A stretch of DNA of 64,000 nucleotides. It comes from Psammoneis japonica. Its lineage: Eukaryota. Below, piece by piece: positions 1-64,000 of the stretch; within the stretch, counting starts at the first letter, position 1; each line of letters begins with the position of its first letter. The DNA lies in contig QPGO01000025.1 of the NCBI GenBank assembly GCA_008632985.1, forward strand, positions 62,001 to 126,000. Direction: 5' to 3'. The notes under the pieces were generated by a model. The model had not been told where the DNA came from, made no database searches, and saw only the letters and a program-made list of their open reading frames with translations. The position numbers were made by a program, and so were the translations under genes.

Positions 1-1530
<1,530 letters not shown>

Positions 1531-2210
1531 TGAGCCGAGATCCGACCCAATTCGTTGTGAGTAGGGCCCTACATTCCGTTTAGTTGCATTAGTGCATGGC
1601 GGACGCTACTAGCGTCCTGTATTCATCATGTCTTGCACTAGGTTGTGAAGCGTCCGTTTCTGTTGAACAATTGAATCCACGAACGGGGAATGGTCCGAAG
1701 AAATGAAAACGGGAAACGTCGACTATCGATTTACTCCGGCCAGATAGGTGTTTCTGCTTTCTCAATGTCGGAACTCAGTTTTTCTGTTTCGTTTGATGGC
1801 GGTGCTAATTGCGCAAGCTTACATTGTTTTTTGCCCCTTCTTTTGCGGACTGTAAGGCCTCTCTATCCTCAATGCACCGCGCCATATGGTTGCGTATTTA
1901 CCGAAAGAAAGCGAACTCTCTCTATGCAGCTACTATCACCTCTAGAGAGTACACAGTACACTATGGAGACAATGTATTCTATTAGTAGCTCTTCCTATTA
2001 TACAATAGAAACTACCGAGCTACTGAATTATCGATCATCCTCTTCTCACCGCTATCGTTGAATTCAATTCGCGAAAGCCAACTAGAAAAGTGACGGTCAT
2101 AATAATTTTTACTATACTTTCCACTCGAAGCTAACTAATGACATATTATATCCCCACAATGCGTACCAAGGCTCACTAACTCCTCGGATGCATTCTCCCC
2201 CATCCATCTG

Positions 2211-3290
2211 CTATTTAACAATACAGTATTTCAAAAGTCGAGTCTGGTTTGTGGCACAACTTGAACGTGTAGGTGCGGGCACTTCAGCAGCGTTCTTGGG
2301 TTCTTCACGGGGTTTCAAAGATGGTGCAGAATCTTGAAGAACATTTATCAAATGCATTGACGTATCAAAAACTCTCTTTCCCCAATACTTAGCCTTCCAC
2401 TCAATTGTAGAGCGACAGTCAGACAAGATTGGGTCCAGATATTGCGAAGCCTTTTCATAAATCAGGCTCGCCTGCGTCTTTGATAGCGTAGTCAAGCGTG
2501 TCGACAATTCCAAAACTCTCTTCCCCCAATGTCCAACGCTCGATTTTATCTCAGAGAGATGGTTAGACAAGATTGGGTTCCGAAGAAACGGCAAAAAATC
2601 ATCGCGTTCCTGCAGAACGCGTGCCTGAGTCTGGATTTGCGTGATGACGTCGTTCGAAATTACGTCTACAAGTTTCCACCAAAGCTGAAAAATTTCCGAC
2701 TTGATATCCGAAAAGCTGCCGTACATGTCCGACAAGAAGGCTGACTGGATCTCCAAAAATATCGTGAACGTATTTTGGAACGGGACTGACTTGGTCTCAA
2801 TGGTGCTGTCGGGAGTAGTGTTGTGAAAAAGTTGTTGGAGGCTGTCGTTGGAGTCGCCATTGTTGTCCTGAACAAAATATTCATAGACACAATACTCATT
2901 GGCATCTTCTTCAGGTACAATCGCGGGCGTGGTATTTCGTAGGAGTTCTTGGACGCGACTCGGAGACTTGTCGCCGTCGTCAAAATACACGCAAAAGCTG
3001 GAAATGAGCATGGCGTTTTCGAAGGGCACAGTGCTGGGATCAGCATTGCTGGTGATGTGATGGTAGTAGCTGGAGGTAGTATCGATATCAGAGGGATTGA
3101 CGTTGTCCAAAAGCTTGTGTAGGAGCTCTTTTTTGATCGTGGCGAAACTGTCGGTCGCCGTGGTTGCCTTGATCGACAAGGCGCTAGCACAGCGCTTTGC
3201 CGTATCAACAAACGAGGCAGAGAGTGGGCTGGTGATGGCACCAGCGCTCATGGTGACAATGAAGGCAAGGATAAAGTTAGTGACTTTCAT
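2211..3290 (-). CDS. Hypothetical protein with signal peptide and short internal repeats (~359 aa)
   Basis: ORF from ATG 3290 (MKVTNFILAFIVTMSAGA, hydrophobic leader). Repeated segments QELLRNTTP/QQLFHNTTP and GHWGKRV/KYWGKRV. Confidence 0.65.
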   Translation of the reverse strand: MKVTNFILAFIVTMSAGAITSPLSASFVDTAKRCASALSIKATTATDSFATIKKELLHKLLDNVNPSDIDTTSSYYHHITSNADPSTVPFENAMLISSFCVYFDDGDKSPSRVQELLRNTTPAIVPEEDANEYCVYEYFVQDNNGDSNDSLQQLFHNTTPDSTIETKSVPFQNTFTIFLEIQSAFLSDMYGSFSDIKSEIFQLWWKLVDVISNDVITQIQTQARVLQERDDFLPFLRNPILSNHLSEIKSSVGHWGKRVLELSTRLTTLSKTQASLIYEKASQYLDPILSDCRSTIEWKAKYWGKRVFDTSMHLINVLQDSAPSLKPREEPKNAAEVPAPTRSSCATNQTRLLKYCIVK

Positions 3291-3379
3291 GGTGGACCGT
3301 GAACTGACGAGCAATTCAGAAATTGTGAGAACATTCGATCGAGAAGAAATTCCCTGCCATTGATGCGATTGGTACAAAG

Positions 3380-3397
3380 CACGTAGAAATCTACGTG
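3380..3397. promoter_or_regulatory. Palindrome CACGTAGA-AA-TCTACGTG
   Basis: Perfect 8-bp inverted repeat ~90 bp upstream of ATG 3290. Identical 18-mer at 15318-15335; variants at 19211 and 35219. Confidence 0.4.
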
Positions 3398-3951
3398 GCT
3401 TGAGCCGTTCGTCAGACGGACGCCGTTGTTGATGTTCTACGAAAGTTTGACGCCCATGTGTCGCAATGACACGTTGGTTATGGATTGGTTTTGCCAGCAA
3501 TTTCTAAACGTAATGTCGTGGCGCATCTCAACGGATCATGGACGGTTTTGCAAACAGTGTCACAACACATGAGCTGGAGGACCAAACACGACACACGACG
3601 CTCACAAATCACAACGCGTTTTTGGCGCAGTTTGTGTGCGTATCAAGCCTAGCCGATCGTGCTACTGTATCACGCGCGCCTCCGCGCGCTCCGAGCTGCT
3701 GGCCGCCCTCCCCCGCGCGCTCCATCCACCCACCACGCACTGAGCACGATGCCTGCATCAGCATCAGCCGGCCATCACCCATCACAGCTGCAAAAGTTCT
3801 TTCGGAGCAGTACAGTATGCATGGGAGATTAGATCGGTGCTGCTTCGGTAAAAGTAATATGAAAGCACAAGCCGAAATGCCTGTTCATCCAGATAAAGTG
3901 GAAAGCGGGAAGAAAGAGATGAAGGGAAGATCAAGAACCGTTGGAAGGAAC

Positions 3952-6900
3952 ATGATAAAGAGAAGAAATTTTTTGATTGTTCCAGTCGGAGTTGTTCTCC
4001 TCCACGCCTCAAGAATAGCATGCTTTGTCGCTCCGCCATCCAGAATAAGACCCACCAAAGTAGACCCTTGGAAGAGATATATTCCCAGACCACTGATTTC
4101 TTGCTCTGTGCACACGCTTGTACGTGGTGAAGCAGAGGCAAAGATCGATGATGACAGCTACCAGAAATTAGCGATTGCCACTGCCAAGCTTTTGTCGAAT
4201 GCTGAAAGCATTTCCAATGCAAGGCAGCAGAAAAGAAGTAGGGATGATCGATTGAATCTGGTAAAATCACTTGTAAATTTTCTGAAAGAGACGCGTTTGG
4301 AACAAGTCCTGGAGCCGTCTGACGGTGTGTTTCTCCAGGCTTTCGATGCAGCCATCATTTCAGGAGTTAGAGCTGCGGGGTCCGCAGGAGAATTTCGATT
4401 GATTTATACCCTCGTCGAAGCTTGTCTCCAATTTTCTTCTGCTCATGGACCCATCTTGCCACCGCGGTTGTTTGGGGAAGCGATTGAGAATCTCTCGAGT
4501 AGATGCAAGGCTAACGCAGGCAAAATACGGCAAATGTGGCAGCTTGGCCTTTCTAGCAAAGACCTGCTGAGGGAACCTCTAGGGGCATTTGAGCTTAACA
4601 CTCTCATCAAAGGTCTCGCAAGTCGTGGTAAGATCCGGGCGTCGTTGGACATTGTACGAGAATCCGATATTGTTCCGGATTCCTACACGGCCAGCGCCCT
4701 GTTTGGCGTGTTGAGCGATTCAATTGTTGAGGGACAAGCTCCGGTGGAAGTGGCTTCAAAATTGGATTCACCTTGCTGGCAGTGGAATGAAGCTACATCT
4801 CTTTTGGACTCTACCTTCTCGTCGCAACCGCTTAACAACTTTGCATATGCAGCAGCCCTCAAACTAAACGAAAGAGCATCTGAAGTCTTCTCGTCTCATG
4901 GCCGCAAACACTACGGGGCAGTTGCGGCAATGAACCTTTTGGAACGAATGAAGGTAAGGACAGTTGTAAATACTATGAAGTGATAGCTACTGAGTCATGC
5001 AGCCGCCAGTTTCACTATAACTTTTCCCTTCGTGTTTAGCGCAATCATATGTCTCCGGACGTTGTGACATGCAGCTTGATTTTGTCGGCTTTTGACAAAG
5101 GATATCAGTGGACCGCCGCAGTGACGCTGTTGAACGCGATGATCAAACATCAGACAAAAAGCCAGGATAACGAGAGTTCATGGTCGCTACCGGCGCCTAA
5201 CGTTTACTCATATGCAATCGCCGTCTCAGCTTGCGCACGATGCAATAGGTGCGAAGAAGCTCTTGAGATTGTAAACACAATGAGGCGTGACAGCGATAGC
5301 GTGAAACCTAACTCGTGGGTTTATAACGCGGCGTTGTCGGCTTGTGTTTACTCACCTAATCTACACCATGGAACGAACCATGAGCAGCGCAAGCCACTTT
5401 TGACGGCTTTGTCACTACTGGAGCTAATGGACAAGGACGCTGACGAAGGATTTGATACTGCTCCAGATACCGTTACCTTCAATACCGTCCTCGCTACGAT
5501 GGAATGGGGAGGATCCTCCTTTCGTGCTGAAGATGGAGGTGTTGTTATGCAAGCCGCAGACTCTGACATGACACGGGCTTTCTCTTCAGAAGAAGAAATT
5601 GTATTCGAATTGATTTCACAAATGAAGCGCAGAGGCCTATCCCGTGATGCGATTACTTATCACAATGCCATCATGGCTGTCCATTTAAATGGGAAGTCTG
5701 TTCTGCGTGTGCTGGAAGAAGCGCTGAATGACAACATTGACATCGTGTCGAAGCAATCGAATTTGAATGGACGTGCCGTAGACGGAGATATTTTTGTTTT
5801 CAACACCGGATTATCGGTCCTCGCCGGGAACGGCGATATGGAAGGAGTGAACAAAATTTTCTCGATGATGCAAACAGCTGGTGTGAAGGCAAATTCAGAG
5901 AGCCTTACTCATTTTTTAACTGCCATGGGAAAGAGCGGCAGAACTCATTCAATCGTTGCCCTCGTTGAATCCATCCAGGACTCTGAGCTGCCGAGGTGGA
6001 TGGACCTTGAAATGGGCCAGGTTGACAACAACTTCTTTGGATCTTTCCCTTCACTAACAGACGATAATTTTTCAGCAGCTATAGCATCTTGCCTGGAGGA
6101 AAATGATGTCGAAAGCGCTCTCGGGGTTGTTGCACTTATAGAAGCCAGAGGGCTTAGAACCAGCAATGCGTCTATGTACGAAATTTCGCATGCATATTGT
6201 CGGTTGGCAATGGAATCAGCTGCCGATGAAACAAGACGCGAAGTAAGGATGATGAAGAAAAGAAAGAAGATGTGCAACCATAAATGGAAGTTGGATAGGA
6301 TAGAATCAAGAACCCACGCAAGGAGTGCTTTCGAAGTCGCCAAATCATTGGAATCACCACCAGTCCAACTGCTCTCAGCAGTTTCACGAGCCTTGGGTGC
6401 TGCTGGCTTGTGGGAAGAGAGCCGAGAAGTGCTGCGCTCCCTGCACATGTCCGCAATAAAGGAGCAGAAAATTGAAACAAAGATCGGTCACCAAGGCGAA
6501 CAAGGAGCACGATTCGTGCTCCCTGGTCTTCATCGTTCTTTGATGAAGCTGTGTGCGCGAAGTGGAAATGTGACTTCCGCTCTGTCTATTGTTGATGACA
6601 TCCAAACAGTAACGAAGTGGTTTCGGCCCGCGTCAGGCTCAACTTTGGCCAAGGATGCAAATTGCACGCTTGCGATGAAGTCGCTATCTTCCTATCTGCA
6701 GTTTGACGAATCTGCGCCTGCTGTGTCACAAACGGAGGACTACGCTTCGATATTGAGTTCGCTGGATATCACCCCGACCTGGAGAATGTCGACCGGCGAG
6801 GTGGGCATGAAAGCCGAAGACTGGAAGCTTCTGATGATAGCAGCTTCAAAATCTGGTCACTGGAAAGTGTGCATGGGTACTTTACAGTTCCTCCGGCCAT

Positions 6901-7772
6901 ATCTAGAGGCAACAAATCATAATTTGGTCGCCAACAAGGATAGAGAGATCCTTGATAAGCAGTATGGGAAAATAAGTCGCTCCCTTACATCTGCCATCTT
7001 GTGCTTTGAGATGAGGAACCAGTATGCATGGGCTGTGCGGGCTATTGACGACTGGATCACTTGGAGTGGAAGACGTCCTCCAGCTGACGGAGTTATTGCT
7101 GCCTTTCGCATTCTGGCGTCGCGAGGGAGAGGAAGTGAAGTAAATCGCTTGTTGTCACGCATCATACAGGTCCCTGCAAGGCCGTCAACGGCCACGACTT
7201 ACGAAGAGAAATTGTACGTCGGAGCAATTTCGGCGCTTCATACCAATGGGTTGTACGATGACGCTGATGATACTTTCATCGCGGGTGTTTCCGATGGAAG
7301 CATTCCCTTTGAAGTGACCCGAGGCCCATTTGACCCAAGTGAGAAGCTTACGCTTGACCTGCATGGGATGAATACTCCACTAGCTCACTGTGCAGTACGT
7401 GTAGCGCTCCAACGAGAGGTTGAGATTGCAAGTTATACCCAGGAGCTAGAACCAACCAATACTGTGAACGACATGATCATTGTCACAGGTCGTGGGAGGA
7501 ATTCGGGACGGCGCTTTCGCCCGGTCCTGCGGCCTGAGGTACAGCGAATGCTGCAGGAAGAGTTTTACCCACCGTTGAGTACAGCATCTATCCCTGGAAA
7601 CATGGGGGCATTGAAAGTACCCGCCGAAGACATCACTGCGTGGCTCTCTCACCGCCGACAACAGAAAGGAGCTCGTATGCTCGCAGTAGCTGAAGTCATC
7701 AAGAACCTATCATCTGGCGATCGCCTTCGTCAAATGATTGCATCAAAACTCGGGACAGACGACGTAGAATGA
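3952..7772 (+). CDS. PPR protein with C-terminal Smr domain, probably plastid-targeted (2 exons, intron 4954-5039)
   Basis: PPR motifs (PDVVTCSLILSAF, PNVYSYAIAVSACAR, PNSWVYNAALSAC, PDTVTFNTVL). Smr motifs LDLHGM..IIVTGRGRNS..LRPEVQRML. The GT..AG intron joins the two ORFs in frame. Leader ends ACF-VAP; start codon uncertain. Confidence 0.88.
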
Positions 7773-9001
7773 CGGAATCTTCGTTTTCCGTATACCCGTC
7801 CTCTCCAAATGTTGAAACGCGATACTGCACACCGAAGGACAAACAATACTGATTTGCCTGGGATTTATTCCCGATGATTCTTTAACCTTGCTGCTGGTAG
7901 AGACTCGAAGGTGCCACTGAAAGCTCTATCCCTTGGTGGCGGAAGGAATTGTAATCCCAGCTGTTGCAGCCGTTTAGGTGTGAATGAAAATGTCAGAAGT
8001 CAAGTAGCGTCGAAGCACTCGAGTGGGGACAATTTGATCGTTTCGGTACGAAGTGTGTTATCTTCCCTATAATCCCAAAACGGCGTTGACGTCTTCCTAC
8101 CTGTTGGCCAAGCGCTCGCGGTCAGGTGTCATTGGGGGCAAAAGGATGAGATGTTTCGAATGCACCTGGATCAGTTCGGTAGCGGAAGAATCAGCGTTCG
8201 TAAGTGTTTAGAATTCCATGTCGGCGCTGGTCTGTGGCCATTTGACCGTGGAGCTGACTCACTGAGCGAAAGACCTCTTTGTTTTCGTCAGGCCAGAAGC
8301 GACTCTTCTTCTCTCATGCTGTCAATAATGTACCGGTGACTATTAGGTCGAATTTCCACAACGTGTTGTCATTCTGAAGGCAACTCGGCCCACGAGATCC
8401 CATTCCTCTGCGCAATCACTTCTAGCAATCTTTCGAGGTTATGGCTCGCATCGTGTTCTCTTCTCACTTGCTTCAATCGAGTTTGTTGGGGTTCCGCATT
8501 CAAGATCTGGTCCGCAAGGCGCTGATTTCTAGGTTGGGTTCCTTGTGCAGTCACGGCGGCATCAAAATCTGCCCGTATCCCTCAGCGGCGTGTGTGAATG
8601 CGCTGCCCACTCCGTTGATCACTAGTCCTCGCAGGTCCTAGACGACTGTGTTTGGGTTTCCAAGCGGCAATCTTGACAACGGAATGTTGATGATATCCCA
8701 AACTGTTTGGATTGACTCTGCCAATGTCGCTGTCACTCATTATGCACCGGTATGTACTGCATACACTCTCCTCCACTCTATGAACTAGCTGACATTTTCA
8801 AGTGAGAAGGCACGAATTGCTACCTCCAGAGGAACTAAGATAGCGCTTGTCATTCAATCGTTTTGTTCCGCACACAGGAAACAGAAACAGTGTAATTGGG
8901 AAAATCAAAGTTAGAAGACGATGGGATTAGCAGCTTTGAAACTAACACAAGTATCAACCAGTGAACAAGCGCTTTACTTTAGGTTACAACTAGAAACATT
9001 C

Positions 9002-9688
9002 TTACTCCCGACTGGCGGTGAGAATATCAGAGTCACCAGGATCAATGATACTCAACACAGAGCAGTTGAAGAACTTTCCGCAGGCAGTTCCCAAAGCAGT
9101 GTTATCCCCCGAGTAGTGGTGCACGTTTGTCTTGGCAAGCATAGCCAAATACTCCAACTCAGACTTGCGGAGCGGAGGGCAGTTGGAGCTAATCAGAATC
9201 ATCTTGGCCTTGCCTCTACGGAGAGACTTGACAGTTGCCTTGTAGCCCAAAATTGCCTTTCCGGACCTCATACAAGCTTGAGGCGCGAGTTCATGTTCTC
9301 GGCGTTCTTCTTCTACGCTCAAAAAAGGATAGAAAGGAGCAAATTCAATCAGCGTGAGAAAAAGCATCAAAAAGACAGACTATAACGCATCGGATGGTCT
9401 CGTTTCCATAGAGCGTAGTTTCCTGCTGCCTCGAGTGGTATGCTATGATATATGGAACATAGTAAAAGTCTCATTCAAAGTCTTTCGATTCTAGAGCGCC
9501 TCAAACCGTTCGATCTCAGCCGACGGAAAACGATAGGTAGAGGTTATGGAACCGGGCGCTTCTGAGAATCGTCGACTTGAGTGTTTCTCTTTCCACGTTC
9601 GACAATCACCATCTCGGGCGGGCAGCAGTCCATTAGCTAGCTCATGGTGCCCCCTCCGGTGTCATCGACGTACCGCTTTCTTCGGCAT
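9002..9688 (-). CDS. RPL30: 60S ribosomal protein L30 (eL30); intron 9313-9673; apparent 1-nt deletion near 9272
   Basis: [66 protein letters not shown]...[10 protein letters not shown]. Confidence 0.95.
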
Positions 9689-10157
9689 GGTTGCAGGTGG
9701 TTGGTTATATGAATCGATTCGACTTGGACCTTCTCAGCGTTGTTGCTCCAGCAAGTGAGAGAGAGGATGCGGCGTTCGTCTTCATCCTTGGTCTTTTGCG
9801 GTCGGAGGGAGCCGTGTAGAAAATGTACTATTACGACGTAGCGTGTTTAGTAAGTGGTTTGGTGGTTTTTGTGCCTGCCTGTCTGTCAGCCCGCGGTGAA
9901 AAGACCCGAAGCTGCTGCGCGCGAAGAACGCAAGTTCGCGCGGTGGCGAGCTTTTGGAGATGGGCGATGCGCGTTGCCGCCTTGTCTTCTGCGGCCTTAG
10001 CTCTACCGGTAGTATATAGAGTAGAGCCTCATTACACCTAAGGAGTAGCTGCTGTAGATGGGCATCAGCACTCTGCTTCTATGATTGCTCTGCTATTCTC
10101 ACACGCAGTCTAGTAGAGAGAGCGTCGTTTCCTCTAGAGTTAAACAAGTCATTGCGG

Positions 10158-11444
10158 TTATTGCCAGTCTTCAATTTCTTGCTCTTCCTCCTCCAAGCCC
10201 ATCACTCTATTGAGCTGGAGCCTACGAATCTCCGTGTGTTCCATCGGTAGCTCCGTGGCTATTTGTTGCCATTCCTGAGCTACCTTTTCTCTTTCTTCTA
10301 AGATTATTGTAGCCAAGGCCATTGGATCCACAATTGCTGTCACCTCTTCATTGTCCTCCTCCTGAAGAACCATTCGAGGACTGGACAGGAGCAGTTCTTC
10401 TAGAAAGTCATCAGCTCGACCATAGCGGAGCGATCCACTGAAGTGCGTATCAATTCTTTCCTTGTAAAATTCGTCAAGAAACTCCATACTGGCACGCGCA
10501 CTACCCTCTCGGTTTTTGTCATTGTTGAGTACCCGGTGTATGCTTTCCTGCGTGGCAAGCAACACCAACAAGTCAAAGTTGCCCTTTCTTAATGGCGACG
10601 GAGCATAGTCACTTTCCAAGTCAGAATTCCTTTCCAAAAAGAGCAGATTGGGACGTTGGATACCAGCTACAGCACTGTCGTCCTCGTTTTCGCGCAGGCT
10701 TTTCAAATTCTCCCAATACGATTCCAGTGTGTGTCCGCCCATGTTGGCAATCACACCCAAGTCATAAATGAATTCTCGAGCAATTTGTTCCCGCACCGAA
10801 AGGATTCGACTGCAAAGAGATGCCGGATCAATGTCGATTTCGTAATTGGGTATATGAGCTTTGCTTGATTCCACCGAAAGCGTCTCGCTCGGTTGCTGCA
10901 AGAGTTCGAAGAAATAATCATCCCATGTTGGAAACAAGGTGGTATTCAATGCGCCCAATCCGTGATATCTCAACATTGTTACTACTGGACCTTTTGTCTC
11001 TGGATCGACAAACTCGCCCGTTTCATAGTTGGAGGGGTCCTCCTTGTGATCTTCTGTACGAAACTTGATCGTTGGTCTTGTGAAGCCTTCTAGCCAAAGA
11101 ACGGTTTGGGGATCTCTCATTTGACTTAGCAGAAACATAAATGATTGAAGACAACACTGATTAACAAACGTGCGAAAGTCATATGGAGGGGGCTGTTCGG
11201 TGTCATCTGATGAGGACGACATGTAGAGTGCTGCAAGTCGCGACACGGTCGTTCGTCTTGTTCCACCCATAAACGGTGGTAGCGGTGATAAAGCCTGGAC
11301 AGAGACACATGGCAAGAGGGACCACAAGATAGACACAAATAAAACCCCTATACAATAACGTGATGGCATAGACTTTCTCATTTCAGCGGAACGTGCAAAA
11401 CGACCTGTCGCCGAGAACGACCGCGAGAAGAAGACACCGATCAT
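10158..11444 (-). CDS. Hypothetical protein with signal/transit-like N-terminus
   Basis: 428-aa uninterrupted ORF with normal coding composition. Hydrophobic leader ending VQA-LSP followed by an S/T/R-rich transit-like stretch. Start may be a downstream ATG. Confidence 0.75.
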   Translation of the reverse strand: MIGVFFSRSFSATGRFARSAEMRKSMPSRYCIGVLFVSILWSLLPCVSVQALSPLPPFMGGTRRTTVSRLAALYMSSSSDDTEQPPPYDFRTFVNQCCLQSFMFLLSQMRDPQTVLWLEGFTRPTIKFRTEDHKEDPSNYETGEFVDPETKGPVVTMLRYHGLGALNTTLFPTWDDYFFELLQQPSETLSVESSKAHIPNYEIDIDPASLCSRILSVREQIAREFIYDLGVIANMGGHTLESYWENLKSLRENEDDSAVAGIQRPNLLFLERNSDLESDYAPSPLRKGNFDLLVLLATQESIHRVLNNDKNREGSARASMEFLDEFYKERIDTHFSGSLRYGRADDFLEELLLSSPRMVLQEEDNEEVTAIVDPMALATIILEEREKVAQEWQQIATELPMEHTEIRRLQLNRVMGLEEEEQEIEDWQ

Positions 11445-11668
11445 CGCCGATCGTCAGGAAAAATGAGCAGATGATTTTCCGAAGGAGGAGCACTTCATAT
11501 TTTAAATCTACAGAAAGGAAGGGTATATAAAGGATCATCCTACGTGGTCTTCAGTATCCTTCCTACGAGCCAATCCGGCAGAATTGCCTCCGACGTCCTT
11601 CCGGCGTTCGACTAAAAGATCCAAGATCCAAAAAGCAAAATATATCGATAAAAACGACTACGAAGCCG

Positions 11669-12552
11669 ATGACAGGCACAATGGTGGGACTTCCTCTGCG
11701 AATGCGTCCAACAATACTCTTGTTTGGTGATTCAATTACACAACAAGGCTTTGGATGGGACGGTGGGGTCGGCTGGATTTCGCTCTTGTCAGCGGCTTAT
11801 TCACGCCGAGCAGACGTGTTGAATCGCGGATTTTCAGGCTACAACACGAGACACGCGGTGGAAATTGCGCCCAAAATCTTTGCAGAGGAGAAAAATAGCA
11901 ACGTTCTGTTTTGCACTGTCTTTTTTGGAGCCAACGACGCTGCACTGCCCGGTGAGCGACAACACGTTCCCATTGAAGAGTATGCTGAGAACCTAGGAAG
12001 ATTGTTATCGGAATTAGGTACGAAGTGTTGATTGTCTCATCATTTTTCTGTGCGAAGACAAAGACATAATTTACGGTCCTTTCTATCATCACTTTCCCAG
12101 AGAGAGCCTTCATGGAATATCTGACAGTTCGACAAAAAACGACAACGCTACCTGTCCGACAACGAAAGTGTTCCCATTTTGCTCCTACTCCGCCGCCTGT
12201 AGACATTGATGCATGGCTCACTAGTCGCGGCAAGGACGACGTTACCTCTTATCGAGCCAATGATGTTGCTAGAGAGTATGGAAGCAAAGTCAAACAAGTT
12301 GCTTCAGAGTTCAATTGCTCGGTTCTGGATGTTTTTGAGTTGCTTGGAGGCAACAACGACGTTTCAACGTATGGAACGGCCTTGAGGGATGGACTTCACC
12401 TGAGTGAAGAAGGAAACAAAGTGTTGTATAGCGGTCTAATGGACTTTGTCACACAGAATTTTCCTGATTTGGCTCCAATGTGTGACGGAAATGGAAAGTA
12501 TGGCAAAACTGGAATTCCCTTGCAGGGAAAGTTGTGGTCGGAGTTATGCTGA
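11669..12552 (+). CDS. IAH1: SGNH/GDSL esterase, IAH1-like (intron 12018-12100; probable indels)
   Basis: ILLFGDSITQ, DVLNRGFSGYNTR, FFGANDA, QHVP..EY.ENL and DGLHLSEEGN blocks. Confidence 0.88.
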
Positions 12553-12790
12553 TGAGGCGGATGCAAGGAGCATGATGTAGTAGTATATATTATGTTCATC
12601 TGTCGTTGAAATGTCTGAACGTCAAGATAACTCGCTTGACGAAGAAGAGGGCCGGAGATTAAACAGGAACAGCCGATCTCTACTTTGGAATTTCACCGAA
12701 AGATCTGAACTAGCAGAGAGACGAAGGAACGTGCAGACGTAAACCATGTACTGTTAGTACTGCATGCGTTTCGTTTTACAATCCATTCTT

Positions 12791-12834
12791 CGTTCAAACC
12801 AATGCCGTTCAAACCAATGTCGTTCAAACCACGT
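12791..12834 (+). repeat. Three tandem 15-bp units CGTTCAAACCAATG(C/T) at the left edge of a mutated island
   Basis: Units read directly at 12791, 12806 and 12821 (third is partial). Confidence 0.85.
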
Positions 12835-12899
12835 CAAATTTTTTTAGTTAAAGCGGATCAAGCATCCGGAGCACATCCTGAAGTTCAACGTTTCAGTCA

Positions 12900-14200
12900 T
12901 GTGAAAAAAAAACAAAGTCTACAGCTGTGATGCAATTTGTGGCAGGACAAATCCCGCAAGATTTTTTTGTAGTAGAATGCGGCACTTTTTGGACACCTCA
13001 CTGAAGCTGGCAGTTCAAATTTGTGGCTTGCATCTTCAAAGGTTTCAAGAGTGCCCCTTGATGCAGCTGTCTTGTTGGCCCAAGCAATCTGTCACACATC
13101 ACACCACACACATGGAGCAAAACCTTGTCTCCTTTCTTCATGTGCAGCAACTCAAACTTTCTGTTGATGCAGTCTTGCACTTGTGCACTTGCATTGCCAC
13201 AAAGCACTGTCATTGTCAGAGGGTTCAGCACAAATCAACATGATGGTTGGCAAGGAAATGAAGTCACTGCAAGTTCGCAACCTGTGCAGTCCAGTCTTTG
13301 TGGCTCTTTGCAGGTGCCAGCCTGTGTTGCCAGATGCTTGCAATGTGTGTCTCTGCAACCATGCAACCAGGTCCTTGCAGAGCTTCTTGCAGCCAAATTG
13401 TGTGACCAAACTGCCAGTGTGGCTGTGTGAGTTTCACAATCTGTGGATCAGATCACTCTGCCAGACAAGAGAGAGTGCAAATTTGAGTCAAACATGGCAT
13501 GAAACAGACAAGTTCCAGAGAAAAATGTTGTTTTTGCAATTTTTCAATGGTCTCTAACTTTTGACTAACTCGCACCTTTTGGCCAGTGGGAACAGTGCAA
13601 AAATGCTTGTCACACACCTGCGCAATTTTGCACACTTTAACATTCCATCCAAGAGTTTGATGAGACAAGCGTGCCACAAAAAATGATGGGGCATCATCAT
13701 TTGCACAAAGTGTCTTTCAACCAAAGCAGTGGTGATGACATGAAAATCTGAGCATGAGTCACCTGATTGGAAGAACCACCATTTTCCTGCTTTTTTGTTT
13801 GTTGCTTTTTGGTGTGCATCTGCCAAATCCCACAGCCGGTGCATCTATGACATCAACAGCTGCCATGCAGTCATGCCACATTGTCAGCAACACAACACCC
13901 ACAGAGTGAGTTGGAGTTTGCTCTTTTTGCTGAATTCAGCACATGCTCTTTGTTTCACTTGTTGTTTGTGAGAGCATCAAGGAAAAAAAAAGAATGTGTT
14001 GAAAATTGGAGATGGTGGCTCAATCACCACAATCTCACAAAGCACCCAAAAAGGACACTTTGTTTTCACACTGGCTCAAATGACTTGGTGCAGCTCAGCA
14101 GAAGAGCCTGGCAAGAGCAGCAGCACCACATTCCTTCACACTCACTGGTGCAACATGGCGCCAATGTTCCACCCAGCAGCACCCAATTTTGACATGGACA
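12900..14200 (-). mobile_element. Degenerate dispersed repeat, family X copy 1 (class unassigned)
   Basis: 13141-13233 matches 21716-21810, and 13960-14137 matches 26321-26520. TpA/CpG-depleted. Confidence 0.6.
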
Positions 14201-15090
14201 GATGACCACATCAAATTTTCTGCCCATGCCCTTGCAGCAGGGATGGAGTGCACATGGAGCATGAAACAATTGCAGCCCATTTCTCTTTGGGAGGCAAGAG
14301 GTGTGTGGCAAGAGGAGTGGCAAATGGAGCATGAAACAGGAGGCAGCTCTCTTTTTCCATCACATGCCAAATGACCCTCTTTCTCTGTGTGGTTTCTGCT
14401 GGTCCCAACCCATGCATGTTGCTGTGCAACACTGGCTCACAAGTGCTGTGTGGCTTTGCTCAGCCTGGCATTGCATGGCACAGCAGCACACATGGTCTGG
14501 GACAAAGTGCAGTTGGCTCAAGAACACCAAAACAGCGAGTCATGTTTGCCACTGAAATTGTGTGCCCCAGTGCAAATTCTGCAGCAGCTGTGAAAGTTTG
14601 AACATTCACCTGCTGCAGCCTGAAAGTGAGTTCACCCAAGCTTGTTTTCCACAGCTCATTGGCTCAAGCTTGTTTGCTGCAGCCTCTTTCTCTGCAATGC
14701 AGCAAATGAACTTGGGCCAAAAGTCAAAAAAGCACATTGGCGTGTCTTGAACATCTTGACCATCTTGTCAAGTGCAAGGTCCAAATTCATGTGCCTTCTC
14801 TGTGTCTTCCATGCACTCATTGTCAGCTGCATGGCAAGCTTGAGTGCACTGTCTTGTGCAGCCACTTTGTGAACTTCTGCATGTGTCCCATGAGCATCAG
14901 CACCTCTTCCAACAACAAGCAACAATGGTCAACTGACTTTTTGAAATTCCCTTCCCTCTTTCTGCAACAGCCATCAAGGTTTTGGCGTTGGCCTTTTGGA
15001 GTGCCAAAACTTGTTCCATTCCTTCCCCCACCAATTTTGTGTGGCATTTTGGAGTTGAGATTGCTTGAGAACACCTGCTCAATGTGTGCC

Positions 15091-15120
15091 NNNNNNNNNN
15101 NNNNNNNNNNNNNNNNNNNN
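15091..15120. other. Assembly gap (30 N)
   Basis: Run of N. Confidence 1.
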
Positions 15121-15416
15121 ATTTATCTTCAACATCAAATAAACGGCCAAGTTTGTGGTACAATTATGCCTCTTACCACTCGACGTTTTTGCAAATGCAC
15201 CTGCCCTACGCGATTCTTAAGACATTATAGAATCGCGCTGTAACAAAAAATGTCAAAAGTTGTTGGACGGATCGCTCAATAAGTGTACCGTAAAATGACA
15301 CAAAATATCAAAAAAATCACGTAGAAATCTACGTGCGCGACATACGACGTGATTCAAAAAACTATCGATGTCACAGTTCAGTACCGTACGAGGTCCCACC
15401 TAGACCTGGAACGCGT
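15121..15416. mobile_element. Right end of a young TIR DNA element, unmutated, nested in the transposase relic
   Basis: Normal TpA/CpG content. 15318-15416 is homologous to 51034-51130 and ends in GAGGTCCCACCTAGACCTGGAACGCG. Confidence 0.7.
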
Positions 15417-15540
15417 CTGTTGCATCTTTTGTGAAATCTTCACAGGAGGCAGGCATTTCTGATTTCTGCAAGCTTGACATTTTCCATGCAGCTCCCATGT
15501 TCATCCTTGATCCCCCCTTTTCTGCACCCCAGGGATTGCC

Positions 15541-16567
15541 ACTTTTCTACGCAAGCACCCACCAGCAACCCCTGCGTGTGTTTCTACGCGTGCTCTCGTG
15601 CTGATGTCGCCCTTTTCAGATGGCGTTTCGCTGAGTCCCCTGTCAACCTTTTGGCCCCTTCTGCCATTGGCACACCCTTTTATCTCCATGATGTGCAACA
15701 ATTTTCAGTGGAAAACGACTGGTGTCGACACTTTGTGGTTCGCATGCTTGTTGTCTTGTTTGGCAATTTTTTGCGGATTCGGTGCGATTTCTACACAGAA
15801 TCCAGTGCAAGTTCTGCACGCTTCAGAAANTATACACCGACAGTCATTACGCCTCCGATGCGATCAACTTCCATCCTCACCGAAGCCCCCAATTTCTTTA
15901 CTCCCACTGCTGCTCAAGTTCTTCACCTCATGTGGTGAAAGTGCTGTCCCTGTTGTGGCGCCTGCGAGTGTTCGCATGGATGAACCATTGGCATCATCTG
16001 ACGACCGTCCATTTGCTGCGCGGATCGGCTTTTCTACACAAGATTCAGCGTCAATTCTACGTGAGAACAACATTTCTTCTGACGACCTTCTCGTCACATC
16101 ACCAAGACTTCCCATTTCATCCTTGCAAGTCACGAACATCCCCTTTTCTGCTTGCTGGCCTGCCAAGATCACTGTTCCGAGCAGTGAACTGCACATTGTT
16201 GTTTTGGTTCATGCAATTGTGAAATTCAACCAGTCTTTGTTGAAGACAAGATTCTCCCTCAGAGGCAAAGATTTTCTCTCAGAGCATGCGCTGACTTTGA
16301 ATTCTCTGCTTGACTTGATTGTCCTTTGCTGTGGTGGTTTGGGTGCCTTGCATCCTCTCCGAAAGAAAGCAACAATCTCATTCTGGTGCAATTTTTCCTT
16401 GACCTTTTATCACTGGTGCGCGTCGCTGCAAAGCGGCGCATTGACCGACTGATCGCACGATGTTCTGCCGCACTCTCCTCGCAGGGTGTGCTGGAAGTGT
16501 GGGTTGGCTGGTGCCGGTGTTGCTGGGCAAAGGTGTGACAGCACTTAAAATTGGGTTTTGGTTTTTT
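15541..16567 (+). mobile_element. Retroposed, probably non-autonomous ~1-kb insertion sharing the LINE 3' tail; 18-bp TSD
   Basis: TGCACCCCAGGGATTGCC at 15523-15540 and 16568-16585. The 3' end CTGGAAGTGTGGGTTGGC..GCCGG..CAAAGG..GCACTT.AAA..(T)n matches 25132-25210. The host transposase reads through if the insert is removed. Confidence 0.8.
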
Positions 16568-19420
16568 TGCACCCCAGGGATTGCCTCAATCATTTCCCTT
16601 TCAGCCAGTGCTTGCAGCAGCCCCTTGGAATTGCCAAGCCAGCCTGGTGTCATTTTCTGTGCCTCCTTTTTTGGCTGGAATGTTTGCCTTTTCACATTTG
16701 ATTGCAGATCCTTTTGGCTGCACCCTTTTGAGTCACACAGCCTGGATTGCTTTCCCTCAGATCAGCCCACATTTCCTCAAGGAAGGAGCTTGTCAATGGT
16801 CTTGGTTTGGTTCGCGCTTTCATTGCAGCCTTTCTTCAGGATCCATGTGAGGTGAGGTCCTCTTCATCAACATCCTGCAACAAAACATGTCATTGGCATC
16901 TCTTGTCCACTTTGCAACTGGCAAGAGTTGTTGTGCTCTCCAGCACATTTGTCTGTCAGGGTGTGCTTGGTGTCATCTTGTGCTTCCTTCACCACCACAG
17001 GCTCATCTTCTTGTCAGCCAACAACCCATCCTTCTGCTGCTTTGAACAGCCCAACAAGTGGTCAAAAAAGAAGATGTGCTCAAATTCTGGCAACACAATT
17101 CACCCAGAACATTGGCGCAGTCCTCCAGCTCCTGTGTTGCCACATGGGTGCAATTCCAACATGCTTGGCAGTTCTGGCCACACTCAAATTTTGCCATGAA
17201 TGGGACTCATCTCTGAATCTTTCTTGGTGCTTCATCCCCTGACTTCTTTTGCTGCTTTTTTGCATGCACTTGGCTCCTGTCCCATTGTGATTGACTCATT
17301 TGAGCAGCTCTTGGTTCAGCCCTCACTGCAAGCCAGTCTTGCGACAGACAAAAAGAGAAAGCATGATGCTGAGGCCCTCATCTTTCAGAACAAACATGGT
17401 CTCACCATTTTGTCTGACCCAAGCCAATGGCCCTGTCTTGTTCCCACACAACAACCAGTTTTTCACCTGCAGGAAACCAAAAGCTTGCTTGGCTGCCACA
17501 CTGCTTGGCTTTCAGATCACACTGGGTTGTGCAATCTTTTCATGAAAGCCACTCTCCAGTTGCCCACATGAAACTCCATGAATGTGCTGTCATCTTGAGC
17601 AAATGTGGAGTTCTTCCATTGGGTTGGGGCCAATGATTTGTTCATGAGGTTGGCTGCTGCCGCCTCATCTTCCAGCAGGATTGGAGCCCCCACATGTGGC
17701 ATGACTTCTTTGACTCAAGTCACTCTTGGTGGTGCAGCTTGGTGGCTGGCTTCTCATGACCATCAATGCAGAACCACTTTGGTTTGTGAATGTGCTCAAG
17801 TCCAAGGAGGAGCCATGATGTTCTGTGGGCTGCTGCTGGTGCAGAAACAGAAAGTAACCCAAGTTTGCTCTGTTCAAGAAACAGACTTTTTGTGTCTTCC
17901 TTTTCTGCAGCTGGTTCTGGAGGTTTGCCCACAGACTTGGTCATCATCATCCAGCACCACACTGTCTTTGTTTGCACTCAGCAATGCCACAGGTGTGGCC
18001 TTTTTTGTGAGTGTGATTGTGCTCCAATTTGGCTGAAAAACCCCTCAAGTTCTTGATTGGGTAGCATGCAAAGCACTCTTTGCTTCTGGGCTCCAGCTGA
18101 AAAAGGTTGACAGTTGTGGCTCAGATCAGCTCTGGCAGCTCTGGAGAAAGCCACACTCTGTCTTGGCCAAACAATGATGTTGCTGCTGCACTGCACCTGC
18201 CAGTTGGCTGTCACTGCAATGCTGTCTTCTTTTGGCCACAAAGCAGCCGCCCAGAACATTGACGGCACTGATGCCAACTCACACCATCCTCAGCCTCATT
18301 TCCTTCACCCTTTGGATTGTCAAGGGCTGTCTGAAAGGCTGTCATGACACACAGCGGGTGATGCCAAGTGGCACCACCTTTTCAAAATTGGCAGCACCAG
18401 ATTTTTGTTGCCCTGGGTGTTGGACAAAACAGACTGACATCTTTGTGCATGATTGGCGACAGCAGACAAAATGCCAATCCTGTCTTGTGTCATTGCCTTG
18501 ACATTGACATCATTGGGGCAAACACAGAGAGCAGTGCACTGGTGTGGCGCATGACCATGTGTGGAGCCCCAGCAGCAGCCAAGCTGTGGCACAACCCCTT
18601 CTTGGCTGATGGGCCCAACTCTTCAAAACAGACATGTTTTCACCTTCTGTTGCCAGCATTGTTTTGTCCACTGTGACTCACCTGCTCTCACAATGTCTGG
18701 ATTGGCTGCAGGAAACTCAGGGAGCACCTCAGCTTGTCACACTGTTGACCTTCTCATGGTTTTCTTGACCACCTCACTCTGCAGACAGCGTCATTTTCTG
18801 TCATTGGCGGGCAAAGAAAACAATGACAGTGGGAGCCGCAGAGCAACAACAAGGAATTTGCCATCAACGACGTGCAAGTGTTTGGTTTTGTGCAGACTTG
18901 CATGACCCCTGCAGTGGTTGGCTGGTGGGTGCTTGGCATGACATGTGAAATTTTGCCCATTCTTCCATGAAGTTTCTCCACCTCTCTGCTCGAAACTTGG
19001 GCTCCCTCATCACAGAAACTGAGCTTTGTGAGGAGTTGCAGTGCTCCACCCAAAGTTCCGCTGTCTGACACAATGGCCTTGGACCCGCTTGCACACGAAG
19101 AAGACGAGGTGCCTTGACAGATGGATTGAGAAGGTAATCCAGGCCCCTGGCATCATCGTCGAGCGAGTTCTTCGTGGTCTCCGACAAAAAATGACGTCTT
19201 GTACCAGTTGCGTAGAAATCTACATGAAGTTTGATCGATGATCGATGCTCGCTCATCGCTCAATGATGCACTGACACATCATGATCACTGATCACGCAAC
19301 AAGCCAACTGGACAACATCAGGCCATCGCTGTTTCGCTGTTGTGGTTTCCAACTCCCATCGTTTACCTTGCGTTGCTGTCTTACGTGCTGCCATCCACCA
19401 CACGGACTGCTGGTCTAACA

Positions 19421-20263
19421 ATGTCCCCGTCTTTGCCGCTACAATCGAGAACTACGCCCGGGAACAACGGGGAGGAGTCAGAAAAGAAGCCTCCAGCTTT
19501 CCCATCAAAGAAAGAGGTTGCAGATTGCATTAAAGTGTTGTCTTACGTCGAGTACAGGCTCTCTCACGGTAAAAATCGGGACACAATTCATTCAAACCTC
19601 GAGGAGGTTTTGTTGAAGGTTGCCAGTATTCAGCATCATGCAAAAGAACTTGTACGGCCTGCGGAGGTGATCGCAGAAGAGACTGAAAAAGAAAAGGCCT
19701 TCGCCACGAAACGAAAGGCTCAAATGGAAGTTGTCAATCGTCTGGAAAAGAAGCGTGCTGAAATGGTTTCAGAATGCCGAAAATTACTTCCCAGAGGATA
19801 CACCGAAAAAGTGAGGCGCGAGGTGCTTCAAGAAATGGGATTGCCGTTGGACACGCTAACCATGGGTGACGTAAACTATAACCCCGCAAAGAAGAGCGCA
19901 AAGCGCAAGGCACAGACGCAAGCTCGTAGAGAAGAGAAATTGTGCAAGGCTGGCCCTGTTGTACTGGCGATCGCTGAGGCTAGAAGACGATGCCAGGAGC
20001 TTAAGAAGGACGGGAGGATTCCGAATGGCTCGACCGAGAGAATCAAATTGCAGGTTCTGGAAGAGTTTGGTTTACCTCCCGATACGCCCTTTCCTACAAA
20101 CTACCAGATAAAGACAAGGGGTGCTCATGTGAAGGTCACAAAAGCCCTGTCCTTGGACTCTCATGAGACGTCAAATAATAATGGTGTGGACGAAGGGGGA
20201 GTCGCGCGCACCTCGAACTCCACGGGAAATAATGCAGGGAGCAATGCGGGGCACTCAAAGTGA
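19421..20263 (+). CDS. Orphan basic protein family, copy 1 (~280 aa)
   Basis: ATG 19421 (MSPSLPLQ). Near-identical to 27184-27954 and homologous to 35389-36219. Internal duplicated motif P.G..E...(E/Q)VL.E.GLP.DT. Confidence 0.75.
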   Translation: MSPSLPLQSRTTPGNNGEESEKKPPAFPSKKEVADCIKVLSYVEYRLSHGKNRDTIHSNLEEVLLKVASIQHHAKELVRPAEVIAEETEKEKAFATKRKAQMEVVNRLEKKRAEMVSECRKLLPRGYTEKVRREVLQEMGLPLDTLTMGDVNYNPAKKSAKRKAQTQARREEKLCKAGPVVLAIAEARRRCQELKKDGRIPNGSTERIKLQVLEEFGLPPDTPFPTNYQIKTRGAHVKVTKALSLDSHETSNNNGVDEGGVARTSNSTGNNAGSNAGHSK

Positions 20264-21539
20264 GGTGACTTGATTGACGGCACAGTAGATGAGGCACTTG
20301 GAAGTATCTCTTAGTTTTACGGTACCTCATTGGCGAATGTGTAGATGGTGGAAAATTACGTTCATAAGGTACTCTTCTCATCCTTCGACGTGCAGCATCT
20401 TTTTGGATTAGCACGGGGCCCTGCTGGCGTCTTGGTCCTTTTTGTGAAAGGAAGTGCGACCGCAAGGAATTCGCCCTGTGGCAAATGTTAGCCTGAAATG
20501 TTGATTTCTTTTCTGCTGGTGTTATAGCAACAAAACCAACTTCTGAATCGGCTCCCATCTTGTCTGAACACGTGTGTTCACATGTCACCTGCTGGCCTGA
20601 GCTGATCTTTCTCTTCCACCAATCTTGACAAACAGTCTCGACTGCATTCCATGAGAGGGGGCTTCCAAAACCGCATTGACTCACATGTTCCTGATGCAAA
20701 CTTGAAACATCAATTTCTCATTTCTCTTCCATCGGTGTCAAAGCAACAAAACCAACTTCCAAGATGGCTTCCATCTCACATCTGAGCACATTGGCACATC
20801 ACTCGCTGGACTGAACTCAATCCTTTTCTTCTGCCCATCTTGAAAAATGTCTTAACTTTTTCCCAAATAACCAGCACAAAACTGCAATGCTGTCAATGTG
20901 CAAGAAATCAACCAGCACCATGAGTGGATGAAGTGCTGCATGGAAAGAGCAAAAGAAACAATGCAGTCATGTCAACAATGCCTCACTGAAGTTGGCATCA
21001 TTGCCCCATGTTGTGTTGCAATGCATGTGTGCCAATGCACGCAGGCAGCCATTGCCAAAAGAAAATGAATGTGGCATGACTGTGATGAGCAAGTGCAAAA
21101 ATGCACACATTGCATGGCTGTGATTCTGGCCAGCTGATTGCATGCTACACATTCGTTTGGCATGTTTCACGAGAAAAACAATGTCACACACTTCTTGGCA
21201 AAGTTGTCAAGCTTTTCCTCTGCCAAAGCAAACACTTTCCTGAACATCTTTTGCACCCAGTCCACCAGGATTTTTTCTCAATTGAGAATTGCAGGTGTGT
21301 TTTTCCCACCAGAGCTTGGCCCAAAAATTCTGCAGCCACAAAGAGCACACCATGTGTGGAACCTGCATCTCAGAGTGGCGTTGAGAGCTCGGCCACAAGC
21401 CATCATTGCTGTTCACTCTCTGTCAAATTCCACACAATTTGCGCCATCCTCAATCATTGTCTTTGACCATCTGGAGCAAGAACACGCTGGGGTGGCACAG
21501 AGGAAAGAGCAGCAAACTTGAAAAAGTCAGCTGTTCAGC

Positions 21540-24500
21540 CACACATCTGAAACTTCCTTGATGACTCTTGGTTTGTGCAACAAATTTTGAGCAGGGTGGC
21601 AATGCTGCTCCATCCCAATGGTGCAAGAAGCTCACATCTTCCAAAGTTTCAAGAGCACCATGGTGCAGCAGTCCTGGTGGCTCAAGCATTTTGTTGTGTC
21701 ACACACACACATGCATGTGCAGCAACTCAAACTTTTCATTGATGCAGTCTTGCACAAATGTGCATTTGCATTGCCCACAAAGCACCATCATTGTCAGATG
21801 GCTCAGCACAAGCCAGCATTGTCAACAAAAAAAAAAAGTTGCACGAAGTTGCTGCAGGTTTGCAGCCCATGCATTCCACCCTTCATGGCTCTTTGCAAGT
21901 CCAAGCCTGCAGCAGCACTGCCATGCCCCTGCAATGTGGATCTCTGAAACCCAAACAACCAGGTTCCTGCAGCCAATCTGTGCTGCCAAATTGCTGGCAG
22001 CGCAGCTGCATGAGCTTTTTGCAAGCTGTGGATCAGATTATTTTGCAAAACAAGCCTTTTGCAAAACTCAGTGTTTTCACAAAAAGTGAGAAAAGCGGCT
22101 GTAAATCTGAGCTAAAAATGACATGTGTTCCTCCAACTTGCAAACATGTCCCAGCTGTGCATGCAGTGCACACAAAAAACATGAAAATTGTGCAGTTCTT
22201 TTTGGTCTCTGGCTTTCAACTGAACTTCTGAGTCTTTGCAAAAACAAGAATGTTTGCAACTCAGACAAGACTTGCGTGTGTGGCACAGTGTTGTTGTTTC
22301 TGTCACATCATCTCTGCTGCCTCTTCATTGCACCAAATGAGTTGCAACAAAAGGGACAGTTTCTGGTCTCTCTTCTAACCTGCAAGTTTTGCATGACGTT
22401 GTGCCATTTGAGCACAGTTGGCACACCCCAAAAAAATTGTTGCACATGCATTGTGGCAGCTGTTCTAGAACTTGCAAACTAAAAAACATTGGCTGGGTGC
22501 TGTTGTGTGTGCACGCCACAAAAATTTGAGCAACATTTGAAAAACTGCTTGTTTGCCCATGCATTGATCTTGGCACTTGCTTGTGGCCAGAGCACATTTG
22601 CAGCTGAGTCCTTCTTCATCAGGTGACATGTTGACCTCAACAGCAACACATCAGCACTGCTCCTTTGCCTCCAAACAGGCACTTTTTTCTCTGGTGTGCA
22701 CTTTTTCTTTGAGTTGACAAGTCAGGTTGATGTGTCATTTCTCCTTTGCCATTTGCAGCTGTTTGCATGAAGCCCAAAAATGCTGTGGAAGTGTGCTGCC
22801 ATTGTGCTTGGCAATTTGGCAATCATTTCATGACACAGCAACTGGCACTTCTTCTTCAGCCCATTTCTTCACCTTTTTCACATGACAAGTTTGACACACA
22901 ATGGTGGATTTCAGCACATGTTTTGCACACAGCTTTCTCCTGGCTGTTGCCAATGCCTTCTCCAGTGGACATGGTTGCCTCAACTTTCACACCATCCTCC
23001 TCAACAACGTTGAACAGACTGAGCCATGCCACCATGCATGGGGTCCTTGGGCGCGGTTGTGTGGATTGTTGTGTCATCAAGACTCAGCACGTCTGAAGGC
23101 TCCCTCAGGAGACTGGCTGGTCCCCCCATCCAAAATGAGGATGCAATGTTCCGCGCATTGGTCTCCCAATGAGCCACACTTGTGCGTTTGATCTCCCTTT
23201 GGATTTGACATTTTTCCGGTCCAGGACACCATCACCACGTCACTGCACCAGATCGAAATGGTTCCTTCCCCCTCCGACTCATCATTCCCGGTTGAGATTG
23301 ACCCCATGAATGATGGCAGATGGAAACATGTCCCCCATTGCCCGAAACTCTCAGTTGAAACAAATCCACCCTCACCCGACCTGTTCACAGACCGCTTGAA
23401 AGCATTGCCTTCCTGGGATTCCTCTCTCTTTTCTGACATTGATTTCCACATTTCCTTTTATGAACCAGTGGACCATTTTGCATCCAGTCGCCTGGTGGCG
23501 GGGAGTGACGAATCTGCACTTCATCAGGACACTGCCTTCAGATGGACTGTTACATTCAACAGCAGACCCTCAGTGGATTGTGCTGGTCCGGTGTTTGGTC
23601 AGTTGCCATCATCCCATCGGGCTGAGGCATGTGGTTTTCTTTCCCTGATTCGGTTTGTCTGTCATCTGATTGAGTTCTGCAAGATGTCACAGTGTGAAGG
23701 AGTTGACAACTGGTGTGACAACAAGGCCTTGGTCCAAGTTCTTTCCAGATTGTCCTGCAGCCGCCCTTCCATTGACCCATCAGCACAAGAGCATTCCGAC
23801 CGAGACTTTCATCTGTGACAGCATGATGCCAATGTTCTTTCATCCAATTGGGATGTCAGCAATGAAATGCACTTCACGCTTGAAGCCATTCCTCAGGCTC
23901 TTAATCCCTCCTCCTCCGGTCAGGCTCCGTCAACAGCTTGGGCAAAAGGACACCAGGACAGACAGGCTCCAGTGGAGACCCTCCCATTGAACACACAAGT
24001 CAACGTCCATGCAGATAAGTTGGCAGGACGATGCCAGGGACAACATGACTCAGACACAATGGAGGTGCTTCCCTTTCCCCATTGTCAATCATGCCTGTGC
24101 CTCAATGATGGTGCGGTCAATGCAGGAATGAAATCCACGGTCAGATGTGCCGCTGCAGCTCCCGCTCTCCTGGCACATGTTCGGGAAAGGAATGACTGGG
24201 ACGAAACTGTCACAGAAAAGAACGATTGGAAGGTCCATGCGACATCAGTGTGCAGGCATTCTAAGAAACATGTCTCCATGGTTAAACTTGTCCATGAGCT
24301 CCTCCCAACAAACAAGACAACACATCGGTGCAATCCAGTTTGGCCACATCATTGTCTTGCATGCGAATGTCCTGTGGAGGATCGAGACCATGTTCTAAGG
24401 TGTCCAGCCAATGAAGCCTGGCATCGCAAATTCCTGCAAGGTCCACACAAATGCTGTGACAAAATTGACACCATGCCGCCTCTTTGCGACCTGCTGTTGA

Positions 24501-26600
24501 CTTCACTTGAAGCATGGCTGCGAGGCAAGATGCAGTGTGAATCTGATGTCATCCCAATGCTGAGAGCACTGTGGAAAGCCCAGTCAGAGACAGGATGGCA
24601 GCAAGCATTCAATGGAAGGTGCTCCACCCTTTGGAAGGTGCTCCGCCCTTTGGAACGTTTTTCAGGAGATTCACCTTCGTGAGATGGGCCTGTTGGAGAA
24701 ACACAGGAAAGAAAATCGACCCCCTCCGGTTTGGGGAGTGCAGATGGGAACTTACATTTGGAAGTCCTGGTGGGAACTGTGGGAAGAACACAATCAAGAG
24801 GTTCACAGTCATGATGCAGATTCAAGGAAATCATCATTGCCTGTCAGGCGGAAGCTGAGCTCACGGCTGTTTACAACAAACGACAGGATCATTTGGCTAA
24901 AGATAGAGAGATGCTGATGGATTCAGTTGATGATCACATGTCCCACTCTACATTGCAGATTATGAACTGGGTTGCTGTGGTCAAACCACATCTGAAAGAA
25001 AGCCTGAAGAAGGCAAAGCGCGAAGTGCTTCATGGCACTTGCTCAATTGCCAGCTGTTTTGGATGGGTGTCATCTCACAGTGACGTCCCGTCTGGCTGAT
25101 CCCAGTGAGCTTCTGCACACTTAACTGTGCACTGGAAGTGTGGGTTGGCCGGCGCCGGCTCAGCTGGCAAAGGAGTGATGGCACTTTAAACACAGATCTG
25201 TTTTTTTTTTTCACACCATCCTCCTGTGCCAGATGGTGTTTGCACAAGGACAATGTTGGCATGCAGCACAGACCTCTTGGGTGCACAGAGATGTTGTGAG
25301 AGTCAGCATGACACAGCCTCCTCCACTCCCACATTTGATCACCACATGTGCAGCAAACTCTTGTCAGTGTGCAGCTGCTCCTGTGCACAATCTTGTGCCA
25401 AAAGGAGCTGCCAAGTGTGTGGCCCACACCCTGGAGAAACAGGCTGTTGTCATGTGTGAACACACGCAGCTGCTTTTGAACCAGCCATGTTGTGCTGGCA
25501 CACAAGCAATTTTCCACAACAACATTGGTGCAAATGCCAGCAGTGAGAAGCCACACCTGGGTGCACTCCACTTGCTTCTTGCTTCACTCCACATTTTCGC
25601 CAGCAAGGAGCACAGCACAGAAGCCCACATTGCAAATGAGCAGTTCTCACACACCCCTGCATTCTGTCAAACATGGCAGCATCATTTGCACAAAGTGCCA
25701 ACCAAAGCAATGTCAACACAACAAAATCTGCCCTTGAAGTGCCTGGCTGTGCAGCAGCATGCATTGCTGAGCAAATGAAATTCCACATGTTCACAATCAC
25801 ACATTGTTGTTGCGCATGTCAGTCGCATGACAATCGTGGATGCACACAAAAAAGTCAGATGGATCACACAGAATTGAGATCAGATGCCCAAAATTGCAAA
25901 TGCAGTTGACAGACAATGTTGACACATGAGAAGTCAATGTTGGTTGCATTCAGACAATCTGTTGTCATGATCAGATTCTCTGCAAGGCCTTCTTTGTTCT
26001 GAAGGAGCAGCTCAAATGCTTTGGGCCATTTAGAGCTCCTTCGGAGAATCCCAAAATCGCAGAGCAAAATTTAATCTCACAGTTTCCACTTTTTGTGAGT
26101 TGCTCTGCTTTCATTTGCACTTGTTGTTCAAGCACAGTGCAGCTGGGGTCATCATCACCTCCGCTGTCTTTTTTTGGGGGGGGGGGTTTTGGGCGTGCAG
26201 CTGCCAAACCCCACAGCCAAGGTGGGTGTCATGGCACCCTGCACGGCCAGCACAATGCAAGAGCATTCACAGAGTGCACTGATTTGTGCTCTTTTTGACA
26301 AGCTTGGTTGCTGTTTGCAACAGCACCAAAGAAACAAGAGTGCATGTGCTGAAAATTGGAAATGGCTTGACAACCACCATCTTGTTGGCTGTTCTTTGCT
26401 TTTTGTCAGCAGCCAAGCTCTCAACAAAGCAACAAAAAGGAGGTTTTCTTTTGTGCCAGCTTGGATGACTTGGTGCATGGCAGAAAAGCCTGTGGCAAGA
26501 GTGTGGTGTCACATTCCTTCCTTGCATGTCACCACAAAACACACAGGGTTGATGCCCCTCTCCCCCAGCACCCTGCACTTGAGACACGGCACAGACACCT
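21540..26600 (-). mobile_element. Degenerate dispersed repeat, family X copy 2, interrupted by a LINE
   Basis: Homology to 12900-14200 at both ends. TpA/CpG-depleted. Boundaries approximate. Confidence 0.55.
23002..25210 (+). mobile_element. 5'-truncated non-LTR retrotransposon (RNase H + CCHC knuckle; possibly Ambal-like) with oligo(T) end and 15-17 bp TSD
   Basis: RNase H motifs SDES..AF.W, SSHRAEACG, WCDN, KGHQD, NVHADKLA. Knuckle CLAC...EDRDHVLRC, then Q..GW..AFNGR. TSD (TT)TCACACCATCCTCCT at 22985-23001 and 25209-25225. Confidence 0.88.
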
Positions 26601-27183
26601 CAAAGTTTCTGCCATGTGCCACGACTCCTGCAGTGAGGGCAGGGTCTGTGTGTGTGTGCACAAGAGCGTTGAGCACCTGTGCCCTGCCTCTCTTTTGGAG
26701 GTGAGGAAAGAATGTGTGTGACACGGGCAAGTGTGGAAGGGAGAGAGCGGCAAGCAGGCGTGGCATGAGAAATGAGTGGTCCTTTTTTTCTGTAACATGT
26801 CAAATGAGCGGCCCGCTTTCTCTGTCACATGTTGTTTCCCTGTGATGTGAAGCGTGAAAAGGAGTTTCTACCGCATGCTTGATTTCTGCTCGTGACAATC
26901 CCCATAAGTCTCCACCAACAAAGGCAACACTGCGGCAACAGGACAACAACATCAGCCCGCATCGCTATCGCGCCGCACGCGCATCGCTGTTCTTCTCGTC
27001 GCTGTGCGCTGTGCTCTGTCTGTGCTGCTGTTCTTGTTCTGGTTCGATGTTGTACAGTGTATGTTGTTTACTTTTCTGCTGTTTATCGCTATTGTGGCTT
27101 GTTCGTATTCATCCCAACTCCCATCGTACCTTGCGTTGCTGTCTTACGTGCTGCCATCCACCATACAGAGTGCTGGTCTAACA

Positions 27184-27954
27184 ATGTCCCCGTCTTTGCC
27201 GCTACAGTCGAGAAACACGTCCGAGAACAACGGGGAGTCAGAAAGGAAGCCTCCAGCTTTCCCATCAAAGAAAGAGGTTGAAGATTGCATCAAAGTGTTG
27301 TCGTACGTCGAGTACAGGCTCTCTCACGGTAAAAATCGGGACACAATTCATTCAAACCTCGAGGAGGTTCTGTTGAAGGTTGCCAGTATTCAACATCATG
27401 CAAAAGAACTTGTACGGCCTCCGGAGGTGATCGCAGAAGAGGCTGAAAAAGAAAAGGCGTCAGCCACGAAACGAAAGGCTCAAATGGAAGTTGTCAATCG
27501 TCTGGAAAAGAAGCGGGCTCAAATGGTTTCAGAATGCCGAAAATTACTTCCCAGAGGATACACCGAAAAAGTGAGGCGCGAGGTGCTTCAAGAAATGGGA
27601 TTGCCGTTGGACACGCTAGCCATGAGTGACGTAAATTATAACCCCGCAAAGAGGAGCGCAAAGCTCAAGGCACAGACGCAAGCTCGTAGAGAAGAGAAAT
27701 TGCGCAAGGCTGGCCCTGTTGTAATGGCGATCGCTGAGGCTAGAAGACGATGCCAGGAGCTTAAGAAAAACGGGAGGATTCCGAATGGCTCGACCGAGAG
27801 AATCAAATTGCAGGTTCTGGAAGAGTTTGGTTTACCTCCCGATACGCCCTTTCCTACAAATTACCAGATAAAGACAAGGGGTGCTCATGTGAAGGTCACA
27901 AAAGCCCTGTCCTTGGACTCTCATGAGACGTCAAATAATAATGGTGTGGACTAA
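27184..27954 (+). CDS. Orphan basic protein family, copy 2 (C-terminus shortened by GAA->TAA)
   Basis: Near-identical to copy 1. Nucleotide homology continues to ~28200 (versus ~20450). Confidence 0.72.
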   Translation: MSPSLPLQSRNTSENNGESERKPPAFPSKKEVEDCIKVLSYVEYRLSHGKNRDTIHSNLEEVLLKVASIQHHAKELVRPPEVIAEEAEKEKASATKRKAQMEVVNRLEKKRAQMVSECRKLLPRGYTEKVRREVLQEMGLPLDTLAMSDVNYNPAKRSAKLKAQTQARREEKLRKAGPVVMAIAEARRRCQELKKNGRIPNGSTERIKLQVLEEFGLPPDTPFPTNYQIKTRGAHVKVTKALSLDSHETSNNNGVD

Positions 27955-28479
27955 GGGAGTCGCGCGCACCTCGAACTCAACGGGTAATAATGCAGGGAGC
28001 AATGCGGGCACTCAAAGTAAGGGTACAGTGGATGAGGCACTTGGAAGAATCTCATACTTTTTACGGCAGCTTATTCAAGAATGTGCAGATGGTGGAAAAT
28101 TACCTCACGTTCACAAGGTACTCTTCTCAGACTGCGACGTACAGCATCTTGTTGCATTAACACGGGTTTAGTAGCGTCTTCGTCCTTTCAGTGAAAGAGA
28201 CCGGATACGTATTATGATACCTTAAACACCAATCGGACAACTGCACCATGGGTTCACGGTGCAGAAGTTTTTATTTTAACTCTACAATGACCGAATGACG
28301 CGCACCTCAGCTCAATCTGATACAGTCTGTAGCTAAGCTGTAGAACAAACGAATTCTCTAAGTTTGAAACATGAATTTTCACTCCTCGATCACAGTCAAC
28401 GGCTGTTTTTCGGTGCGTCAGTGCCTCTCAAAAGTCGTGCGTTTTCCCGCAATTTTCTTGCAAAAATGGCCAGTGCCCC

Positions 28480-29213
28480 CCCAGCGTCAGGGGACAAAAG
28501 GAACGGATCTCTGACCCCCTCTGTCTCCTCTTCAGGTACAACATCAAGAGGCAAATGTGGCAATCATGTTGGTGGGTGGTGGTGGAGTGCCTGACTCACC
28601 AGAAAATTTGAGCGGCAAAGAGTGAGAGTCTGACAACCCAAGCCAGTTCCCAAACCTGGCAATTGTGTCAGTGTCACTTGCAACCACTGGAAGTGTGACA
28701 AGATTGTCAACTGGCAGGGAATGTTCCCCTTTTTTTGGAGTGTCCCATCATTTGCTGCTTTTGGGAGACCAAAACACCTGGGTTGCATTGGAGCCAGCAG
28801 TTTGTGGCACTTGATTCTCGTTGAAGGGGACAGGCACACTTCTTCCCTGGCATTTGCAACACACCAGGCAATTCAAGAAGCAAATGGAAGCCTGAGGTGT
28901 CAAGAAGAAGCCACTTCCATGGAAGAGTTAGAACATGCCACACCAGTCAATTTTTCTCATCTGTCGTGTCAAGGGAGATGCAAGGACTGCATCAGAGCAA
29001 ACATGGTTTGCAAGGTGCAGAGGTGTGTGAGAATGTTGCACATGGCACAACACATGTGTGCACTGAGCCACCACACCAGACAATCATCAGCTCATTGTGA
29101 CTGTCTGAGAACCACAGCAAGGTGCCACAAGCTTGCAACCAACTTCTCAACTCCTCAGCAACAAGCATCTGCCCTGAGTGCTGGTGCGTCTGTGGCACCA
29201 CAAACGCACCAGC
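28480..29213. mobile_element. Unclassified TpA/CpG-depleted relic ending in a 34-nt palindrome
   Basis: Composition as in the other islands; hairpin at 29180-29213. Confidence 0.45.
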
Positions 29214-29411
29214 GGACAGAAGTTCTTTGAGATTGCAAAATTCCAAGTTTGTTCTGGGTTGTTCTCGGAAGATGCCATCGCGACATAGGATCGGCGAGTA
29301 GTCTTCATTCACCATGGCTCGGCAAACCCTTGCTGAACTCCGCAAAGTATGGTAGATGCATCACAGAATCATTTTCTCTCGCAGAAGCAAAGGCTACTAT
29401 AGCAATGAGGA

Positions 29412-31192
29412 ATGAAATACAAGATAAGGAAAGGGAGTCCTTGGATTGATCCCGACACACCCGAAGCACTTCGCAGCGTCGTGAGCTTCCCGGAACTACC
29501 GTTTGACAACGATGTGAAACGAAAATTCCATTTGGTATTTTCCGACGAGTTTAACGTGGAGGGAAGGACTATGCACGATGGTGAGGATCCTCGTTGGACG
29601 GCCTTGCATTCGGATGATTTGACGAACAATCCGTTGCACTGGTACAGTCATGACGCGGTAAAGACCGAAAACGGAGTTTTGAACATAACATTGGACGTTC
29701 ATCCGGAGACATTTACCTACATGGATCGCGTCTTCCAGCAAGTCAAACAGAAACCCACGCAAAAGGAAGTTAATGTCACAAAGGAGTTTCGTAGTGGTAT
29801 GGTGCAGAGCTGGAACAAGTTCTGCTTTGTCGGGGGTATTATTGAAATATCAGCAAAACTTCCCGGCGATCCGAAGACCGGAGGCTTGTGGCCAGCAAGT
29901 AAGTCATCCTTTGGAAATATTAAGTGTGTGTAGCATTGACGCTGATCTCCTCTCGCTCTACAAAACTTATCTCTTACTTTACAGTGTGGATGATGGGAAA
30001 TTTGGCCCGCGCCACTTACCTCGACACCACCGATCACATGTGGCCCTTCTCTAACAACGTCTGCAGCGAGTATACGAGATATGCGCAAGAAATTAGTGCT
30101 TGCAACGATAAACCCGGCTACGGCATGCAGCCCAATCGTGGTCGAGGAGCTCCGGAGATCGACTTCTTTGAAGTCATGTATATGGATTTGCTACCCGATC
30201 CGCTACTGAGTGCATCGTTACAGGTTGCGCCTGGCAAGCCAACCAATCGTCCTTTCTTGGGAATGAAACCCAACGTTACATGGTATCACCCATTCTTGGG
30301 TAACGGCGGTAGTTTGAACGAGTATTTCTTTGGCACACGCACATACGATCCCAACAAGACCCTGGAGTACCAGACGGACACTGTTTCTGTGAACTTTTGG
30401 CTCAACGAATCCTTTTACACCGATTTTCACAAATTCCGCATTGAGTGGGAACCTCCGGTGGAAAATATCAGGAAAGTCCCTCTGCAATTAGTCGAGCTGG
30501 TTATATCAAATGGTTCATCGATGGAAATTTGATTGCCGGCATGTCGGGGGATGACTTACAAGAGATTTCACAGACCGAAATTCCGTCGGAGCCCATGTAC
30601 ATTTTGTTAATCAGGCTGTGTCCAAGGACTGGGGCTTCCCTGATGCTTGGTTCCTCAACTGCAAAAAGAAATGTTGGAGTTGTTTGGACCCCGCTTGTGA
30701 GTGTGCTCTACCAAATGGATTTTGCAGCAAGAACATTCCCGCCTCATTTGAGATTGACTACGTGCGAGTGTATCAGATTTGAAAGATCCCGGCCACATTT
30801 TAGGCTGTTCACCACCCTCTCGACCAACGGCGGAATGGATCGAGGGACACGAGGAGCGATACATATTGTGGCACAGCCCCCCAGGAACCAAACCACTGCT
30901 GCCTGTTCCAAGTGGTGGAATGGCTTGTTCGAGCGACGAGACCTGTGGTGCACTGATTGGCAGTGGATTTTGTGATACAACGAATATGGCTTGTCACTGT
31001 TTTGAAGGTTGGACTGGGCCCAACTGCCTTTCGGCATACACTGGAAACGCAAGTGTCATCTCCAACGCACACCGGTTCCTTGTTCGCGGTGCGATCGCTG
31101 TGGTAGCAGTTTCAGCGCTTCTTGTGTGGCGCACTTGCTGGCGCAAGAAAAAGCAAGGATACGAGACGCTCCCAGATTCCGCGCTAAATTAA
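29412..31192 (+). CDS. GH16 KRE6/SKN1-like beta-glucan transglycosylase with EGF-like domain and TM anchor (intron 29899-29984; ~3 frameshifts; 5' end unclear)
   Basis: WIDPDTP, LVFSDEFN, SGMVQSWNKFCFVGG, GLWPAMWMMGNLARATY, RGRGAPEIDFFE, IPSEPMYIL, EIDYVRVYQ and C.C..GWTGPNC, followed by a TM segment. Confidence 0.85.
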
Positions 31193-31459
31193 CCAGAACA
31201 CGGAGATCTTCTGTCGCACATCTTGTGCTCGTTTTCGTTTCCGACTGGATTCTCGTGCGATATTTCACGCACACTGGAGAAAGGGTTGAACCGTATCACG
31301 GGCTTCTGGGATCAACAAGGTTGGCTGTTAGTTCGCACTGCCACTTGGACGACTGAAAGTCGTCAACAGAAGTCCACTTTGCCGTGAATCGCCTTGAACC
31401 TGTTGCGCTTGCCATTGCCAGGATTGGTTTTCTTTGTCACTGTTCTTGGGCCCTAATGC

Positions 31460-31660
31460 ACTAGTACGTAGAGAGATGGAGCTATGGTACATAATGTAGA
31501 ATAGTGCTCTACTACTCTAGAGAAGCAGGCCTACTAGCTCTAGAGGACTCTACTAGAGCTAGTCTCTAGCTAGAGAGTAGCTAGAGTAGCTATCATACTC
31601 TACTATTTTCTACTGCACTACTCTACTGTACCGCACTGCCTACTCTCTACTCTCCACCGG
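31460..31660. repeat. CTA/TAG-rich low-complexity tract
   Basis: About 20 TpA in 31501-31620 by hand count. Confidence 0.8.
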
Positions 31661-31733
31661 TACAGCACTCAATTTGACATTCAATGTTGAAATCTTCATG
31701 CACGCCCCGATGCAAGACGCGGTTAGATTAGCA

Positions 31734-33626
31734 AGTGAAGTGTGAAAGAATGCCGGCATGTTCTTCCACGACTGTGAAAGCAAGACTCACCGATGGCCAC
31801 CTTCAGAAATGGGACATCTTGCTCCACTGTTGAAAAGGGTTGGTTCCTCATTGCACTGATGTGCCGGGCTTTGCAGATTTCACTTCGACCATTGAATCAC
31901 CCAGCCAAGCAGGACATGGAGGACAATTGCTTCACTGTCATTTGCCTGTGTTGCAACCAGTGCAAAAAACAAGAACTGCATTGTTTTGCTCCAATGAAAG
32001 GATCTGATGATCCATTTGCCAAATTGGTTGGTGCTGTTTTGTTCAAAACAAAGATGCTGGATTTTTTGCCACATGTTTGTCAAGAGAATGTCAGCAGTTG
32101 CTGTGGTTGCAAGTTGCCTGCAGCTCCAAAGATGCAGTTGTGATGAGGCAACTGCCAAAGAGTTGCAAGGTGTGGACAGAAGCAGGTGCTTCAAGACTGT
32201 TGTGTGAATCGCATTGGTTTGTGGCACAAAAATGCTCAAGAGCTGCACTGTTGCAAAGTGCAAAGATGTGGGGGAAAAGAAGTTGAAGTGAGCTCTGTGG
32301 CAGATGACAACAAAACTGGAGAGACAGAGCCTCATCACTTTCAAGCTTGGGCAGCATGCTTGACAAATGCAGAAAGTGTTGCTCATGAGAGTGGGCTGCT
32401 GCATGTTTCAAACACAGGGGCACCCCGAGGACAAATGGCGCCTGCCAATTGAACTCTTGCAAGGCACAAAAGACTTGTGTGTTTTCTTCTCTCTTGCAAG
32501 TTGCTTGCATTGTCTTGACAGTGCGGCAACGCAAATCTGCATTGCACACAACATCCAGGTGTCTGCAGATTGTACAGCTGCTGGCAATCATCAGTTTGCA
32601 ACACTGATTTCCTCCCATTGATGACAGCCCATGCAGCTTCACCATCCACATGGGAAAAAGTTGATTTGCAACAAGCCCAGCAGCTGCATGGCCAATGATT
32701 TGATGGGCACAAAGTTGCTGCTTTGTTGTTTGTCAAACATTCATTGTGTGGCTGTTTGCAACAGCTGGACATTTGACTCCACAATTGTTCTCACATGCTC
32801 CCAGAAAGAAATTTGGTGTGTTGGAGCTGGGCTTCAAGTGGCACACCTGATGAAATGCTTTTCACGATGTGGATGACTTGTCACACTCACAAGCCCAAAT
32901 CAATTGCAAAGCAGGCAAAATGTAAAAAGTCACAGCACACATTGGGCTGTTTTTCTTTTTTGACAGCACCAAGCCTGCATTTCTGCACCCTCAGCTGACA
33001 CAGATGCCAGCACCAAAATGTTCCCAGCGAGGACTGTTGCAAGAAGCCCACGATCATGTTGGCACAAACATCACAGCTGAGCATGCTGCATTGACTGTCT
33101 TGCTCATTTTTGACATTGTGCTGGAATCAGGGGCTGAAACACAGTGTTGCTCATCCTTGTTTTTCCACCTGGTGTCTTTGCATGTGTTCAAAACATGCAT
33201 GCTCATGTCTGGCAGAGAGGTGGTTGAGACACTCCTTTTTAACTGAAATGATGTTGACTTGCACTTGCCTTGCACAGGGTGCAAACCAAAATGTCAGATG
33301 CCCTCATGTTGTGCAACGTAAAATGTGTGTCACACACTGGGCATTTCACTTGCTTGCTGTGACACATGCTGGTCCATCCCTTGTGTGTTTCAACCCACAC
33401 TGTTTCATGGATGGATGGCCTGCCTTATTTTGGGGAACGATCATTGTGCGATTTTTTTAGCTTCAGGTTTTTTCAAGCAAGACTCTCTCTAAAAGACTAA
33501 AAGAGGCACTGTGTGTGTGCTGTTGTGACTCATTTGCACCCAAGAGTCATCACAAGCCTGCCGGCACTGCAAAGTCAAAAGCAGTGGACGGCAAAACCGT
33601 TCATGCGGCCTTCACACTTCACACTT
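31734..33626. mobile_element. Putative TIR-bounded ~1.9-kb degenerate DNA element
   Basis: GTGAAGTGTGAA at 31735 and its inverse TTCACACTTCAC at 33611, with adjacent partial GCC.GCATG matches. Interior is TpA/CpG-depleted. Confidence 0.5.
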
Positions 33627-34439
33627 CGTAACAGAGCCAAGGTGCTGCTGCGCCCAACATGAAGATGATTGCTCATGATCAAATCTCGCACCGACTCCTC
33701 ATTTGGGGTGTGGCAGCTGCTGCCATTTTTCCTTGGCTCCCATTCAACAGCAAATGGAGCATTGGCGGAAGGCTGTCAAACAATTTTCGCAAGCTTCTTC
33801 TCTCAATTGCAGTCATTGATTCACGCCGTTTGTTGGTCCATGGAGACGAGGTGCATTCTCATGCTTCAGACCTCTTCTCCAACACCCTTGGTGTTGTTGA
33901 GGTCATTGGACTGACCTTTCTTTGCTTTCTTGCTCCCCATGTCATGCAGACTAATTTGTCTGTGTTCACCCACCTCTGCCCTGGCGCCAGTTTTTACATG
34001 CCGCTCGTGGAGCTGGAGTCTTGAGCTTCTTGGGGGTGGTCCTTTCTCGCACAGTCAATCCCAGATTTTGGTGTCAAAAGAAACTGGCGAATGGCATTGC
34101 AGCACCACCCGTCATCACCATGGTTTGCCAGTGCAACTGTGTCATGACAGCAAGATTGCATGGACATGGCTTTGTCACTGCCCAAACCATGCTCCTCATT
34201 GAGTGCTGGCATTTGGGCGTGCAAGTTTTCTGTGCCTTCTCCCATGCCTTTGATCATTTTGCAAATGATCAGACCTTTGTGGCATGGGATGTGCTTTTGC
34301 ATTCAGCTCGATCTTCTGCTTTCCTTTCTGACTGGGTTCGGGTGCTAGTTCATGCCATGTTTTTGAACAGCCTTGATGAGCTCAATCACGTTGGATCCTT
34401 TCAGCCAGCAGGGTCAACTGGCTGCAAAGTTTTCTGCAG

Positions 34440-34708
34440 CAATCAGATTGCAATCAGTCATTTGCATCGCTGTGGAGCAGCAATTAGTTGATTGCAATTG
34501 TGCAGCGATTGCGCGGTCTGATGAACAGACCGCAAAGAAATCGAGCCATTTTGCTTGTTTCAGCTGTGAAAAGAGCTCGAATTTCGATTGCAATCGATTG
34601 CAACAGTCAACTGTGATTGCGACCTCGGCTCTTTCCCAACAATCAGGTTGTTGCAATCGAGTTTGCAACAGCAATTGCAATCAAAATGAGGCTGATTGCA
34701 GTCGATCC
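34440..34708. mobile_element. MITE-like insert built of GATTGCAATC / CAATCGATTG palindromic repeats
   Basis: Imperfect terminal inverted repeats ATCAGATTGCAATCAG .. CTGATTGCAGTCGAT. Many internal copies. CAGCA flanks both sides. Confidence 0.5.
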
Positions 34709-35388
34709 CAGCAATTGGTCAACACTGCTTTCAGCAGGGTGAACCCAGTGAAAGCGCTCTCCTGGACCTCCTGCCGGCAGTTGGACAGAACTTGTTCCTC
34801 TTGCTTCCAGTTCATTGTGACCTCTGTCCAAGTAAAAAAAGGCTGGAGCAAGCTCTGCACCAGGCAGACATGCACTGCCTTGGCACTTTTTGCACTGATT
34901 GGCAGCTCCTCTTTGAACTGTCATGAGCGCAGCTTGCTTTCTGCCAAAAATCCGTTTTGTGTGCAGCAACAACCAAACATGCGGCTTCACTTCAATCTTG
35001 AAACGTGATCAAACTTCTGCACAACACTGCAGCATGCAGAGCACGCAACTCTGCCGTAGAAGCCAGAGAGAGTGGCAGGGGGAAACAATCGTTCCGACAA
35101 AGAGAAACCATTGTTTGACTTGCGAAAAGATGATAAAGAATGAAAATGCCGGTGCTTCACATAATGTGTTATGTTATCCGGGTGGAGGTGGTAGGGACGG
35201 ACGAAAGTACAAAAAATGCGTAGAAATCACCATACAGACAGACCGCCACTGCGATTCTCACGCAATGGCTGCTACGGTAAGTGGCGACACCCACTCCTCA
35301 TCGCAGTTCGCTGTCACTGCTCACTGCTGTACGGTATTCACATGTTGAACATTGCTCGCTCCCTTTCTTACAAGCAGCTATTCTTATC

Positions 35389-36219
35389 ATGCCCCCGTCC
35401 TTGCCACTGCAACAGAAAAACCCACAGGCTAACAACGAAGATTCTGGAAAGAAGCGTCCGGCTTTTCCGACGAGGCAAGAAATTTCCGCATGTCTAACGG
35501 TACTTTCTTATGTAGATTTCAGCCTTGTGCATACCAAAAACCAAGGTACATTGCCCCAATCACTTGAGGAAGTTCTGGTGAAAGTTGCCAGTATTCAACG
35601 GAATGCAAAGAAATTTGTACGGCCTGCGAAAACTGCGGAGGAGATTGCAAAAGAAAAAGAAGCCACGTTGAAACGAAAGGCTCAAGACGAGATTTACAAA
35701 CGTCTTAAAAACGAGCGTGCTCGAGTGCTTGCAGAAGAATGTCGCAGTAAACTTCCCAAAGGATACCCAGAAAAAGTAAAGCGAGAGATGCTGACAGAGT
35801 TTGGGATGCCGCTAGATACGCCGATGGAGGTCTTTCGAACTAACACAAGCACAGCAAAACCACGAACGAAAAAGCGAAAAATCCCTGTGCCTGTGCGCAC
35901 CACTGGCCCGGTTGAAATGGCGATCGCGGAGGCCATGAGACGATGCGACCAGCTGCGTAAAAACAGGGTGAAAAGGCTTCCAAAGGGCGCACCAAATGCT
36001 ATCAAAGTGGCTGTTTTGGAAGAGTTCGGCCTTCCTCTTGATACACGCTTTCCAAGCCACTACCCTTCGCGTACGCCCGCCCGCAGAGCGAGAACGACTC
36101 GTGTGAACGTAACCAAGGTCCTGGAATTGGAAGCTGACGAGGAATTAGCGGGAGACGAAGGGGATGTGACCTATACATCTGTTTCGATGGAAGATACAGG
36201 TCGCAACGAAAGGAATTAG
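35389..36219 (+). CDS. Orphan basic protein family, copy 3 (diverged, ~276 aa)
   Basis: MPPSLPLQ..PAFP...LSYV..LEEVL.KVASIQ..ECR..LP.GY.EKV.RE...GPV.MAIAEA.RRC..VLEEFGLP.DT.FP shared with copies 1 and 2. Confidence 0.78.
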   Translation: MPPSLPLQQKNPQANNEDSGKKRPAFPTRQEISACLTVLSYVDFSLVHTKNQGTLPQSLEEVLVKVASIQRNAKKFVRPAKTAEEIAKEKEATLKRKAQDEIYKRLKNERARVLAEECRSKLPKGYPEKVKREMLTEFGMPLDTPMEVFRTNTSTAKPRTKKRKIPVPVRTTGPVEMAIAEAMRRCDQLRKNRVKRLPKGAPNAIKVAVLEEFGLPLDTRFPSHYPSRTPARRARTTRVNVTKVLELEADEELAGDEGDVTYTSVSMEDTGRNERN

Positions 36220-36957
36220 ATCCGGGACACAGTCGAGAGAGGAGGCTTCATCTCCACTGTGACAAAATGCATGTTGTTTGAGTATGGTCCAGTCATTTAC
36301 TTGTTTGGCCACTACTCTCGTTTACATTATGGGTCTCTTGCGTTGTAGGACCAAGTTGAGTGGTTATGCACCAAAATCTTGTTCTGTTCTTTATTCTGGA
36401 TACCGGAACACCGACCAATGCTTTGGGGGGAAACTAGTAAGTACGAGAATAGCCGGAACCAGACTTTTGGAGCGACATGGTAACTGCTAGGCTAGCAGCA
36501 AATTTCTCCGCCCCATATACAATACAGTACCGTATATGATTGACGCGTAAACTTTAACTGCTAGCAGCAAATATCTCTGTCCCAGACACATACACGATTG
36601 ACGCGTAAACTGTCCCTTTTTCGCCACTTGCTTCGCTTCTCCATATTATGGTCCCTCCGAAATTCAGAGGCGGGACGGCACGAGGCGAAAAAGGTGGGTT
36701 ATTGCTCGTCTCATACCATGGCTGAAACATTGTCTCTGCTAGCGTTGCCCACTTACTAAACAACGAGAGCAAGAAAACCAATCCCAGCCAATAATTCTAT
36801 CGGTTAACTACTCAACGATCAATTTGGTCCTGTTGACCCTGACGTTGTGTAACCATGAAACAAATTCGAAGTCGACGTTACGATTCTGCAGATTGATGCT
36901 CCTCAATTCGAAGCCGAGGCGGAAAATGTAAATGATGCACAATAGAGCGCCAGGACT

Positions 36958-39900
36958 TCACTTTCCGCCGCCTTTCTTCTTCCTGCCTTTCTTAGCTTTA
37001 TCCAGAGTTTCCCACTCATCCTGGTTAGATTTGCCGTTCTTGCGGTTGATGAACTCATTGGCAAAATTATTCACCTGTGACGTGGAGCCGAGATATGTTG
37101 TAAAGTACTGCCTGATTTCCTCGGCGTCGTTCAATGTCATACAGAATGACACCTGATAACAGAAAAAGAAGACACATGGTGAATGTGAAGCAGTCAATGC
37201 GTCCTCATCACTGTTGCATATTTCACTCACCAAAGTAAGGTCGTCACTTCCGTTAAGCTTACGCATCTGTTCCTTGCACCAATTCTCCAATGACGGCGAC
37301 ATTCTGCCTTCCGCGCCAAAAGCGTCCTTGGACGAAGTCGCAGTTGCCTGGCGCGAGTTCTTGGCCGCCTGGGCTTGTTTTGCTTGAACCTGTGAGGTCT
37401 GCGTTTTCGACCGCACTTGTGGAACGGGAACAGTCGGATTTGTAACAACTGCCGGTGGAAGCGGTTTCACTGTTCCGCTGGTCCAACCTGTACTTCCTCC
37501 ACCACGAGCTGCCACATTTGCCCAACCACTACTTGACTGACGAGGAGCAGACTTCCTTTCCATCGCAAGGATTGCAGCTCGCCGAGCTTCCTCTTGCTGA
37601 ATCTCGGAAATGCTCCGACTTCTAGGTACTGACGTAGCCGCGCCTCCCCATGCCGAAGGAGGAGAGGACGATGTTGCAGGGGGCTTCGGCACCGGTTCTG
37701 GGGGAGCCCCAGTCGCCTTTTCTTCTTTGCGCTTCTGTGCTTTTGCTGACTGTTTTGCAGATCCACGCTTCTCCGCCTGCTGCGAACGCTTCGAAGTAGT
37801 GGTTTGTGGCGCTTCGGACGGAACACTCGATTCGGCTTTCTCCTGAGAGGTACTTTCGAGACCAAGCATAGCTTTCAACTGCGAAGATGATTTATTTTGC
37901 TCTGCGACCACCGCCGCTGCAGCAGCTGCTTCCTCCGCCTCACGCTGTCGCTTTGCTGCAGCAGCTGCTTCCTCTGCCTCGCGTTGTCGCTTCGCCGCAG
38001 CCTCCGCTTCCTCTGCCTCGCGTTGTCGCTTCGCCGCAGCCTCTGCTTCCTCGGCCTCTACCCTAAGCTTCTCAAGTTTCTCTGCGGCAAGCCTCGCCTC
38101 TTCAGCTTTTCTTTGTCGTTCAGCTTCCTCTGCTTTTGCTACGTCATCCTGAAAAGAGTGAGATTCTGGAACCTGGAAAGCCGCGTTGAGGTCAGGAAAG
38201 ACTACAGATAAGGGACGAAATGGTCCCGTGGTTTGCTGGCTGATAGGGAGATCCCCCTTAAAGTATCCCGCATCTAGCCATTGTCTCATTTCCGTCCCTT
38301 TAAATGGTCCCTTTGACGGCAAAAAGATTCGTAGACAGCAACAGAAGGGTGAGAAACGGCAAGAAATCATTGATACATGTGGCAAAAAGATACCGATACG
38401 ATATTTAGCAACAGCATGCTCACCTGAATATTATTCTGTGGGTCCGCGTAAAACCAAGGAGCATCAGGAATAACTGTTTGAGCCGCTGCTTCCCTCTGTG
38501 AGCTTCCGCCTGGGCTCTAGCAGCTGCAGCTTGCATTTGCTGTGCCCTTTCTTGCTGCTGCCTCCTTTGAATTCCTTCCTGTTCCGCTCGTTGGTACTGC
38601 TGAAACTGTGCATTGGTCATAAGAAGGGCGAACATCTCCCCTCCCATTGTGGGTTCTTGCCGAATGGATACTCGCCTAGGATGACGGGCTACAAGTGCAC
38701 GCAATGCATCAACATTTCCTAACAATGGGATAACCCGCGTATCTTCAGCGTGCAACGCCGAAAGGATTGATATACCGTCAGAGCGGCCCCATGAGTTTTC
38801 AAGGAACGCACAAATACGCTCCATCAGTACACGTTCGATAACTTCAGCTTCCGATGGCTGCTGCTGTTGGGGTGGCTGCTGTTGCTGCATTCCTGCATGC
38901 TGACGTGCTTGTTGCTCCTGCTGCTGAGCAAGGAGAGCGCGGCGTTGTGCTTCTTCTTCCTGCTGTCGGCGCAACCTCTCCTCTTCCTGCTGTCGGCGCT
39001 TTTCCATTTCTGCTGCCATCTGGGCCTCTCTTGCTTTTTGTTCAGCCACCGCCGCCTCTAGTCTCGCCGAGAGATCTATTCCTTCTTGAGTTTGAGGGGC
39101 CCCACTAGAAATGATTGGGTCTCCCCATGGATTACTAGGAATCGATGACGCAAGTGTCGCTTCTTTCTGCGGTTCAGCCGAATCCACTCCCCACGCCGAC
39201 GGAGCAGCACCAGCTTCATTTGTTCCTTCTACTCCAATCATTTTCATCAGACGCGAACTCGCACTGGGGTCTGCGTCAGCTGATTTAATCGGAGCTTCCG
39301 GCTCTTCCTCATTTCCGGTCGTCTCGTCAAAGTCCTCAAACACATTCACGTTGTCTCCCGATCCAGACTGAATCGTAGTACCAGAATCTGCCAACGGTCT
39401 TGCAGGGTCAACCGACACCATATGCGACTCCTTTGCCCCTCCGTCCCCATCAGCTGCGCTTTCTTCGGTCTTACCATGCAGCTCCTCGTCGAACCGTTTC
39501 GACGCTTCTGCCATTGCTGAAAAATCAAAACCTCCCGCAGAATCTTTTTTCGGGTCATCTGGAATCACACCAAAGGCTGAAAAATCGGATGCTGCACCAG
39601 TAGCCCCACCGGGATCATCCCAAAGGTCATCGCCGTCCGAACCTCTACTCATGGAGCGCCCTCGCTGTTCTGGAGGCGGAAGGGCAACACCACGTTGCCA
39701 ACGACCCCCTCCACCACCACTACTGGATCCTCTCCTCAGTTCAGTGCTACGCTCTGAACCAGGTGGTCCCGAAGTTTGACCCTTTGTTGAACACGTAGGC
39801 CACGTTCCCGAGCCGCTTGGGCCCAGATTTCATCCGCATCAAACGTGTCCCAGCAAACTAGCAAAATACAAGACGCCACCAAGTTAAGCGTGCACGAGAA

Positions 39901-40495
39901 AAACGCATATGCCGACGATATGCCTCTAATCAGAACTTACCTGGATCCTGCGGTACTTTGGATAAGATCGGACTTCCTTCAAGGTGATCCAGTGATTTAG
40001 GTAGCTCTGATTTTGGTTGAGGACGCATAGACAACAATCTCTCCCTCGTGTATCGAATCATTTTTGCCTCACTCGAATCTTTCAGGCTTGAAAAGCGACC
40101 GCTGCCTTCTTCGCTCCCGCTTAGCTTACGATGGTATCCCGACGACTCACGGGGTGGAGCACGAGCGGCCAGATCGGCTAGAGACCGGCCTTTTCCGGTC
40201 GACCTGCTCCTGCTGCCGGCCTCGGCTGTCCTCAGCCCCTCACTACGGCTATTTGCAATGGGAGCGTTCTCATCATCGTCATCTAGAACCGAGAACTTAT
40301 TCTGCTGGCGGCCAGAGGAGTCATTGATTGATTCGAGCCATGCGAAGCGGATCGTGATCTCCGTTCTGCCGGAACAGCAGGAGGAGGCTGAAAGCCTCTT
40401 CCACCTTGATTACCGGCACCACGGTACCACCCAGGTCCAAGGCGCGGTAATGAGGAAGAGCCCCCACTCGATGCATTTGCTGAAGATGAACTCAT
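36958..40495 (-). CDS. GYF-domain protein (GIGYF/Smy2-like), multi-exon
   Basis: WFYADPQNNIQ|GPFKGTEMRQWLDAGYFKGDLPI. C-terminal WCKEQMRKL..LVSFCMTL..YLGST..FANEFI. Q/E-rich coils. Introns near 39860-39940, 38312-38423 and 37155-37230. Confidence 0.85.
37915..38060 (-). repeat. Coding 39-bp tandem repeat (AEEAEAAAKRQRE x3-4)
   Basis: Visible in both the translation and the DNA. Confidence 0.85.
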
Positions 40496-41279
40496 GTCGA
40501 TGTGCTTGAAACTACCGCAAAAAATACCGTAATTCGGGTTGTCACAGACGAGAGGACAGCAGCAATCAGAATGTTAGATTTCGAAATATACATGATAGGA
40601 TGAAAATTATGTACACGTCATCAAAGCAAATCAACATTTCATATATTCACACATGAAATACTCAATTCAAAAGCTTGTCAATGATGCAAAAGCTACGACA
40701 AATCCAGTACAAAATTCTACGTGGCCTTGGAGGGAGGATCTGGCTATCGCGCGACGATTCAATACTGCGGCCTACGTAATTCTACGAAAGATTGGGCGAC
40801 CATCGCGCGAAACCGAGAGGTGCGAGAGGAGCGTTGTGAAACAATGGCTGCCGAAAGCGACCGACTGCGGCGTTTTGAAACCACAATCTCGTGTCATGTA
40901 TCATATCAATGAGTAAAGAACACGAAAAGAAAAAGAACCGGATCGTAGGTGAATGAAAAGGCGATTCTTGAAGCTACTCGTGGCTTACCGCTGAAAGGAT
41001 TTGCGAGCTGAAATCTCCCCGTAAAAAGAGTGAGGAGAATGAAATGAGGAGGTGCATGGAAAGAACAGAAGTAACATTCCGGATTCCATCATCCTCAAGA
41101 TCCGCAAAGATCTTCCACGTGGTCGCTGGTACACTTTGTACGTGAGAAATGGCGGGAGATTTGCGATTTTGGATTTGCGGACACGGGCGGTCATTGTCAT
41201 CGACAAAGACGAACCTGCCGTACTTTTAGTAGACTACTTTCACTGCAACCGTTCTTGTGTGCACTAGCAAGCCAGCACC

Positions 41280-42332
<1,053 letters not shown>

Positions 42333-43220
42333 ATAATTACCTTTCGCTATGTCAACCTAAGCGACTCTAAAATGTTCCAGATTTGAAAACATATCACGCT
42401 TCTTCGAAATCATTTCTTTGAGATCAAACGTAGGCATTCAGCATGGTTTTGTCTCGAGAACCTGTGGTGGCGTGTGAGTCGTGTTTCGTGTCGTCGCAGT
42501 TCGTGTCGGAATCTCCCATCGCCATTTGACATCCAGTCGCACGGCGGATTGCAATCATGATTCTCTTTCCATACACAATTGAAATTCTACTCATGTCTAA
42601 CGACGTGGGTTTAAACTTGTATGGTCGTGCGATTCTTTTTTTGTGCGTGAACCTGAGCATCGCCTTTGTAAGAAATTCCGATCGTTCTGGAGAACAGCAG
42701 GAACTATTAGTGAATGCGTACTTTGGATTATAAGAAGTTATCAGGTCTTTGTTGGGGAGAAGGAGTCACACAACATGATCTTTTGAGAGGCGGCTCCAGC
42801 AGCTTCCTCTGAACTGCACTGGCAGCAGGATAATGCGGAGCTCGATTCAGTTTAGATTATCTTGTGATATTCAGTAGGACCATGGTGCCTAGTATTCATC
42901 ATCAATAGCATGCAGCATTGTCGACCTGCAGTGCTGTACACCATACCGGTATGCTGATAAAGCCTTCGGTCTTTGTTCATTTTGGCGGGAAGGATCTGTC
43001 TGTCACTCGGTCGGGAAAAAGTGACGTCAGCATCGGAGGATTTTCCCTCCGCGCAAAACCTCCCCCGCCAAAAAAATGAACGGCCTCTTCCATCTTCCTG
43101 ATTCATCAGTTTCACCGCCCACCCTTTCCACTTTCCAACGAGAAGTCCGAAAGAACCTGCAAGAGCCGCTTTTGACATTTGACTTTGCTGGCTTGAGATC
43201 GCCGCGGTGCTCTAATAATT

Positions 43221-44099
43221 ATGTCTATGATGCTGTCGGCTCTTCGGTCGCCCTCTGTAAAATGGGCTGCCGGAGGGTGGGCGTTTTTCATTGTCGAGAA
43301 CGTAATTCTGAGCGAGAACCGCACTTGGTTGATTGAAAGGTTGGGAGACGATGGATATCACATCATGTATGGGACCATTTCAACCGCAGCCATGGGATCT
43401 GTGGGATATGCCTATTTTCGCAAGGTTCAAAACGTCCCACCGTTTCTCTGGCCACTTTCTCAAGCACCGCCGGTCAAGTCGCAGATTGCGGCGTGGACTC
43501 TGTTGTCGTTGGGATTGACCATGGCGTCACAAGCTCTACCGAAACTACAAATTCCAGTCCACTATGCCTCTACTACAGGAGACAACCAAGAGAAGAACGG
43601 ACCAGTGCAGCCAGCTGAACAAAAGGCAGCGTGGAAAGTGAGATGTCCTTTTGACTTTGCTGATTCTCGGAGTCAGAATAAAGACGGTGATCAGCAACCG
43701 CTGCATGGATTGGACCGTGTTTCCCGCCACTCTGGTTTGTGGTCCTTTGGTTTTATTGGATTGGGTCATTCTTGCCTAGTTGCGTCATTGCCTCAGCGTG
43801 TATGGTGGTCAATGCCTCTTTTCGTCGCATTGTTGGGTGGCTCTCACACGGACAGCAGGCACCGACGGCACATGGGCGGCAACCTCTCTCCGGAATACGA
43901 CGCAGTCACGAGCAACGTTCCATTCATGGCCATCTTGACGGGTCGTCAAGGCAATGTCATGGAATCTATGAAAAGTCTAGCCAATGAAATCAAACCACTC
44001 AATGCTGCGCTTGCCACCGGCATGGCTACCCTCTGGGTGCTGCGACGGGGACGAGGAGGCGGAATCGCAAAGCTACCGGGTCTTCAAGTGAATAGATAA
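43221..44099 (+). CDS. NnrU-family membrane protein
   Basis: Multiple TM segments. Motifs R.SRH.GLW, G..H.D.R.R and TSNVPF.A. Confidence 0.7.
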   Translation: MSMMLSALRSPSVKWAAGGWAFFIVENVILSENRTWLIERLGDDGYHIMYGTISTAAMGSVGYAYFRKVQNVPPFLWPLSQAPPVKSQIAAWTLLSLGLTMASQALPKLQIPVHYASTTGDNQEKNGPVQPAEQKAAWKVRCPFDFADSRSQNKDGDQQPLHGLDRVSRHSGLWSFGFIGLGHSCLVASLPQRVWWSMPLFVALLGGSHTDSRHRRHMGGNLSPEYDAVTSNVPFMAILTGRQGNVMESMKSLANEIKPLNAALATGMATLWVLRRGRGGGIAKLPGLQVNR

Positions 44100-44363
44100 A
44101 GTTCTCTAGCTAGAGGGAGCAACATTGTTACATACTGTAGGTTAGTGCACCTGCGCACCTACCCGCTGGTGGGCTGGAGAGGATGTAGGATTACATCACT
44201 TTTGCAATCCGCGTCGGAAACCGATGCAGTTCCTAGCATCTACTTCTGTCATTAAAGATTGACGCCACCGCCTCCAAACAATACACGGGATCGCAATTCG
44301 GCTTTAATTCTTGAATTATTACAAATCTAATGTAGCTAGCTAGCCGACTGAAAGCGAATACTC

Positions 44364-45981
44364 TTAGATAGCCCATTTATCATGTTGGGAGAGCTCACTT
44401 TTTCGCGAGGCGTCAAGGAATTCGGTCACTTGCTCGTCTGACAAACTCGAAATCTCGTCCCTCAACACTTCTGAAACTTGTTGCATGGATGGTCGCTTGT
44501 CAATATCTTCACCCCAACCATCTTTCATTAATTTACCAACCGCAGGAGACCACTTTGGGTTCACCGCGGGACGGTGACGAGCCTTGATGACTTTTCGTTC
44601 AAAGTTATTGAGCGAGTACCCCTCATAGGGCAATTCCATGGCACAAATGTACCACAACAAGATTGCAAACGAATACGTGTCCACCTTTTCATTGTATGGC
44701 TTATTGAGAAATACTTCTGGTGCCATGTAGCGGAGTGCTTGAGAACAGACATTCAAAAACCTTGCGTGAGAGAAAAACACTTTGCTCCAATTAACATCAC
44801 GTCGAGTTGCAGGTTTGACTTACATCCGGTGTCACCAGTCAATTTGTAAAGGTCACCAACCTTGGCGTCTGGTGAGAGCTCCTTGCTGTTGATTGATAAA
44901 ACACAAGGATAAGCGGACAAGGTAGTGTTAAAACACGCGGTTGCCACTCAAGGGGGGCAAAAGGATATCCATGGTACTACTTACGCCAACCCAAAGTCAA
45001 ACAGCTTCACGTCTCCACGCACATCAAAGCCGATATTGTCCGCCTTCTACAGTACAGAGCGAAGCAAAAGAAGCAGAGCTGTTAGAGGAAATAAAGAGCC
45101 TGAAAGCGAGTGCGTAGAGACTGCAGCGGGTGTGGGAGAAAAATAACGACCAGCCTACTCACCAAATCACGGTACACCAAGCTGAAGTAGCAAGGTAGCG
45201 AGGTGATGAAACAACGAAACAGGGATTAGCTCAATCGCGGCTGAAGTTGGAGGCAGCACGAATAAGCGCAAACCACTTACTTGATGGAATGAAGATACTT
45301 GAGAGCGGACGAAAGGTCGTAAGCCACCGTAATTCGTTCTACCCAGAACGCCGTTTTCTTTTTGTTTTTCGAGTCAAACAGCTTTCTCAGCCCCGTATAT
45401 TTTTGCTTTTTCCACTTGTTGACTCGCTGTGTAAGAGTATCATACAATCGATCCAGCACAACAAAGAAACCGCGTTGGTAAGGATCGCCAAGTGCCATTC
45501 CTCTCATTTTGATTATATTCGGATGACGAATAACGGCAAGAAAGTGCGCTTCGACGACTAAATCCACAATGCCATTGACAAAGACGTGCGCATCCTCCAT
45601 GGTTGACGCACTTAGCTGTTTCAACGCGTATCGTGGTTGCTTTCCCTTTCGGATGCAATTGGCAGACATAAAGTCCCTGTCCTGCACAATGTTGGAGACA
45701 AAATCGTCCTCCTCATTGTCATCCACATCGCCACTATAGCTCTTTTGTTGTTGCATAGGTGCCTCTCCATCCAGGTTGATTCGTGTGATTTCCCGGACAA
45801 CACAAAACCCACCACGACCCAACACGCGGTTCACTTGAAGCTCGGAACTCTTGTACTTTGGGAATCGTTGTTCCGCCGTCGAATCCAACACGGTCGATCC
45901 CTTAAACTTGTCCTCCACGGCTTCTCGGGCTCGCTGTAGCAAATCCGTCTCGCGGTAGTTGCCAATCAACCTCTCACTCAT
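44364..45981 (-). CDS. Protein kinase (TKL-like diatom family), multi-exon
   Basis: LGRGGFCVV, YALK, HPNIIKMRG, VYRD, NIGFD..DVKLFDFG, LRYMAPEV and D.YSF..LLW motifs. Confidence 0.92.
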
Positions 45982-46667
45982 GGTTGCATTATTTGCGTTC
46001 CTTTGGATCGACAGAGAATGATTGGCCGCCTGTTTTGTGGCGCTTGCATTTTCGGGGGGCAAATCTGCCCAAATCTTTGATTGGCGGGTTCACTGCAATT
46101 TAAAATATCTTTTCTTAATTTCTGTAGATTATTTAATTACATTATGACACTCCTTGTGCTCTCCTACATACTGATGTAGAAATGTACTGATGACCTCTGT
46201 ACAATTTTTTCGATCGTGCAAGTAATCGGTATCCCGTAGACATCAGTACTGAGTCTACGACAGTATGCGTATTCGAATAAATGGTAATTTTTTATTATCA
46301 TACAATATCAAATACAGTAATAAAATTTCTATCGTGTAAAATCCTACGACATCCTCAGTACAACTTTGCCGTTAGTGGAACACGCAACGGGTGGTGTTCA
46401 AAAAACAAAGGCGAGAGGCAGACGCTGTTCAAAACCACGTGGGCATTTGCACCACTGCTGCCTTCTTCGTTCTCTTTTCACGCTGTGTTGTGATTGATTC
46501 TGTTTGTATACATACGCGCCCCCTACCGAGTCTCTTCTTTCAAGACACTGAATAGCTTCTTTCACAAATTGACACTGTTTCTCAAGAAAAAGGAAACAAT
46601 TGGATAGCGCTGATAGCAATATACTTTATTCAATATCTGGAAAACACTTTTTATTGAAGAACAAATC

Positions 46668-47816
46668 ATGGGCATTAATGTTCACGACCTTGTTCCGTCT
46701 CCCAGAAGCGGCGGCAGCCATGTCGATCTCTCATCCCTGATTGAAGACAAGGAACCAGTGGTTGTCACTCCCGATGAGAAGCGACCCAAATCGAAAAAAT
46801 CGAAACGAATAAACGGAAAGAAAATTGTTGGAATTTTGTTTCTGACGGTATTTCTGGCGCTCCTCTGGGACGCAACAATGACCCCGCCGGAAAAGCGATT
46901 TCTCCGACCGGATTCGTCGGATCGATTCCTTGCGTGGGTACAAAACAACCCGTACATGGGATTGGGTGCCTTCATGGTGGTGATTGCATCGTGTGTGGTG
47001 TTTATGATTCCGGTTGGAACGCCGCTGACGCTGGGATGTGGCTATGTGTACAAGGGCGCCTATGGATGGTTCTTGGGTGTGACGGTGGCCACGTCTGTGT
47101 CCATGTTGGGATCGGCGCTGGGTGCAGTAGGGTGTTTTCTGTTGGGGAGGTATTTGATGCGGGATCGGGTACGAAAGTGGATTCGAAACTATCCTCTCTT
47201 TGACGCGATTGATATCGCTGTTTCGGAAAAGGGATTTCGAATCATGGCCATGCTTTACTTGACACCCGTATTACCTTTGGGACCAGTCAGCTACATGTGC
47301 GGAACCACCTCTATGAAACTGTCGAGTTTTGCGTTAGCCAAGGTGGCCTCCACACCGCTCATGCTTCTCTATGTGTTCATTGGAGCTTCGACTGGATCGT
47401 TGATTGCGGATGCGAAAAAGGACGGAGTGGCTGATGCTGTGGAGGAAGCGGAGCAATTGGAACACAACAAAACAATGATTTGTTGTGGGATTCTCTTGTC
47501 AGCAGTGACGATTGGAATAATATCGCATTACATCAAGAAGGAATTGTACAAGGTAAAAGCAACGCGTGTTCGATATAGATTAGTTTGCTGGTGCGCACGT
47601 ATGTTTTGTTCGATCCCAAGACACTTACTCACCATTTCCTTCGCTTGTTTCATTGTCGACTTCCAGATATTTGAGAAACAAAAGCAAGATGGTAAGGAGC
47701 ATACACCACCGCGTTCTCTTAGCGAGTCTCCACGTCGGAGAACTAGTGCCGATGAAACCGTCGAGCTGGGTTTGACAAGCGCGGGATTGGCACACCGTAA
47801 ACACACTGGCAGTTGA
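46668..47816 (+). CDS. TVP38/TMEM64 (DedA/VTT, SNARE-associated) membrane protein; in-frame intron 47553-47666
   Basis: IP.GTPLTLG.GY, G..LGA..CFLLGRYL.R, GF.I..LYLTPVLP...YMCG.T and LYVFIGA motifs. Confidence 0.88.
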   Translation: MGINVHDLVPSPRSGGSHVDLSSLIEDKEPVVVTPDEKRPKSKKSKRINGKKIVGILFLTVFLALLWDATMTPPEKRFLRPDSSDRFLAWVQNNPYMGLGAFMVVIASCVVFMIPVGTPLTLGCGYVYKGAYGWFLGVTVATSVSMLGSALGAVGCFLLGRYLMRDRVRKWIRNYPLFDAIDIAVSEKGFRIMAMLYLTPVLPLGPVSYMCGTTSMKLSSFALAKVASTPLMLLYVFIGASTGSLIADAKKDGVADAVEEAEQLEHNKTMICCGILLSAVTIGIISHYIKKELYKVKATRVRYRLVCWCARMFCSIPRHLLTISFACFIVDFQIFEKQKQDGKEHTPPRSLSESPRRRTSADETVELGLTSAGLAHRKHTGS

Positions 47817-48361
47817 GCATATAAAAGTCAAATAGTGTTCTGTACATTATACTCTATTTTCTTGTGCTTCTCGTGAACTATATTCTCTTCTTCACTACCC
47901 TATCGGGAAAGATGATTCGCGCGACCTTGTCCGAAAAGTCATTCATAATATATATAATATCCACCAATTGCTTCAGTTTGTCAATCCGGTGTCAAGTGTC
48001 CGGCATTTGCTATCACCGCTACTCGATGAGAGCTTCTCTTTGAAAAGCTACTGACCAAGTCGCTGCCGTAGATGTCTCGAGCGATCTCCAAATCATACAA
48101 CAAGTGCGGGATTGGCACGCCGTAAACACACTGGCAGTTGAACATAAAAATATGATTTATGTATATTATTCTTCCTTTTACCCTCTCTGGAAAGATACTT
48201 TACGCGACCTTGACCAAAAAGATTTCAGAAGATATCTCAATTCCTTCGGTTTATCAATCCACGTCAAGTGTCCCGCGTTTGCAATCACTTTTACTCGATG
48301 AGAGGTATTCTTTGAAAAGCTACTGACCAAGTCGCTGCCGTAGATGTCTCGATCTCCAAAT
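47775..48361. repeat. Diverged tandem duplication (47775-48093 / 48100-48361) of the convergent 3' ends of two genes
   Basis: GCGGGATTGGCAC.CCGTAAACACACTGGCAGTTGA and TTTGAAAAGCTACTGACCAAGTCGCTGCCGTAGATGTCTCGA each occur twice. Confidence 0.9.
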
Positions 48362-50196
48362 ATCGCAATCGAATCGATGCTCGCTGGAACGCGAATAGGT
48401 TGTGTCACGTCTCGGACAAAGGCTTTCTTCGCCGCAAAGCAAGCTCTCGCCGACGTGCCTGAGAGGAACAAGGGTGAAGGTGCGGGCGCGCTTGTCGGAT
48501 CAAAGAAGTAGTTCTTTATTACTTGCGAAAAGAGCTTTTGCGTGGCAATACTGCCAATTCTTCCCGGTACAATCATCAATAGTGAGTAGATTCCCATGGC
48601 TGTAAACTTCATCCAACCGCACTGTCGTAGATTATTCTTCATTACTTGCTTTTCCATTGCATTCCAATCGGCTTTTTCCGACACCGGACTTGGACTCAAG
48701 AGCACCAAAGATGACACATGAGATGGGTGCTTTGCGGCATAGAGTCTCGCCAAGACACCACCCCACGAGTGTCCAACAACATGCAGCTTCTTCTCGTAAT
48801 AAGCTTCGCGGACGCAGTCGATATCACTGACCATCATTTCCATCGAGAGATTTCGAACAAAGGCATCTTTAGACTTGCCTACCCCACGTTGATCAAAAGT
48901 TATAACAGTTCTGGCGAGACCAGATTGCAACAGAACCTGCGCAAGTGGCTCAAGGTAATCCGGAACTCCAGGTCCGCCGTGAATCAACAACATGGGTTCC
49001 GCACAAACCGTCCTTTTGACAGCGTTCGAGCTGAAAGACTTTGTGTGGATCTCACGACCATCTGGCGTCCTTACATATTTTGTTTTTGATCTTATCATGG
49101 TTGAGTCGAATCTGTGGTCTGCAGCAATGTCAAGAATCTCATCCAACAACCCATTCACATCATAGGTTGCATCGCCCGCAATAACGCAGGCGGCAAGATC
49201 ATGGTACGGGCGAAAATGAATTGACGAATGGCATCCTGCGCCACCTCCTTCCTTGTGATAGACTGGCATTCCTCGGTGGGTTCGAACATGTAGGCCCATT
49301 GTCATTTGCGGCGTTTGGGGATTGAGGAGGAGTGTCCGCGAGTCGGACGACAGCACCTTTCCTTTCAAGATGCACCGAAGAAACGAAGAGACTGCTTCGC
49401 TTGAAGACACCATGCCACCAAAGCTAGCGCCATTCAAATAATGATTATTCATTCTCATCCACGACTTTGAGGTCTCTCCGAAAAGCCAACTCGGAACCAT
49501 TAAATGGGAGGCAAGGCCGAGAATGGACCATCGCGAGACGTAACCCACCTGAGTTTGTCTCTTGTTTGAAAAGCGCGTGCCAATGGCTATCCTAACCAAA
49601 GGTGGGAGGTTTCCCTCAAACAGTAAAGCATCGCAGAGTTGTGCATAGGATGACATTGGCATGTTATAGACATGAGCAATGATAGCTCCAAGGATCCAAT
49701 ACCCAACGTTTGAATATTGGAAAGAACTAGGTATGGACTTTGGAAGCGGATTCTTTGTCAGAACATCAATAAGTTCTGACTCTTCTTCAATTTCATCCTG
49801 TACACCGTGAACCCACGAAAGTGGAAGAGGATTCGGTGCTGAAGCCGTGTGTGTAATTAGTTGCTCAACGGTGCATTCATTGACTAGATCTCGCATGGCC
49901 TCCGGAAGCACGTCGCGTGCTCTGGTTGACAACGAGAGCCTTCCTTGTTCGACAAGCTTGAGGATACAACACGCAGTGAAAAACTTCGAGACACTGTAAA
50001 TGTTCGCCTGGTGATTAGGGGTCAAGAGTTCCTGTCCATCTGTGTTGCTGAGCGGATCGGCAAATCCTCTTGCACCAGAGAAAACAGTGCCCTTGGAGGA
50101 CACCACCACAACTTGCACTCCCGGAGTGCGATTGTTCTTGTCATCGCTCAACGGTAGTCTCCGAGCCAGCACTTTCTCAAAAAGCTCAATCGACAT
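48178..50196 (-). CDS. Beta-lactamase-fold serine hydrolase fused to an alpha/beta hydrolase (proline-iminopeptidase-like)
   Basis: N-half: SVSK (SxxK), LITHTA, FQYSNVGY (YxN), HKEGGGAG. C-half: HGGPG, FDQRGVG.S, GHSWGG, G..D, AGH. Intronless, 672 aa. Confidence 0.88.
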   Translation of the reverse strand: MSIELFEKVLARRLPLSDDKNNRTPGVQVVVVSSKGTVFSGARGFADPLSNTDGQELLTPNHQANIYSVSKFFTACCILKLVEQGRLSLSTRARDVLPEAMRDLVNECTVEQLITHTASAPNPLPLSWVHGVQDEIEEESELIDVLTKNPLPKSIPSSFQYSNVGYWILGAIIAHVYNMPMSSYAQLCDALLFEGNLPPLVRIAIGTRFSNKRQTQVGYVSRWSILGLASHLMVPSWLFGETSKSWMRMNNHYLNGASFGGMVSSSEAVSSFLRCILKGKVLSSDSRTLLLNPQTPQMTMGLHVRTHRGMPVYHKEGGGAGCHSSIHFRPYHDLAACVIAGDATYDVNGLLDEILDIAADHRFDSTMIRSKTKYVRTPDGREIHTKSFSSNAVKRTVCAEPMLLIHGGPGVPDYLEPLAQVLLQSGLARTVITFDQRGVGKSKDAFVRNLSMEMMVSDIDCVREAYYEKKLHVVGHSWGGVLARLYAAKHPSHVSSLVLLSPSPVSEKADWNAMEKQVMKNNLRQCGWMKFTAMGIYSLLMIVPGRIGSIATQKLFSQVIKNYFFDPTSAPAPSPLFLSGTSARACFAAKKAFVRDVTQPIRVPASIDSIAIFGDRDIYGSDLVSSFSKNTSHRVKVIANAGHLTWIDKPKELRYLLKSFWSRSRKVSFQRG

Positions 50197-50299
50197 GATA
50201 AATAACCGAGAGCGATATTTGCATGAAGAGAAACCCTCACGAATAGGAGGAACTGATGAGTGATGCGAGTTGATCGAAGAAGTGTGATCGCGCTCATGG

Positions 50300-51700
50300 T
50301 TGAGGTTGATGAGGGTTGAGGCGGGTTATTGCGTCACACGGAACACGGAATCCACACACAAGAAGTAGCGATTCACTCACATGAAGAACGGAATCCAGAC
50401 ACGGTCGTTGTTTCGTGCCTCTCTTGCTCTGCCCGGCACGGCAGACCCATGCGGCGACCACGCCTTCTGCTGTCACTCCTTGCGGCACATGACAACACTC
50501 TCCAATGCTGTCCGGACGGTTTGTTTGCTGCCCTTCAGGCTGTCGGCCCAGCACCCTCCGGCATCTGTGCAGACTCGCCGGGCATGCACCACGAGCCTGC
50601 CAACCTCACCCCCCACCACTCTCCCCTCAAATGCCCCACCAACGTTGGCACTCAACTCACCCTTGCTCACACCACTGCTTCACCCTTGGGACACACTTGC
50701 CTCACCATTGATGCCACAGTCCCTCTGAGCTGCCGAAGGGTTCCAGCCCCAGGTGGAACTCCGTGTGACATTGGGCCCACAGAATTCCACATGCGAGCTC
50801 CGCAGCAAATTTGTGCTGCAATGAAAATGTGTGTGATTGCCAACAGAAAAAGAGGCAATTTTACGAATGCATCTCCTCCTTCATGCTTGGAGGACATCAT
50901 TGACAGTTTGCCCGGGTGTGTTCTTCAGACATTAAAGAACATGCCCAGTGCATTTTCATTCTCACAAATGTTGAAAATGGAAAGCCTTTGGCTTCGCAAA
51001 ACAGGGAGCATGAAACAATTTTGTAGAATGTCACACGTAGAAATGTGCGTGTGCAACATGCGACACGATCCAAAAAACTGTTGATGTCACAGCTCAGCAG
51101 TGCGAGGTCCCACCTGGAGCTGGAGCGCATCTGCTGCCCACCCCCTCTCAGCTCCCAGCTTGCCTGCTCCCATGCTCAACCCTTTTGCCAAGGCACATGA
51201 TCGCACAAGCACCAAGCGAAAGTTTCGCAGCAACCACGACTCTCAGCATGAATCAACGGCTGTGGCTGCCTTGATTCAAGCGGGTCTTTGCATTGTTCTT
51301 TTTGCCATTGACTGCCTTGGAGCACTGGGATGTTTCACCACCTGTCCACCACTCAGTCCCGGCCAATGTGCCATCTGGTCTCCGTGCCCCCCGATCTGCC
51401 TTGGATGCCCAAACCATCCTTTCAGTGCCCAGCTGCCCATCATGATGCATGTGCCTGTGTCTGTGCCCAACATTCACCATCAGGGATCATCTCAGCTGCC
51501 AAGCATCTCCAATGTGACCTGGTTTGACCTTTCCCCCAGCACACCACTGCGCCGCTCCAACAGGGCCTCTGGAGCATTGGCCTGACAGTTGCCAAGTCCA
51601 TTGCCAACCAACCTGCCCAATGCTCTGCCAAATTGCACACGCACCTCACTGCACCTTGCTGCACCCCACCCCAAACCCCTTCCTTTTCTTGTCTGCATGA
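50300..51700 (+). mobile_element. Relic 3' end of a CRE-like non-LTR retrotransposon (restriction-like endonuclease)
   Basis: DGLFAALQ..EP.NL.P...KCPTNVG..LTIDATVP (degenerate RPAD..IDVT), then KRKFR..LFAIDCLGALG. Confidence 0.62.
50737..51130. mobile_element. ~390-bp MITE nested in the CRE-like relic; same family as 15121-15416
   Basis: TIRs TTCCAGCCCCAGGTGGAAC / GTCCCACCTGGAGCTGGAG. The right end aligns with 15318-15416. Confidence 0.75.
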
Positions 51701-52174
51701 CTCAGTTTTCTTTTAAGATTTCATCATCCCACTGCAGCTTTCGTCATCCACACCGTGCCACCAGGTGAACACAACAGGGCACGTGCATGCATTGTTCTCT
51801 TTGATGATCAGCCCTTCTTTGCCAACTTCTTTCTGTTGTCTCATTTTTAAGACCAACATCTCTCTCTCTCTACCTGCTGTAGATCTTGCAGCTGTCCACC
51901 AGACGCCGTCACTTTCCTTGAGCTTATTCCTCGACGTGAGCCACAAGATTTGGATTTCGGCGCGCATACAAAGTCAATGTGCTGGGAAACAAAAAGATGC
52001 TGAGGGTTAAAGGAATATACCTAAAGGTTTCTACTGCAAAAGTGTGTGTTCTATGAGTTTCCAGCTTTTCAAAACGAAACAGGAAATGCTTCATTGTCGA
52101 AGATTGTCGAAGCCAAGGCTTCGGTTCGGTCACGCTTCATACCGAGAGAAGATAATTTTCTTGTTGAGGCCAAC

Positions 52175-54304
52175 TTATTCAGAGATCGAATCCTCCTTTA
52201 AAAGATCACCCATCTCGACCAAAGCTTCATCTAACAATTCACAAAAGCGGTTCACGTAATTGTTCTCCTTTCGACTTGTACAGGTAAAAATGCATGAGTC
52301 CTTCCCGACAAGATATCCTATTCCTAGGCCGTCTTCCGTAACCGGTCCAAAGCCCGGAGCATACGTGACGGTACTAGTGGACAGTCTCCAATGCTGAGAT
52401 TGCTCAAATAGGGGATGAGACAAAAGACTCGGCGCATCTTCACCTTCTTCTTTCATACTAGAAAGACCAAAGAAGTGGCGATCCACGCCCATCCCTTCGG
52501 ATGCTTTTTGTTGGTATTGATCGTGTACAGCCGCAGCTCGATTCAACAACTCAAGCTTCGTTTCTCTATCTACATCAGGATTAGGCTTTAAGCCCATGCA
52601 TTCCACAAAAGCTCTGCTTTCAGGTGACAATGGGCGAATGGTCTCGGTTCGACCGTTTAGAAAGCTCCGAGTCAGTGCCGCTTCATAGGCAACAGCCAGT
52701 TCTCCAAAGAGTCGATATGACGCCAATTGCAATGCCATTTGCGCGTAATCATGACAAGTAAATCCAGCATTCTTGATAAAGGGTTTTCCATATCCCTTGA
52801 ACTCTTCAACTTTGATTTCATAGTCGTTGGTAAGCTTTGCGTGGTGCTCCCTGGCATTCGACACGAGATTCTCGGCAGTCTCTTTCAATGTCGGCAACGA
52901 CCAGCAGTCGGCAAAGATGTCGGTAACGCCATCCAAGTAGTCACTTGAACTCGTCAAGTCACTCTGTTTTCTGCAAAGGCGCTTGTACGTTGTCTTTAGG
53001 ATCCTTGTAATGAGAGGAATGGCTGGTGCTGCGTCAAGCATTGAATGCTCTCCCATGTATGCGACTCTGCCATTCTTGGTACAAATGAGCTGCAGCGGCT
53101 TGTCAAACCAACGGTTTCCTCCACAAGTATCTCCACCGTGCCAAAAGATACGAGCAGCATCCGTCGTAGATTCTGGTTCCTGAGTATGGTAGTAACGATA
53201 GAACGAGAGTGAGCTGTTGTGGACTACCTTGCTATGGGACGCAATCTCAAAGTGCGGTACTTTACTTACTTCATCGTCCAAATTCAGCACAAACGCACCA
53301 CCCTCCAGTTTGCTAAATGCCTCTTTCATGGTATCTCCACCGACGTCTAACAACGTTTGACGAGCCTTGGCCCAATCATCTCGATTCTGGCTAGTCAACC
53401 AACCCAGTTGCGGTGCGTTCCCGTCTTCTGACAACTCGACACATCGTTGTAGCCTATTTTGCAACACTTGCAATGGCAGTGGTTCACCCGTGTTCTCATC
53501 CACAAAATCCACAGCAAAGAACTGTCCACGACAAGCGACAATACAATGTTGATGCAGACTTGGATCGTACAACTTATAGAAATCCTTGGTTTCTTGTGGA
53601 ATGCGACATGAATGCAGCATGTACTTGAAAAAGCTGCTGCACATGTAATTATTCTCTCCCATGACTTCGGCGGGCATGGTTCCAGTTGCAAGGAGTTTGC
53701 GACTTTGACCCATGGCGGTTAGAATGGCTGCAGCACGAGCGATACCCTTGGAAACCGACAAATCCTTGGGCAAAGTCGAGTCGTCGGGAACAAACAAAAA
53801 GTACGAGACAAAGACAGCAACAGGATCTCGATACGTTAGATAGCTGTCTGTCCACAGTCGTTGTAGCCATGAAGAGTCCTTGTACTCCTCCTTTCGTTTC
53901 AGTAATCGCTCTTGTAATACTTTTGCTTCCGATGGGAACTTGCGACACGCCTCCAAGAGACTTTTGCGTTCCTTTTCATTCTTGGCAAGTGGCAGAGCCG
54001 TCGGCAAAAACGTGTCGATTGTTTCTTCCAGTGTCGGTACAGGAAGACGAGGAAGCTCGGATTGTTTCGAGTACAATGGTCCACCTATTACGTCTTCGAG
54101 ATACAATTCGTTTCGGTAGTCGCCTTTTGCCTCGACGACAGGATGAGGCCAGCGAGGAAACACGGTAGGAGGAGTGGACACATCACGCTTTGGGAGCTTG
54201 GCAGTCTTTGTAGTTGTTATCGGCTCGGGAGTGACATATGCTACCACAGAGGGAGGTAACAGTATGATCAAAAGCAGTGTTCGCGTCATGGTTGGTTTTT
54301 TCAT
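52175..54304 (-). CDS. Choline/carnitine O-acyltransferase with signal-peptide-like leader; in-frame intron 53180-53269
   Basis: LPRLPVPTLEET, SWL..LW...YL.YRDP, NRWFDK, GEHS..DA, YEAA.TR.F..GRTETIR, G.GVDRH.FGL and LSTS..GFGPV motifs. Confidence 0.93.
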   Translation of the reverse strand: MKKPTMTRTLLLIILLPPSVVAYVTPEPITTTKTAKLPKRDVSTPPTVFPRWPHPVVEAKGDYRNELYLEDVIGGPLYSKQSELPRLPVPTLEETIDTFLPTALPLAKNEKERKSLLEACRKFPSEAKVLQERLLKRKEEYKDSSWLQRLWTDSYLTYRDPVAVFVSYFLFVPDDSTLPKDLSVSKGIARAAAILTAMGQSRKLLATGTMPAEVMGENNYMCSSFFKYMLHSCRIPQETKDFYKLYDPSLHQHCIVACRGQFFAVDFVDENTGEPLPLQVLQNRLQRCVELSEDGNAPQLGWLTSQNRDDWAKARQTLLDVGGDTMKEAFSKLEGGAFVLNLDDEVSKVPHFEIASHSKVVHNSSLSFYRYYHTQEPESTTDAARIFWHGGDTCGGNRWFDKPLQLICTKNGRVAYMGEHSMLDAAPAIPLITRILKTTYKRLCRKQSDLTSSSDYLDGVTDIFADCWSLPTLKETAENLVSNAREHHAKLTNDYEIKVEEFKGYGKPFIKNAGFTCHDYAQMALQLASYRLFGELAVAYEAALTRSFLNGRTETIRPLSPESRAFVECMGLKPNPDVDRETKLELLNRAAAVHDQYQQKASEGMGVDRHFFGLSSMKEEGEDAPSLLSHPLFEQSQHWRLSTSTVTYAPGFGPVTEDGLGIGYLVGKDSCIFTCTSRKENNYVNRFCELLDEALVEMGDLLKEDSISE

Positions 54305-54553
54305 TTTTTGCGGTCCAGAAAAGCGTTCTTCCGGTTCTCATCGAAAAAACCGCGGAGTCGCTCTTTTGTGTGTTCGCGTTTTGCGTCAGTTGAATTGGGA
54401 TCTTTCACTATCACAAGATAGAGCTAAACTTTTCAAACACCGAACACCACGCGCGACGTGCGCAAAAATAAGAACCCCATCGGATTTCCGCATCCAACGA
54501 TATCCAATCTTGGCCAACACAACACACAACGCTGAAGAAAACGAAAAGATACC

Positions 54554-55617
54554 ATGATGAGAATACTGATACAAACCATTTCGTTGTGGCTCCTTGTCTT
54601 TGTCAAAGTAGCTGCAGCAAATAAGGCTGCCACGACGGCTCCGTGGGTGAGCAGCATTGCAAGTTTCGCCGCTGGTGGAGTTGGAGGTAGGTATAATTTC
54701 TCGATCCGTAAAATGTTGAGATGCAAGTGCAAGTCATTGTGCGTACTGTAAGGCATCGACAGTCCCTGAATCTTTTTTCTCTTCATTCGCAAAGGAATAT
54801 GTTCCGTGCTAGTTGGTCATCCATTTGATTTGGTGAAGGTGCGGCAACAGACGGCGGCCGATAAAGAAGCTAATCACAAAGGAACTCTTGCAACGTTGCG
54901 ACAAATTGTGAAGACTGAAGGGTTCCGAGGATGTATCGCGGTGTATCGGCACCCATGGTAGCAGTAGCACCCATTTGGGCTACATCCTTTTGGGGCTTTG
55001 ATACGGGTGACAAGCTCGTTCGAGCCGTGTGCGGCTTGTCGGGCGACGCACGCCTCAACTTGCTTCAACTCTGTGTAGCTGGAGGGTTTAGCGCCCTGCC
55101 AGCGGCAATTGTCATGGTACCATGCGAACGTATCAAATGTCTCTTGCAAATCCAACAAGATTCTGGGAGCACCAACAAGAAACAGCAACAGTATGCAGGA
55201 TTTACGGATTGTGCTGCCCAGCTTTATCAACAATCCGGCTTGAGAGGTCTGTACAAGGGCACGTCTTTGACCTTGATGAGAGATATACCAGGCAACATGG
55301 TGTATTTCGGAGTGTACGAAGTGTGCAAACAAGCATTTGGAACCAGTCCTGCGGCAGCATTAGCCGCTGGTGCTTTTGCAGGCATTAGCTTTTGGCCGGT
55401 CGTGTTGCCCATGGATTGTTTGAAATCAAGGTACCAAACTGCGCCCGAAGGTACTTATAAGAATATCGGTGATGTCTACACGGAATTGTTGCAGGAAGAA
55501 GGGGTGGGTGGATTCTTTCGTGGAATTCGTCCAGCTATGCTGCGGTCAGCACCTGCCAATGCAGTTTCGTTTTTGGGTGCCGAATTGACCAAGAGCGCCT
55601 TGTCCAAGTTTCTATAG
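54554..55617 (+). CDS. SLC25A20: Carnitine/acylcarnitine carrier (SLC25A20-like); intron ~54688-54794; apparent 1-nt deletion near 54930
   Basis: AGGVGG..VLVGHPFDLVKVR.QT, YRG.SAP, PCERIKCLLQIQ, YKGT.LTLMRDIP and D.LKSR.QTAPEG.Y motifs. Confidence 0.88.
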
Positions 55618-55761
55618 ACCACGGAACCGTTTTCTGTTGATAGGAAGCACGGTTACTAGCCCTAAATGAATGATAAGAGTTAGAACAATTTGTATTATAT
55701 GCACACCACAATTACTCCTCTCTAGAGATAGCTGCGTCATGCTTTAGATTTACTCTTCTAG

Positions 55762-57381
55762 CTAGTCTTTTTGTTGCAGCTCACCTCGTGATACAACCCC
55801 TTTACGAAAGTCACTCGGGAGGTCCGTATTGAAGTACGTCACATTGCCTTTGTTGACTAACGCAGAAAACGTTTCGTAGTCGTCGGGATCGGGTCCGCTG
55901 TAGGTCCAAACGCCAACGGTGTATCTCTCACTTAATTGACGCAATGCTTGCAAACCATGAGGCTCAAGCATTTCTTTTTCATACTGCAAATAAACGCCAT
56001 CCAAGGAGCCATCGGACGCCTTCAACCACGAGTCAATCGGAGAAGCATCGTTGATACTCACTTGTAGCTCACATGCAATCTTGGGCTCGTCCGCAACCGT
56101 CAAAAGCAAAAGTTTGGGACGAACAACACCATTGGCAGCTGTTATTCGGTTGAGCCCTTGTCTCAAGTTATGCATGGTGTAGGCATCAAAACTCATAATG
56201 ACACTGACGCAAGGTAGCAGCTCCTCGTGCTCATGCAGTAGACGCACCAGAGCAGAGGCCACGGCGGCTTCGTTTCCCGGCTTGATTTCGATAATTAGCT
56301 GGGCCATGTCTGGACCAATGGCGAGAGCCGACTGCAAGACATCAATCAAGAGTGGCGGACGCGAGATACTCTTGAGAGGCATGGCCATGAGTTCTTTGAA
56401 TGTCAAGTCGCAAACTCTCTTGCTTGAATTCGGAGAGGTATGGTCCAGAGCTAGCCGAGAAAAGTCGTCATCGTGAGCCAACACGAGCTTCTCATCCTTG
56501 GTGATTGCGATGTCACATTCACACTGGCAAAACCCCGAAGTCCAAGCTGTCTCGTAGGATGTCAAGCTGTTTTCAATCGGACGTTTGTGGCTGTGATCCA
56601 GTATACTATGGAAACCACGATGGACCACGAGGCATCCCAGTTCTTCAGGCTCCATGGACTGCGCGAGTCGGTGCAGCCATTCCAACTCGTTCTGCCTACC
56701 GCGAACCATTTGCTCGTGCTGATTCGTGTCCTCCTCACTCGCTACACTACCCGCATCAGAACTGTTGTCACTGATAGACGAGTCTGACGAAATAGAATCA
56801 GCCAATAGTTTTCGCAGCAAGTTGATGCCGTCTTGTAGGATGGGGCGCCCAATGGTGAAATTCGCCGTGTAGACAAGTGGCATCAAGGTAGGTGACAATA
56901 CCTGTTGACTAGAATTGAAGGAACCTTCTGGCTCAGTAGTTTGATGATGCTTGTCATACTTCTTGACGAGCTTTCTCAGAGCTTCCGAGTTTAGTGTCGC
57001 CGCCTCGTGAATCTGTTTTATTTCCACCAAGAGTTCTTGCGTCGCTTCTCGTCCTGCGATCTCAGCGTAGACTGCAAGAGCAACGCTTGGAAGTGCTCCA
57101 CGTGATTCGGGATGACCCGCAATGGTGTCAAATACATGACCCCACAAATCCGAAAGGATTCGATCAAAGTCTTGGCTGGCCTTTTCGAGTTGTTGCCGCC
57201 AGCAAGTCTCAAAAGTCGATCCTTCTGTCTTTTTCTCATCAAAGGACGCCGTCGAATCTGGGAGTAATGTTTGCTTATCGGCAATGTGTTTCAAATCATT
57301 GTACGACACAACAAAGAGACTCGTCCCCGCGTTGTCCTTGTTTTCTCGAAATACGCTCAAGTGTCGTCCAAACTTGACCAT
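55762..57381 (-). CDS. SPX-domain glycerophosphodiester phosphodiesterase
   Basis: SPX motifs MVKFGRHL, Y.DLK and LN.EALRKLVKKYDK. GDPD motifs HRG, ENSL, ECD..TKD..LVLAHD and IEIK. Confidence 0.9.
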   Translation of the reverse strand: MVKFGRHLSVFRENKDNAGTSLFVVSYNDLKHIADKQTLLPDSTASFDEKKTEGSTFETCWRQQLEKASQDFDRILSDLWGHVFDTIAGHPESRGALPSVALAVYAEIAGREATQELLVEIKQIHEAATLNSEALRKLVKKYDKHHQTTEPEGSFNSSQQVLSPTLMPLVYTANFTIGRPILQDGINLLRKLLADSISSDSSISDNSSDAGSVASEEDTNQHEQMVRGRQNELEWLHRLAQSMEPEELGCLVVHRGFHSILDHSHKRPIENSLTSYETAWTSGFCQCECDIAITKDEKLVLAHDDDFSRLALDHTSPNSSKRVCDLTFKELMAMPLKSISRPPLLIDVLQSALAIGPDMAQLIIEIKPGNEAAVASALVRLLHEHEELLPCVSVIMSFDAYTMHNLRQGLNRITAANGVVRPKLLLLTVADEPKIACELQVSINDASPIDSWLKASDGSLDGVYLQYEKEMLEPHGLQALRQLSERYTVGVWTYSGPDPDDYETFSALVNKGNVTYFNTDLPSDFRKGVVSRGELQQKD

Positions 57382-57748
57382 GGTGGCACTCCGAAACTGC
57401 TTCTTCCGCAGGTCTTCCGGCTCTTGAAGCTTGCCAAAATGGCATCAACTGAATCTCAACAGCGATAGAAAGTGATAACATCATTCAAAACACTTGCAAT
57501 AGGCTAGAATCTTGTCCACAACACATCATCAAAATCCGCGAATCTTGAGAATCTTCGCCAAAAAGTGAGCAAAAATGAGTCAGTGTCAGTCCGTCGATCG
57601 GCTGATGATGTCAACGCGTCCACAGCGCCTGGCGTGCGTCCGTGTGGATGGAGACCGCGAAAAATCAAACAAAAAATTGAAATCGGCGGCCTCACGATGA
57701 TGTCGGAGCGGTGGGCAAGAACGATATAGAGGGAGACAAAACGCACTC

Positions 57749-58644
57749 ATGCAACCCACAAAGCGAGAAGAAAGTCAAGATGCAGCTTCGGTCAATGACG
57801 TTGATGAAAATGATGCTTTATCAGAGACGGTAGAACGCAATCATGCATTGGAAGAAGAATACATGCGGCGAGCACTCCAAGTTGGTCGTTCGGCACTACA
57901 AGTGGGCGAGGTACCCGTCGGATGTGTGATTGTTTTACGACTCAAAGAAAAGAAAGACTCTGTGATTGTGTCTCATGGCGCGAATCAAGTCAATGCGACC
58001 CGGGACGCCACGCGGCACGCCGAAATTGTAGCGATTGATCGCATGCTGACGGGTGGCGTTTCGTCGGACCACCTGAAACTGCCGGCCCACGTGATTGCGA
58101 AATCAGCTCATGGGGCCATTCCAAAGAATTCATCACTGCTGTTGGCTTCAAAAGCCGATGAAGATAGATTGATTAATGTTCCAGAGGACCCAAAACACTG
58201 GAAGAACAGCTACGGTTGGGGGAGCGGTCGGATATTCAGCAAAGATGAGCTTGCAAATTGTGACTTGTACGTCACATGTGAACCGTGCATAATGGTATGT
58301 GTATGAAAAACGTTTGGATCACACTTACTTCTGTGAGCCTTTAGTCTAATCTTGTGCGTCTTTTATGTTTATTATAGTGCGCTGCTGCATTGGCACGAGT
58401 GGGAATTGGTCGAGTCTTTTTCGGTTGCCGCAACGACCGGTTTGGAGGATGCGGTTCTCTCTTGTATCTTCATCAAAAGGATGCGCTTCCATCAAAATCA
58501 CATACGGGATATCCAATCTACAGTGGAATCTTGGCGGAAGAAGCTATTCAACTGCTCCGCTCCTTCTATGATCGAGAAAACTTTCATGCTCCAGATGACA
58601 AGCGAAGAAAAAAGGACGGGAAAGCAGAGAGCGCTCCATCATAG
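57749..58644 (+). CDS. ADAT2: tRNA adenosine(34) deaminase catalytic subunit; intron 58295-58377
   Basis: EVPVGCV, N...DATRHAE, LYVTCEPCIM|CAAAL, FGC.NDRFGGCGS and LLRSFY..EN motifs. Confidence 0.92.
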
Positions 58645-58778
58645 TTGAACGTAAACATAAAGCTAGCAGGAAAATATCAGTAAGATATCGTTTCAAACGC
58701 ATGCATACATTGTATAAGCTCCCTTTACATCGAAAACACTCTCTATATCAAAAGAAATAAGGTAGCATACAGCTCTTA

Positions 58779-60393
58779 TTACTTTTTGGGGTCGACCTTG
58801 GTGATACTCTTGATCACACCGACAGCAACAGTTTGACGCATATCACGGACAGCAAACCGTCCAAGTGGAGGAAATTCAGTAAAGGTCTCGACACAGAATG
58901 GTTTGGTGGGAATTAGATCAACAATGCATGCATCACCCGTCGACACAAATTTTGGGTTCTCCTCTAAAACCTTTCCCGACCGGCGGTCCATTTTTTCCTT
59001 AATGTGTGCAAATGTGCAGGCAACGTGGGCTGTGTGACAATCCAAAACGGGACAGTATCCATTGGAGATTTGACCGGGGTGGTTCATGACAATTACTTGT
59101 GATTCAAAGCTGGAAACGCCCGAGGCCGGTTCCCAATTGGCGTCTGACGCAACATATCCTCGGTGGAGATCCTTGACGGAAAGGTTCTTGACGTTGAAAC
59201 CCACATTGTCTCCGGGAACCGCCTGGGGAAGTTGTTCATGGTGCATCTCGACCGACTTGACTTCAGCCTCAATACCGGCGGGGGCAAACATGGCAAGCAT
59301 ACCTGGCTTGATGATACCCGTCTCGACACGTCCGACTGGAACGGTTCCAATGCCACCAATCTTGTAAACATCCTGGAGAGGAAGACGGAGGGGCTTGTCA
59401 GAAGGCCGTCTGGGTGGGCTGACATTGTCAAGAGCCTCCAGGAGGTAGGGTCCCTTGTACCAAGGCATGTTGGTGGACTTGTCAATCATGTTGTCTCCTT
59501 CCCAACCAGAGATTGGGACAAACGGGATCTTCATGGGCTTGTATCCCACCTTTTTGAGATAGGCAGCAACCTCCTCTTTAATTTCCTTGAATCGAGCCTC
59601 CTCGTAGTTGACAGTCTTATCGTCCATCTTGTTGCAGGCCACAATCATTTGCTTGACTCCAAGCGTATAAGCCAATAAAGCGTGCTCCCGTGTCTGCCCA
59701 TCCTTGGAGATACCCGCCTCGAAGCCACCTTGGGACGAGTCAATTACGAGAAGGGCAACATCAGCCTGGGAGGTACCGGTAATCATGTTTTTGATGAAAT
59801 CTCTATGCCCAGGAGCATCGATGACTGTGAATTGGTACTTGGGAGATTCGAATTTCCAGAGTGCAATGTCAATGGTGATGCCACGTTCGCGTTCCGCTTT
59901 CAAGTTATCCAGGACCCACGCGTACTTGAAACTTCCTTTCCCCAACTCGGCAGCCTCTTTTTCAAACTTTTCAATGGTGCGCTTGTCAATACCACCGCAT
60001 TTGTAGATCAAGTGGCCAGTTGTGGTGGATTTACCTGTAGTTTTTGAAGGTGGGGAGCGACGTGTGAGAAGGATGCAAGGATCAAAAAATATTCATTCCG
60101 ATTTCTGCCCAGTCGCGTCTCCACGTAAAGGTGGAGGCTACATAAGATACACGCGACTGCACTGATACCCTTTCTGGGTTTCTAAAGTACTAACTACTGC
60201 CATCCATGACAAGCGGGTCTCCGAAATCATGCGCCTTACTTGACCAGGCAGGGAAAAAGATACAGCGTAACACAACGACGGTTTTTCCTCCCTCCTCCAC
60301 CACAGTCATCCATTACAGAACCTAATGAATCAACTTACCGGCATCCACGTGACCGATAACGACGAGAGAAATATGAGTCTTTTCTTTTCCCAT
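58779..60393 (-). CDS. EF1A: Translation elongation factor 1-alpha; intron 60035-60338
   Basis: [37 protein letters not shown]...DAPGHRDF...NKMD...[18 protein letters not shown]. Confidence 0.98.
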
Positions 60394-60767
60394 GGTTGGT
60401 CTTGATTTTGCTTTCACCTGTCACCTGTCACACAATATAAACAATAACACAAACCAAAACAACAACGAAGTAGGGCCTCTAGTGAGCGTGAAGCTGGAAA
60501 GAGTCGAAATCTAGTACTAAGATCCCCCGGTCGGTCGGTCGGACGGACGCGATTGTGATTCAATCCGTCCGTGTGTCGTCCGAAAATAGCGGGAAAACTG
60601 CGACCAAGCAAAGCAACATGCGACGACCAACCAACAACCAAACCACACACACTTGCATGTTTCTTGTGCTAACAGAAAGGTTTTTTTGTTCTTACGATAG
60701 AGAGCACAGCATCGATAGCGTTTGTTTCGATTGTGAGAACTCCTGATCTAATTGTCAAGATTCCAAA

Positions 60768-61331
60768 ATGCCCAAGACATCAAAACTGGAACGCAAGGCG
60801 GCGGCAATTGCTGCAAAGGACAAGGACACAACGTCTGGCGCTGCTAGTACTACCACCTTGAGCCGGGGTCAGCGCAAACGCCAAGCCAAGCGGCAACAAT
60901 ATCTGCAGCGAGAAAAGTTGGTAATGTCGAGTTTACTCTTGAAGAAGCAAGACGAACAAAAGAAACGAATCGATGGCCTGGATGCACTGAGACAAGCTCT
61001 GACTGTGGTGGATACTTCCAAGCAAGAACCAAAAAAGCAACCCACAAAGTCAACTCGAGTCGAAACCAATCATGCGAAGAAGGAAGTCACGGCCCGAGAA
61101 GTCAATCATATGAATCTCGTCATGGAACACCCCGCGTTCCAGGAAAATCCGTTTGGGACCATTCAAGAGCACCTGAAAAACACGCTCCAGGACCAGCGAG
61201 AAGAACTTGCCCTTCAATCGCAAGAGCGAGCCAAAAAGGAAAAGGAAGAGCAAGCTGCGAAAAAGGAAAAGCGCAAGGAACGACAAGGGATGAAGCATCG
61301 AAAGAAGTTTCGTGCAACAAGAAGACGATGA
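60768..61331 (+). CDS. Ribosome biogenesis protein SLX9/FAM207A-like
   Basis: Basic 187-aa protein with LSRGQRKR and V.EHPAFQENPF..IQEHLKNTL. Confidence 0.7.
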   Translation: MPKTSKLERKAAAIAAKDKDTTSGAASTTTLSRGQRKRQAKRQQYLQREKLVMSSLLLKKQDEQKKRIDGLDALRQALTVVDTSKQEPKKQPTKSTRVETNHAKKEVTAREVNHMNLVMEHPAFQENPFGTIQEHLKNTLQDQREELALQSQERAKKEKEEQAAKKEKRKERQGMKHRKKFRATRRR

Positions 61332-62019
61332 GCGAATATGGATTGTCAGCGCTTGGAAGCTCTAGAGTTGATGCCATCTCTTCATGATTTATGCATTGGC
61401 AAAGCTCTACGGTAGGCCCTCGATACTGATGCCCTAACAGGGGCCGACCGGTCATCGAGACTGTAATGATTCTACCTTGCTGTCTGGATTGTAGAGATAA
61501 GGCTCGAAAGAAACGATATCAAGAACATCGGTAGGACAGTGGCTCTAGCGCGAAATTGCCTTTTAAAACACCCGCAAATCGTGATACACGTCCTAAAGAG
61601 AAGAAATATGAGATTGGTGAGGCCGAGCTCTTTTTGGAAGCTTCTGATGCAGACTCACCAGTATTGATGTGACGGGCGATGAAAATCGCAAGCTCTAACT
61701 GGCGCTTGATACTTGAGCGAAGAAGTACAAGAGGCTAAGCAGCTACAATATCACAAACCATGCGTTGATCGCAGCGTGTTAAATTCAATACGGGATATTT
61801 TGGACAAGGAAGAACCTACCATTGAATTATTCATTCTCGAGCAGGGGTTCAAGCCCAACGGCTACGACCGAACGCCGCTTTTACACAAGTGTTCCAGCGG
61901 CGTTCCGTTGCATCAATTAGCGACTGTTCTTGCTTCTATCATTTCGTGAGACCCAGTAAATAAATGCTATAGTTACCGTACAGTATGAGTTGGCACTGTC
62001 CCCATCAGTTGCACCGGCA

Positions 62020-63002
62020 TCACAAATACACCGTGTGGCAACCGCAGTCATCAGTTTCGGCCTCGTTGTCTGTTGCCCAATCTACCTGCACGTTGAGCTT
62101 TCTGGCAACCTTCATTAGTCTCTGCCTGTTCTGGTCTTTTGAATCATCACACGGGCGCCCATTCTTCTCCTGACGCTGACTGTCAGAGTCCTTCGCCACC
62201 GCCTCGTCTCTAGTCCCATCCACGTCACAGAGTTCTCGGTTTTGTTTGGTACAAGAGACCGAAGTGTCCTCACTTTCAGTGCTGCTGTTTTGAACTGGAG
62301 AAGATTGTAATGAAGTCGGGGTAGTAGTGGTGCTGGAGGTGGTGTCGTTGCCAGCATCAACGTTGTGCATTGGAACATGTAAGCCATCGTTATCCGCAAA
62401 CCCAAACGAGTCGTCGTTGTCGTTCATACCGGATTCAGGAATCATTTCATTTTCAACAGTCCGCTTAGCCGCCTATCACCAAAAAAATCAAAAATAACGA
62501 TTTTCCTGTGTTGGAAATGAAAGCATCTTGACACAAAAACAAAAGCAAAAGCATGAAAATCGGAGCATACCTTGTCAGACGCTAGCAAATCCCGGCAAGC
62601 CCTTTCCCTCCTTCTCTTTTCACTGGAGAGACGTGAAATCCTTTCCCTCTTCATTCTTTCCAGTTCGGCAGCCTCTACTTCCAACAAGGCTCCCATTATG
62701 AATGGATTAAACCTCTTGGCATAATCCGAAAGATCGCATTGATTGTTTATCATTGATTGGCCGTTTCTGTTGAACTTGAACAGCCCATCGCGGAACATCA
62801 TGCGTGAAATGTATCGGATGGAGTCATCCTCCATGCCCGTTTTGCGAAGACAATGGTATAGTGGACGTTGCTTTGATATGAATCTCTGTGGATAATAGTG
62901 AAGACGACATCCTGTGTCCCACTGTCTCTCTTGCTCAAAATACGACGGTGGAAAAAACCACGGCTGGCGAGAGAAGCTGAAACCAAACGGTGAAAACATC
63001 AT
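62020..63002 (-). CDS. Hypothetical protein (two abutting ORFs, possibly spliced)
   Basis: 186-aa and 141-aa ORFs. Possible GT donor near 62569 followed by a T-rich tract. Confidence 0.4.
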
Positions 63003-63429
63003 TGAACAAAATTGGGGTGATCACGGATTAGACTGAAGAAAAGCAAACAAAGTACTGGTGGCAGTTGTTGCATGATTAGATTTCGTCCACATGAGACGCG
63101 GTGCTTCTTTTGGTCCTGCTGTGAGCACGTGAGCGAGCCCACTCTCCATCGTGAGTCTATGCGTCGACCGTTGTCGTGTGCGCTGCGCACACCCGGAAGT
63201 CTCCTCATGAGACTCTCGCGGAAGTAAGACGGACGATGTACCAGGGTCGTATGTAGGCGATTTGTTGCCATGTCCTCCTGGTGTGTTTCGTGTAGAATTC
63301 TCCGTAGAAAAGTTTTTTGCGCATGTAGAAACGTGTGGGGATTCCGGAGGCATCGCAACAAACCATCCGTCTGAGACTTCCGCGAGAGAGTCCATGGGAA
63401 AACTGTGGGTGCGTGCGAGCGTGGAGCGT

Positions 63430-64000
63430 GCATGAAGAACGGTTGACGCATGGACTCACGACAGAGAGAGTGACATGAGCCTGTGAGCTGCAGCAGCTGT
63501 GAGTGACTCAAGATTTGTGACGTGCAGGTTGCTGACAAATGGACAGATGGCAATGCTGTGATGTTCGGCATCAACCAGCCAGCGGCGATTCAAGTTTGCC
63601 ACCCAGTGGAGGCAACTGCATCATTGTTTTTCCTCGACAACGATTGAATGAATCGTTGATGCTGTTCAAGGCCATTGAGAAACATTTGACATCTCACGTT
63701 GCAAGATGAGAGTCATGTCAGTTGGGGTGATCGCTGATTGGACTGAAAAAAGGCATGAAAACAAGGAAAATGCTGGTGCGGAGGATGATTGGATTTTGCC
63801 CACTTGGCTGAGACGCAGCACTGCACTGTTGTGAGTCACAGCAAGTCATGATGAGACATGCCCTGTCACCTGGCAGGTGCAAAGAGGGTGTGCAGTGAGC
63901 AGTGCGTGGCACCCTTTGTGGAAACACACGTCCGAAAGTGAGTGCACTCTGACCAGACAAACAACCCAAAACAAGTGCTGGTGCTGAGATCACCACTTTC
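63430..64000. mobile_element. Start of another TpA/CpG-depleted island; runs off the window
   Basis: Essentially no TpA from ~63430 to the end. TG/CA-rich like the other TE relics. Confidence 0.5.

Follow-up and report, generated by a model that had tools for sequence, protein, structure and literature searches.

Islands of altered dinucleotide composition

The window, that is, the whole stretch of DNA analysed, comprised 64,000 nt of Psammoneis japonica (contig QPGO01000025.1, positions 62,001-126,000 of the forward strand). It carried a glucan-synthesis gene, three copies of an open reading frame, a very high-copy repeat and two coding relics, as well as stretches with very few TpA and CpG steps. 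Such islands were called over the whole window by two-state segmentation on pyrimidine-purine (Y-R) steps. The features are listed below, with strand where one was assigned.

12983..15087: island 1, 4 TA and 9 CG in 2,105 bp, ending at a 30-N gap (15091-15120)
15121..16480: very high-copy repeat of mosaic composition (from depth, copy match and segmentation)
16482..19080: island 2, 3 TA and 18 CG in 2,599 bp
19292..20260, plus strand: ORF, copy 1 of 3, normal composition, between islands, 92% identical to 27114-28197
20573..26722: island 3, 26 TA and 89 CG in 6,150 bp, with a LINE relic inside
22898..25105, plus strand: LINE-type non-LTR retrotransposon relic, 5'-truncated (from homologues and tblastn extent)
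26908..27951, plus strand: ORF, copy 2 of 3, normal composition (from repeat comparison within the window)
28539..29260: island 4, 1 TA and 6 CG in 722 bp
29409..30529, plus strand: SKN1/KRE6-type glucan-synthesis gene (Pfam PF03935), normal composition, between islands
31794-34503 and 34637-35042: islands 5 and 6, 14 TA and 45 CG together
33955-34488, plus strand: coding relic in the span of islands 5 and 6 (one homologue, P0273)
35281..36216, plus strand: ORF, copy 3 of 3, normal composition, about 68% identical to copies 1 and 2
50598..51842: island 7, 5 TA and 29 CG, with a converted copy of the high-copy repeat at 51034-51137
63462..63994: island 8, 0 TA and 14 CG in 533 bp, at the end of the window

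The segmentation delimited ten islands (12983-15087, 15418-15540, 16095-16400, 16482-19080, 20573-26722, 28539-29260, 31794-34503, 34637-35042, 50598-51842 and 63462-63994) with a total length of 16,909 bp. They contained 53 TA and 214 CG, whereas about 628 and 970, respectively, would be expected at the density of the remaining 47,091 bp (1,750 TA and 2,703 CG). The observed/expected ratio (O/E) was 0.05 in islands versus 0.56 in the background for TA and 0.22 versus 0.99 for CG. That of TG/CA was 1.84 versus 1.15, TpG/CpA being about 1.6 times commoner in islands. The share of Y-R steps among dinucleotides was nearly the same (24.5% and 23.8%), as expected if TA and CG had been turned into TG and CA. 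No depletion of ApA was observed (AA O/E 1.24 versus 1.18), and the lower TC ratio of islands (0.93 versus 1.13) is explained by the loss of CpG. A rise in GC and a fall in AT and GA/TC were also noted, and both are by-products expected from the conversion of TA and CG.

The 500-nt bins flanking the islands contained 9-34 TA and 17-46 CG. Island boundaries could be located to within tens of bases, with genes of normal composition in between. Since both conversions stop so close to the neighbouring genes, the target appears to be a bounded domain and not the whole locus. The near absence of TpA and CpG described in the first-pass annotation was reproduced in the 500-nt table, including its count for 13021-13500 (0 TA and 1 CG in bin 13001-13500), and segmentation and O/E ratios also bore out its statement that neighbouring genes keep a normal composition. 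The block it had drawn at 15.4-19.1 kb held only in part, as island-like parts were found within a mosaic in which 15124-15414, 15548-16092 and 16408-16480 were normal or near-normal. In the high-copy repeat, the part 15124-15414 was normal (21 TA and 21 CG) and the parts 15418-15540 and 16095-16400 were island-like. In several places (16001-16500, 23001-24500, 34501-35000, 50501-51500 and 63501-64000) TA was near 0 with a CG O/E of 0.45-0.8.

The sequence of the islands was recovered elsewhere as well. In contigs of a public run, X1, these islands were present with about 99% identity and a unique depth of about 60, in contrast to a summed contig depth of 68,946 for bin 15168-15834 in the high-copy repeat. 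The contig over 12500-15090 differed in 18 letters and the one over 16584-19393 in five. Run X1 may be the source sample of the window itself, so this agreement backs the sequence, though perhaps not as an independent source.

Content of the islands and direction of change

A Pfam scan was performed for 138 ORFs, namely 43 of 120 aa or longer (39 of them within or next to islands) and 95 of 75-119 aa overlapping islands and their margins. The scan revealed no credible domain, of a transposable element (TE) or otherwise, in the islands, and no viral genes were found. The only strong match was SKN1/KRE6 in normal DNA (PF03935 in two adjacent frames, at 1e-36 and 1.4e-13), other matches being weak and at chance level, and no domain was found in the ORF at 19292..20260. 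No LTR and no inverted repeat of 40 nt or more was found within islands. Comparison of island with island, in nucleotides and in purine/pyrimidine code, yielded only three short matches, which indicates that the islands are not simple tandem copies. Because 138 island ORFs showed no credible Pfam domain, such converted DNA defeats homology-based TE annotation and inflates the apparent amount of 'unknown' DNA. The proposal that at least four unrelated TE types are affected had to be reduced to one identified type, the non-LTR retrotransposon relic in island 3. The other content consisted of one coding relic of an unnamed family and of high-copy repeats known from depth alone. The coding relic at 33955-34488 was 51% identical to P0273, with three of the four aligned Tyr residues replaced by His or Cys; a scan for P0273 relatives in viral contigs found none. 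An atlas look-up of the ORF at 34367-35005 was uninformative (best score 0.78).

The LINE relic (22898-25105) preserved about 700 C-terminal codons in one frame in tblastn, with five stops and two Tyr in 736 codons. Its ORF at 23819-24679 gave 1,370 homologues in a full HMMER scan and no match in a word-indexed search of longer proteins. Among six relic homologues scanned, Exo_endo_phos was detected in one and sub-threshold RVT_1 in two. Tyr accounted for 0.29% of aligned columns in the relic versus 3.09% in the homologues. In the 20 columns in which Tyr was commonest among homologues, the relic had TGY (Cys) in six, CAT (His) in three and Tyr in one, and it read His, Cys, Gln or TGA in their Arg columns. 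The DNA around the relic in island 3 was more thoroughly converted than the relic itself.

The direction of change could be followed in copies within the window. A core match of 106 bp linked the normal 15318-15423 with the island copy 51034-51137. In the longer alignment of the normal 15256-15423 with the island 50981-51137, 10 of 11 TA and 7 of 13 CG were converted, with 30 transitions and eight transversions over 171 columns. The possibility that consensus copies were already TpA-free was ruled out by this normal copy and by the absence of any Tyr-free sequence among 150 homologues of the LINE relic (minimum 0.77%).

Part of island 1 (13026-13542) proved to be a diverged paralogue of 21630-22139 in island 3. 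Fourteen TG<>CA doublets were found in 105 aligned Y-R steps of this pair, and 51 of its 85 transitions lay outside Y-R steps, next to 33 transversions. So many transitions outside Y-R steps mean that a large part of the island DNA is just old. Of the 40 listed differences between the window and run X1, 35 fell in islands, and those listed included eight CG<>TG/CA, five TA<>TG/CA and three TG<>CA doublets. Divergence from X1 was 0.2-1.1% in islands and 0-0.7% in normal DNA, hence not clearly higher in islands. The differences from X1, together with the TG<>CA doublets of the paralogues, suggest that conversion of TA and CG may be a continuing process.

TpA and CpG loss in related LINE copies

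A set of 80 metagenome loci of related LINEs was used for comparison. Fourteen of them had a TA O/E of 0.30 or less, and all 14 had CG at 0.26-0.54 and TG/CA at 1.54-1.72, whereas their closest unmutated relatives showed TA at 0.65-0.89 and CG at about 1. Loci poor in CG but normal in TA were also present (L034, L069 and L032). In another locus, L020, TA fell to 0.05-0.17 in stretches with CG at 0.56-0.92.

The context of substitutions was counted within a single family comprising 21 related LINE copies, each cell being a copy at a site and not an independent event. A>G was found in 227 of 1,359 TpA cells (16.7%) versus 2.2-3.6% after A, C or G (3.5% at ApA), and C>T in 226 of 1,794 CpG cells (12.6%) versus 2.9-4.1% elsewhere. 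The enrichment shrank when only singletons were counted, to 1.47% at TpA versus 0.81-1.0% for A>G and to 1.51% at CpG versus 0.99-1.21% for C>T. Among 415 Y-R steps of the family, polymorphism included TA without CG at 90, CG without TA at 103 and both at only 15. Conversion per copy ranged from 0.54 to 0.93 for TA and from 0.50 to 0.71 for CG, with r = -0.11 over the 21 copies. TpA loss runs ahead of CpG loss and varies independently of it. At the level of whole loci, strong TpA loss was in all 14 depleted loci accompanied by CpG loss, which leaves room for a mechanistic link.

The island Y-R steps included 1,904 TG and 1,974 CA with a flat runs test (z -2.4 to +1.7). Steps of TA origin in the family were read as 461 TG and 540 CA, and the runs test revealed no strand-coherent tracts among them (mean z +0.68). 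To judge from these counts, both strands are converted equally. Steps of CG origin in the family showed mild clustering (mean z -1.08). Composition and copy comparisons together agree with the core of the first-pass annotation, according to which transitions on both strands have turned TpA and CpG alike into TpG/CpA within discrete islands.

Origin of the islands and comparison with known systems

The composition of the islands is almost certainly of mutational origin, and we hold with good confidence that two separate processes lie behind the losses of TpA and CpG. The islands are probably repeat DNA rewritten by TpA-specific A:T>G:C hypermutation with a separate CpG decay. Repeat-derived nuclear DNA would thus be rewritten in place by two context-specific transition processes. 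The first would act on the DNA itself, changing A:T to G:C at TpA on either strand with equal chance and near to completion, sparing ApA, CpA and GpA. Most likely, a deaminase brought to repeat domains would turn adenine at TpA into inosine, although an adenine deaminase as the agent of TpA loss is only a tentative assignment. The second, slower and varying independently, would be CpG>TpG/CpA decay, most simply by 5-methylcytosine deamination in methylated repeats. The composition, the direction of change, the symmetry of the strands, the specificity for TpA, the separability of the two losses and the sharp boundaries are all shown by the sequences, whereas we infer the enzyme, the targeting by chromatin or methylation and the role in defence. 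The sparing of ApA and the likeness of the strands narrow the possible mechanisms.

The first process would be of the same kind as that measured in the chlorarachniophyte Bigelowiella natans (Mettrop et al., April 2026 preprint, bioRxiv 10.64898/2026.01.13.699255). In two viral regions, mutation-accumulation lines of that species acquired 231 mutations, of which 230 were A>G/T>C, and those were all at TpA, with a rate of about 6e-7 per site per generation; the preprint names no enzyme. TpA>TpG/CpA hypermutation is therefore not undescribed, as had been supposed, although that text mentions neither CpG nor diatoms. As far as our searches show, it is the one previous report of TpA-specific hypermutation of nuclear DNA. 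According to the preprint, the transitions likewise occur on both strands and not in other A contexts, and are confined to particular nuclear regions with TpA-poor, CpA+TpG-rich clusters. TpA-poor coding sequences of B. natans are enriched in RT and DDE domains, and here a LINE relic is affected. The host here is a diatom (Stramenopila), unlike B. natans (Rhizaria), and the identified targets are one LINE relic and high-copy repeats, against integrated viral DNA in B. natans, no viral genes having been found here. Depletion is near saturation (O/E 0.05) compared with a rho of 0.45 in the B. natans NCLDV region, and CpG is lost in the same islands (O/E 0.22), whereas the B. natans regions show almost no GC>AT. 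The CpG loss is read as a second process laid over TpA hypermutation. The B. natans rate comes from mutation-accumulation lines, while the diatom islands are known from sequence alone.

Fungal RIP is also transition-only, dinucleotide-specific, near-saturating and bounded to the element, and it ruins the coding capacity of repeats. It changes C to T mostly at CpA (CpG in some basidiomycetes) and makes TpA, with a rise in the TpA/ApT index, the opposite of the islands. Its substrate is duplicated DNA, it takes place before meiosis, and it relies on RID, a relative of DNMT4. Proteins of the DNMT4 type exist in diatoms. Classical RIP was rejected, as TpA was lost (O/E 0.05) and CpA/TpG gained (1.84). 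The decay of 5mC at CpG in vertebrates and plants, with CpG>TpG/CpA on both strands in repeat islands, explains the CpG side of the signature but leaves TpA untouched, unlike in the islands. Methylation of TEs is known in diatoms (Hoguin et al. 2023, PMC9998398).

A>G and T>C cannot be told apart from sequence because TpA is self-complementary. The same outcome would result if thymine at TpA were the target, being oxidised or otherwise modified (5hmU or 5fU, by a TET/JBP-type enzyme), mispairing with G and changing to C. In dinoflagellate DNA, 5hmU has been reported with a preference for TpA and TpC, and 5-formyluracil is a base that mispairs with G, both of which count in favour of this explanation. 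We consider it unlikely, since TpC was not strikingly lost (0.93 versus 1.13) and we know of no 5hmU/5fU-type modification in diatoms.

It is similarly unlikely that one dual-specificity deaminase recruited to islands acts on A in TpA and on C or 5mC in CpG. Such an enzyme would fit the presence of both losses in 10 of 10 window islands and in all 14 strongly TpA-depleted metagenome loci, and ADAT2 of amphioxus and Trypanosoma acts on A and C in DNA, as relayed by Mettrop et al. The two conversions were uncorrelated in the 21 copies, though, a TA O/E of about 0.1 accompanied CG at 0.7-0.9 in L020 and bin 16001-16500, and CG-poor loci with normal TA exist; the near lack of GC>AT in B. natans points the same way.

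Very unlikely is an origin without dedicated machinery, in which old heterochromatin has settled at the equilibrium that a passive, context-dependent bias of replication or repair would produce. Most island DNA is indeed diverged beyond recognition, states are graded among copies and strand runs are lacking, all of which would fit. Against it stand the copy with 10 of 11 TA gone and only eight transversions per 171 columns, the LINE relic, nearly TA-free although about 700 codons still read in a single frame, the sharp boundaries with normal intergenic DNA and, in B. natans, a rate raised about 1000-fold in only 11 of 15 lines (Mettrop et al.).

Enzyme-driven, local and context-specific mutation in the service of defence or diversification is known from AID-triggered somatic hypermutation with Pol-eta (WA motif) and from APOBEC3 acting on retroelements. 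The WA motif predicts loss of ApA, of which the islands showed none, so the suggested Pol-eta WA>WG candidate is disfavoured (AA O/E 1.24 versus 1.18; A>G 3.5% at ApA versus 16.7% at TpA). APOBEC acts on C in strand-coherent tracts, in contrast to the steps of TA origin.

ADAR- or ADAT-like editing of retroelement transcripts before reverse transcription is extremely unlikely. The identified relic is a retrotransposon, and known A-to-I editing sites have a U before the edited A, but sense RNA would yield TA>TG only, whereas the relic has Tyr>His (three) beside Tyr>Cys (six) and the family 540 CA beside 461 TG. The DNA around the relic was converted too, and CpG loss would be left without explanation. 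An artefact of assembly or base-calling, or elements always free of TA and CG, can practically be dismissed: a 30-N gap abuts one island and X1 may be the source sample, but X1 contigs match the islands at unique depth, the signature recurs in independently assembled metagenome contigs, a copy of normal composition exists and homologues use Tyr.

What is new here relative to the earlier report of TpA-specific hypermutation is the diatom host, the near-saturation, the co-location with CpG loss and the existence of environmental relatives with the same signature. The process is probably widespread, given that environmental contigs from related retrotransposons bear the signature too, and TpA loss can be separated from the decay of CpG in the same targets. 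It is a doubtful but conceivable extension that TpA hypermutation is an old defence of the whole SAR group (Stramenopila, Alveolata and Rhizaria), tied to CpG methylation, with the 5mCpG machinery recruiting a DNA-acting TpA-specific deaminase. If so, both self-complementary Y-R steps, every Tyr codon and the TAA/TAG stops would be erased from invading DNA. CRISPR tools, methylomes and histone maps exist for model diatoms, and the enzyme and its recruitment would be directly testable there if the process occurs in them.

Composition and content of the islands

Dinucleotide counts tabulated in 500-nt bins across the window and a two-state segmentation on pyrimidine–purine (Y-R) steps bore out the loss of TA and CG from the islands reported in the first-pass annotation. 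In the bin 13001–13500, no TA and one CG were counted, with 9–34 TA and 17–46 CG in the flanking bins. The ten segmented islands, whose edges could be located to within tens of bases, totalled 16,909 bp and contained 53 TA and 214 CG, versus about 628 and 970 expected from the non-island density (1,750 TA and 2,703 CG in the remaining 47,091 bp). The block at 15.4–19.1 kb proved to be a mosaic.

Observed/expected (O/E) dinucleotide ratios in islands and background
TA: islands 0.05; background 0.56
CG: islands 0.22; background 0.99
TG/CA: islands 1.84; background 1.15
AA/TT: islands 1.24; background 1.18

The share of Y-R steps in the segmentation counts was 24.5% in islands and 23.8% in the background and the G+C content was equal, which indicates that TA and CG were swapped for TG and CA and that the composition needs no further cause. 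Minor shifts in the islands, a higher GC dinucleotide and lower AT and GA/TC, are explained as by-products of converting TA/CG beside G, C, A or T.

Logan contigs of X1, a public sequencing run, spanned the islands with a depth typical of unique DNA (about 60), differing from the window in 18 letters over 12500–15090 and in 5 over 16584–19393. As X1 may be the source sample, these contigs support the sequence, with their independence not assured. A platform artefact was ruled out by separately assembled metagenome contigs carrying the identical signature. The window genes were long ORFs without interruption and were eukaryotic (PPR-Smr, EF1A-like, mitochondrial carrier and carnitine acyltransferase), with the best named homologues of the carnitine acyltransferase coming from diatoms (Amphora 48%, Chaetoceros 46%, Cyclotella 44%, Nitzschia and Seminavis). 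The window was taken as nuclear DNA of a diatom, not of Bigelowiella.

Among 43 scanned ORFs of at least 120 aa, the 39 located in islands had no credible Pfam domains and none was found in 95 shorter ORFs (75–119 aa) that overlap island DNA and its margins. Homology between islands was limited to three short matches. The full HMMER scan of ORF 23819–24679 returned 1,370 homologues (top 1.4e-48); among six of them scanned for domains, one long one contained an AP-endonuclease and two had sub-threshold reverse-transcriptase matches. The following features were located in the islands and between them:

22898–25105, + strand: 5'-truncated non-LTR retrotransposon (LINE) relic, from tblastn, in a single frame with five stops
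33955–34488: second coding relic with one homologue
19292–20260, + strand: paralogous ORF, copy 1, normal composition, between islands
26908–27951, + strand: paralogous ORF, copy 2, normal composition, between islands
35281–36216, + strand: paralogous ORF, copy 3, normal composition, between islands
29409–30529, + strand: SKN1/KRE6-type gene between islands, two overlapping frames (29409–29930 and 29924–30529)

The depth of X1 additionally marked repeats at 15.1–16.5 kb (up to 68,946) and 23.2–26.5 kb (320–3,470). The recognised part of the island content comprised the LINE relic, the second coding relic and these depth-marked repeats, which falls short of verifying the at least four unrelated TE types of the first-pass annotation. 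The three paralogous ORFs (312–348 aa) were each located immediately downstream of an island and matched no Pfam family; copies 1 and 2 were 92% identical and copy 3 showed about 68% identity to the others. The double frame of the SKN1/KRE6-type gene could represent a short intron or a frameshift.

The summed contig depth of X1 reached its 68,946 within 15121–15834, versus about 60 in unique DNA, and this repeat adjoins a 30-N gap (15091–15120), with loose read ends running on into unseen sequence. TA and CG were normal at 15124–15414 in the very abundant repeat. Direct repeats of 51–198 nt (78–92% identity) were found at 47775–48361 near the start of a beta-lactamase/hydrolase fusion gene, and a repeat with a 39-nt period at 37878–38058 within a GYF-domain gene.

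Direction and sequence context of the change

Three independent polarisations, based on a copy pair, Tyr codons of the LINE relic and metagenome LINEs, agreed on the direction of change. The normal copy of the high-copy repeat (15256–15423) was compared with its island copy (50981–51137), the reliable core of the alignment being 106 bp. TA was replaced by TG/CA at 10 of 11 sites and CG at 7 of 13, among 30 transitions and 8 transversions.

TA is part of every Tyr codon, and the LINE relic retained Tyr at 2 of 736 codons, with 0.29% Tyr in the aligned columns versus 3.09% for the homologues; no Tyr-free sequence occurred among 150 homologues. Of the 20 columns where Tyr was commonest, the relic kept it in one and had Cys (TGY) in six and His (CAT) in three, and conserved Arg columns were now His, Cys, Gln or TGA. 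The second relic likewise showed Tyr replaced by His/Cys.

The scan of metagenome contigs yielded 80 related LINE loci. TA O/E was at most 0.30 in 14 of them (including two pairs of duplicates), all with CG of 0.26–0.54 and TG/CA of 1.54–1.72, and the closest relatives were normal (TA 0.65–0.89, CG about 1). One locus, L052, had an island beside normal DNA, the layout seen in the window.

For sequence context, 24 copies of one family among the related LINEs were aligned, 3 duplicates were dropped and differences in the remaining 21 were scored against the column majority. Counted as copy-by-site cells and not as mutation events, A>G was found in 227 of 1,359 cells at TpA (16.7%) and in 2.2–3.6% after A, C or G, and C>T in 226 of 1,794 cells at CpG (12.6%) and in 2.9–4.1% in other contexts. 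With singletons only, the enrichment was weak (TpA 1.47% versus 0.81–1.0%; CpG 1.51% versus 0.99–1.21%). Among 415 conserved Y-R steps, 189 were fixed as TG or CA, 90 varied between TA, TG and CA and 103 between CG, TG and CA, with TA and CG together at only 15. A small effect of the 3' neighbour was detected in the family (TAT>TAC>TAG>TAA), consistent with the residual window TA sites being mostly TAA/TTA.

TA-origin steps in the family gave TG 461 times and CA 540 times, and the window islands contained 1,904 TG and 1,974 CA without run structure. Error-prone synthesis of the Pol-eta type (WA>WG), a candidate in the first-pass annotation, is disfavoured by this symmetry together with the undepleted ApA. 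The symmetry excludes editing of sense-strand RNA before reverse transcription. The core inference of the first-pass annotation, the conversion of TpA and CpG to TpG/CpA by mutation, was supported.

Along the copies of the family L007–L068, the TG/CA outcomes of CG-origin steps showed mild clustering (mean z −1.08, down to −3.3 in single copies), which may hint at strand-coherent CpG events, although the copies were not mutually independent. No such clustering was observed for TA-origin steps (mean z +0.68).

Relation between the TpA and CpG changes

The data point to two processes with a common target, the TpA one being faster. Conversion per copy in the 21-copy family ranged over 0.54–0.93 for TA and 0.50–0.71 for CG and the two were uncorrelated (r = −0.11). 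TA O/E was about 0.1 where CG was 0.56–0.92 in metagenome locus L020 and in some window bins, and several window stretches in the 500-nt table had lost TA and retained at least half of CG. In the copy pair, which is young, TA conversion (10/11) exceeded that of CG (7/13). No strongly TA-depleted locus with normal CG over its full length was found among the 80 LINE loci and the window, which counts against full independence of the processes. Four metagenome LINEs (L034, L069, L032 and L071) had CG O/E of 0.24–0.33 with ordinary TA (0.51–0.66), the host organisms apparently undergoing CpG decay but lacking the TpA process.

Of the 40 differences listed between the window and X1, 35 were inside islands, including 8 CG<>TG/CA, 5 TA<>TG/CA, 7 other transitions and 6 transversions. 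Three adjacent TG<>CA doublets were also present, each requiring that one ancestral step was converted independently in two lineages. Divergence was 0.2–1.1% in islands, not clearly higher than the 0–0.7% of normal DNA; this similarity is expected with targets nearly exhausted and gives no evidence of a raised rate.

Published TpA hypermutation and a deaminase-fold ORF in the window

The only relevant paper on TpA hypermutation found by the full-text searches was that of Mettrop et al. (bioRxiv 10.64898/2026.01.13.699255), so the TpA process, earlier called undescribed, had already been reported in Bigelowiella natans. In mutation-accumulation lines of that species, two integrated viral regions took up 231 of 302 mutations. 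A>G/T>C changes made up 230 of the 231, all 230 at TpA, with a rate of about 6e-7 per site per generation, and they arose in some lines only. The genome contains 124 clusters poor in TpA and rich in CpA and TpG, ADAT2/ADAT3 were put forward as candidates, and 'CpG' and 'diatom' are both absent from the main text (bioRxiv 10.64898/2026.01.13.699255). For diatoms, TE methylation is attributed to DNMT5a, and DNMT4 proteins related to RID are described as having no known function (PMC9998398).

A member of the same protein family as the candidate mutator of B. natans is encoded in the window by ORF 57701–58303 (+ strand). It has a cytidine/deoxycytidylate-deaminase fold, and among solved structures its best matches were tRNA-specific adenosine deaminase 2 (3dh1, 1.5e-11) and TadA. 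Genes of the tRNA adenosine deaminase 2 type are housekeeping genes in eukaryotes, and the location of this one in the window is therefore probably a coincidence. For the islands themselves, we infer an enzyme and a targeting signal. Within the literature searched, the new elements are the TpA process in a diatom, its saturation, the co-located yet separable CpG decay and the environmental relatives.

Follow-up and report, generated by a model that had tools for sequence, protein, structure and literature searches.

About a quarter of the window, the 64,000-bp stretch of DNA analysed here, consists of sharp-edged blocks from which the dinucleotide TpA has been almost erased, and these blocks are probably dead mobile or foreign DNA altered by a targeted DNA-level process that turns TpA into TpG or CpA on both strands equally. 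Such a TpA-erasing signature had earlier been described only in one unrelated alga (Bigelowiella natans, 2026). The hypermutated blocks, covering 17,012 of 64,000 bp in 13 HMM segments, contained 50 TpA against ~1,100 expected from base composition (odds 0.04) and 214 CpG (odds 0.21), with TG at 1932 (odds 1.84) and CA at 1973 (odds 1.85). Adjacent normal DNA outside long ORFs (21,044 bp, with ORFs of at least 150 aa set aside) had TpA odds of 0.62 and CpG odds of 1.03, and TpA was moderately low throughout the normal DNA of the window (odds 0.50–0.62). Other dinucleotides were nearly unchanged between blocks and normal DNA (AA 1.23 vs 1.20; AT 0.82 vs 0.91). Some 500-bp bins held no TpA where 30–35 were expected, which is far beyond chance. 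The loss of TpA appears to run ahead of that of CpG: 12 bins had low TA and intermediate CG and none had low CG with TA retained, while a further 23 combined intermediate TpA with normal CpG. Within this one 64-kb window the hypermutation was confined to discrete regions with boundaries that are sharp at the scale of a few bases, and the remainder was normal.

Nine blocks were delimited. Block 1 (12983..15087; TA 4, CG 9, TG 246, CA 266) is now single-copy and block 2 (16482..19080; TA 3, CG 18, TG 306, CA 283) is single-copy, and the largest, block 3 (20573..26722, 6.1 kb; TA 26, CG 89, TG 666, CA 737), contains a retrotransposon fossil and further repeats. Block 4 (28539..29260; TA 1, CG 6, TG 78, CA 92) is followed by blocks 5 (31794-33421; TA 4, CG 11), 6 (33507-34503; TA 5, CG 24) and 7 (34637-35042; TA 1, CG 8). 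Block 8 (50598..51842; TA 5, CG 29, TG 122, CA 150) is flanked by two ordinary genes and includes a segment of 106 bp that is 81% identical to 15318-15423, and block 9 (63462..63994; TA 0, CG 14, TG 71, CA 55) continues past the end of the window. Pfam searches with blocks 5–7 (31794..35042) and block 8 returned no family; as to the origin of the targets, one block carries a LINE fossil, parts of the blocks are multi-copy, and the other blocks matched no Pfam family. The genes flanking the hypermutated blocks are diatom-like, as judged by their homologues.

Islands of normal sequence separate some of the blocks. Two of these, on the plus strand, carry members of a three-member family: copy A (19086..20571, ORF 19292-20263; TA 46, CG 82) and copy B (26724..28537, ORF 26908-27951; TA 65, CG 98), with copy C (ORF 35281-36216) lying after blocks 5–7. 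Copy A is 92% identical to 27114-28197 and ~68% identical to 35389-36064; it matched no Pfam family, and copy B had no look-alike in the Atlas. Because the 92%-identical 1.1-kb pair (19349-20450 and 27114-28197) retains normal TpA and CpG between hypermutated blocks, the targeting differs from simple repeat recognition. A very high-copy repeat (15124..16480), adjoining an assembly gap (N run 15091-15120) and without a Pfam family, has partly lost TpA and kept CpG (TA 8/28 and 3/32, CG 23/31 and 23/29 in the bins at 15501 and 16001). Its summed contig depth was 3,800–58,000 in X1, a second genome of the same organism represented by the Logan contigs of run X1.

The element of known origin in block 3 is a non-LTR retrotransposon fossil on the plus strand (22952..25093), identified by tblastn; its frame reads through with four in-frame TGA stops. 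All 46 tblastn matches, from 45 intact homologues, fell on 22952-25093, the best homologue (P0043) aligning over amino acids 888-1553 of 1560 with 31% identity (E 9e-86). The fossil retains an RNase H domain, a zf-RVT-like zinc finger and a conserved C-terminal domain; APE and RT domains are absent, since the homologues match only from about residue 888 of 1560 onwards, with nothing further upstream. The copy is thus dead, its frame being closed, and 5'-truncated. Among 43 longer homologues, one of them from Fragilaria crotonensis, PF03372 was detected in 21, PF00078 in 2 and PF13966 in 1, and Pfam analysis of four of these detected APE, RT and zf-RVT; on this sequence similarity the fossil is the tail of a diatom-type LINE of the APE, RT, RNase H and zf-RVT family. 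The RNase H domain was missed both by Pfam and by a PDB sequence profile. An AlphaFold model of 23450-24109 built with 39 homologues (pLDDT 80.1) had E. coli RNase HI as top Foldseek matches (E 1e-6; TM by target 0.65–0.73), and D20, E59, D90 and D189 were invariant in the alignment, so that the domain carrying the 'SYRAE' motif is predicted to adopt an RNase H fold, the acidic residues being in place. The fossil agrees with the consensus at 142 of 283 residues, and TpA in its 500-bp bins is 0.03–0.18 of expectation; half of the consensus thus survives where TpA is nearly gone, which puts the TpA-specific rate far above the general rate.

The homologues of the fossil give the direction of the change. 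The preliminary description had argued from four peptide strings, all of which were found with the codons as predicted, that conserved Tyr had become Cys or His and Ile had become Thr by loss of TpA. On the plus strand this was confirmed against the 45 intact homologues. In SSHRAEACG (23609..23635), the RNase H catalytic-Glu motif with homologue consensus TSYRAE(G/A)YG, the His (CAT) stands in a column where all 43 occupied homologue rows have Tyr, and the Cys (TGT) in a column with Tyr in 29 of 43, Ser in 8, Cys in 2, Thr in 2, His in 1 and another residue in 1. In QSETGW (24581-24598, plus strand), the Thr (ACA) stands where 42 of 45 homologues have Ile, and these three columns indicate that the ancestor had TpA. 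The longer peptide QSETGWQQAFNGR (24581..24619, plus strand; consensus QN.IGWRQLFNGR) has Gln (CAG) after QSETGW where 43 of 45 homologues have Arg, a CpG to CpA change, and Ala (GCA) where homologues have Leu, Val or Ile. Every homologue was also scored, as a control, against the remaining homologues at consensus columns. The 11 consensus-Tyr columns read Tyr 1, His 3, Cys 3, Phe 2, Val 1 and Glu 1 in the window, giving Cys or His in 6 of 11 vs 32 of 561 in controls (Fisher 2e-5) and Tyr retained in 1 of 11 vs 440 of 561 (Fisher 3e-6); Ile was retained in 1 of 13 vs 480 of 652. At 80 metagenomic loci belonging to this retrotransposon family TpA odds were 0.48–0.92 (median 0.675), all of these relatives being TpA-normal in a search that favours intact copies. 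Ordinary divergence is nevertheless large: fossil and homologues are only ~30% identical, and among the 141 consensus columns at which they disagree, 55 would take several changes and transversions best account for ~44, leaving the ~30 changes in TA or CG context as a minority. CpG was also lost in the hypermutated blocks, which makes Arg another source of Cys, His and Gln. The reading of the residue changes as TpA loss therefore stands for the Tyr and Ile columns, and had overlooked that CpG decay produced some of the Cys, His and Gln from Arg.

Both strands were struck, as had been claimed. Inferred changes on the sense strand of the fossil amounted to 8.3 TA>TG and 8.0 TA>CA, and totals over the nine blocks were 1852 TG vs 1923 CA (p=0.25). 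Two hypermutated repeat paralogues, 13031-13469 in block 1 and 21635-22054 in block 3, differed by CA<->TG doublets at 14 of 50 adjacent double mismatches, compared with 0 of 131 and 0 of 137 in two equally diverged non-hypermutated control pairs (Fisher 3e-9). In X1, contigs at single-copy depth (58–65) span the junctions between normal and hypermutated DNA; one of depth 64 enters block 1 from normal DNA at 12277, and another (27922-29721) spans block 4 at single-copy depth. As X1 is from the same organism it may share sequencing chemistry, and for artefacts it is not a fully independent check. Window and X1 differ by 0.2–1.1% (662 difference rows in all), and among 40 of these rows listed, 8 were TA vs TG/CA, 5 were CG vs TG/CA and 6 made up three TG<->CA doublets. 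Single TA/TG or TA/CA differences between window and X1 come without an outgroup, so that polarity is taken only from the doublets and the protein fossils. The symmetry on the sense strand, the equal TG and CA totals of the blocks, the doublets between paralogues and the orthologous differences from X1, doublets among them, together place the process in DNA, in place and on both strands, and the change acted after the separation of copies and lineages.

A DNA-level process had also been deduced in the preliminary description, on the ground that a DNA transposon was among the targets. The conclusion holds on the evidence of symmetry, doublets and X1; the argument does not, because neither a transposase family nor any other protein family was recognised for the minus-strand frame in question (16262-18622, block 2). 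Pfam gave nothing at E<=5, an exhaustive phmmer search over 1.84 billion representatives gave 0 hits and a PDB search 0 matches. All 19 in-frame stops of this putative 'transposase' frame are TGA. Its peptides WFCIDGHE (17753..17776, minus strand; C=TGC, H=CAT) and FECGQNCQACWNC (17150..17188, minus strand; Cys codons TGT and TGC) have Cys and His codons that fit a Tyr ancestry, and equally Arg (CGY) or original Cys and His. Heavy mutation may mask a true relationship of this frame.

We propose that the blocks represent mobile or foreign DNA, dead and probably silenced, within a nuclear genome that is diatom-like. Once this DNA had integrated, a targeted transition process would turn TpA into TpG or CpA with equal chances for the two strands, and methylated CpG in the same regions would decay more slowly to TpG or CpA. 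The outcome is sequence in which TA and CG are almost absent and TG and CA twice as frequent, in which protein fossils read Tyr as Cys or His, Ile as Thr, Val or Met, Leu as Ser or Pro and Arg as Cys, His or Gln, and TGA is the sole remaining stop codon. A dedicated enzyme is presumably responsible, and its targeting may follow chromatin state and not sequence duplication. The simplest candidate would be an adenine deaminase that attacks the A in TpA, the resulting hypoxanthine being read as G.

TpA being self-complementary, a thymine-centred chemistry leaves the same trace: an enzyme would modify the T of TpA, for example by oxidising it to 5-hydroxymethyl- or 5-formyl-uracil, and faulty copying or repair would put C in its place. 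A to G after T is T to C before A on the other strand, and the sequence results cannot separate the two chemistries. 5-Hydroxymethyluracil in dinoflagellate DNA favours TpA sites, and 5-formyluracil is able to base-pair with G. We regard this alternative as unlikely, as it has no specific support here and the signature is read as adenine deamination in its only experimental precedent, the preprint on B. natans (Mettrop et al., bioRxiv 10.64898/2026.01.13.699255). It is very unlikely that targeting is lacking altogether and that TpA and CpG are hypermutable genome-wide, the blocks being old neutral DNA at equilibrium and the genes being kept by selection. The moderately low TpA of normal DNA everywhere (odds 0.50–0.62) and the 23 bins with intermediate TpA and normal CpG would suit such a view; the 21,044 bp of normal non-ORF DNA with TpA at 0.62 and CpG at 1.03, the block edges sharp to a few bases and the fossil that keeps half of its consensus residues at almost no TpA speak against it.

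ADAR-like A-to-I editing of retrotransposon transcripts, fixed through reverse transcription, is barely credible here, even though the sole element of known origin is a retrotransposon and ADARs favour U before the edited A according to the discussion in the preprint (bioRxiv 10.64898/2026.01.13.699255). It predicts A>G confined to the sense strand, where the fossil has TA>CA and TA>TG about equally; the depletion runs beyond the LINE into flanking DNA of the same 6.1-kb block, the CA<->TG doublets that separate paralogues, and the two genomes at one locus, call for changes made once the DNA was integrated, and AA is untouched. Editing at the RNA level was rejected on the symmetry, the non-LINE depletion and the doublets. 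The window contains an N gap and a single N, and modified bases cause context-specific miscalls on some platforms. A sequencing or assembly artefact, such as modified bases miscalled as TG or CA, can be given next to no weight, as X1 contigs repeat the TpA-free sequence at a depth of about 60–65 while differing from the window by 0.2–1.1%, and so form a distinct consensus.

Among known systems, decay of methylated CpG in silenced transposons is similar in turning CpG into TpG or CpA (CpG odds 0.21 here), but it cannot remove TpA, the loss of which exceeds that of CpG in the blocks. ADAR and APOBEC editing shares deaminase-type transitions in mobile elements, and the preference of ADAR for a 5'-U/T neighbour; these enzymes act on RNA or first-strand cDNA, strand-asymmetrically and on retro-copies only, whereas here both strands bear the trace alike, it postdates integration and it is present also in non-LINE DNA. 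Fungal RIP resembles the present case in that dinucleotide-specific transitions ruin mobile DNA in sharp blocks with skewed dinucleotide ratios, with a polarity readable from protein fossils and paralogue alignments. As generally described, however, RIP changes C to T mostly at CpA and creates TpA, the opposite of the destruction of TpA and creation of CpA and TpG seen here, and it needs duplication, whereas here a 92%-identical duplicate was spared and now-single-copy blocks were hit. RIP was rejected on both grounds, the protein fossils having TpA removed and not created.

The closest parallel is the chlorarachniophyte B. natans. According to the preprint, de novo changes in the integrated viral DNA of its mutation-accumulation lines were only from TpA to TpG/CpA, reverse-transcriptase and DDE domains are enriched in TpA-poor, CpA- and TpG-rich clusters of its genome, and an ADAT2-like protein is put forward as an untested candidate (Mettrop et al., bioRxiv 10.64898/2026.01.13.699255). 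Those mutations were seen over generations, whereas here the process is read from sequence differences alone. The host here belongs to a different supergroup, with diatom-like flanking genes; TpA odds are 0.04, whereas for B. natans the NCLDV region has 0.45 and the cut-off for clusters is 0.43, so that depletion is far more complete here; CpG is depleted in these blocks too, a loss that the Results and Discussion of the preprint do not report; and the target of known origin is a LINE fossil and not a giant virus or virophage. The window shares with B. natans, as described there, the change at TpA to TpG/CpA, its occurrence on both strands, its restriction to discrete regions (of foreign or mobile origin in B. 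natans, probably so here), the lasting trace of sequence poor in TpA and rich in CpA and TpG, and the fact that a single-copy region can be the target.

The window is gene-dense and eukaryotic, with long ORFs that include PPR/Smr, GYF, carnitine acyltransferase and EF-1-alpha-like GTPase genes, and blocks of extreme composition are interspersed with these ordinary genes. The best named relatives of the carnitine acyltransferase were all from diatoms (Amphora 48%, Chaetoceros 46%, Cyclotella 44% and Nitzschia 42% identity), followed by oomycetes and fungi (33–35%), with no near-identical match; the host is on this evidence diatom-like. A tandem duplication of approximately 270–325 bp, with copies 79–92% identical, lies at 47775–48361, on the 3' side of a beta-lactamase/alpha-beta-hydrolase fusion gene (48181–50325, minus strand).

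Two-state segmentation scored on the four pyrimidine–purine dinucleotides assigned 17,012 bp (27% of the window) to 13 'hyper' segments, DNA from which nearly all TpA and most CpG have disappeared. These segments have sharp borders and include 12983–15087, 16482–19080, 20573–26722, 28539–29260, three pieces within 31794–35042, 50598–51842 and 63462–63994. Pooled, they contained 50 TA (observed/expected ratio, hereafter odds, 0.04), 214 CG (0.21), 1932 TG (1.84) and 1973 CA (1.85), compared with TA odds of 0.62 and CG odds of 1.03 in 21,044 bp assigned to the normal state and lying clear of ORFs of 150 aa or longer; the remaining dinucleotides were nearly unchanged. Between 13.0 and 35.0 kb, 500-bp bins often held 0–4 TpA where 30–40 were expected, and 1–7 CpG where 22–32 were expected, with TpG and CpA each at about twice expectation. 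The signal is real and highly non-random. One 75-bp 'hyper' call, at 38855–38929 within an ORF, is judged a false positive (TG 19, CA 3); it resembles a TG-rich simple repeat rather than hypermutation.

CpG was lost in the same blocks as TpA, a feature overlooked by the preliminary description. The loss of TpA was the more complete: 12 bins combined low TpA with intermediate CpG, and none had kept its TpA while being low in CpG. Of the 49 TpA that survive across the nine main blocks (for example at 13555, 22039 and 24872), 39 stood in TTA or TAA, compared with 664 of 1752 (38%) in normal DNA, and ATAT, ATAC and GTAT were wholly gone. The process may have a secondary preference for certain contexts; alternatively, the survivors may be newly arisen sites. 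A repeat at 15121–16668, adjoined by a 30-N assembly gap (15091–15120) and containing a single N at 15830, has an extreme copy number in a second genome of the same organism, its summed contig depth reaching up to 58,000 against approximately 64 for single-copy DNA; its CpG is intact and its TpA partly lost, as expected of a younger target.

The plus-strand fossil at 22952–25093, which carries the motifs SSHRAEACG and QSETGW, was not recognised by any Pfam family. A search with its read-through frame identified two relatives, and a profile built from both retrieved 43 longer proteins (1,000–2,140 aa), one of them labelled as a protein of the diatom Fragilaria crotonensis; PF03372 (APE endonuclease) was found in 21 of these, PF00078 in two and zf-RVT in one. 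In tblastn searches with the 45 homologues, all 46 matches fell within 22952–25093(+), the best covering residues 888–1553 of a 1,560-aa protein (31% identity, E 9e-86), and on this homology the fossil is therefore identified as the tail of a non-LTR retrotransposon (LINE) that has lost its 5' part. The RNase H label it had been given was confirmed neither by Pfam, re-run on four of the longer homologues, nor by a sequence profile search of the PDB. A fold search did confirm it: the best structural matches to an AlphaFold model of 23450–24109 based on 39 homologues (pLDDT 80.1) were to E. coli RNase HI. Segments with 77–81% identity are shared between blocks (16491–16568 with 25132–25208, and 15318–15423 with 51034–51137); one of them lies just past the end of the LINE ORF and may represent a common 3' tail, and contigs of the second genome link 16421/16503 to 25127/25163.

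Among 80 metagenomic loci of this LINE family, TpA odds were 0.48–0.92 and no locus was TpA-depleted, the lowest 1-kb stretch having odds of 0.31; the search was keyed on conserved peptides, which favours intact copies, and this null result therefore informs little on the frequency of the process. Four intact relatives (L066, L060, L046 and L069) had mildly low TpA (0.48–0.56) and CpG (0.57–0.80); in L066, L046 and L069, TG exceeded CA on the coding strand, an asymmetric and mild pattern unlike that of the hyper blocks.

The minus-strand frame at 16262–18622, with the motif FCIDGHE, had been read as a transposase, placing a DNA transposon among the targets. This identity found no support: the frame matched no Pfam family, in pieces or whole, even at E<=5, exhaustive phmmer gave no match in 1.84 billion representatives, and there was none in the PDB. 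It is hypermutated DNA of no recognised origin.

The direction of change was assessed in an alignment of the fossil with its 45 homologues (954 columns, 283 with a consensus residue, of which the fossil keeps 142). At the 11 consensus-Tyr columns the fossil retains one Tyr and has His at three, Cys at three, Phe at two and Val and Glu at one each, compared with 440 of 561 residues kept by the homologues, which in leave-one-out scoring had Cys or His at 32 of 561 (Fisher 2e-5 for the Cys/His product, 3e-6 for retention). Ile is kept at one of 13 columns (replaced mainly by Val, five, Thr, one, and Met, one; homologues 480/652) and Trp at 14 of 18. The fossil was also enriched for Ile to Thr/Met/Val (p = 4e-4), Arg to Cys/His/Gln/Trp (p = 0.01) and Leu to Ser/Pro (p = 6e-4); the p-values for Tyr, Ile, Arg and Leu are rough, since the pooled control rows are not mutually independent. 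The four peptides on which the preliminary description had based its polarity were present where it placed them, with the predicted codons (CAT for His, TGT or TGC for Cys and ACA for Thr). Homologues have Tyr at the His column of SSHRAEACG in 43 of 43 occupied rows and at its Cys column in 29 of 43, and Ile at the Thr column of QSETGW in 42 of 45; the Gln that follows is Arg in 43 of 45. Cys or His in intact homologues at these sites was looked for and not seen. For the retrotransposon fossil, the aligned residues thus confirm loss of an ancestral TpA. Part of the Cys/His/Gln excess derives from Arg codons through the loss of CpG, for example Arg to His at 23663, 24269 and 24422, Arg to Cys at 25040 and Arg to Gln at 24599.

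A single base change can explain 86 of the mismatched consensus columns (a further 55 require more than one), and the changes inferred for these 86 comprised 8.3 TA>TG, 8.0 TA>CA, 11.0 CG>CA, 3.0 CG>TG, 11.5 other transitions and 44.2 transversions. One and the same retroelement thus shows the two TpA products at equal frequency on its sense strand, an outcome that sense-RNA editing cannot yield. The strand symmetry claimed earlier also holds for the block totals (TG 1852, CA 1923; p=0.25). Two hypermutated repeat copies, 13031–13469 and 21635–22054 (74% identity over 438 aligned bases), differed by CA<->TG doublets at 14 of 50 adjacent double mismatches, compared with 0 of 131 and 0 of 137 in two pairs of paralogues that are about as diverged but not hypermutated (Fisher 3e-9). 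A doublet of this kind results if, once two lineages have separated, the same ancestral TA or CG is struck on one strand in the first and on the other strand in the second.

An assembly artefact is unlikely, as contigs of the second genome (run X1) at single-copy depth (58–65) span junctions between normal and hypermutated DNA; coverage of this stretch by runs X2 and X3 was partial. These contigs differ from the window by 0.2–1.1%. In 40 of the 662 difference rows, eight were TA versus TG/CA (TA in X1 seven times, in the window once), five CG versus TG/CA and six made up three TG<->CA doublets, with seven other transitions, seven transversions and seven rows belonging to complex changes. The conclusion that the change was made in DNA, on both strands, therefore stands on equal strand products, doublets and differences between the two genomes, evidence stronger than the transposon argument first offered for it, which falls.

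Three islands of normal composition lie between hyper blocks, at 19086–20571, at 26724–28537 and from 35044 onward. Flanked by hypermutated DNA, each holds one of three lysine- and glutamate-rich paralogous plus-strand ORFs, A (19292–20263, 323 aa), B (26908–27951, 348 aa) and C (35281–36216, 312 aa), with no Pfam family and no Atlas look-alike; A shares 92% identity with B, and C shares approximately 68% with either. A trigger by duplication, as in RIP, was rejected because the 1.1-kb, 92%-identical duplicate was spared and blocks that are now single-copy were fully mutated. Thirteen of 61 differences between A and B were TA versus TG/CA, suggestive of light exposure of the spared copies. We infer that an enzyme is responsible and that its targeting follows chromatin state.

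In-frame stops were TGA in 19 of 19 cases in the minus-strand frame and four of four in the plus-strand fossil, since TAA and TAG require TpA. With those stops gone, long spurious ORFs fill the hypermutated DNA: counted from stop to stop, 73 ORFs reach 80 aa or more in 12 kb (14000–26000), Tyr-free and rich in Cys, His, Trp and Gln, and gene callers would over-predict there. Tyr content was 2.3–4.2% in the homologues versus 0–0.3% in the fossil frames, and Cys content 1.1–2.7% versus 4.8–5.5%. Pfam searches of 104 and 42 stop-to-stop ORFs gave no credible family. Protein fossils in TpA-free DNA are missed by Pfam and, together with the spurious ORFs, will distort gene and repeat annotation.

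Targeted C->T hypermutation is an established defence against mobile DNA, as in fungal RIP and APOBEC. For a DNA-level A:T->G:C counterpart there is a single report, a 2026 preprint on one chlorarachniophyte, Bigelowiella natans (bioRxiv 10.64898/2026.01.13.699255). According to the preprint, giant-virus and virophage DNA integrated in that genome undergoes de novo TpA->TpG/CpA hypermutation, TpA-poor genomic clusters are enriched for RT and DDE domains, and an ADAT2-like adenine deaminase is proposed as the agent (bioRxiv 10.64898/2026.01.13.699255). Full-text literature searches gave this preprint as the one relevant paper and no report of the same TpA signature in diatoms. The phenomenon in the window belongs to this recently described kind. 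We consider the chances evenly balanced that diatoms, or a close relative, possess a dedicated defence that edits TpA on either strand of silenced mobile DNA, the same as or convergent with the B. natans system, operating alongside CpG methylation, directed by chromatin rather than by repeat recognition, and sparing TTA/TAA. Were this the case, foreign DNA would have been subject to A:T->G:C 'anti-RIP' editing since early times and in many lineages of the SAR supergroup. The completeness of the loss, the retrotransposon link and the CpG decay suggest a mechanism widespread among ecologically dominant algae, in which case enzyme and targeting could be tested in genetically tractable diatoms. 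The window and B. natans share the same TpA->TpG/CpA signature in hosts of different supergroups; in the window the depletion goes further, is coupled to CpG decay and has struck a LINE.

Follow-up and report, generated by a model that had tools for sequence, protein, structure and literature searches.

TA and CG dinucleotides have been lost to TG or CA in several blocks of the genome of the diatom Psammoneis japonica. We analysed a window of 64,000 nucleotides (contig QPGO01000025.1, positions 62,001 to 126,000) and favour, with a probability of about 0.7, the reading that a regional transition process drives non-genic blocks from TpA and CpG to TpG and CpA, and that two related sequences in the window, copy A and copy B, are separate copies of a TIR element. 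The loss of TpA runs ahead of the loss of CpG and prefers the sequence T-A-pyrimidine.

The blocks comprise 17,155 positions and contain 67 TA (O/E 0.06), 284 CG (0.28), 1,920 TG (1.80) and 1,936 CA (1.81). The respective O/E values for the rest of the window are 0.55, 0.97, 1.18 and 1.14. The share of YR dinucleotides is unchanged (0.245 in the blocks and 0.238 in the rest), and the G+C contents are 48.7% and 48.2%.

The block around copy B (50367..51713; the blocks are given without strand) is intergenic, and its parts outside the element (359 + 573 bp) contain no TA at all and 19 and 12 CG, respectively. To the left of copy A a block of 2,110 bp (12981..15090) has 4 TA, 9 CG, 246 TG, and 266 CA. 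The block to the right of copy A (15424..19134) begins at the element end; it is partly converted from 15424 to 16100 (10 TA, 32 CG) and nearly fully converted from 16101 to 19134 (4 TA, 35 CG, 351 TG, 316 CA). Further converted blocks are situated at 20550..26900 (28 TA, 98 CG, 689 TG, 749 CA), comprising paralogues of segments at 13.0-16.6 kb, at 31850..35000 (14 TA, 54 CG, 372 TG, 344 CA) and at the window end (63400..64000; 0 TA, 21 CG). Several homologies in the window are visible only in purine/pyrimidine coding.

As the stop codons TAA and TAG are gone, the blocks carry long false ORFs. A Pfam search on the 81 block ORFs of at least 90 aa gave no match above the curated cut-off and one weak sub-threshold match; a further search with five block ORFs had no match either. 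The false ORFs are a warning for annotation, the more so as such blocks hide repeats from ordinary similarity searches.

The genes at 19292-20263, 27112-28200, and 35281-36219 adjoin the blocks and keep 29-41 TA each, a sharp regional contrast in the 200-bp map. A 1.1-kb duplicate (19347-20453 / 27112-28200) with 92-94% identity has kept 31 shared TA and 53 shared CG. Copy A likewise forms an island with O/E values of 0.82 for TA and 1.65 for CG, compared with 0.0 and 0.09 in one flank and 0.12 and 0.15 in the other, and with a sharp edge at the element end.

We considered whether such blocks could arise without a mutational process, either by selection against TA and CG as targets of nucleases, restriction or RNA sensors, or by GC-biased gene conversion combined with ordinary CpG decay. 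According to PMC3829696, TpA and CpG are more often suppressed than any other dinucleotide in RNA viruses and expressed RNA, and the TA O/E is already low outside the blocks. Nevertheless, the depletion is near total in noncoding DNA in which no ORF reaches the Pfam cut-off, whereas the neighbouring genes, which look expressed, are spared. Biased gene conversion would be expected to act beyond TpA, and the G+C content is the same inside and outside the blocks. The independent resolution of sites to TG or CA, described below, is moreover the footprint of mutation. We regard these explanations as very unlikely.

The direction of the change can be read from paralogous segments. In paralogues within the blocks, a TG in one copy faces a CA in the other at 13 of 93, 23 of 98, and 4 of 13 aligned TG/CA sites (40 of 204 in total), whereas in paralogues of normal composition such double differences are found at 2 of 40, 1 of 39, 0 of 126, and 1 of 25 sites (4 of 230 in total). 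The excess is significant (Fisher p=2e-10) also when only the two similarly diverged pairs are used for comparison (p=4e-4). The sole explanation for these double differences is that an ancestral TA or CG was resolved independently in the two copies.

In the blocks the survival of TpA is 0.11 and that of CpG 0.29. In each 1-kb window where the TA O/E is less than 0.2, the CG O/E exceeds it, and the flanks of copy B, where TA is absent, still contain 31 CG. The surviving TA differ in their neighbours: blocks and rest contain 2 and 524 RTAY, 38 and 919 mixed, and 26 and 293 YTAR sites, respectively, and the difference in survival between RTAY and YTAR is significant (Fisher p=8e-10).

Copy B is a complete TIR element of 415 bp on the forward strand (50726..51140; 4 TA, 13 CG, 45 TG, 43 CA). 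Its left TIR (50726..50772) and its right TIR (51086..51140), both given on the forward strand, are complementary to 76% over 34 nt and to 93% over 14 nt, and the TIR score is 52 as compared with 23.9 +/- 4.1 for shuffled sequences (largest value 37.5 of 200). The homology to copy A spans 50841-51137. Copy A is visible as an island of 303 bp on the forward strand (15121..15423), its left edge being masked by a run of N (15091-15120), and the counterpart of the right TIR is found at about 15370-15423. Upstream of the N run nothing similar to the left part of copy B was found; the score of 28 is at the level of shuffled sequences (25.8 +/- 4.4), so that the left half of copy A is absent or was lost in the N gap. 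At copy B no matching flanks suggestive of a target-site duplication were seen by eye, and at copy A the left end is hidden; the element ends may themselves be converted. The small size, the TIRs, the lack of coding capacity and the very high copy number resemble MITE-type TIR DNA transposons. The regions shared by copies A and B belong to the right halves of a small (about 415 bp), noncoding, very high-copy TIR transposon, and the two copies are separate insertions. Searches of metagenomes with an 18-letter TIR pattern gave 70 loci, all of them chance matches of 19-30 nt.

The core of copy A (15318..15423, forward strand), consisting of a subterminal part and the right TIR, is unconverted and has 7 TA and 11 CG in 106 nt. 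The corresponding core of copy B (51034..51137, forward strand) is partly converted (1 TA, 6 CG, 13 TG, 11 CA in 104 nt). BLASTN aligned 15318-15423 with 51034-51137 at 81.1% identity over 106 columns (E 1e-23), and the two cores were also recovered in a self-comparison of the window (81%, E 8e-21). The pair noticed by hand in the preliminary description is thus real, the homology reaching slightly further, to 15423 and 51137, than the ends 15416 and 51130 given before. In a global alignment of the cores, 86 of the 104 aligned positions are identical, 15 differ by a transition and 3 by a transversion, and there is a single 2-nt gap. The gap lies elsewhere in a transition-tolerant alignment, which has 16 transitions and 2 transversions; in purine/pyrimidine coding the two cores are 96% identical.

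Of the 7 TpA of copy A, one is kept in copy B, five read TG, and one reads CA in the transition-tolerant alignment but falls inside the gap in the global alignment. Among the 11 CpG, five are kept, two read TG, three read CA, and one reads AG or lies in the gap. The earlier hand count (six of seven TpA changed to TG or CA, about five of eleven CpG changed to TG/CA, few other substitutions and a 2-nt indel) was reproduced by these alignments. The TA and CG dinucleotides of copy A take up 36 of the 106 positions and carry 11 of the 18 substitutions (binomial p=0.017). Because copy B lies in a converted block and copy A is unconverted, most of the differences between them probably record the loss of TA and CG, the lineage of copy B being the derived one. 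In the preliminary description the pair had been taken as one sequence before and after mutation, with TpA decaying at least as fast as CpG. The direction from TA and CG to TG/CA stood up, but the two copies are separate insertions and not two states of one sequence. Likewise, the faster decay of TpA is borne out by the blocks but is not significant in the pair alone (6 of 7 TpA against 5 of 11 CpG, Fisher p=0.15). As a source of the asymmetry of five TG to at most one CA we had also considered strand-coordinated editing; this idea was dropped, since the preference for a 3' pyrimidine, and not the strand, accounts for the asymmetry. An Rfam search of the whole window gave no match at the gathering score; a known structured RNA is therefore no explanation for the transition-rich divergence.

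Variation within the family was assessed from the contigs of one sequencing run aligned at 80% likeness (1,927 contigs), the depths given being sums and not copy numbers. The summed depth is 87,000-323,000 over 15121-15408 and 70-460 over 15433-15552, a difference of about 1000-fold. Of the 102 variant rows 40 were listed, and in 33 of these the change is a transition within a YR dinucleotide. All ten of the family TA sites listed are split between TA and TG/CA, with TG/CA making up 36-68% of the depth over the ten sites and holding the majority at five of them. A simple consensus hence does not favour TA as the family state, nor does it settle on TG/CA, the condition that the preliminary description had named as refuting its polarity. 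At all 6 informative sites the variants listed obey the 3'-pyrimidine rule. A second repeat family (15553-15829) has, among the rows listed, four dinucleotides that vary at both positions among copies, which again speaks for the loss of TA and CG as the direction of change, and nine rows with CG to TG/CA variants.

Several states of copy B are common in the family. Its 2-nt deletion accounts for 3,832 of 5,867 of the summed depth and its G at 15344 for 49,184 of 133,257 (37%), and contig loose ends at 15381 read like copy B among the 32 pieces listed of 1,991. None of these 32 pieces bridges the right junction of copy A (15423/15424). Owing to this coincidence the states of copy B may be inherited. 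Copy B could then have been inserted in an already converted form, derived from a source copy or subfamily on which the same process had already acted in the same direction, and the pair would compare two subfamilies. The proportions of TG/CA at the TA sites are subfamily-like, and copy B keeps 4 TA whereas its own flanks keep none, from which it follows that copy B is younger than the block or was treated differently. On the other hand, variants shared among copies need not mean common descent, because under the T-A-pyrimidine rule independent hits lead to the same outcome. The unique flanks of copy B are converted as well, so the process has acted at this locus, and one TA was resolved differently in the two TIR arms of copy B. 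An insertion of copy B in converted form is possible, but we consider it rather unlikely.

The site in question is 15387/8, where in a three-way TIR alignment the arms of copy B read CA and TG and copy A reads TA. The arm comparison polarises one of the two TA sites, both arms reading alike at the other. The left TIR of copy B had been considered as an outgroup for all TA and CG sites and was rejected, as this arm is converted too and the discordant site alone is informative. At the polarisable sites outside the target dinucleotides, copy A is derived at two of three differences; in addition, copy A reads CA at 15199 and 15310, where CG is found in 45-48% of the family depth. Copy A is therefore not pristine and has its own derived changes.

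These changes, together with the TG/CA majority at half of the family TA sites listed and the fact that the pair by itself is not polarisable, could be taken to mean that TG/CA is the ancestral state and that copy A gained TA by a RIP-like change of CpA to TpA, and gained CG too. This would take two opposite kinds of transition at selected TG/CA sites, with 12 further TG/CA left unchanged, and the differing arms at 15387/8 speak against it. Such a reversal gives no account of blocks with 4 TA in 2,110 bp or of the TG/CA double differences, and the 1.1-kb duplicate keeps its shared TA without a RIP signature. We judge it highly improbable.

Finally, the pattern could be an artefact of sequencing or assembly, in which modified bases at CpG and TpA were miscalled as transitions. 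With some long-read base callers, modified bases are a source of systematic miscalls that look like transitions. Of the 31-mers sampled from 15121-15829, no more than 56% were recovered in the best sequencing run, and the N run adjoins copy A. Yet the contigs of the sequencing run themselves are polymorphic for TA/TG and CG/TG among family copies, and miscalling predicts neither the graded depletion nor the context dependence nor the TG/CA differences between paralogues. An artefact is extremely improbable.

We propose that in the nuclear genome of this diatom a regionally targeted process would introduce almost only transitions into non-genic blocks of 0.6 to 6 kb. TpA would be changed to TpG or CpA and CpG to TpG or CpA until near completion, with R-T-A-Y being hit first, as the loss would be fastest with a pyrimidine 3' of the A. 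Copy B, inside a converted block, would be about four fifths converted by changes that arose in place and not in its source copy; copy A would be unconverted either because its block had been converted before its arrival or because the spot escapes the process. The loss of CpG is presumably due to deamination of 5-methylcytosine in silenced DNA, and that of TpA may result from an enzyme that deaminates A to I in DNA, or from an equivalent attack on T, by analogy with the proposal for Bigelowiella natans. CpG loss may then be a second process on the same target. Alternatively, one enzyme system instead of two could be behind the joint loss of TpA and CpG, the two self-complementary pyrimidine-purine steps. 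As a speculation, such a system might oxidise the 5-methylpyrimidines, T and 5mC, to formyl bases that mispair. It could also be a DNA deaminase with activity on A as well as C, a property cited for an ADAT2 in bioRxiv 10.64898/2026.01.13.699255.

A full-text literature search found one report of a mutational process aimed at TpA, in a chlorarachniophyte (Mettrop et al., bioRxiv 10.64898/2026.01.13.699255, 2026). In that study, mutation-accumulation lines of B. natans acquired TpA to TpG/CpA hypermutation de novo in integrated viral DNA, with a rate some 1000-fold higher than background. As described there, the transitions are confined to TpA and give TpG or CpA, as TpA does in our window, they are regional and not genome-wide, the long-term footprint consists of clusters of 1-kb windows poor in TpA and rich in CpA+TpG, and duplication is no trigger. 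Neither process appears constitutive, as only some of the reported lines were hit and an unconverted copy lies in a converted block here. The differences are that our host is a diatom, that the depletion is near total in blocks without recognisable viral or transposon genes, and that CpG is lost in the same blocks and a 3' pyrimidine preferred, CpG and such a preference having no occurrence in the main text of the preprint. Furthermore, mutation was measured directly in the reported lines, whereas here it is read from a sequence footprint. Regarding a foreign origin of the targets, copy B is a copy of a transposon, and the 81 block ORFs belong to no Pfam family above the cut-off.

Fungal RIP is also a transition-only, dinucleotide-specific decay of non-genic or repeated DNA that skews dinucleotide ratios. 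It changes CpA to TpA and enriches TpA, as described for RIPCAL (PMC2621366), whereas the blocks here have lost TpA and are rich in CpA/TpG; moreover, the 1.1-kb duplicate is untouched, and copy A, a member of a high-copy family, has not been converted. Methylation-driven CpG decay resembles our blocks in the change of CpG to TpG/CpA, in being regional, in sparing islands, copy A being island-like, and in conserving the YR total. It explains the CpG half alone, however, and the TpA loss is stronger and is complete where the CpG loss is partial. Editing by ADAR or APOBEC in animals likewise leads to deaminase-type transitions clustered in repeats and retroelements. The substrate of ADAR is double-stranded RNA, its preferred 3' neighbour is G, and it is, to our knowledge, confined to animals. 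A preference of ADAR for a 5' U is cited in bioRxiv 10.64898/2026.01.13.699255. In contrast, a 3' pyrimidine is preferred here and conversion extends into the unique DNA on either side of a DNA transposon, which does not fit ADAR-type RNA editing copied back into DNA.

The same footprint as in the chlorarachniophyte is thus found in a diatom, near completion and coupled to CpG loss, and the T-A-pyrimidine rule is a constraint for any candidate enzyme. Tentatively, we suggest that diatoms may possess a DNA-editing defence that is directed at particular loci and goes to completion, converting every R-T-A-Y, all remaining TpA at a slower pace, and every CpG to TpG/CpA in silenced non-genic blocks, while adjacent genes and new transposon copies are spared. 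If confirmed, this would provide a second, experimentally tractable lineage for finding the enzyme and the targeting signal, and editing-based genome defence would extend to more eukaryotes than the fungi with RIP and the animals with APOBEC/ADAR. If the system is the same as in B. natans, it would be ancient within SAR eukaryotes.

Two segments of the window, copy A (core 15318-15423, visible as 15121-15423) and copy B (core 51034-51137), had been read in the preliminary description as a before/after pair in which TpA decays at least as fast as CpG. Both strings are present at the positions named there, and formal alignment showed significant homology with 81.1% identity over 106 columns (E = 1e-23 for the segment and 8e-21 in the self-comparison of the window). 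The standard alignment comprises 104 aligned positions with 86 identities, 15 transitions, three transversions and one 2-nt gap. With a transition-tolerant alignment the gap moves, and the counts become 16 transitions and two transversions. Under purine/pyrimidine coding the copies are 96% identical, and the homology extends left, with indels, to 15133/50841. The seven TpA of copy A correspond in B to one TpA kept, five TG and one CA or gap, and the 11 CpG to five kept, two TG, three CA and one AG or gap, in agreement with the previous count by hand. Of the 18 substitutions, 11 lie within the TA and CG dinucleotides of A, which make up 36 of the 106 positions (p=0.017). On a small scale, the pair genuinely exhibits a regional loss of TpA and CpG.

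In a 1-kb profile of the window, stretches were found with observed/expected ratios (O/E) of 0.00-0.18 for TA and 0.05-0.79 for CG, whereas TG and CA reach up to 1.4-2.1. These converted, nongenic blocks lie at about 12.95-15.09, 15.43-19.15, 20.55-26.9, 28.4-29.1, 31.85-35.0, 50.4-51.7 and 63.4-64.0 kb on a 200-bp map. The blocks together cover 17,155 positions and contain 67 TA (O/E 0.06), 284 CG (0.28), 1,920 TG (1.80) and 1,936 CA (1.81), compared with 1,736 TA (0.55), 2,632 CG (0.97), 3,418 TG (1.18) and 3,350 CA (1.14) in the rest of the window. The share of pyrimidine-purine steps is comparable (0.245 vs. 0.238), so that TG and CA gain what TA and CG lose; the G+C content is 48.7% in the blocks and 48.2% in the rest. 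The block sequence is complex, not simple. Stop-to-stop open reading frames of 90-310 codons are plentiful on both strands, yet they are not genes but false frames arising because TAA and TAG are absent there; none of the 81 block frames of at least 90 amino acids reached the Pfam cut-off.

Three tandem paralogous genes for a protein without a Pfam family (19292-20263, 26908-27954 and 35281-36219, about 8 kb apart) alternate with blocks. At the DNA level, identity is 92-94% between the first two and about 67% for the third. Their open frames are intact, each keeps 29-41 TA and 55-59 CG, and their TA and CG content is normal, whereas the spacers are converted. The genes of the window are compact without visible introns. 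The host is a diatom: for the carnitine acyltransferase of the window, among the best 120 matches, every named relative down to rank 118 is a diatom (Amphora, Chaetoceros, Cyclotella, Nitzschia, Cylindrotheca, Pseudo-nitzschia, Staurosira; best identity 54-56%). At 47773-48361, between a VTT-domain gene and a beta-lactamase/hydrolase gene, a unit of roughly 300 bp stands twice in tandem (79-92% identity, normal composition).

Copy B is situated in an intergenic block (50367-51713). Its flanks contain no TA in 359 + 573 bp, yet 19 + 12 CG are left, and the element itself retains four TA and 13 CG; B is therefore either younger than its block or was treated differently. Copy A forms a 303-bp island (TA O/E 0.82, CG O/E 1.65) between flanks of 0.0/0.09 and 0.12/0.15, and the composition switches at the right end of the element.

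The pair alone cannot be polarised, but four other lines of sequence evidence do give a direction. With four TA in 2,110 bp, blocks lie beside ordinary genes, and only loss can yield such blocks. Segments of the blocks are also paralogous to one another, some detectably so only after purine/pyrimidine recoding. The pairs 13139-13469/21714-22054, 13800-14374/26187-26807 and 16486-16568/25127-25208 are 85-91% identical in this coding. Ordinary BLAST missed or underrated these homologies. At sites that are TG or CA in both members, block paralogues disagree between TG and CA, that is by two adjacent transitions, at 13/93, 23/98 and 4/13 sites, compared with 2/40, 1/39, 0/126 and 1/25 in paralogues of normal composition (Fisher p=2e-10; p=4e-4 against two pairs of like divergence). 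From per-site transition rates about eight double differences are expected by hand calculation, and 40 were seen. This excess matches the expectation for ancestral TA or CG resolved independently: a hand estimate puts the excess at about 36% of block TG/CA, from which about 18% disagreement would be expected, and 19.6% was observed. As a third sequence, the left terminal inverted repeat (TIR) of B was compared with the right TIR of both copies. At 15387/8 copy A has TA, the right arm of B (reverse complement) CA and its left arm TG; at 15401/2, the second TA site there, both B arms are identical and thus uninformative. In a second, moderately repeated family (15553-15829; summed depth 1,500-5,200) the copies differ mostly by CG/TG or CG/CA exchanges and double TG/CA changes, and four dinucleotides vary at both positions. 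The proposed direction from TA and CG to TG and CA is supported by blocks and TIR arms.

The designation as a TIR family proved right. Copy B spans a whole 415-bp element (50726-51140), whose inverted arms measured 34 nt at 76% and 14 nt at 93% complementarity in a repeat search. In transition-tolerant comparison its left end scores 52 against the reverse complement of either right end, 200 shuffles giving 22-24 ± 4 with a largest value of 37.5-38.5. Copy A is bounded on the left by 30 N (15091-15120); a single N stands at 15830. No resemblance to the left part of B was found upstream of the N run (score 28 vs. 25.8 ± 4.4), and contigs overrunning the left end of the covered stretch (loose ends before 15122) indicate that the family continues under it. 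Family depth, summed over contigs from four runs of one sample matched at 80% likeness, is a sum and not a copy number; 1,927 contigs from run X1 matched the stretch. It amounts to 87,000-323,000 over 15121-15408, 38,577 over 15409-15432 and 70-460 over 15433-15552. These values show that the family is very abundant and that it stops on the right where the A/B homology stops. The window contains an 18-nt near-palindrome four times, at 3380-3397 and 15318-15335 (exact), 51034-51051 (two mismatches) and 19209-19226 (three mismatches), with 0.03 matches expected by chance. Two of these places are outside the transposon, just upstream of open reading frames, and the flanks share nothing further; the motif may be a binding site carried and spread by the element.

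A strict before/after relation was not borne out, as A and B are separate insertions, A has derived states and B variants are common in the family. The 2-nt deletion of B accounts for 3,832 of the 5,867 summed depth at its position and its G at 15344 for 49,184 of 133,257, and contigs leaving the covered stretch at 15381 read like B. Of the three nontarget differences polarised by the TIR alignment, two (15420 and 15405) are changes in A and one (15411) is a change in B; A also has CA at 15199 and 15310, where 45-48% of the family depth has CG. At the ten TA sites (among 40 of 102 variant rows) TG or CA makes up 36-68% of the depth and the majority at five. The family consensus, named in the preliminary description as the refuting check, therefore favours neither state; nor is it a fair guide to polarity when a single directional process acts on many copies. 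The converted unique flanks and the discordant arms favour conversion of B in place over copying from a converted source.

For the pair, the difference between TpA and CpG change (6/7 vs. 5/11) is not significant (p=0.15); in the extended alignment, which favours transitions, 2/20 TA and 6/20 CG are kept. The asserted order of decay holds in the blocks: relative survival (blocks against rest), calculated by hand, is 0.11 for TA and 0.29 for CG, and every 1-kb window with a TA O/E below 0.2 shows a higher CG O/E. These data settle that TpA loss is ahead of CpG loss. That CG ranges from 0.05 to 0.79 while TA is uniformly low suggests that two processes act on a shared target and that TpA loss is the faster of them.

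Survival of TA depends on its neighbours. Surviving TA in the blocks and TA in the rest number 2 and 524 for R-TA-Y, 38 and 919 for mixed contexts, and 26 and 293 for Y-TA-R (Fisher p=8e-10 for R-TA-Y vs. Y-TA-R, 7e-6 for R-TA-Y vs. mixed and 0.005 for mixed vs. Y-TA-R). This fits a rate of hits on the A that a pyrimidine as 3' neighbour raises, by rough estimate, about three- to fourfold. The rule is obeyed by the family variants at 6/6 informative sites and by both informative A/B changes, 15331 and 15364; the remaining changes are in contexts open to either strand or, in one case, in CTAG. It explains the five TG against one CA in the pair, and it implies that copies may share a variant without having inherited it. 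The four TA that remain in B (TTAA, TTAC and twice GTAG) belong to the four contexts with the slowest loss. CpG, too, is retained according to its neighbours: block survival of CpG relative to the rest is 0.47 for GCGC and 0.43 for CCGG, compared with 0.19 for TCGA and 0.18 for ACGG/CCGT.

The process is regional and dinucleotide-specific, consists almost only of transitions and spares genes. Also spared are a 1.1-kb duplicate (92-94% identity, 31 shared TA) and one copy of the very abundant transposon, so that repetition as such is no trigger, in contrast to fungal RIP. That modified bases produced the TA and CG differences as an artefact is unlikely, because the run's own contigs carry the polymorphism as well. 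CpG loss would result from deamination of 5-methylcytosine in silenced DNA; CpG methylation of transposons occurs in diatoms. Possible leads to an enzyme behind the TpA loss are the U33-A34 context, to our knowledge universal for tRNA adenosine deaminases, and the preference of TadA-derived editors for T-A-C. TpA loss may be due to enzymatic deamination of A in DNA, as proposed for Bigelowiella natans with an ADAT2-like enzyme (bioRxiv 10.64898/2026.01.13.699255). An attack on the T instead, e.g. its oxidation to a mispairing base, could likewise lead to TpA loss.

Full-text literature searches turned up a TpA-directed process in this preprint only and none for diatoms. In mutation-accumulation lines of B. 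natans, two integrated viral regions gained 231 new mutations, of which 230 were A>G or T>C, all on TpA (bioRxiv 10.64898/2026.01.13.699255), and this experiment agrees with the direction of change found here. This kind of process has thus been described once before. New here are the lineage, the near-complete conversion, the joint loss of CpG and the T-A-pyrimidine rule, the main text of the preprint mentioning neither CpG nor neighbouring bases, and targets that, unlike the integrated viral regions reported there, have no recognisable viral genes.
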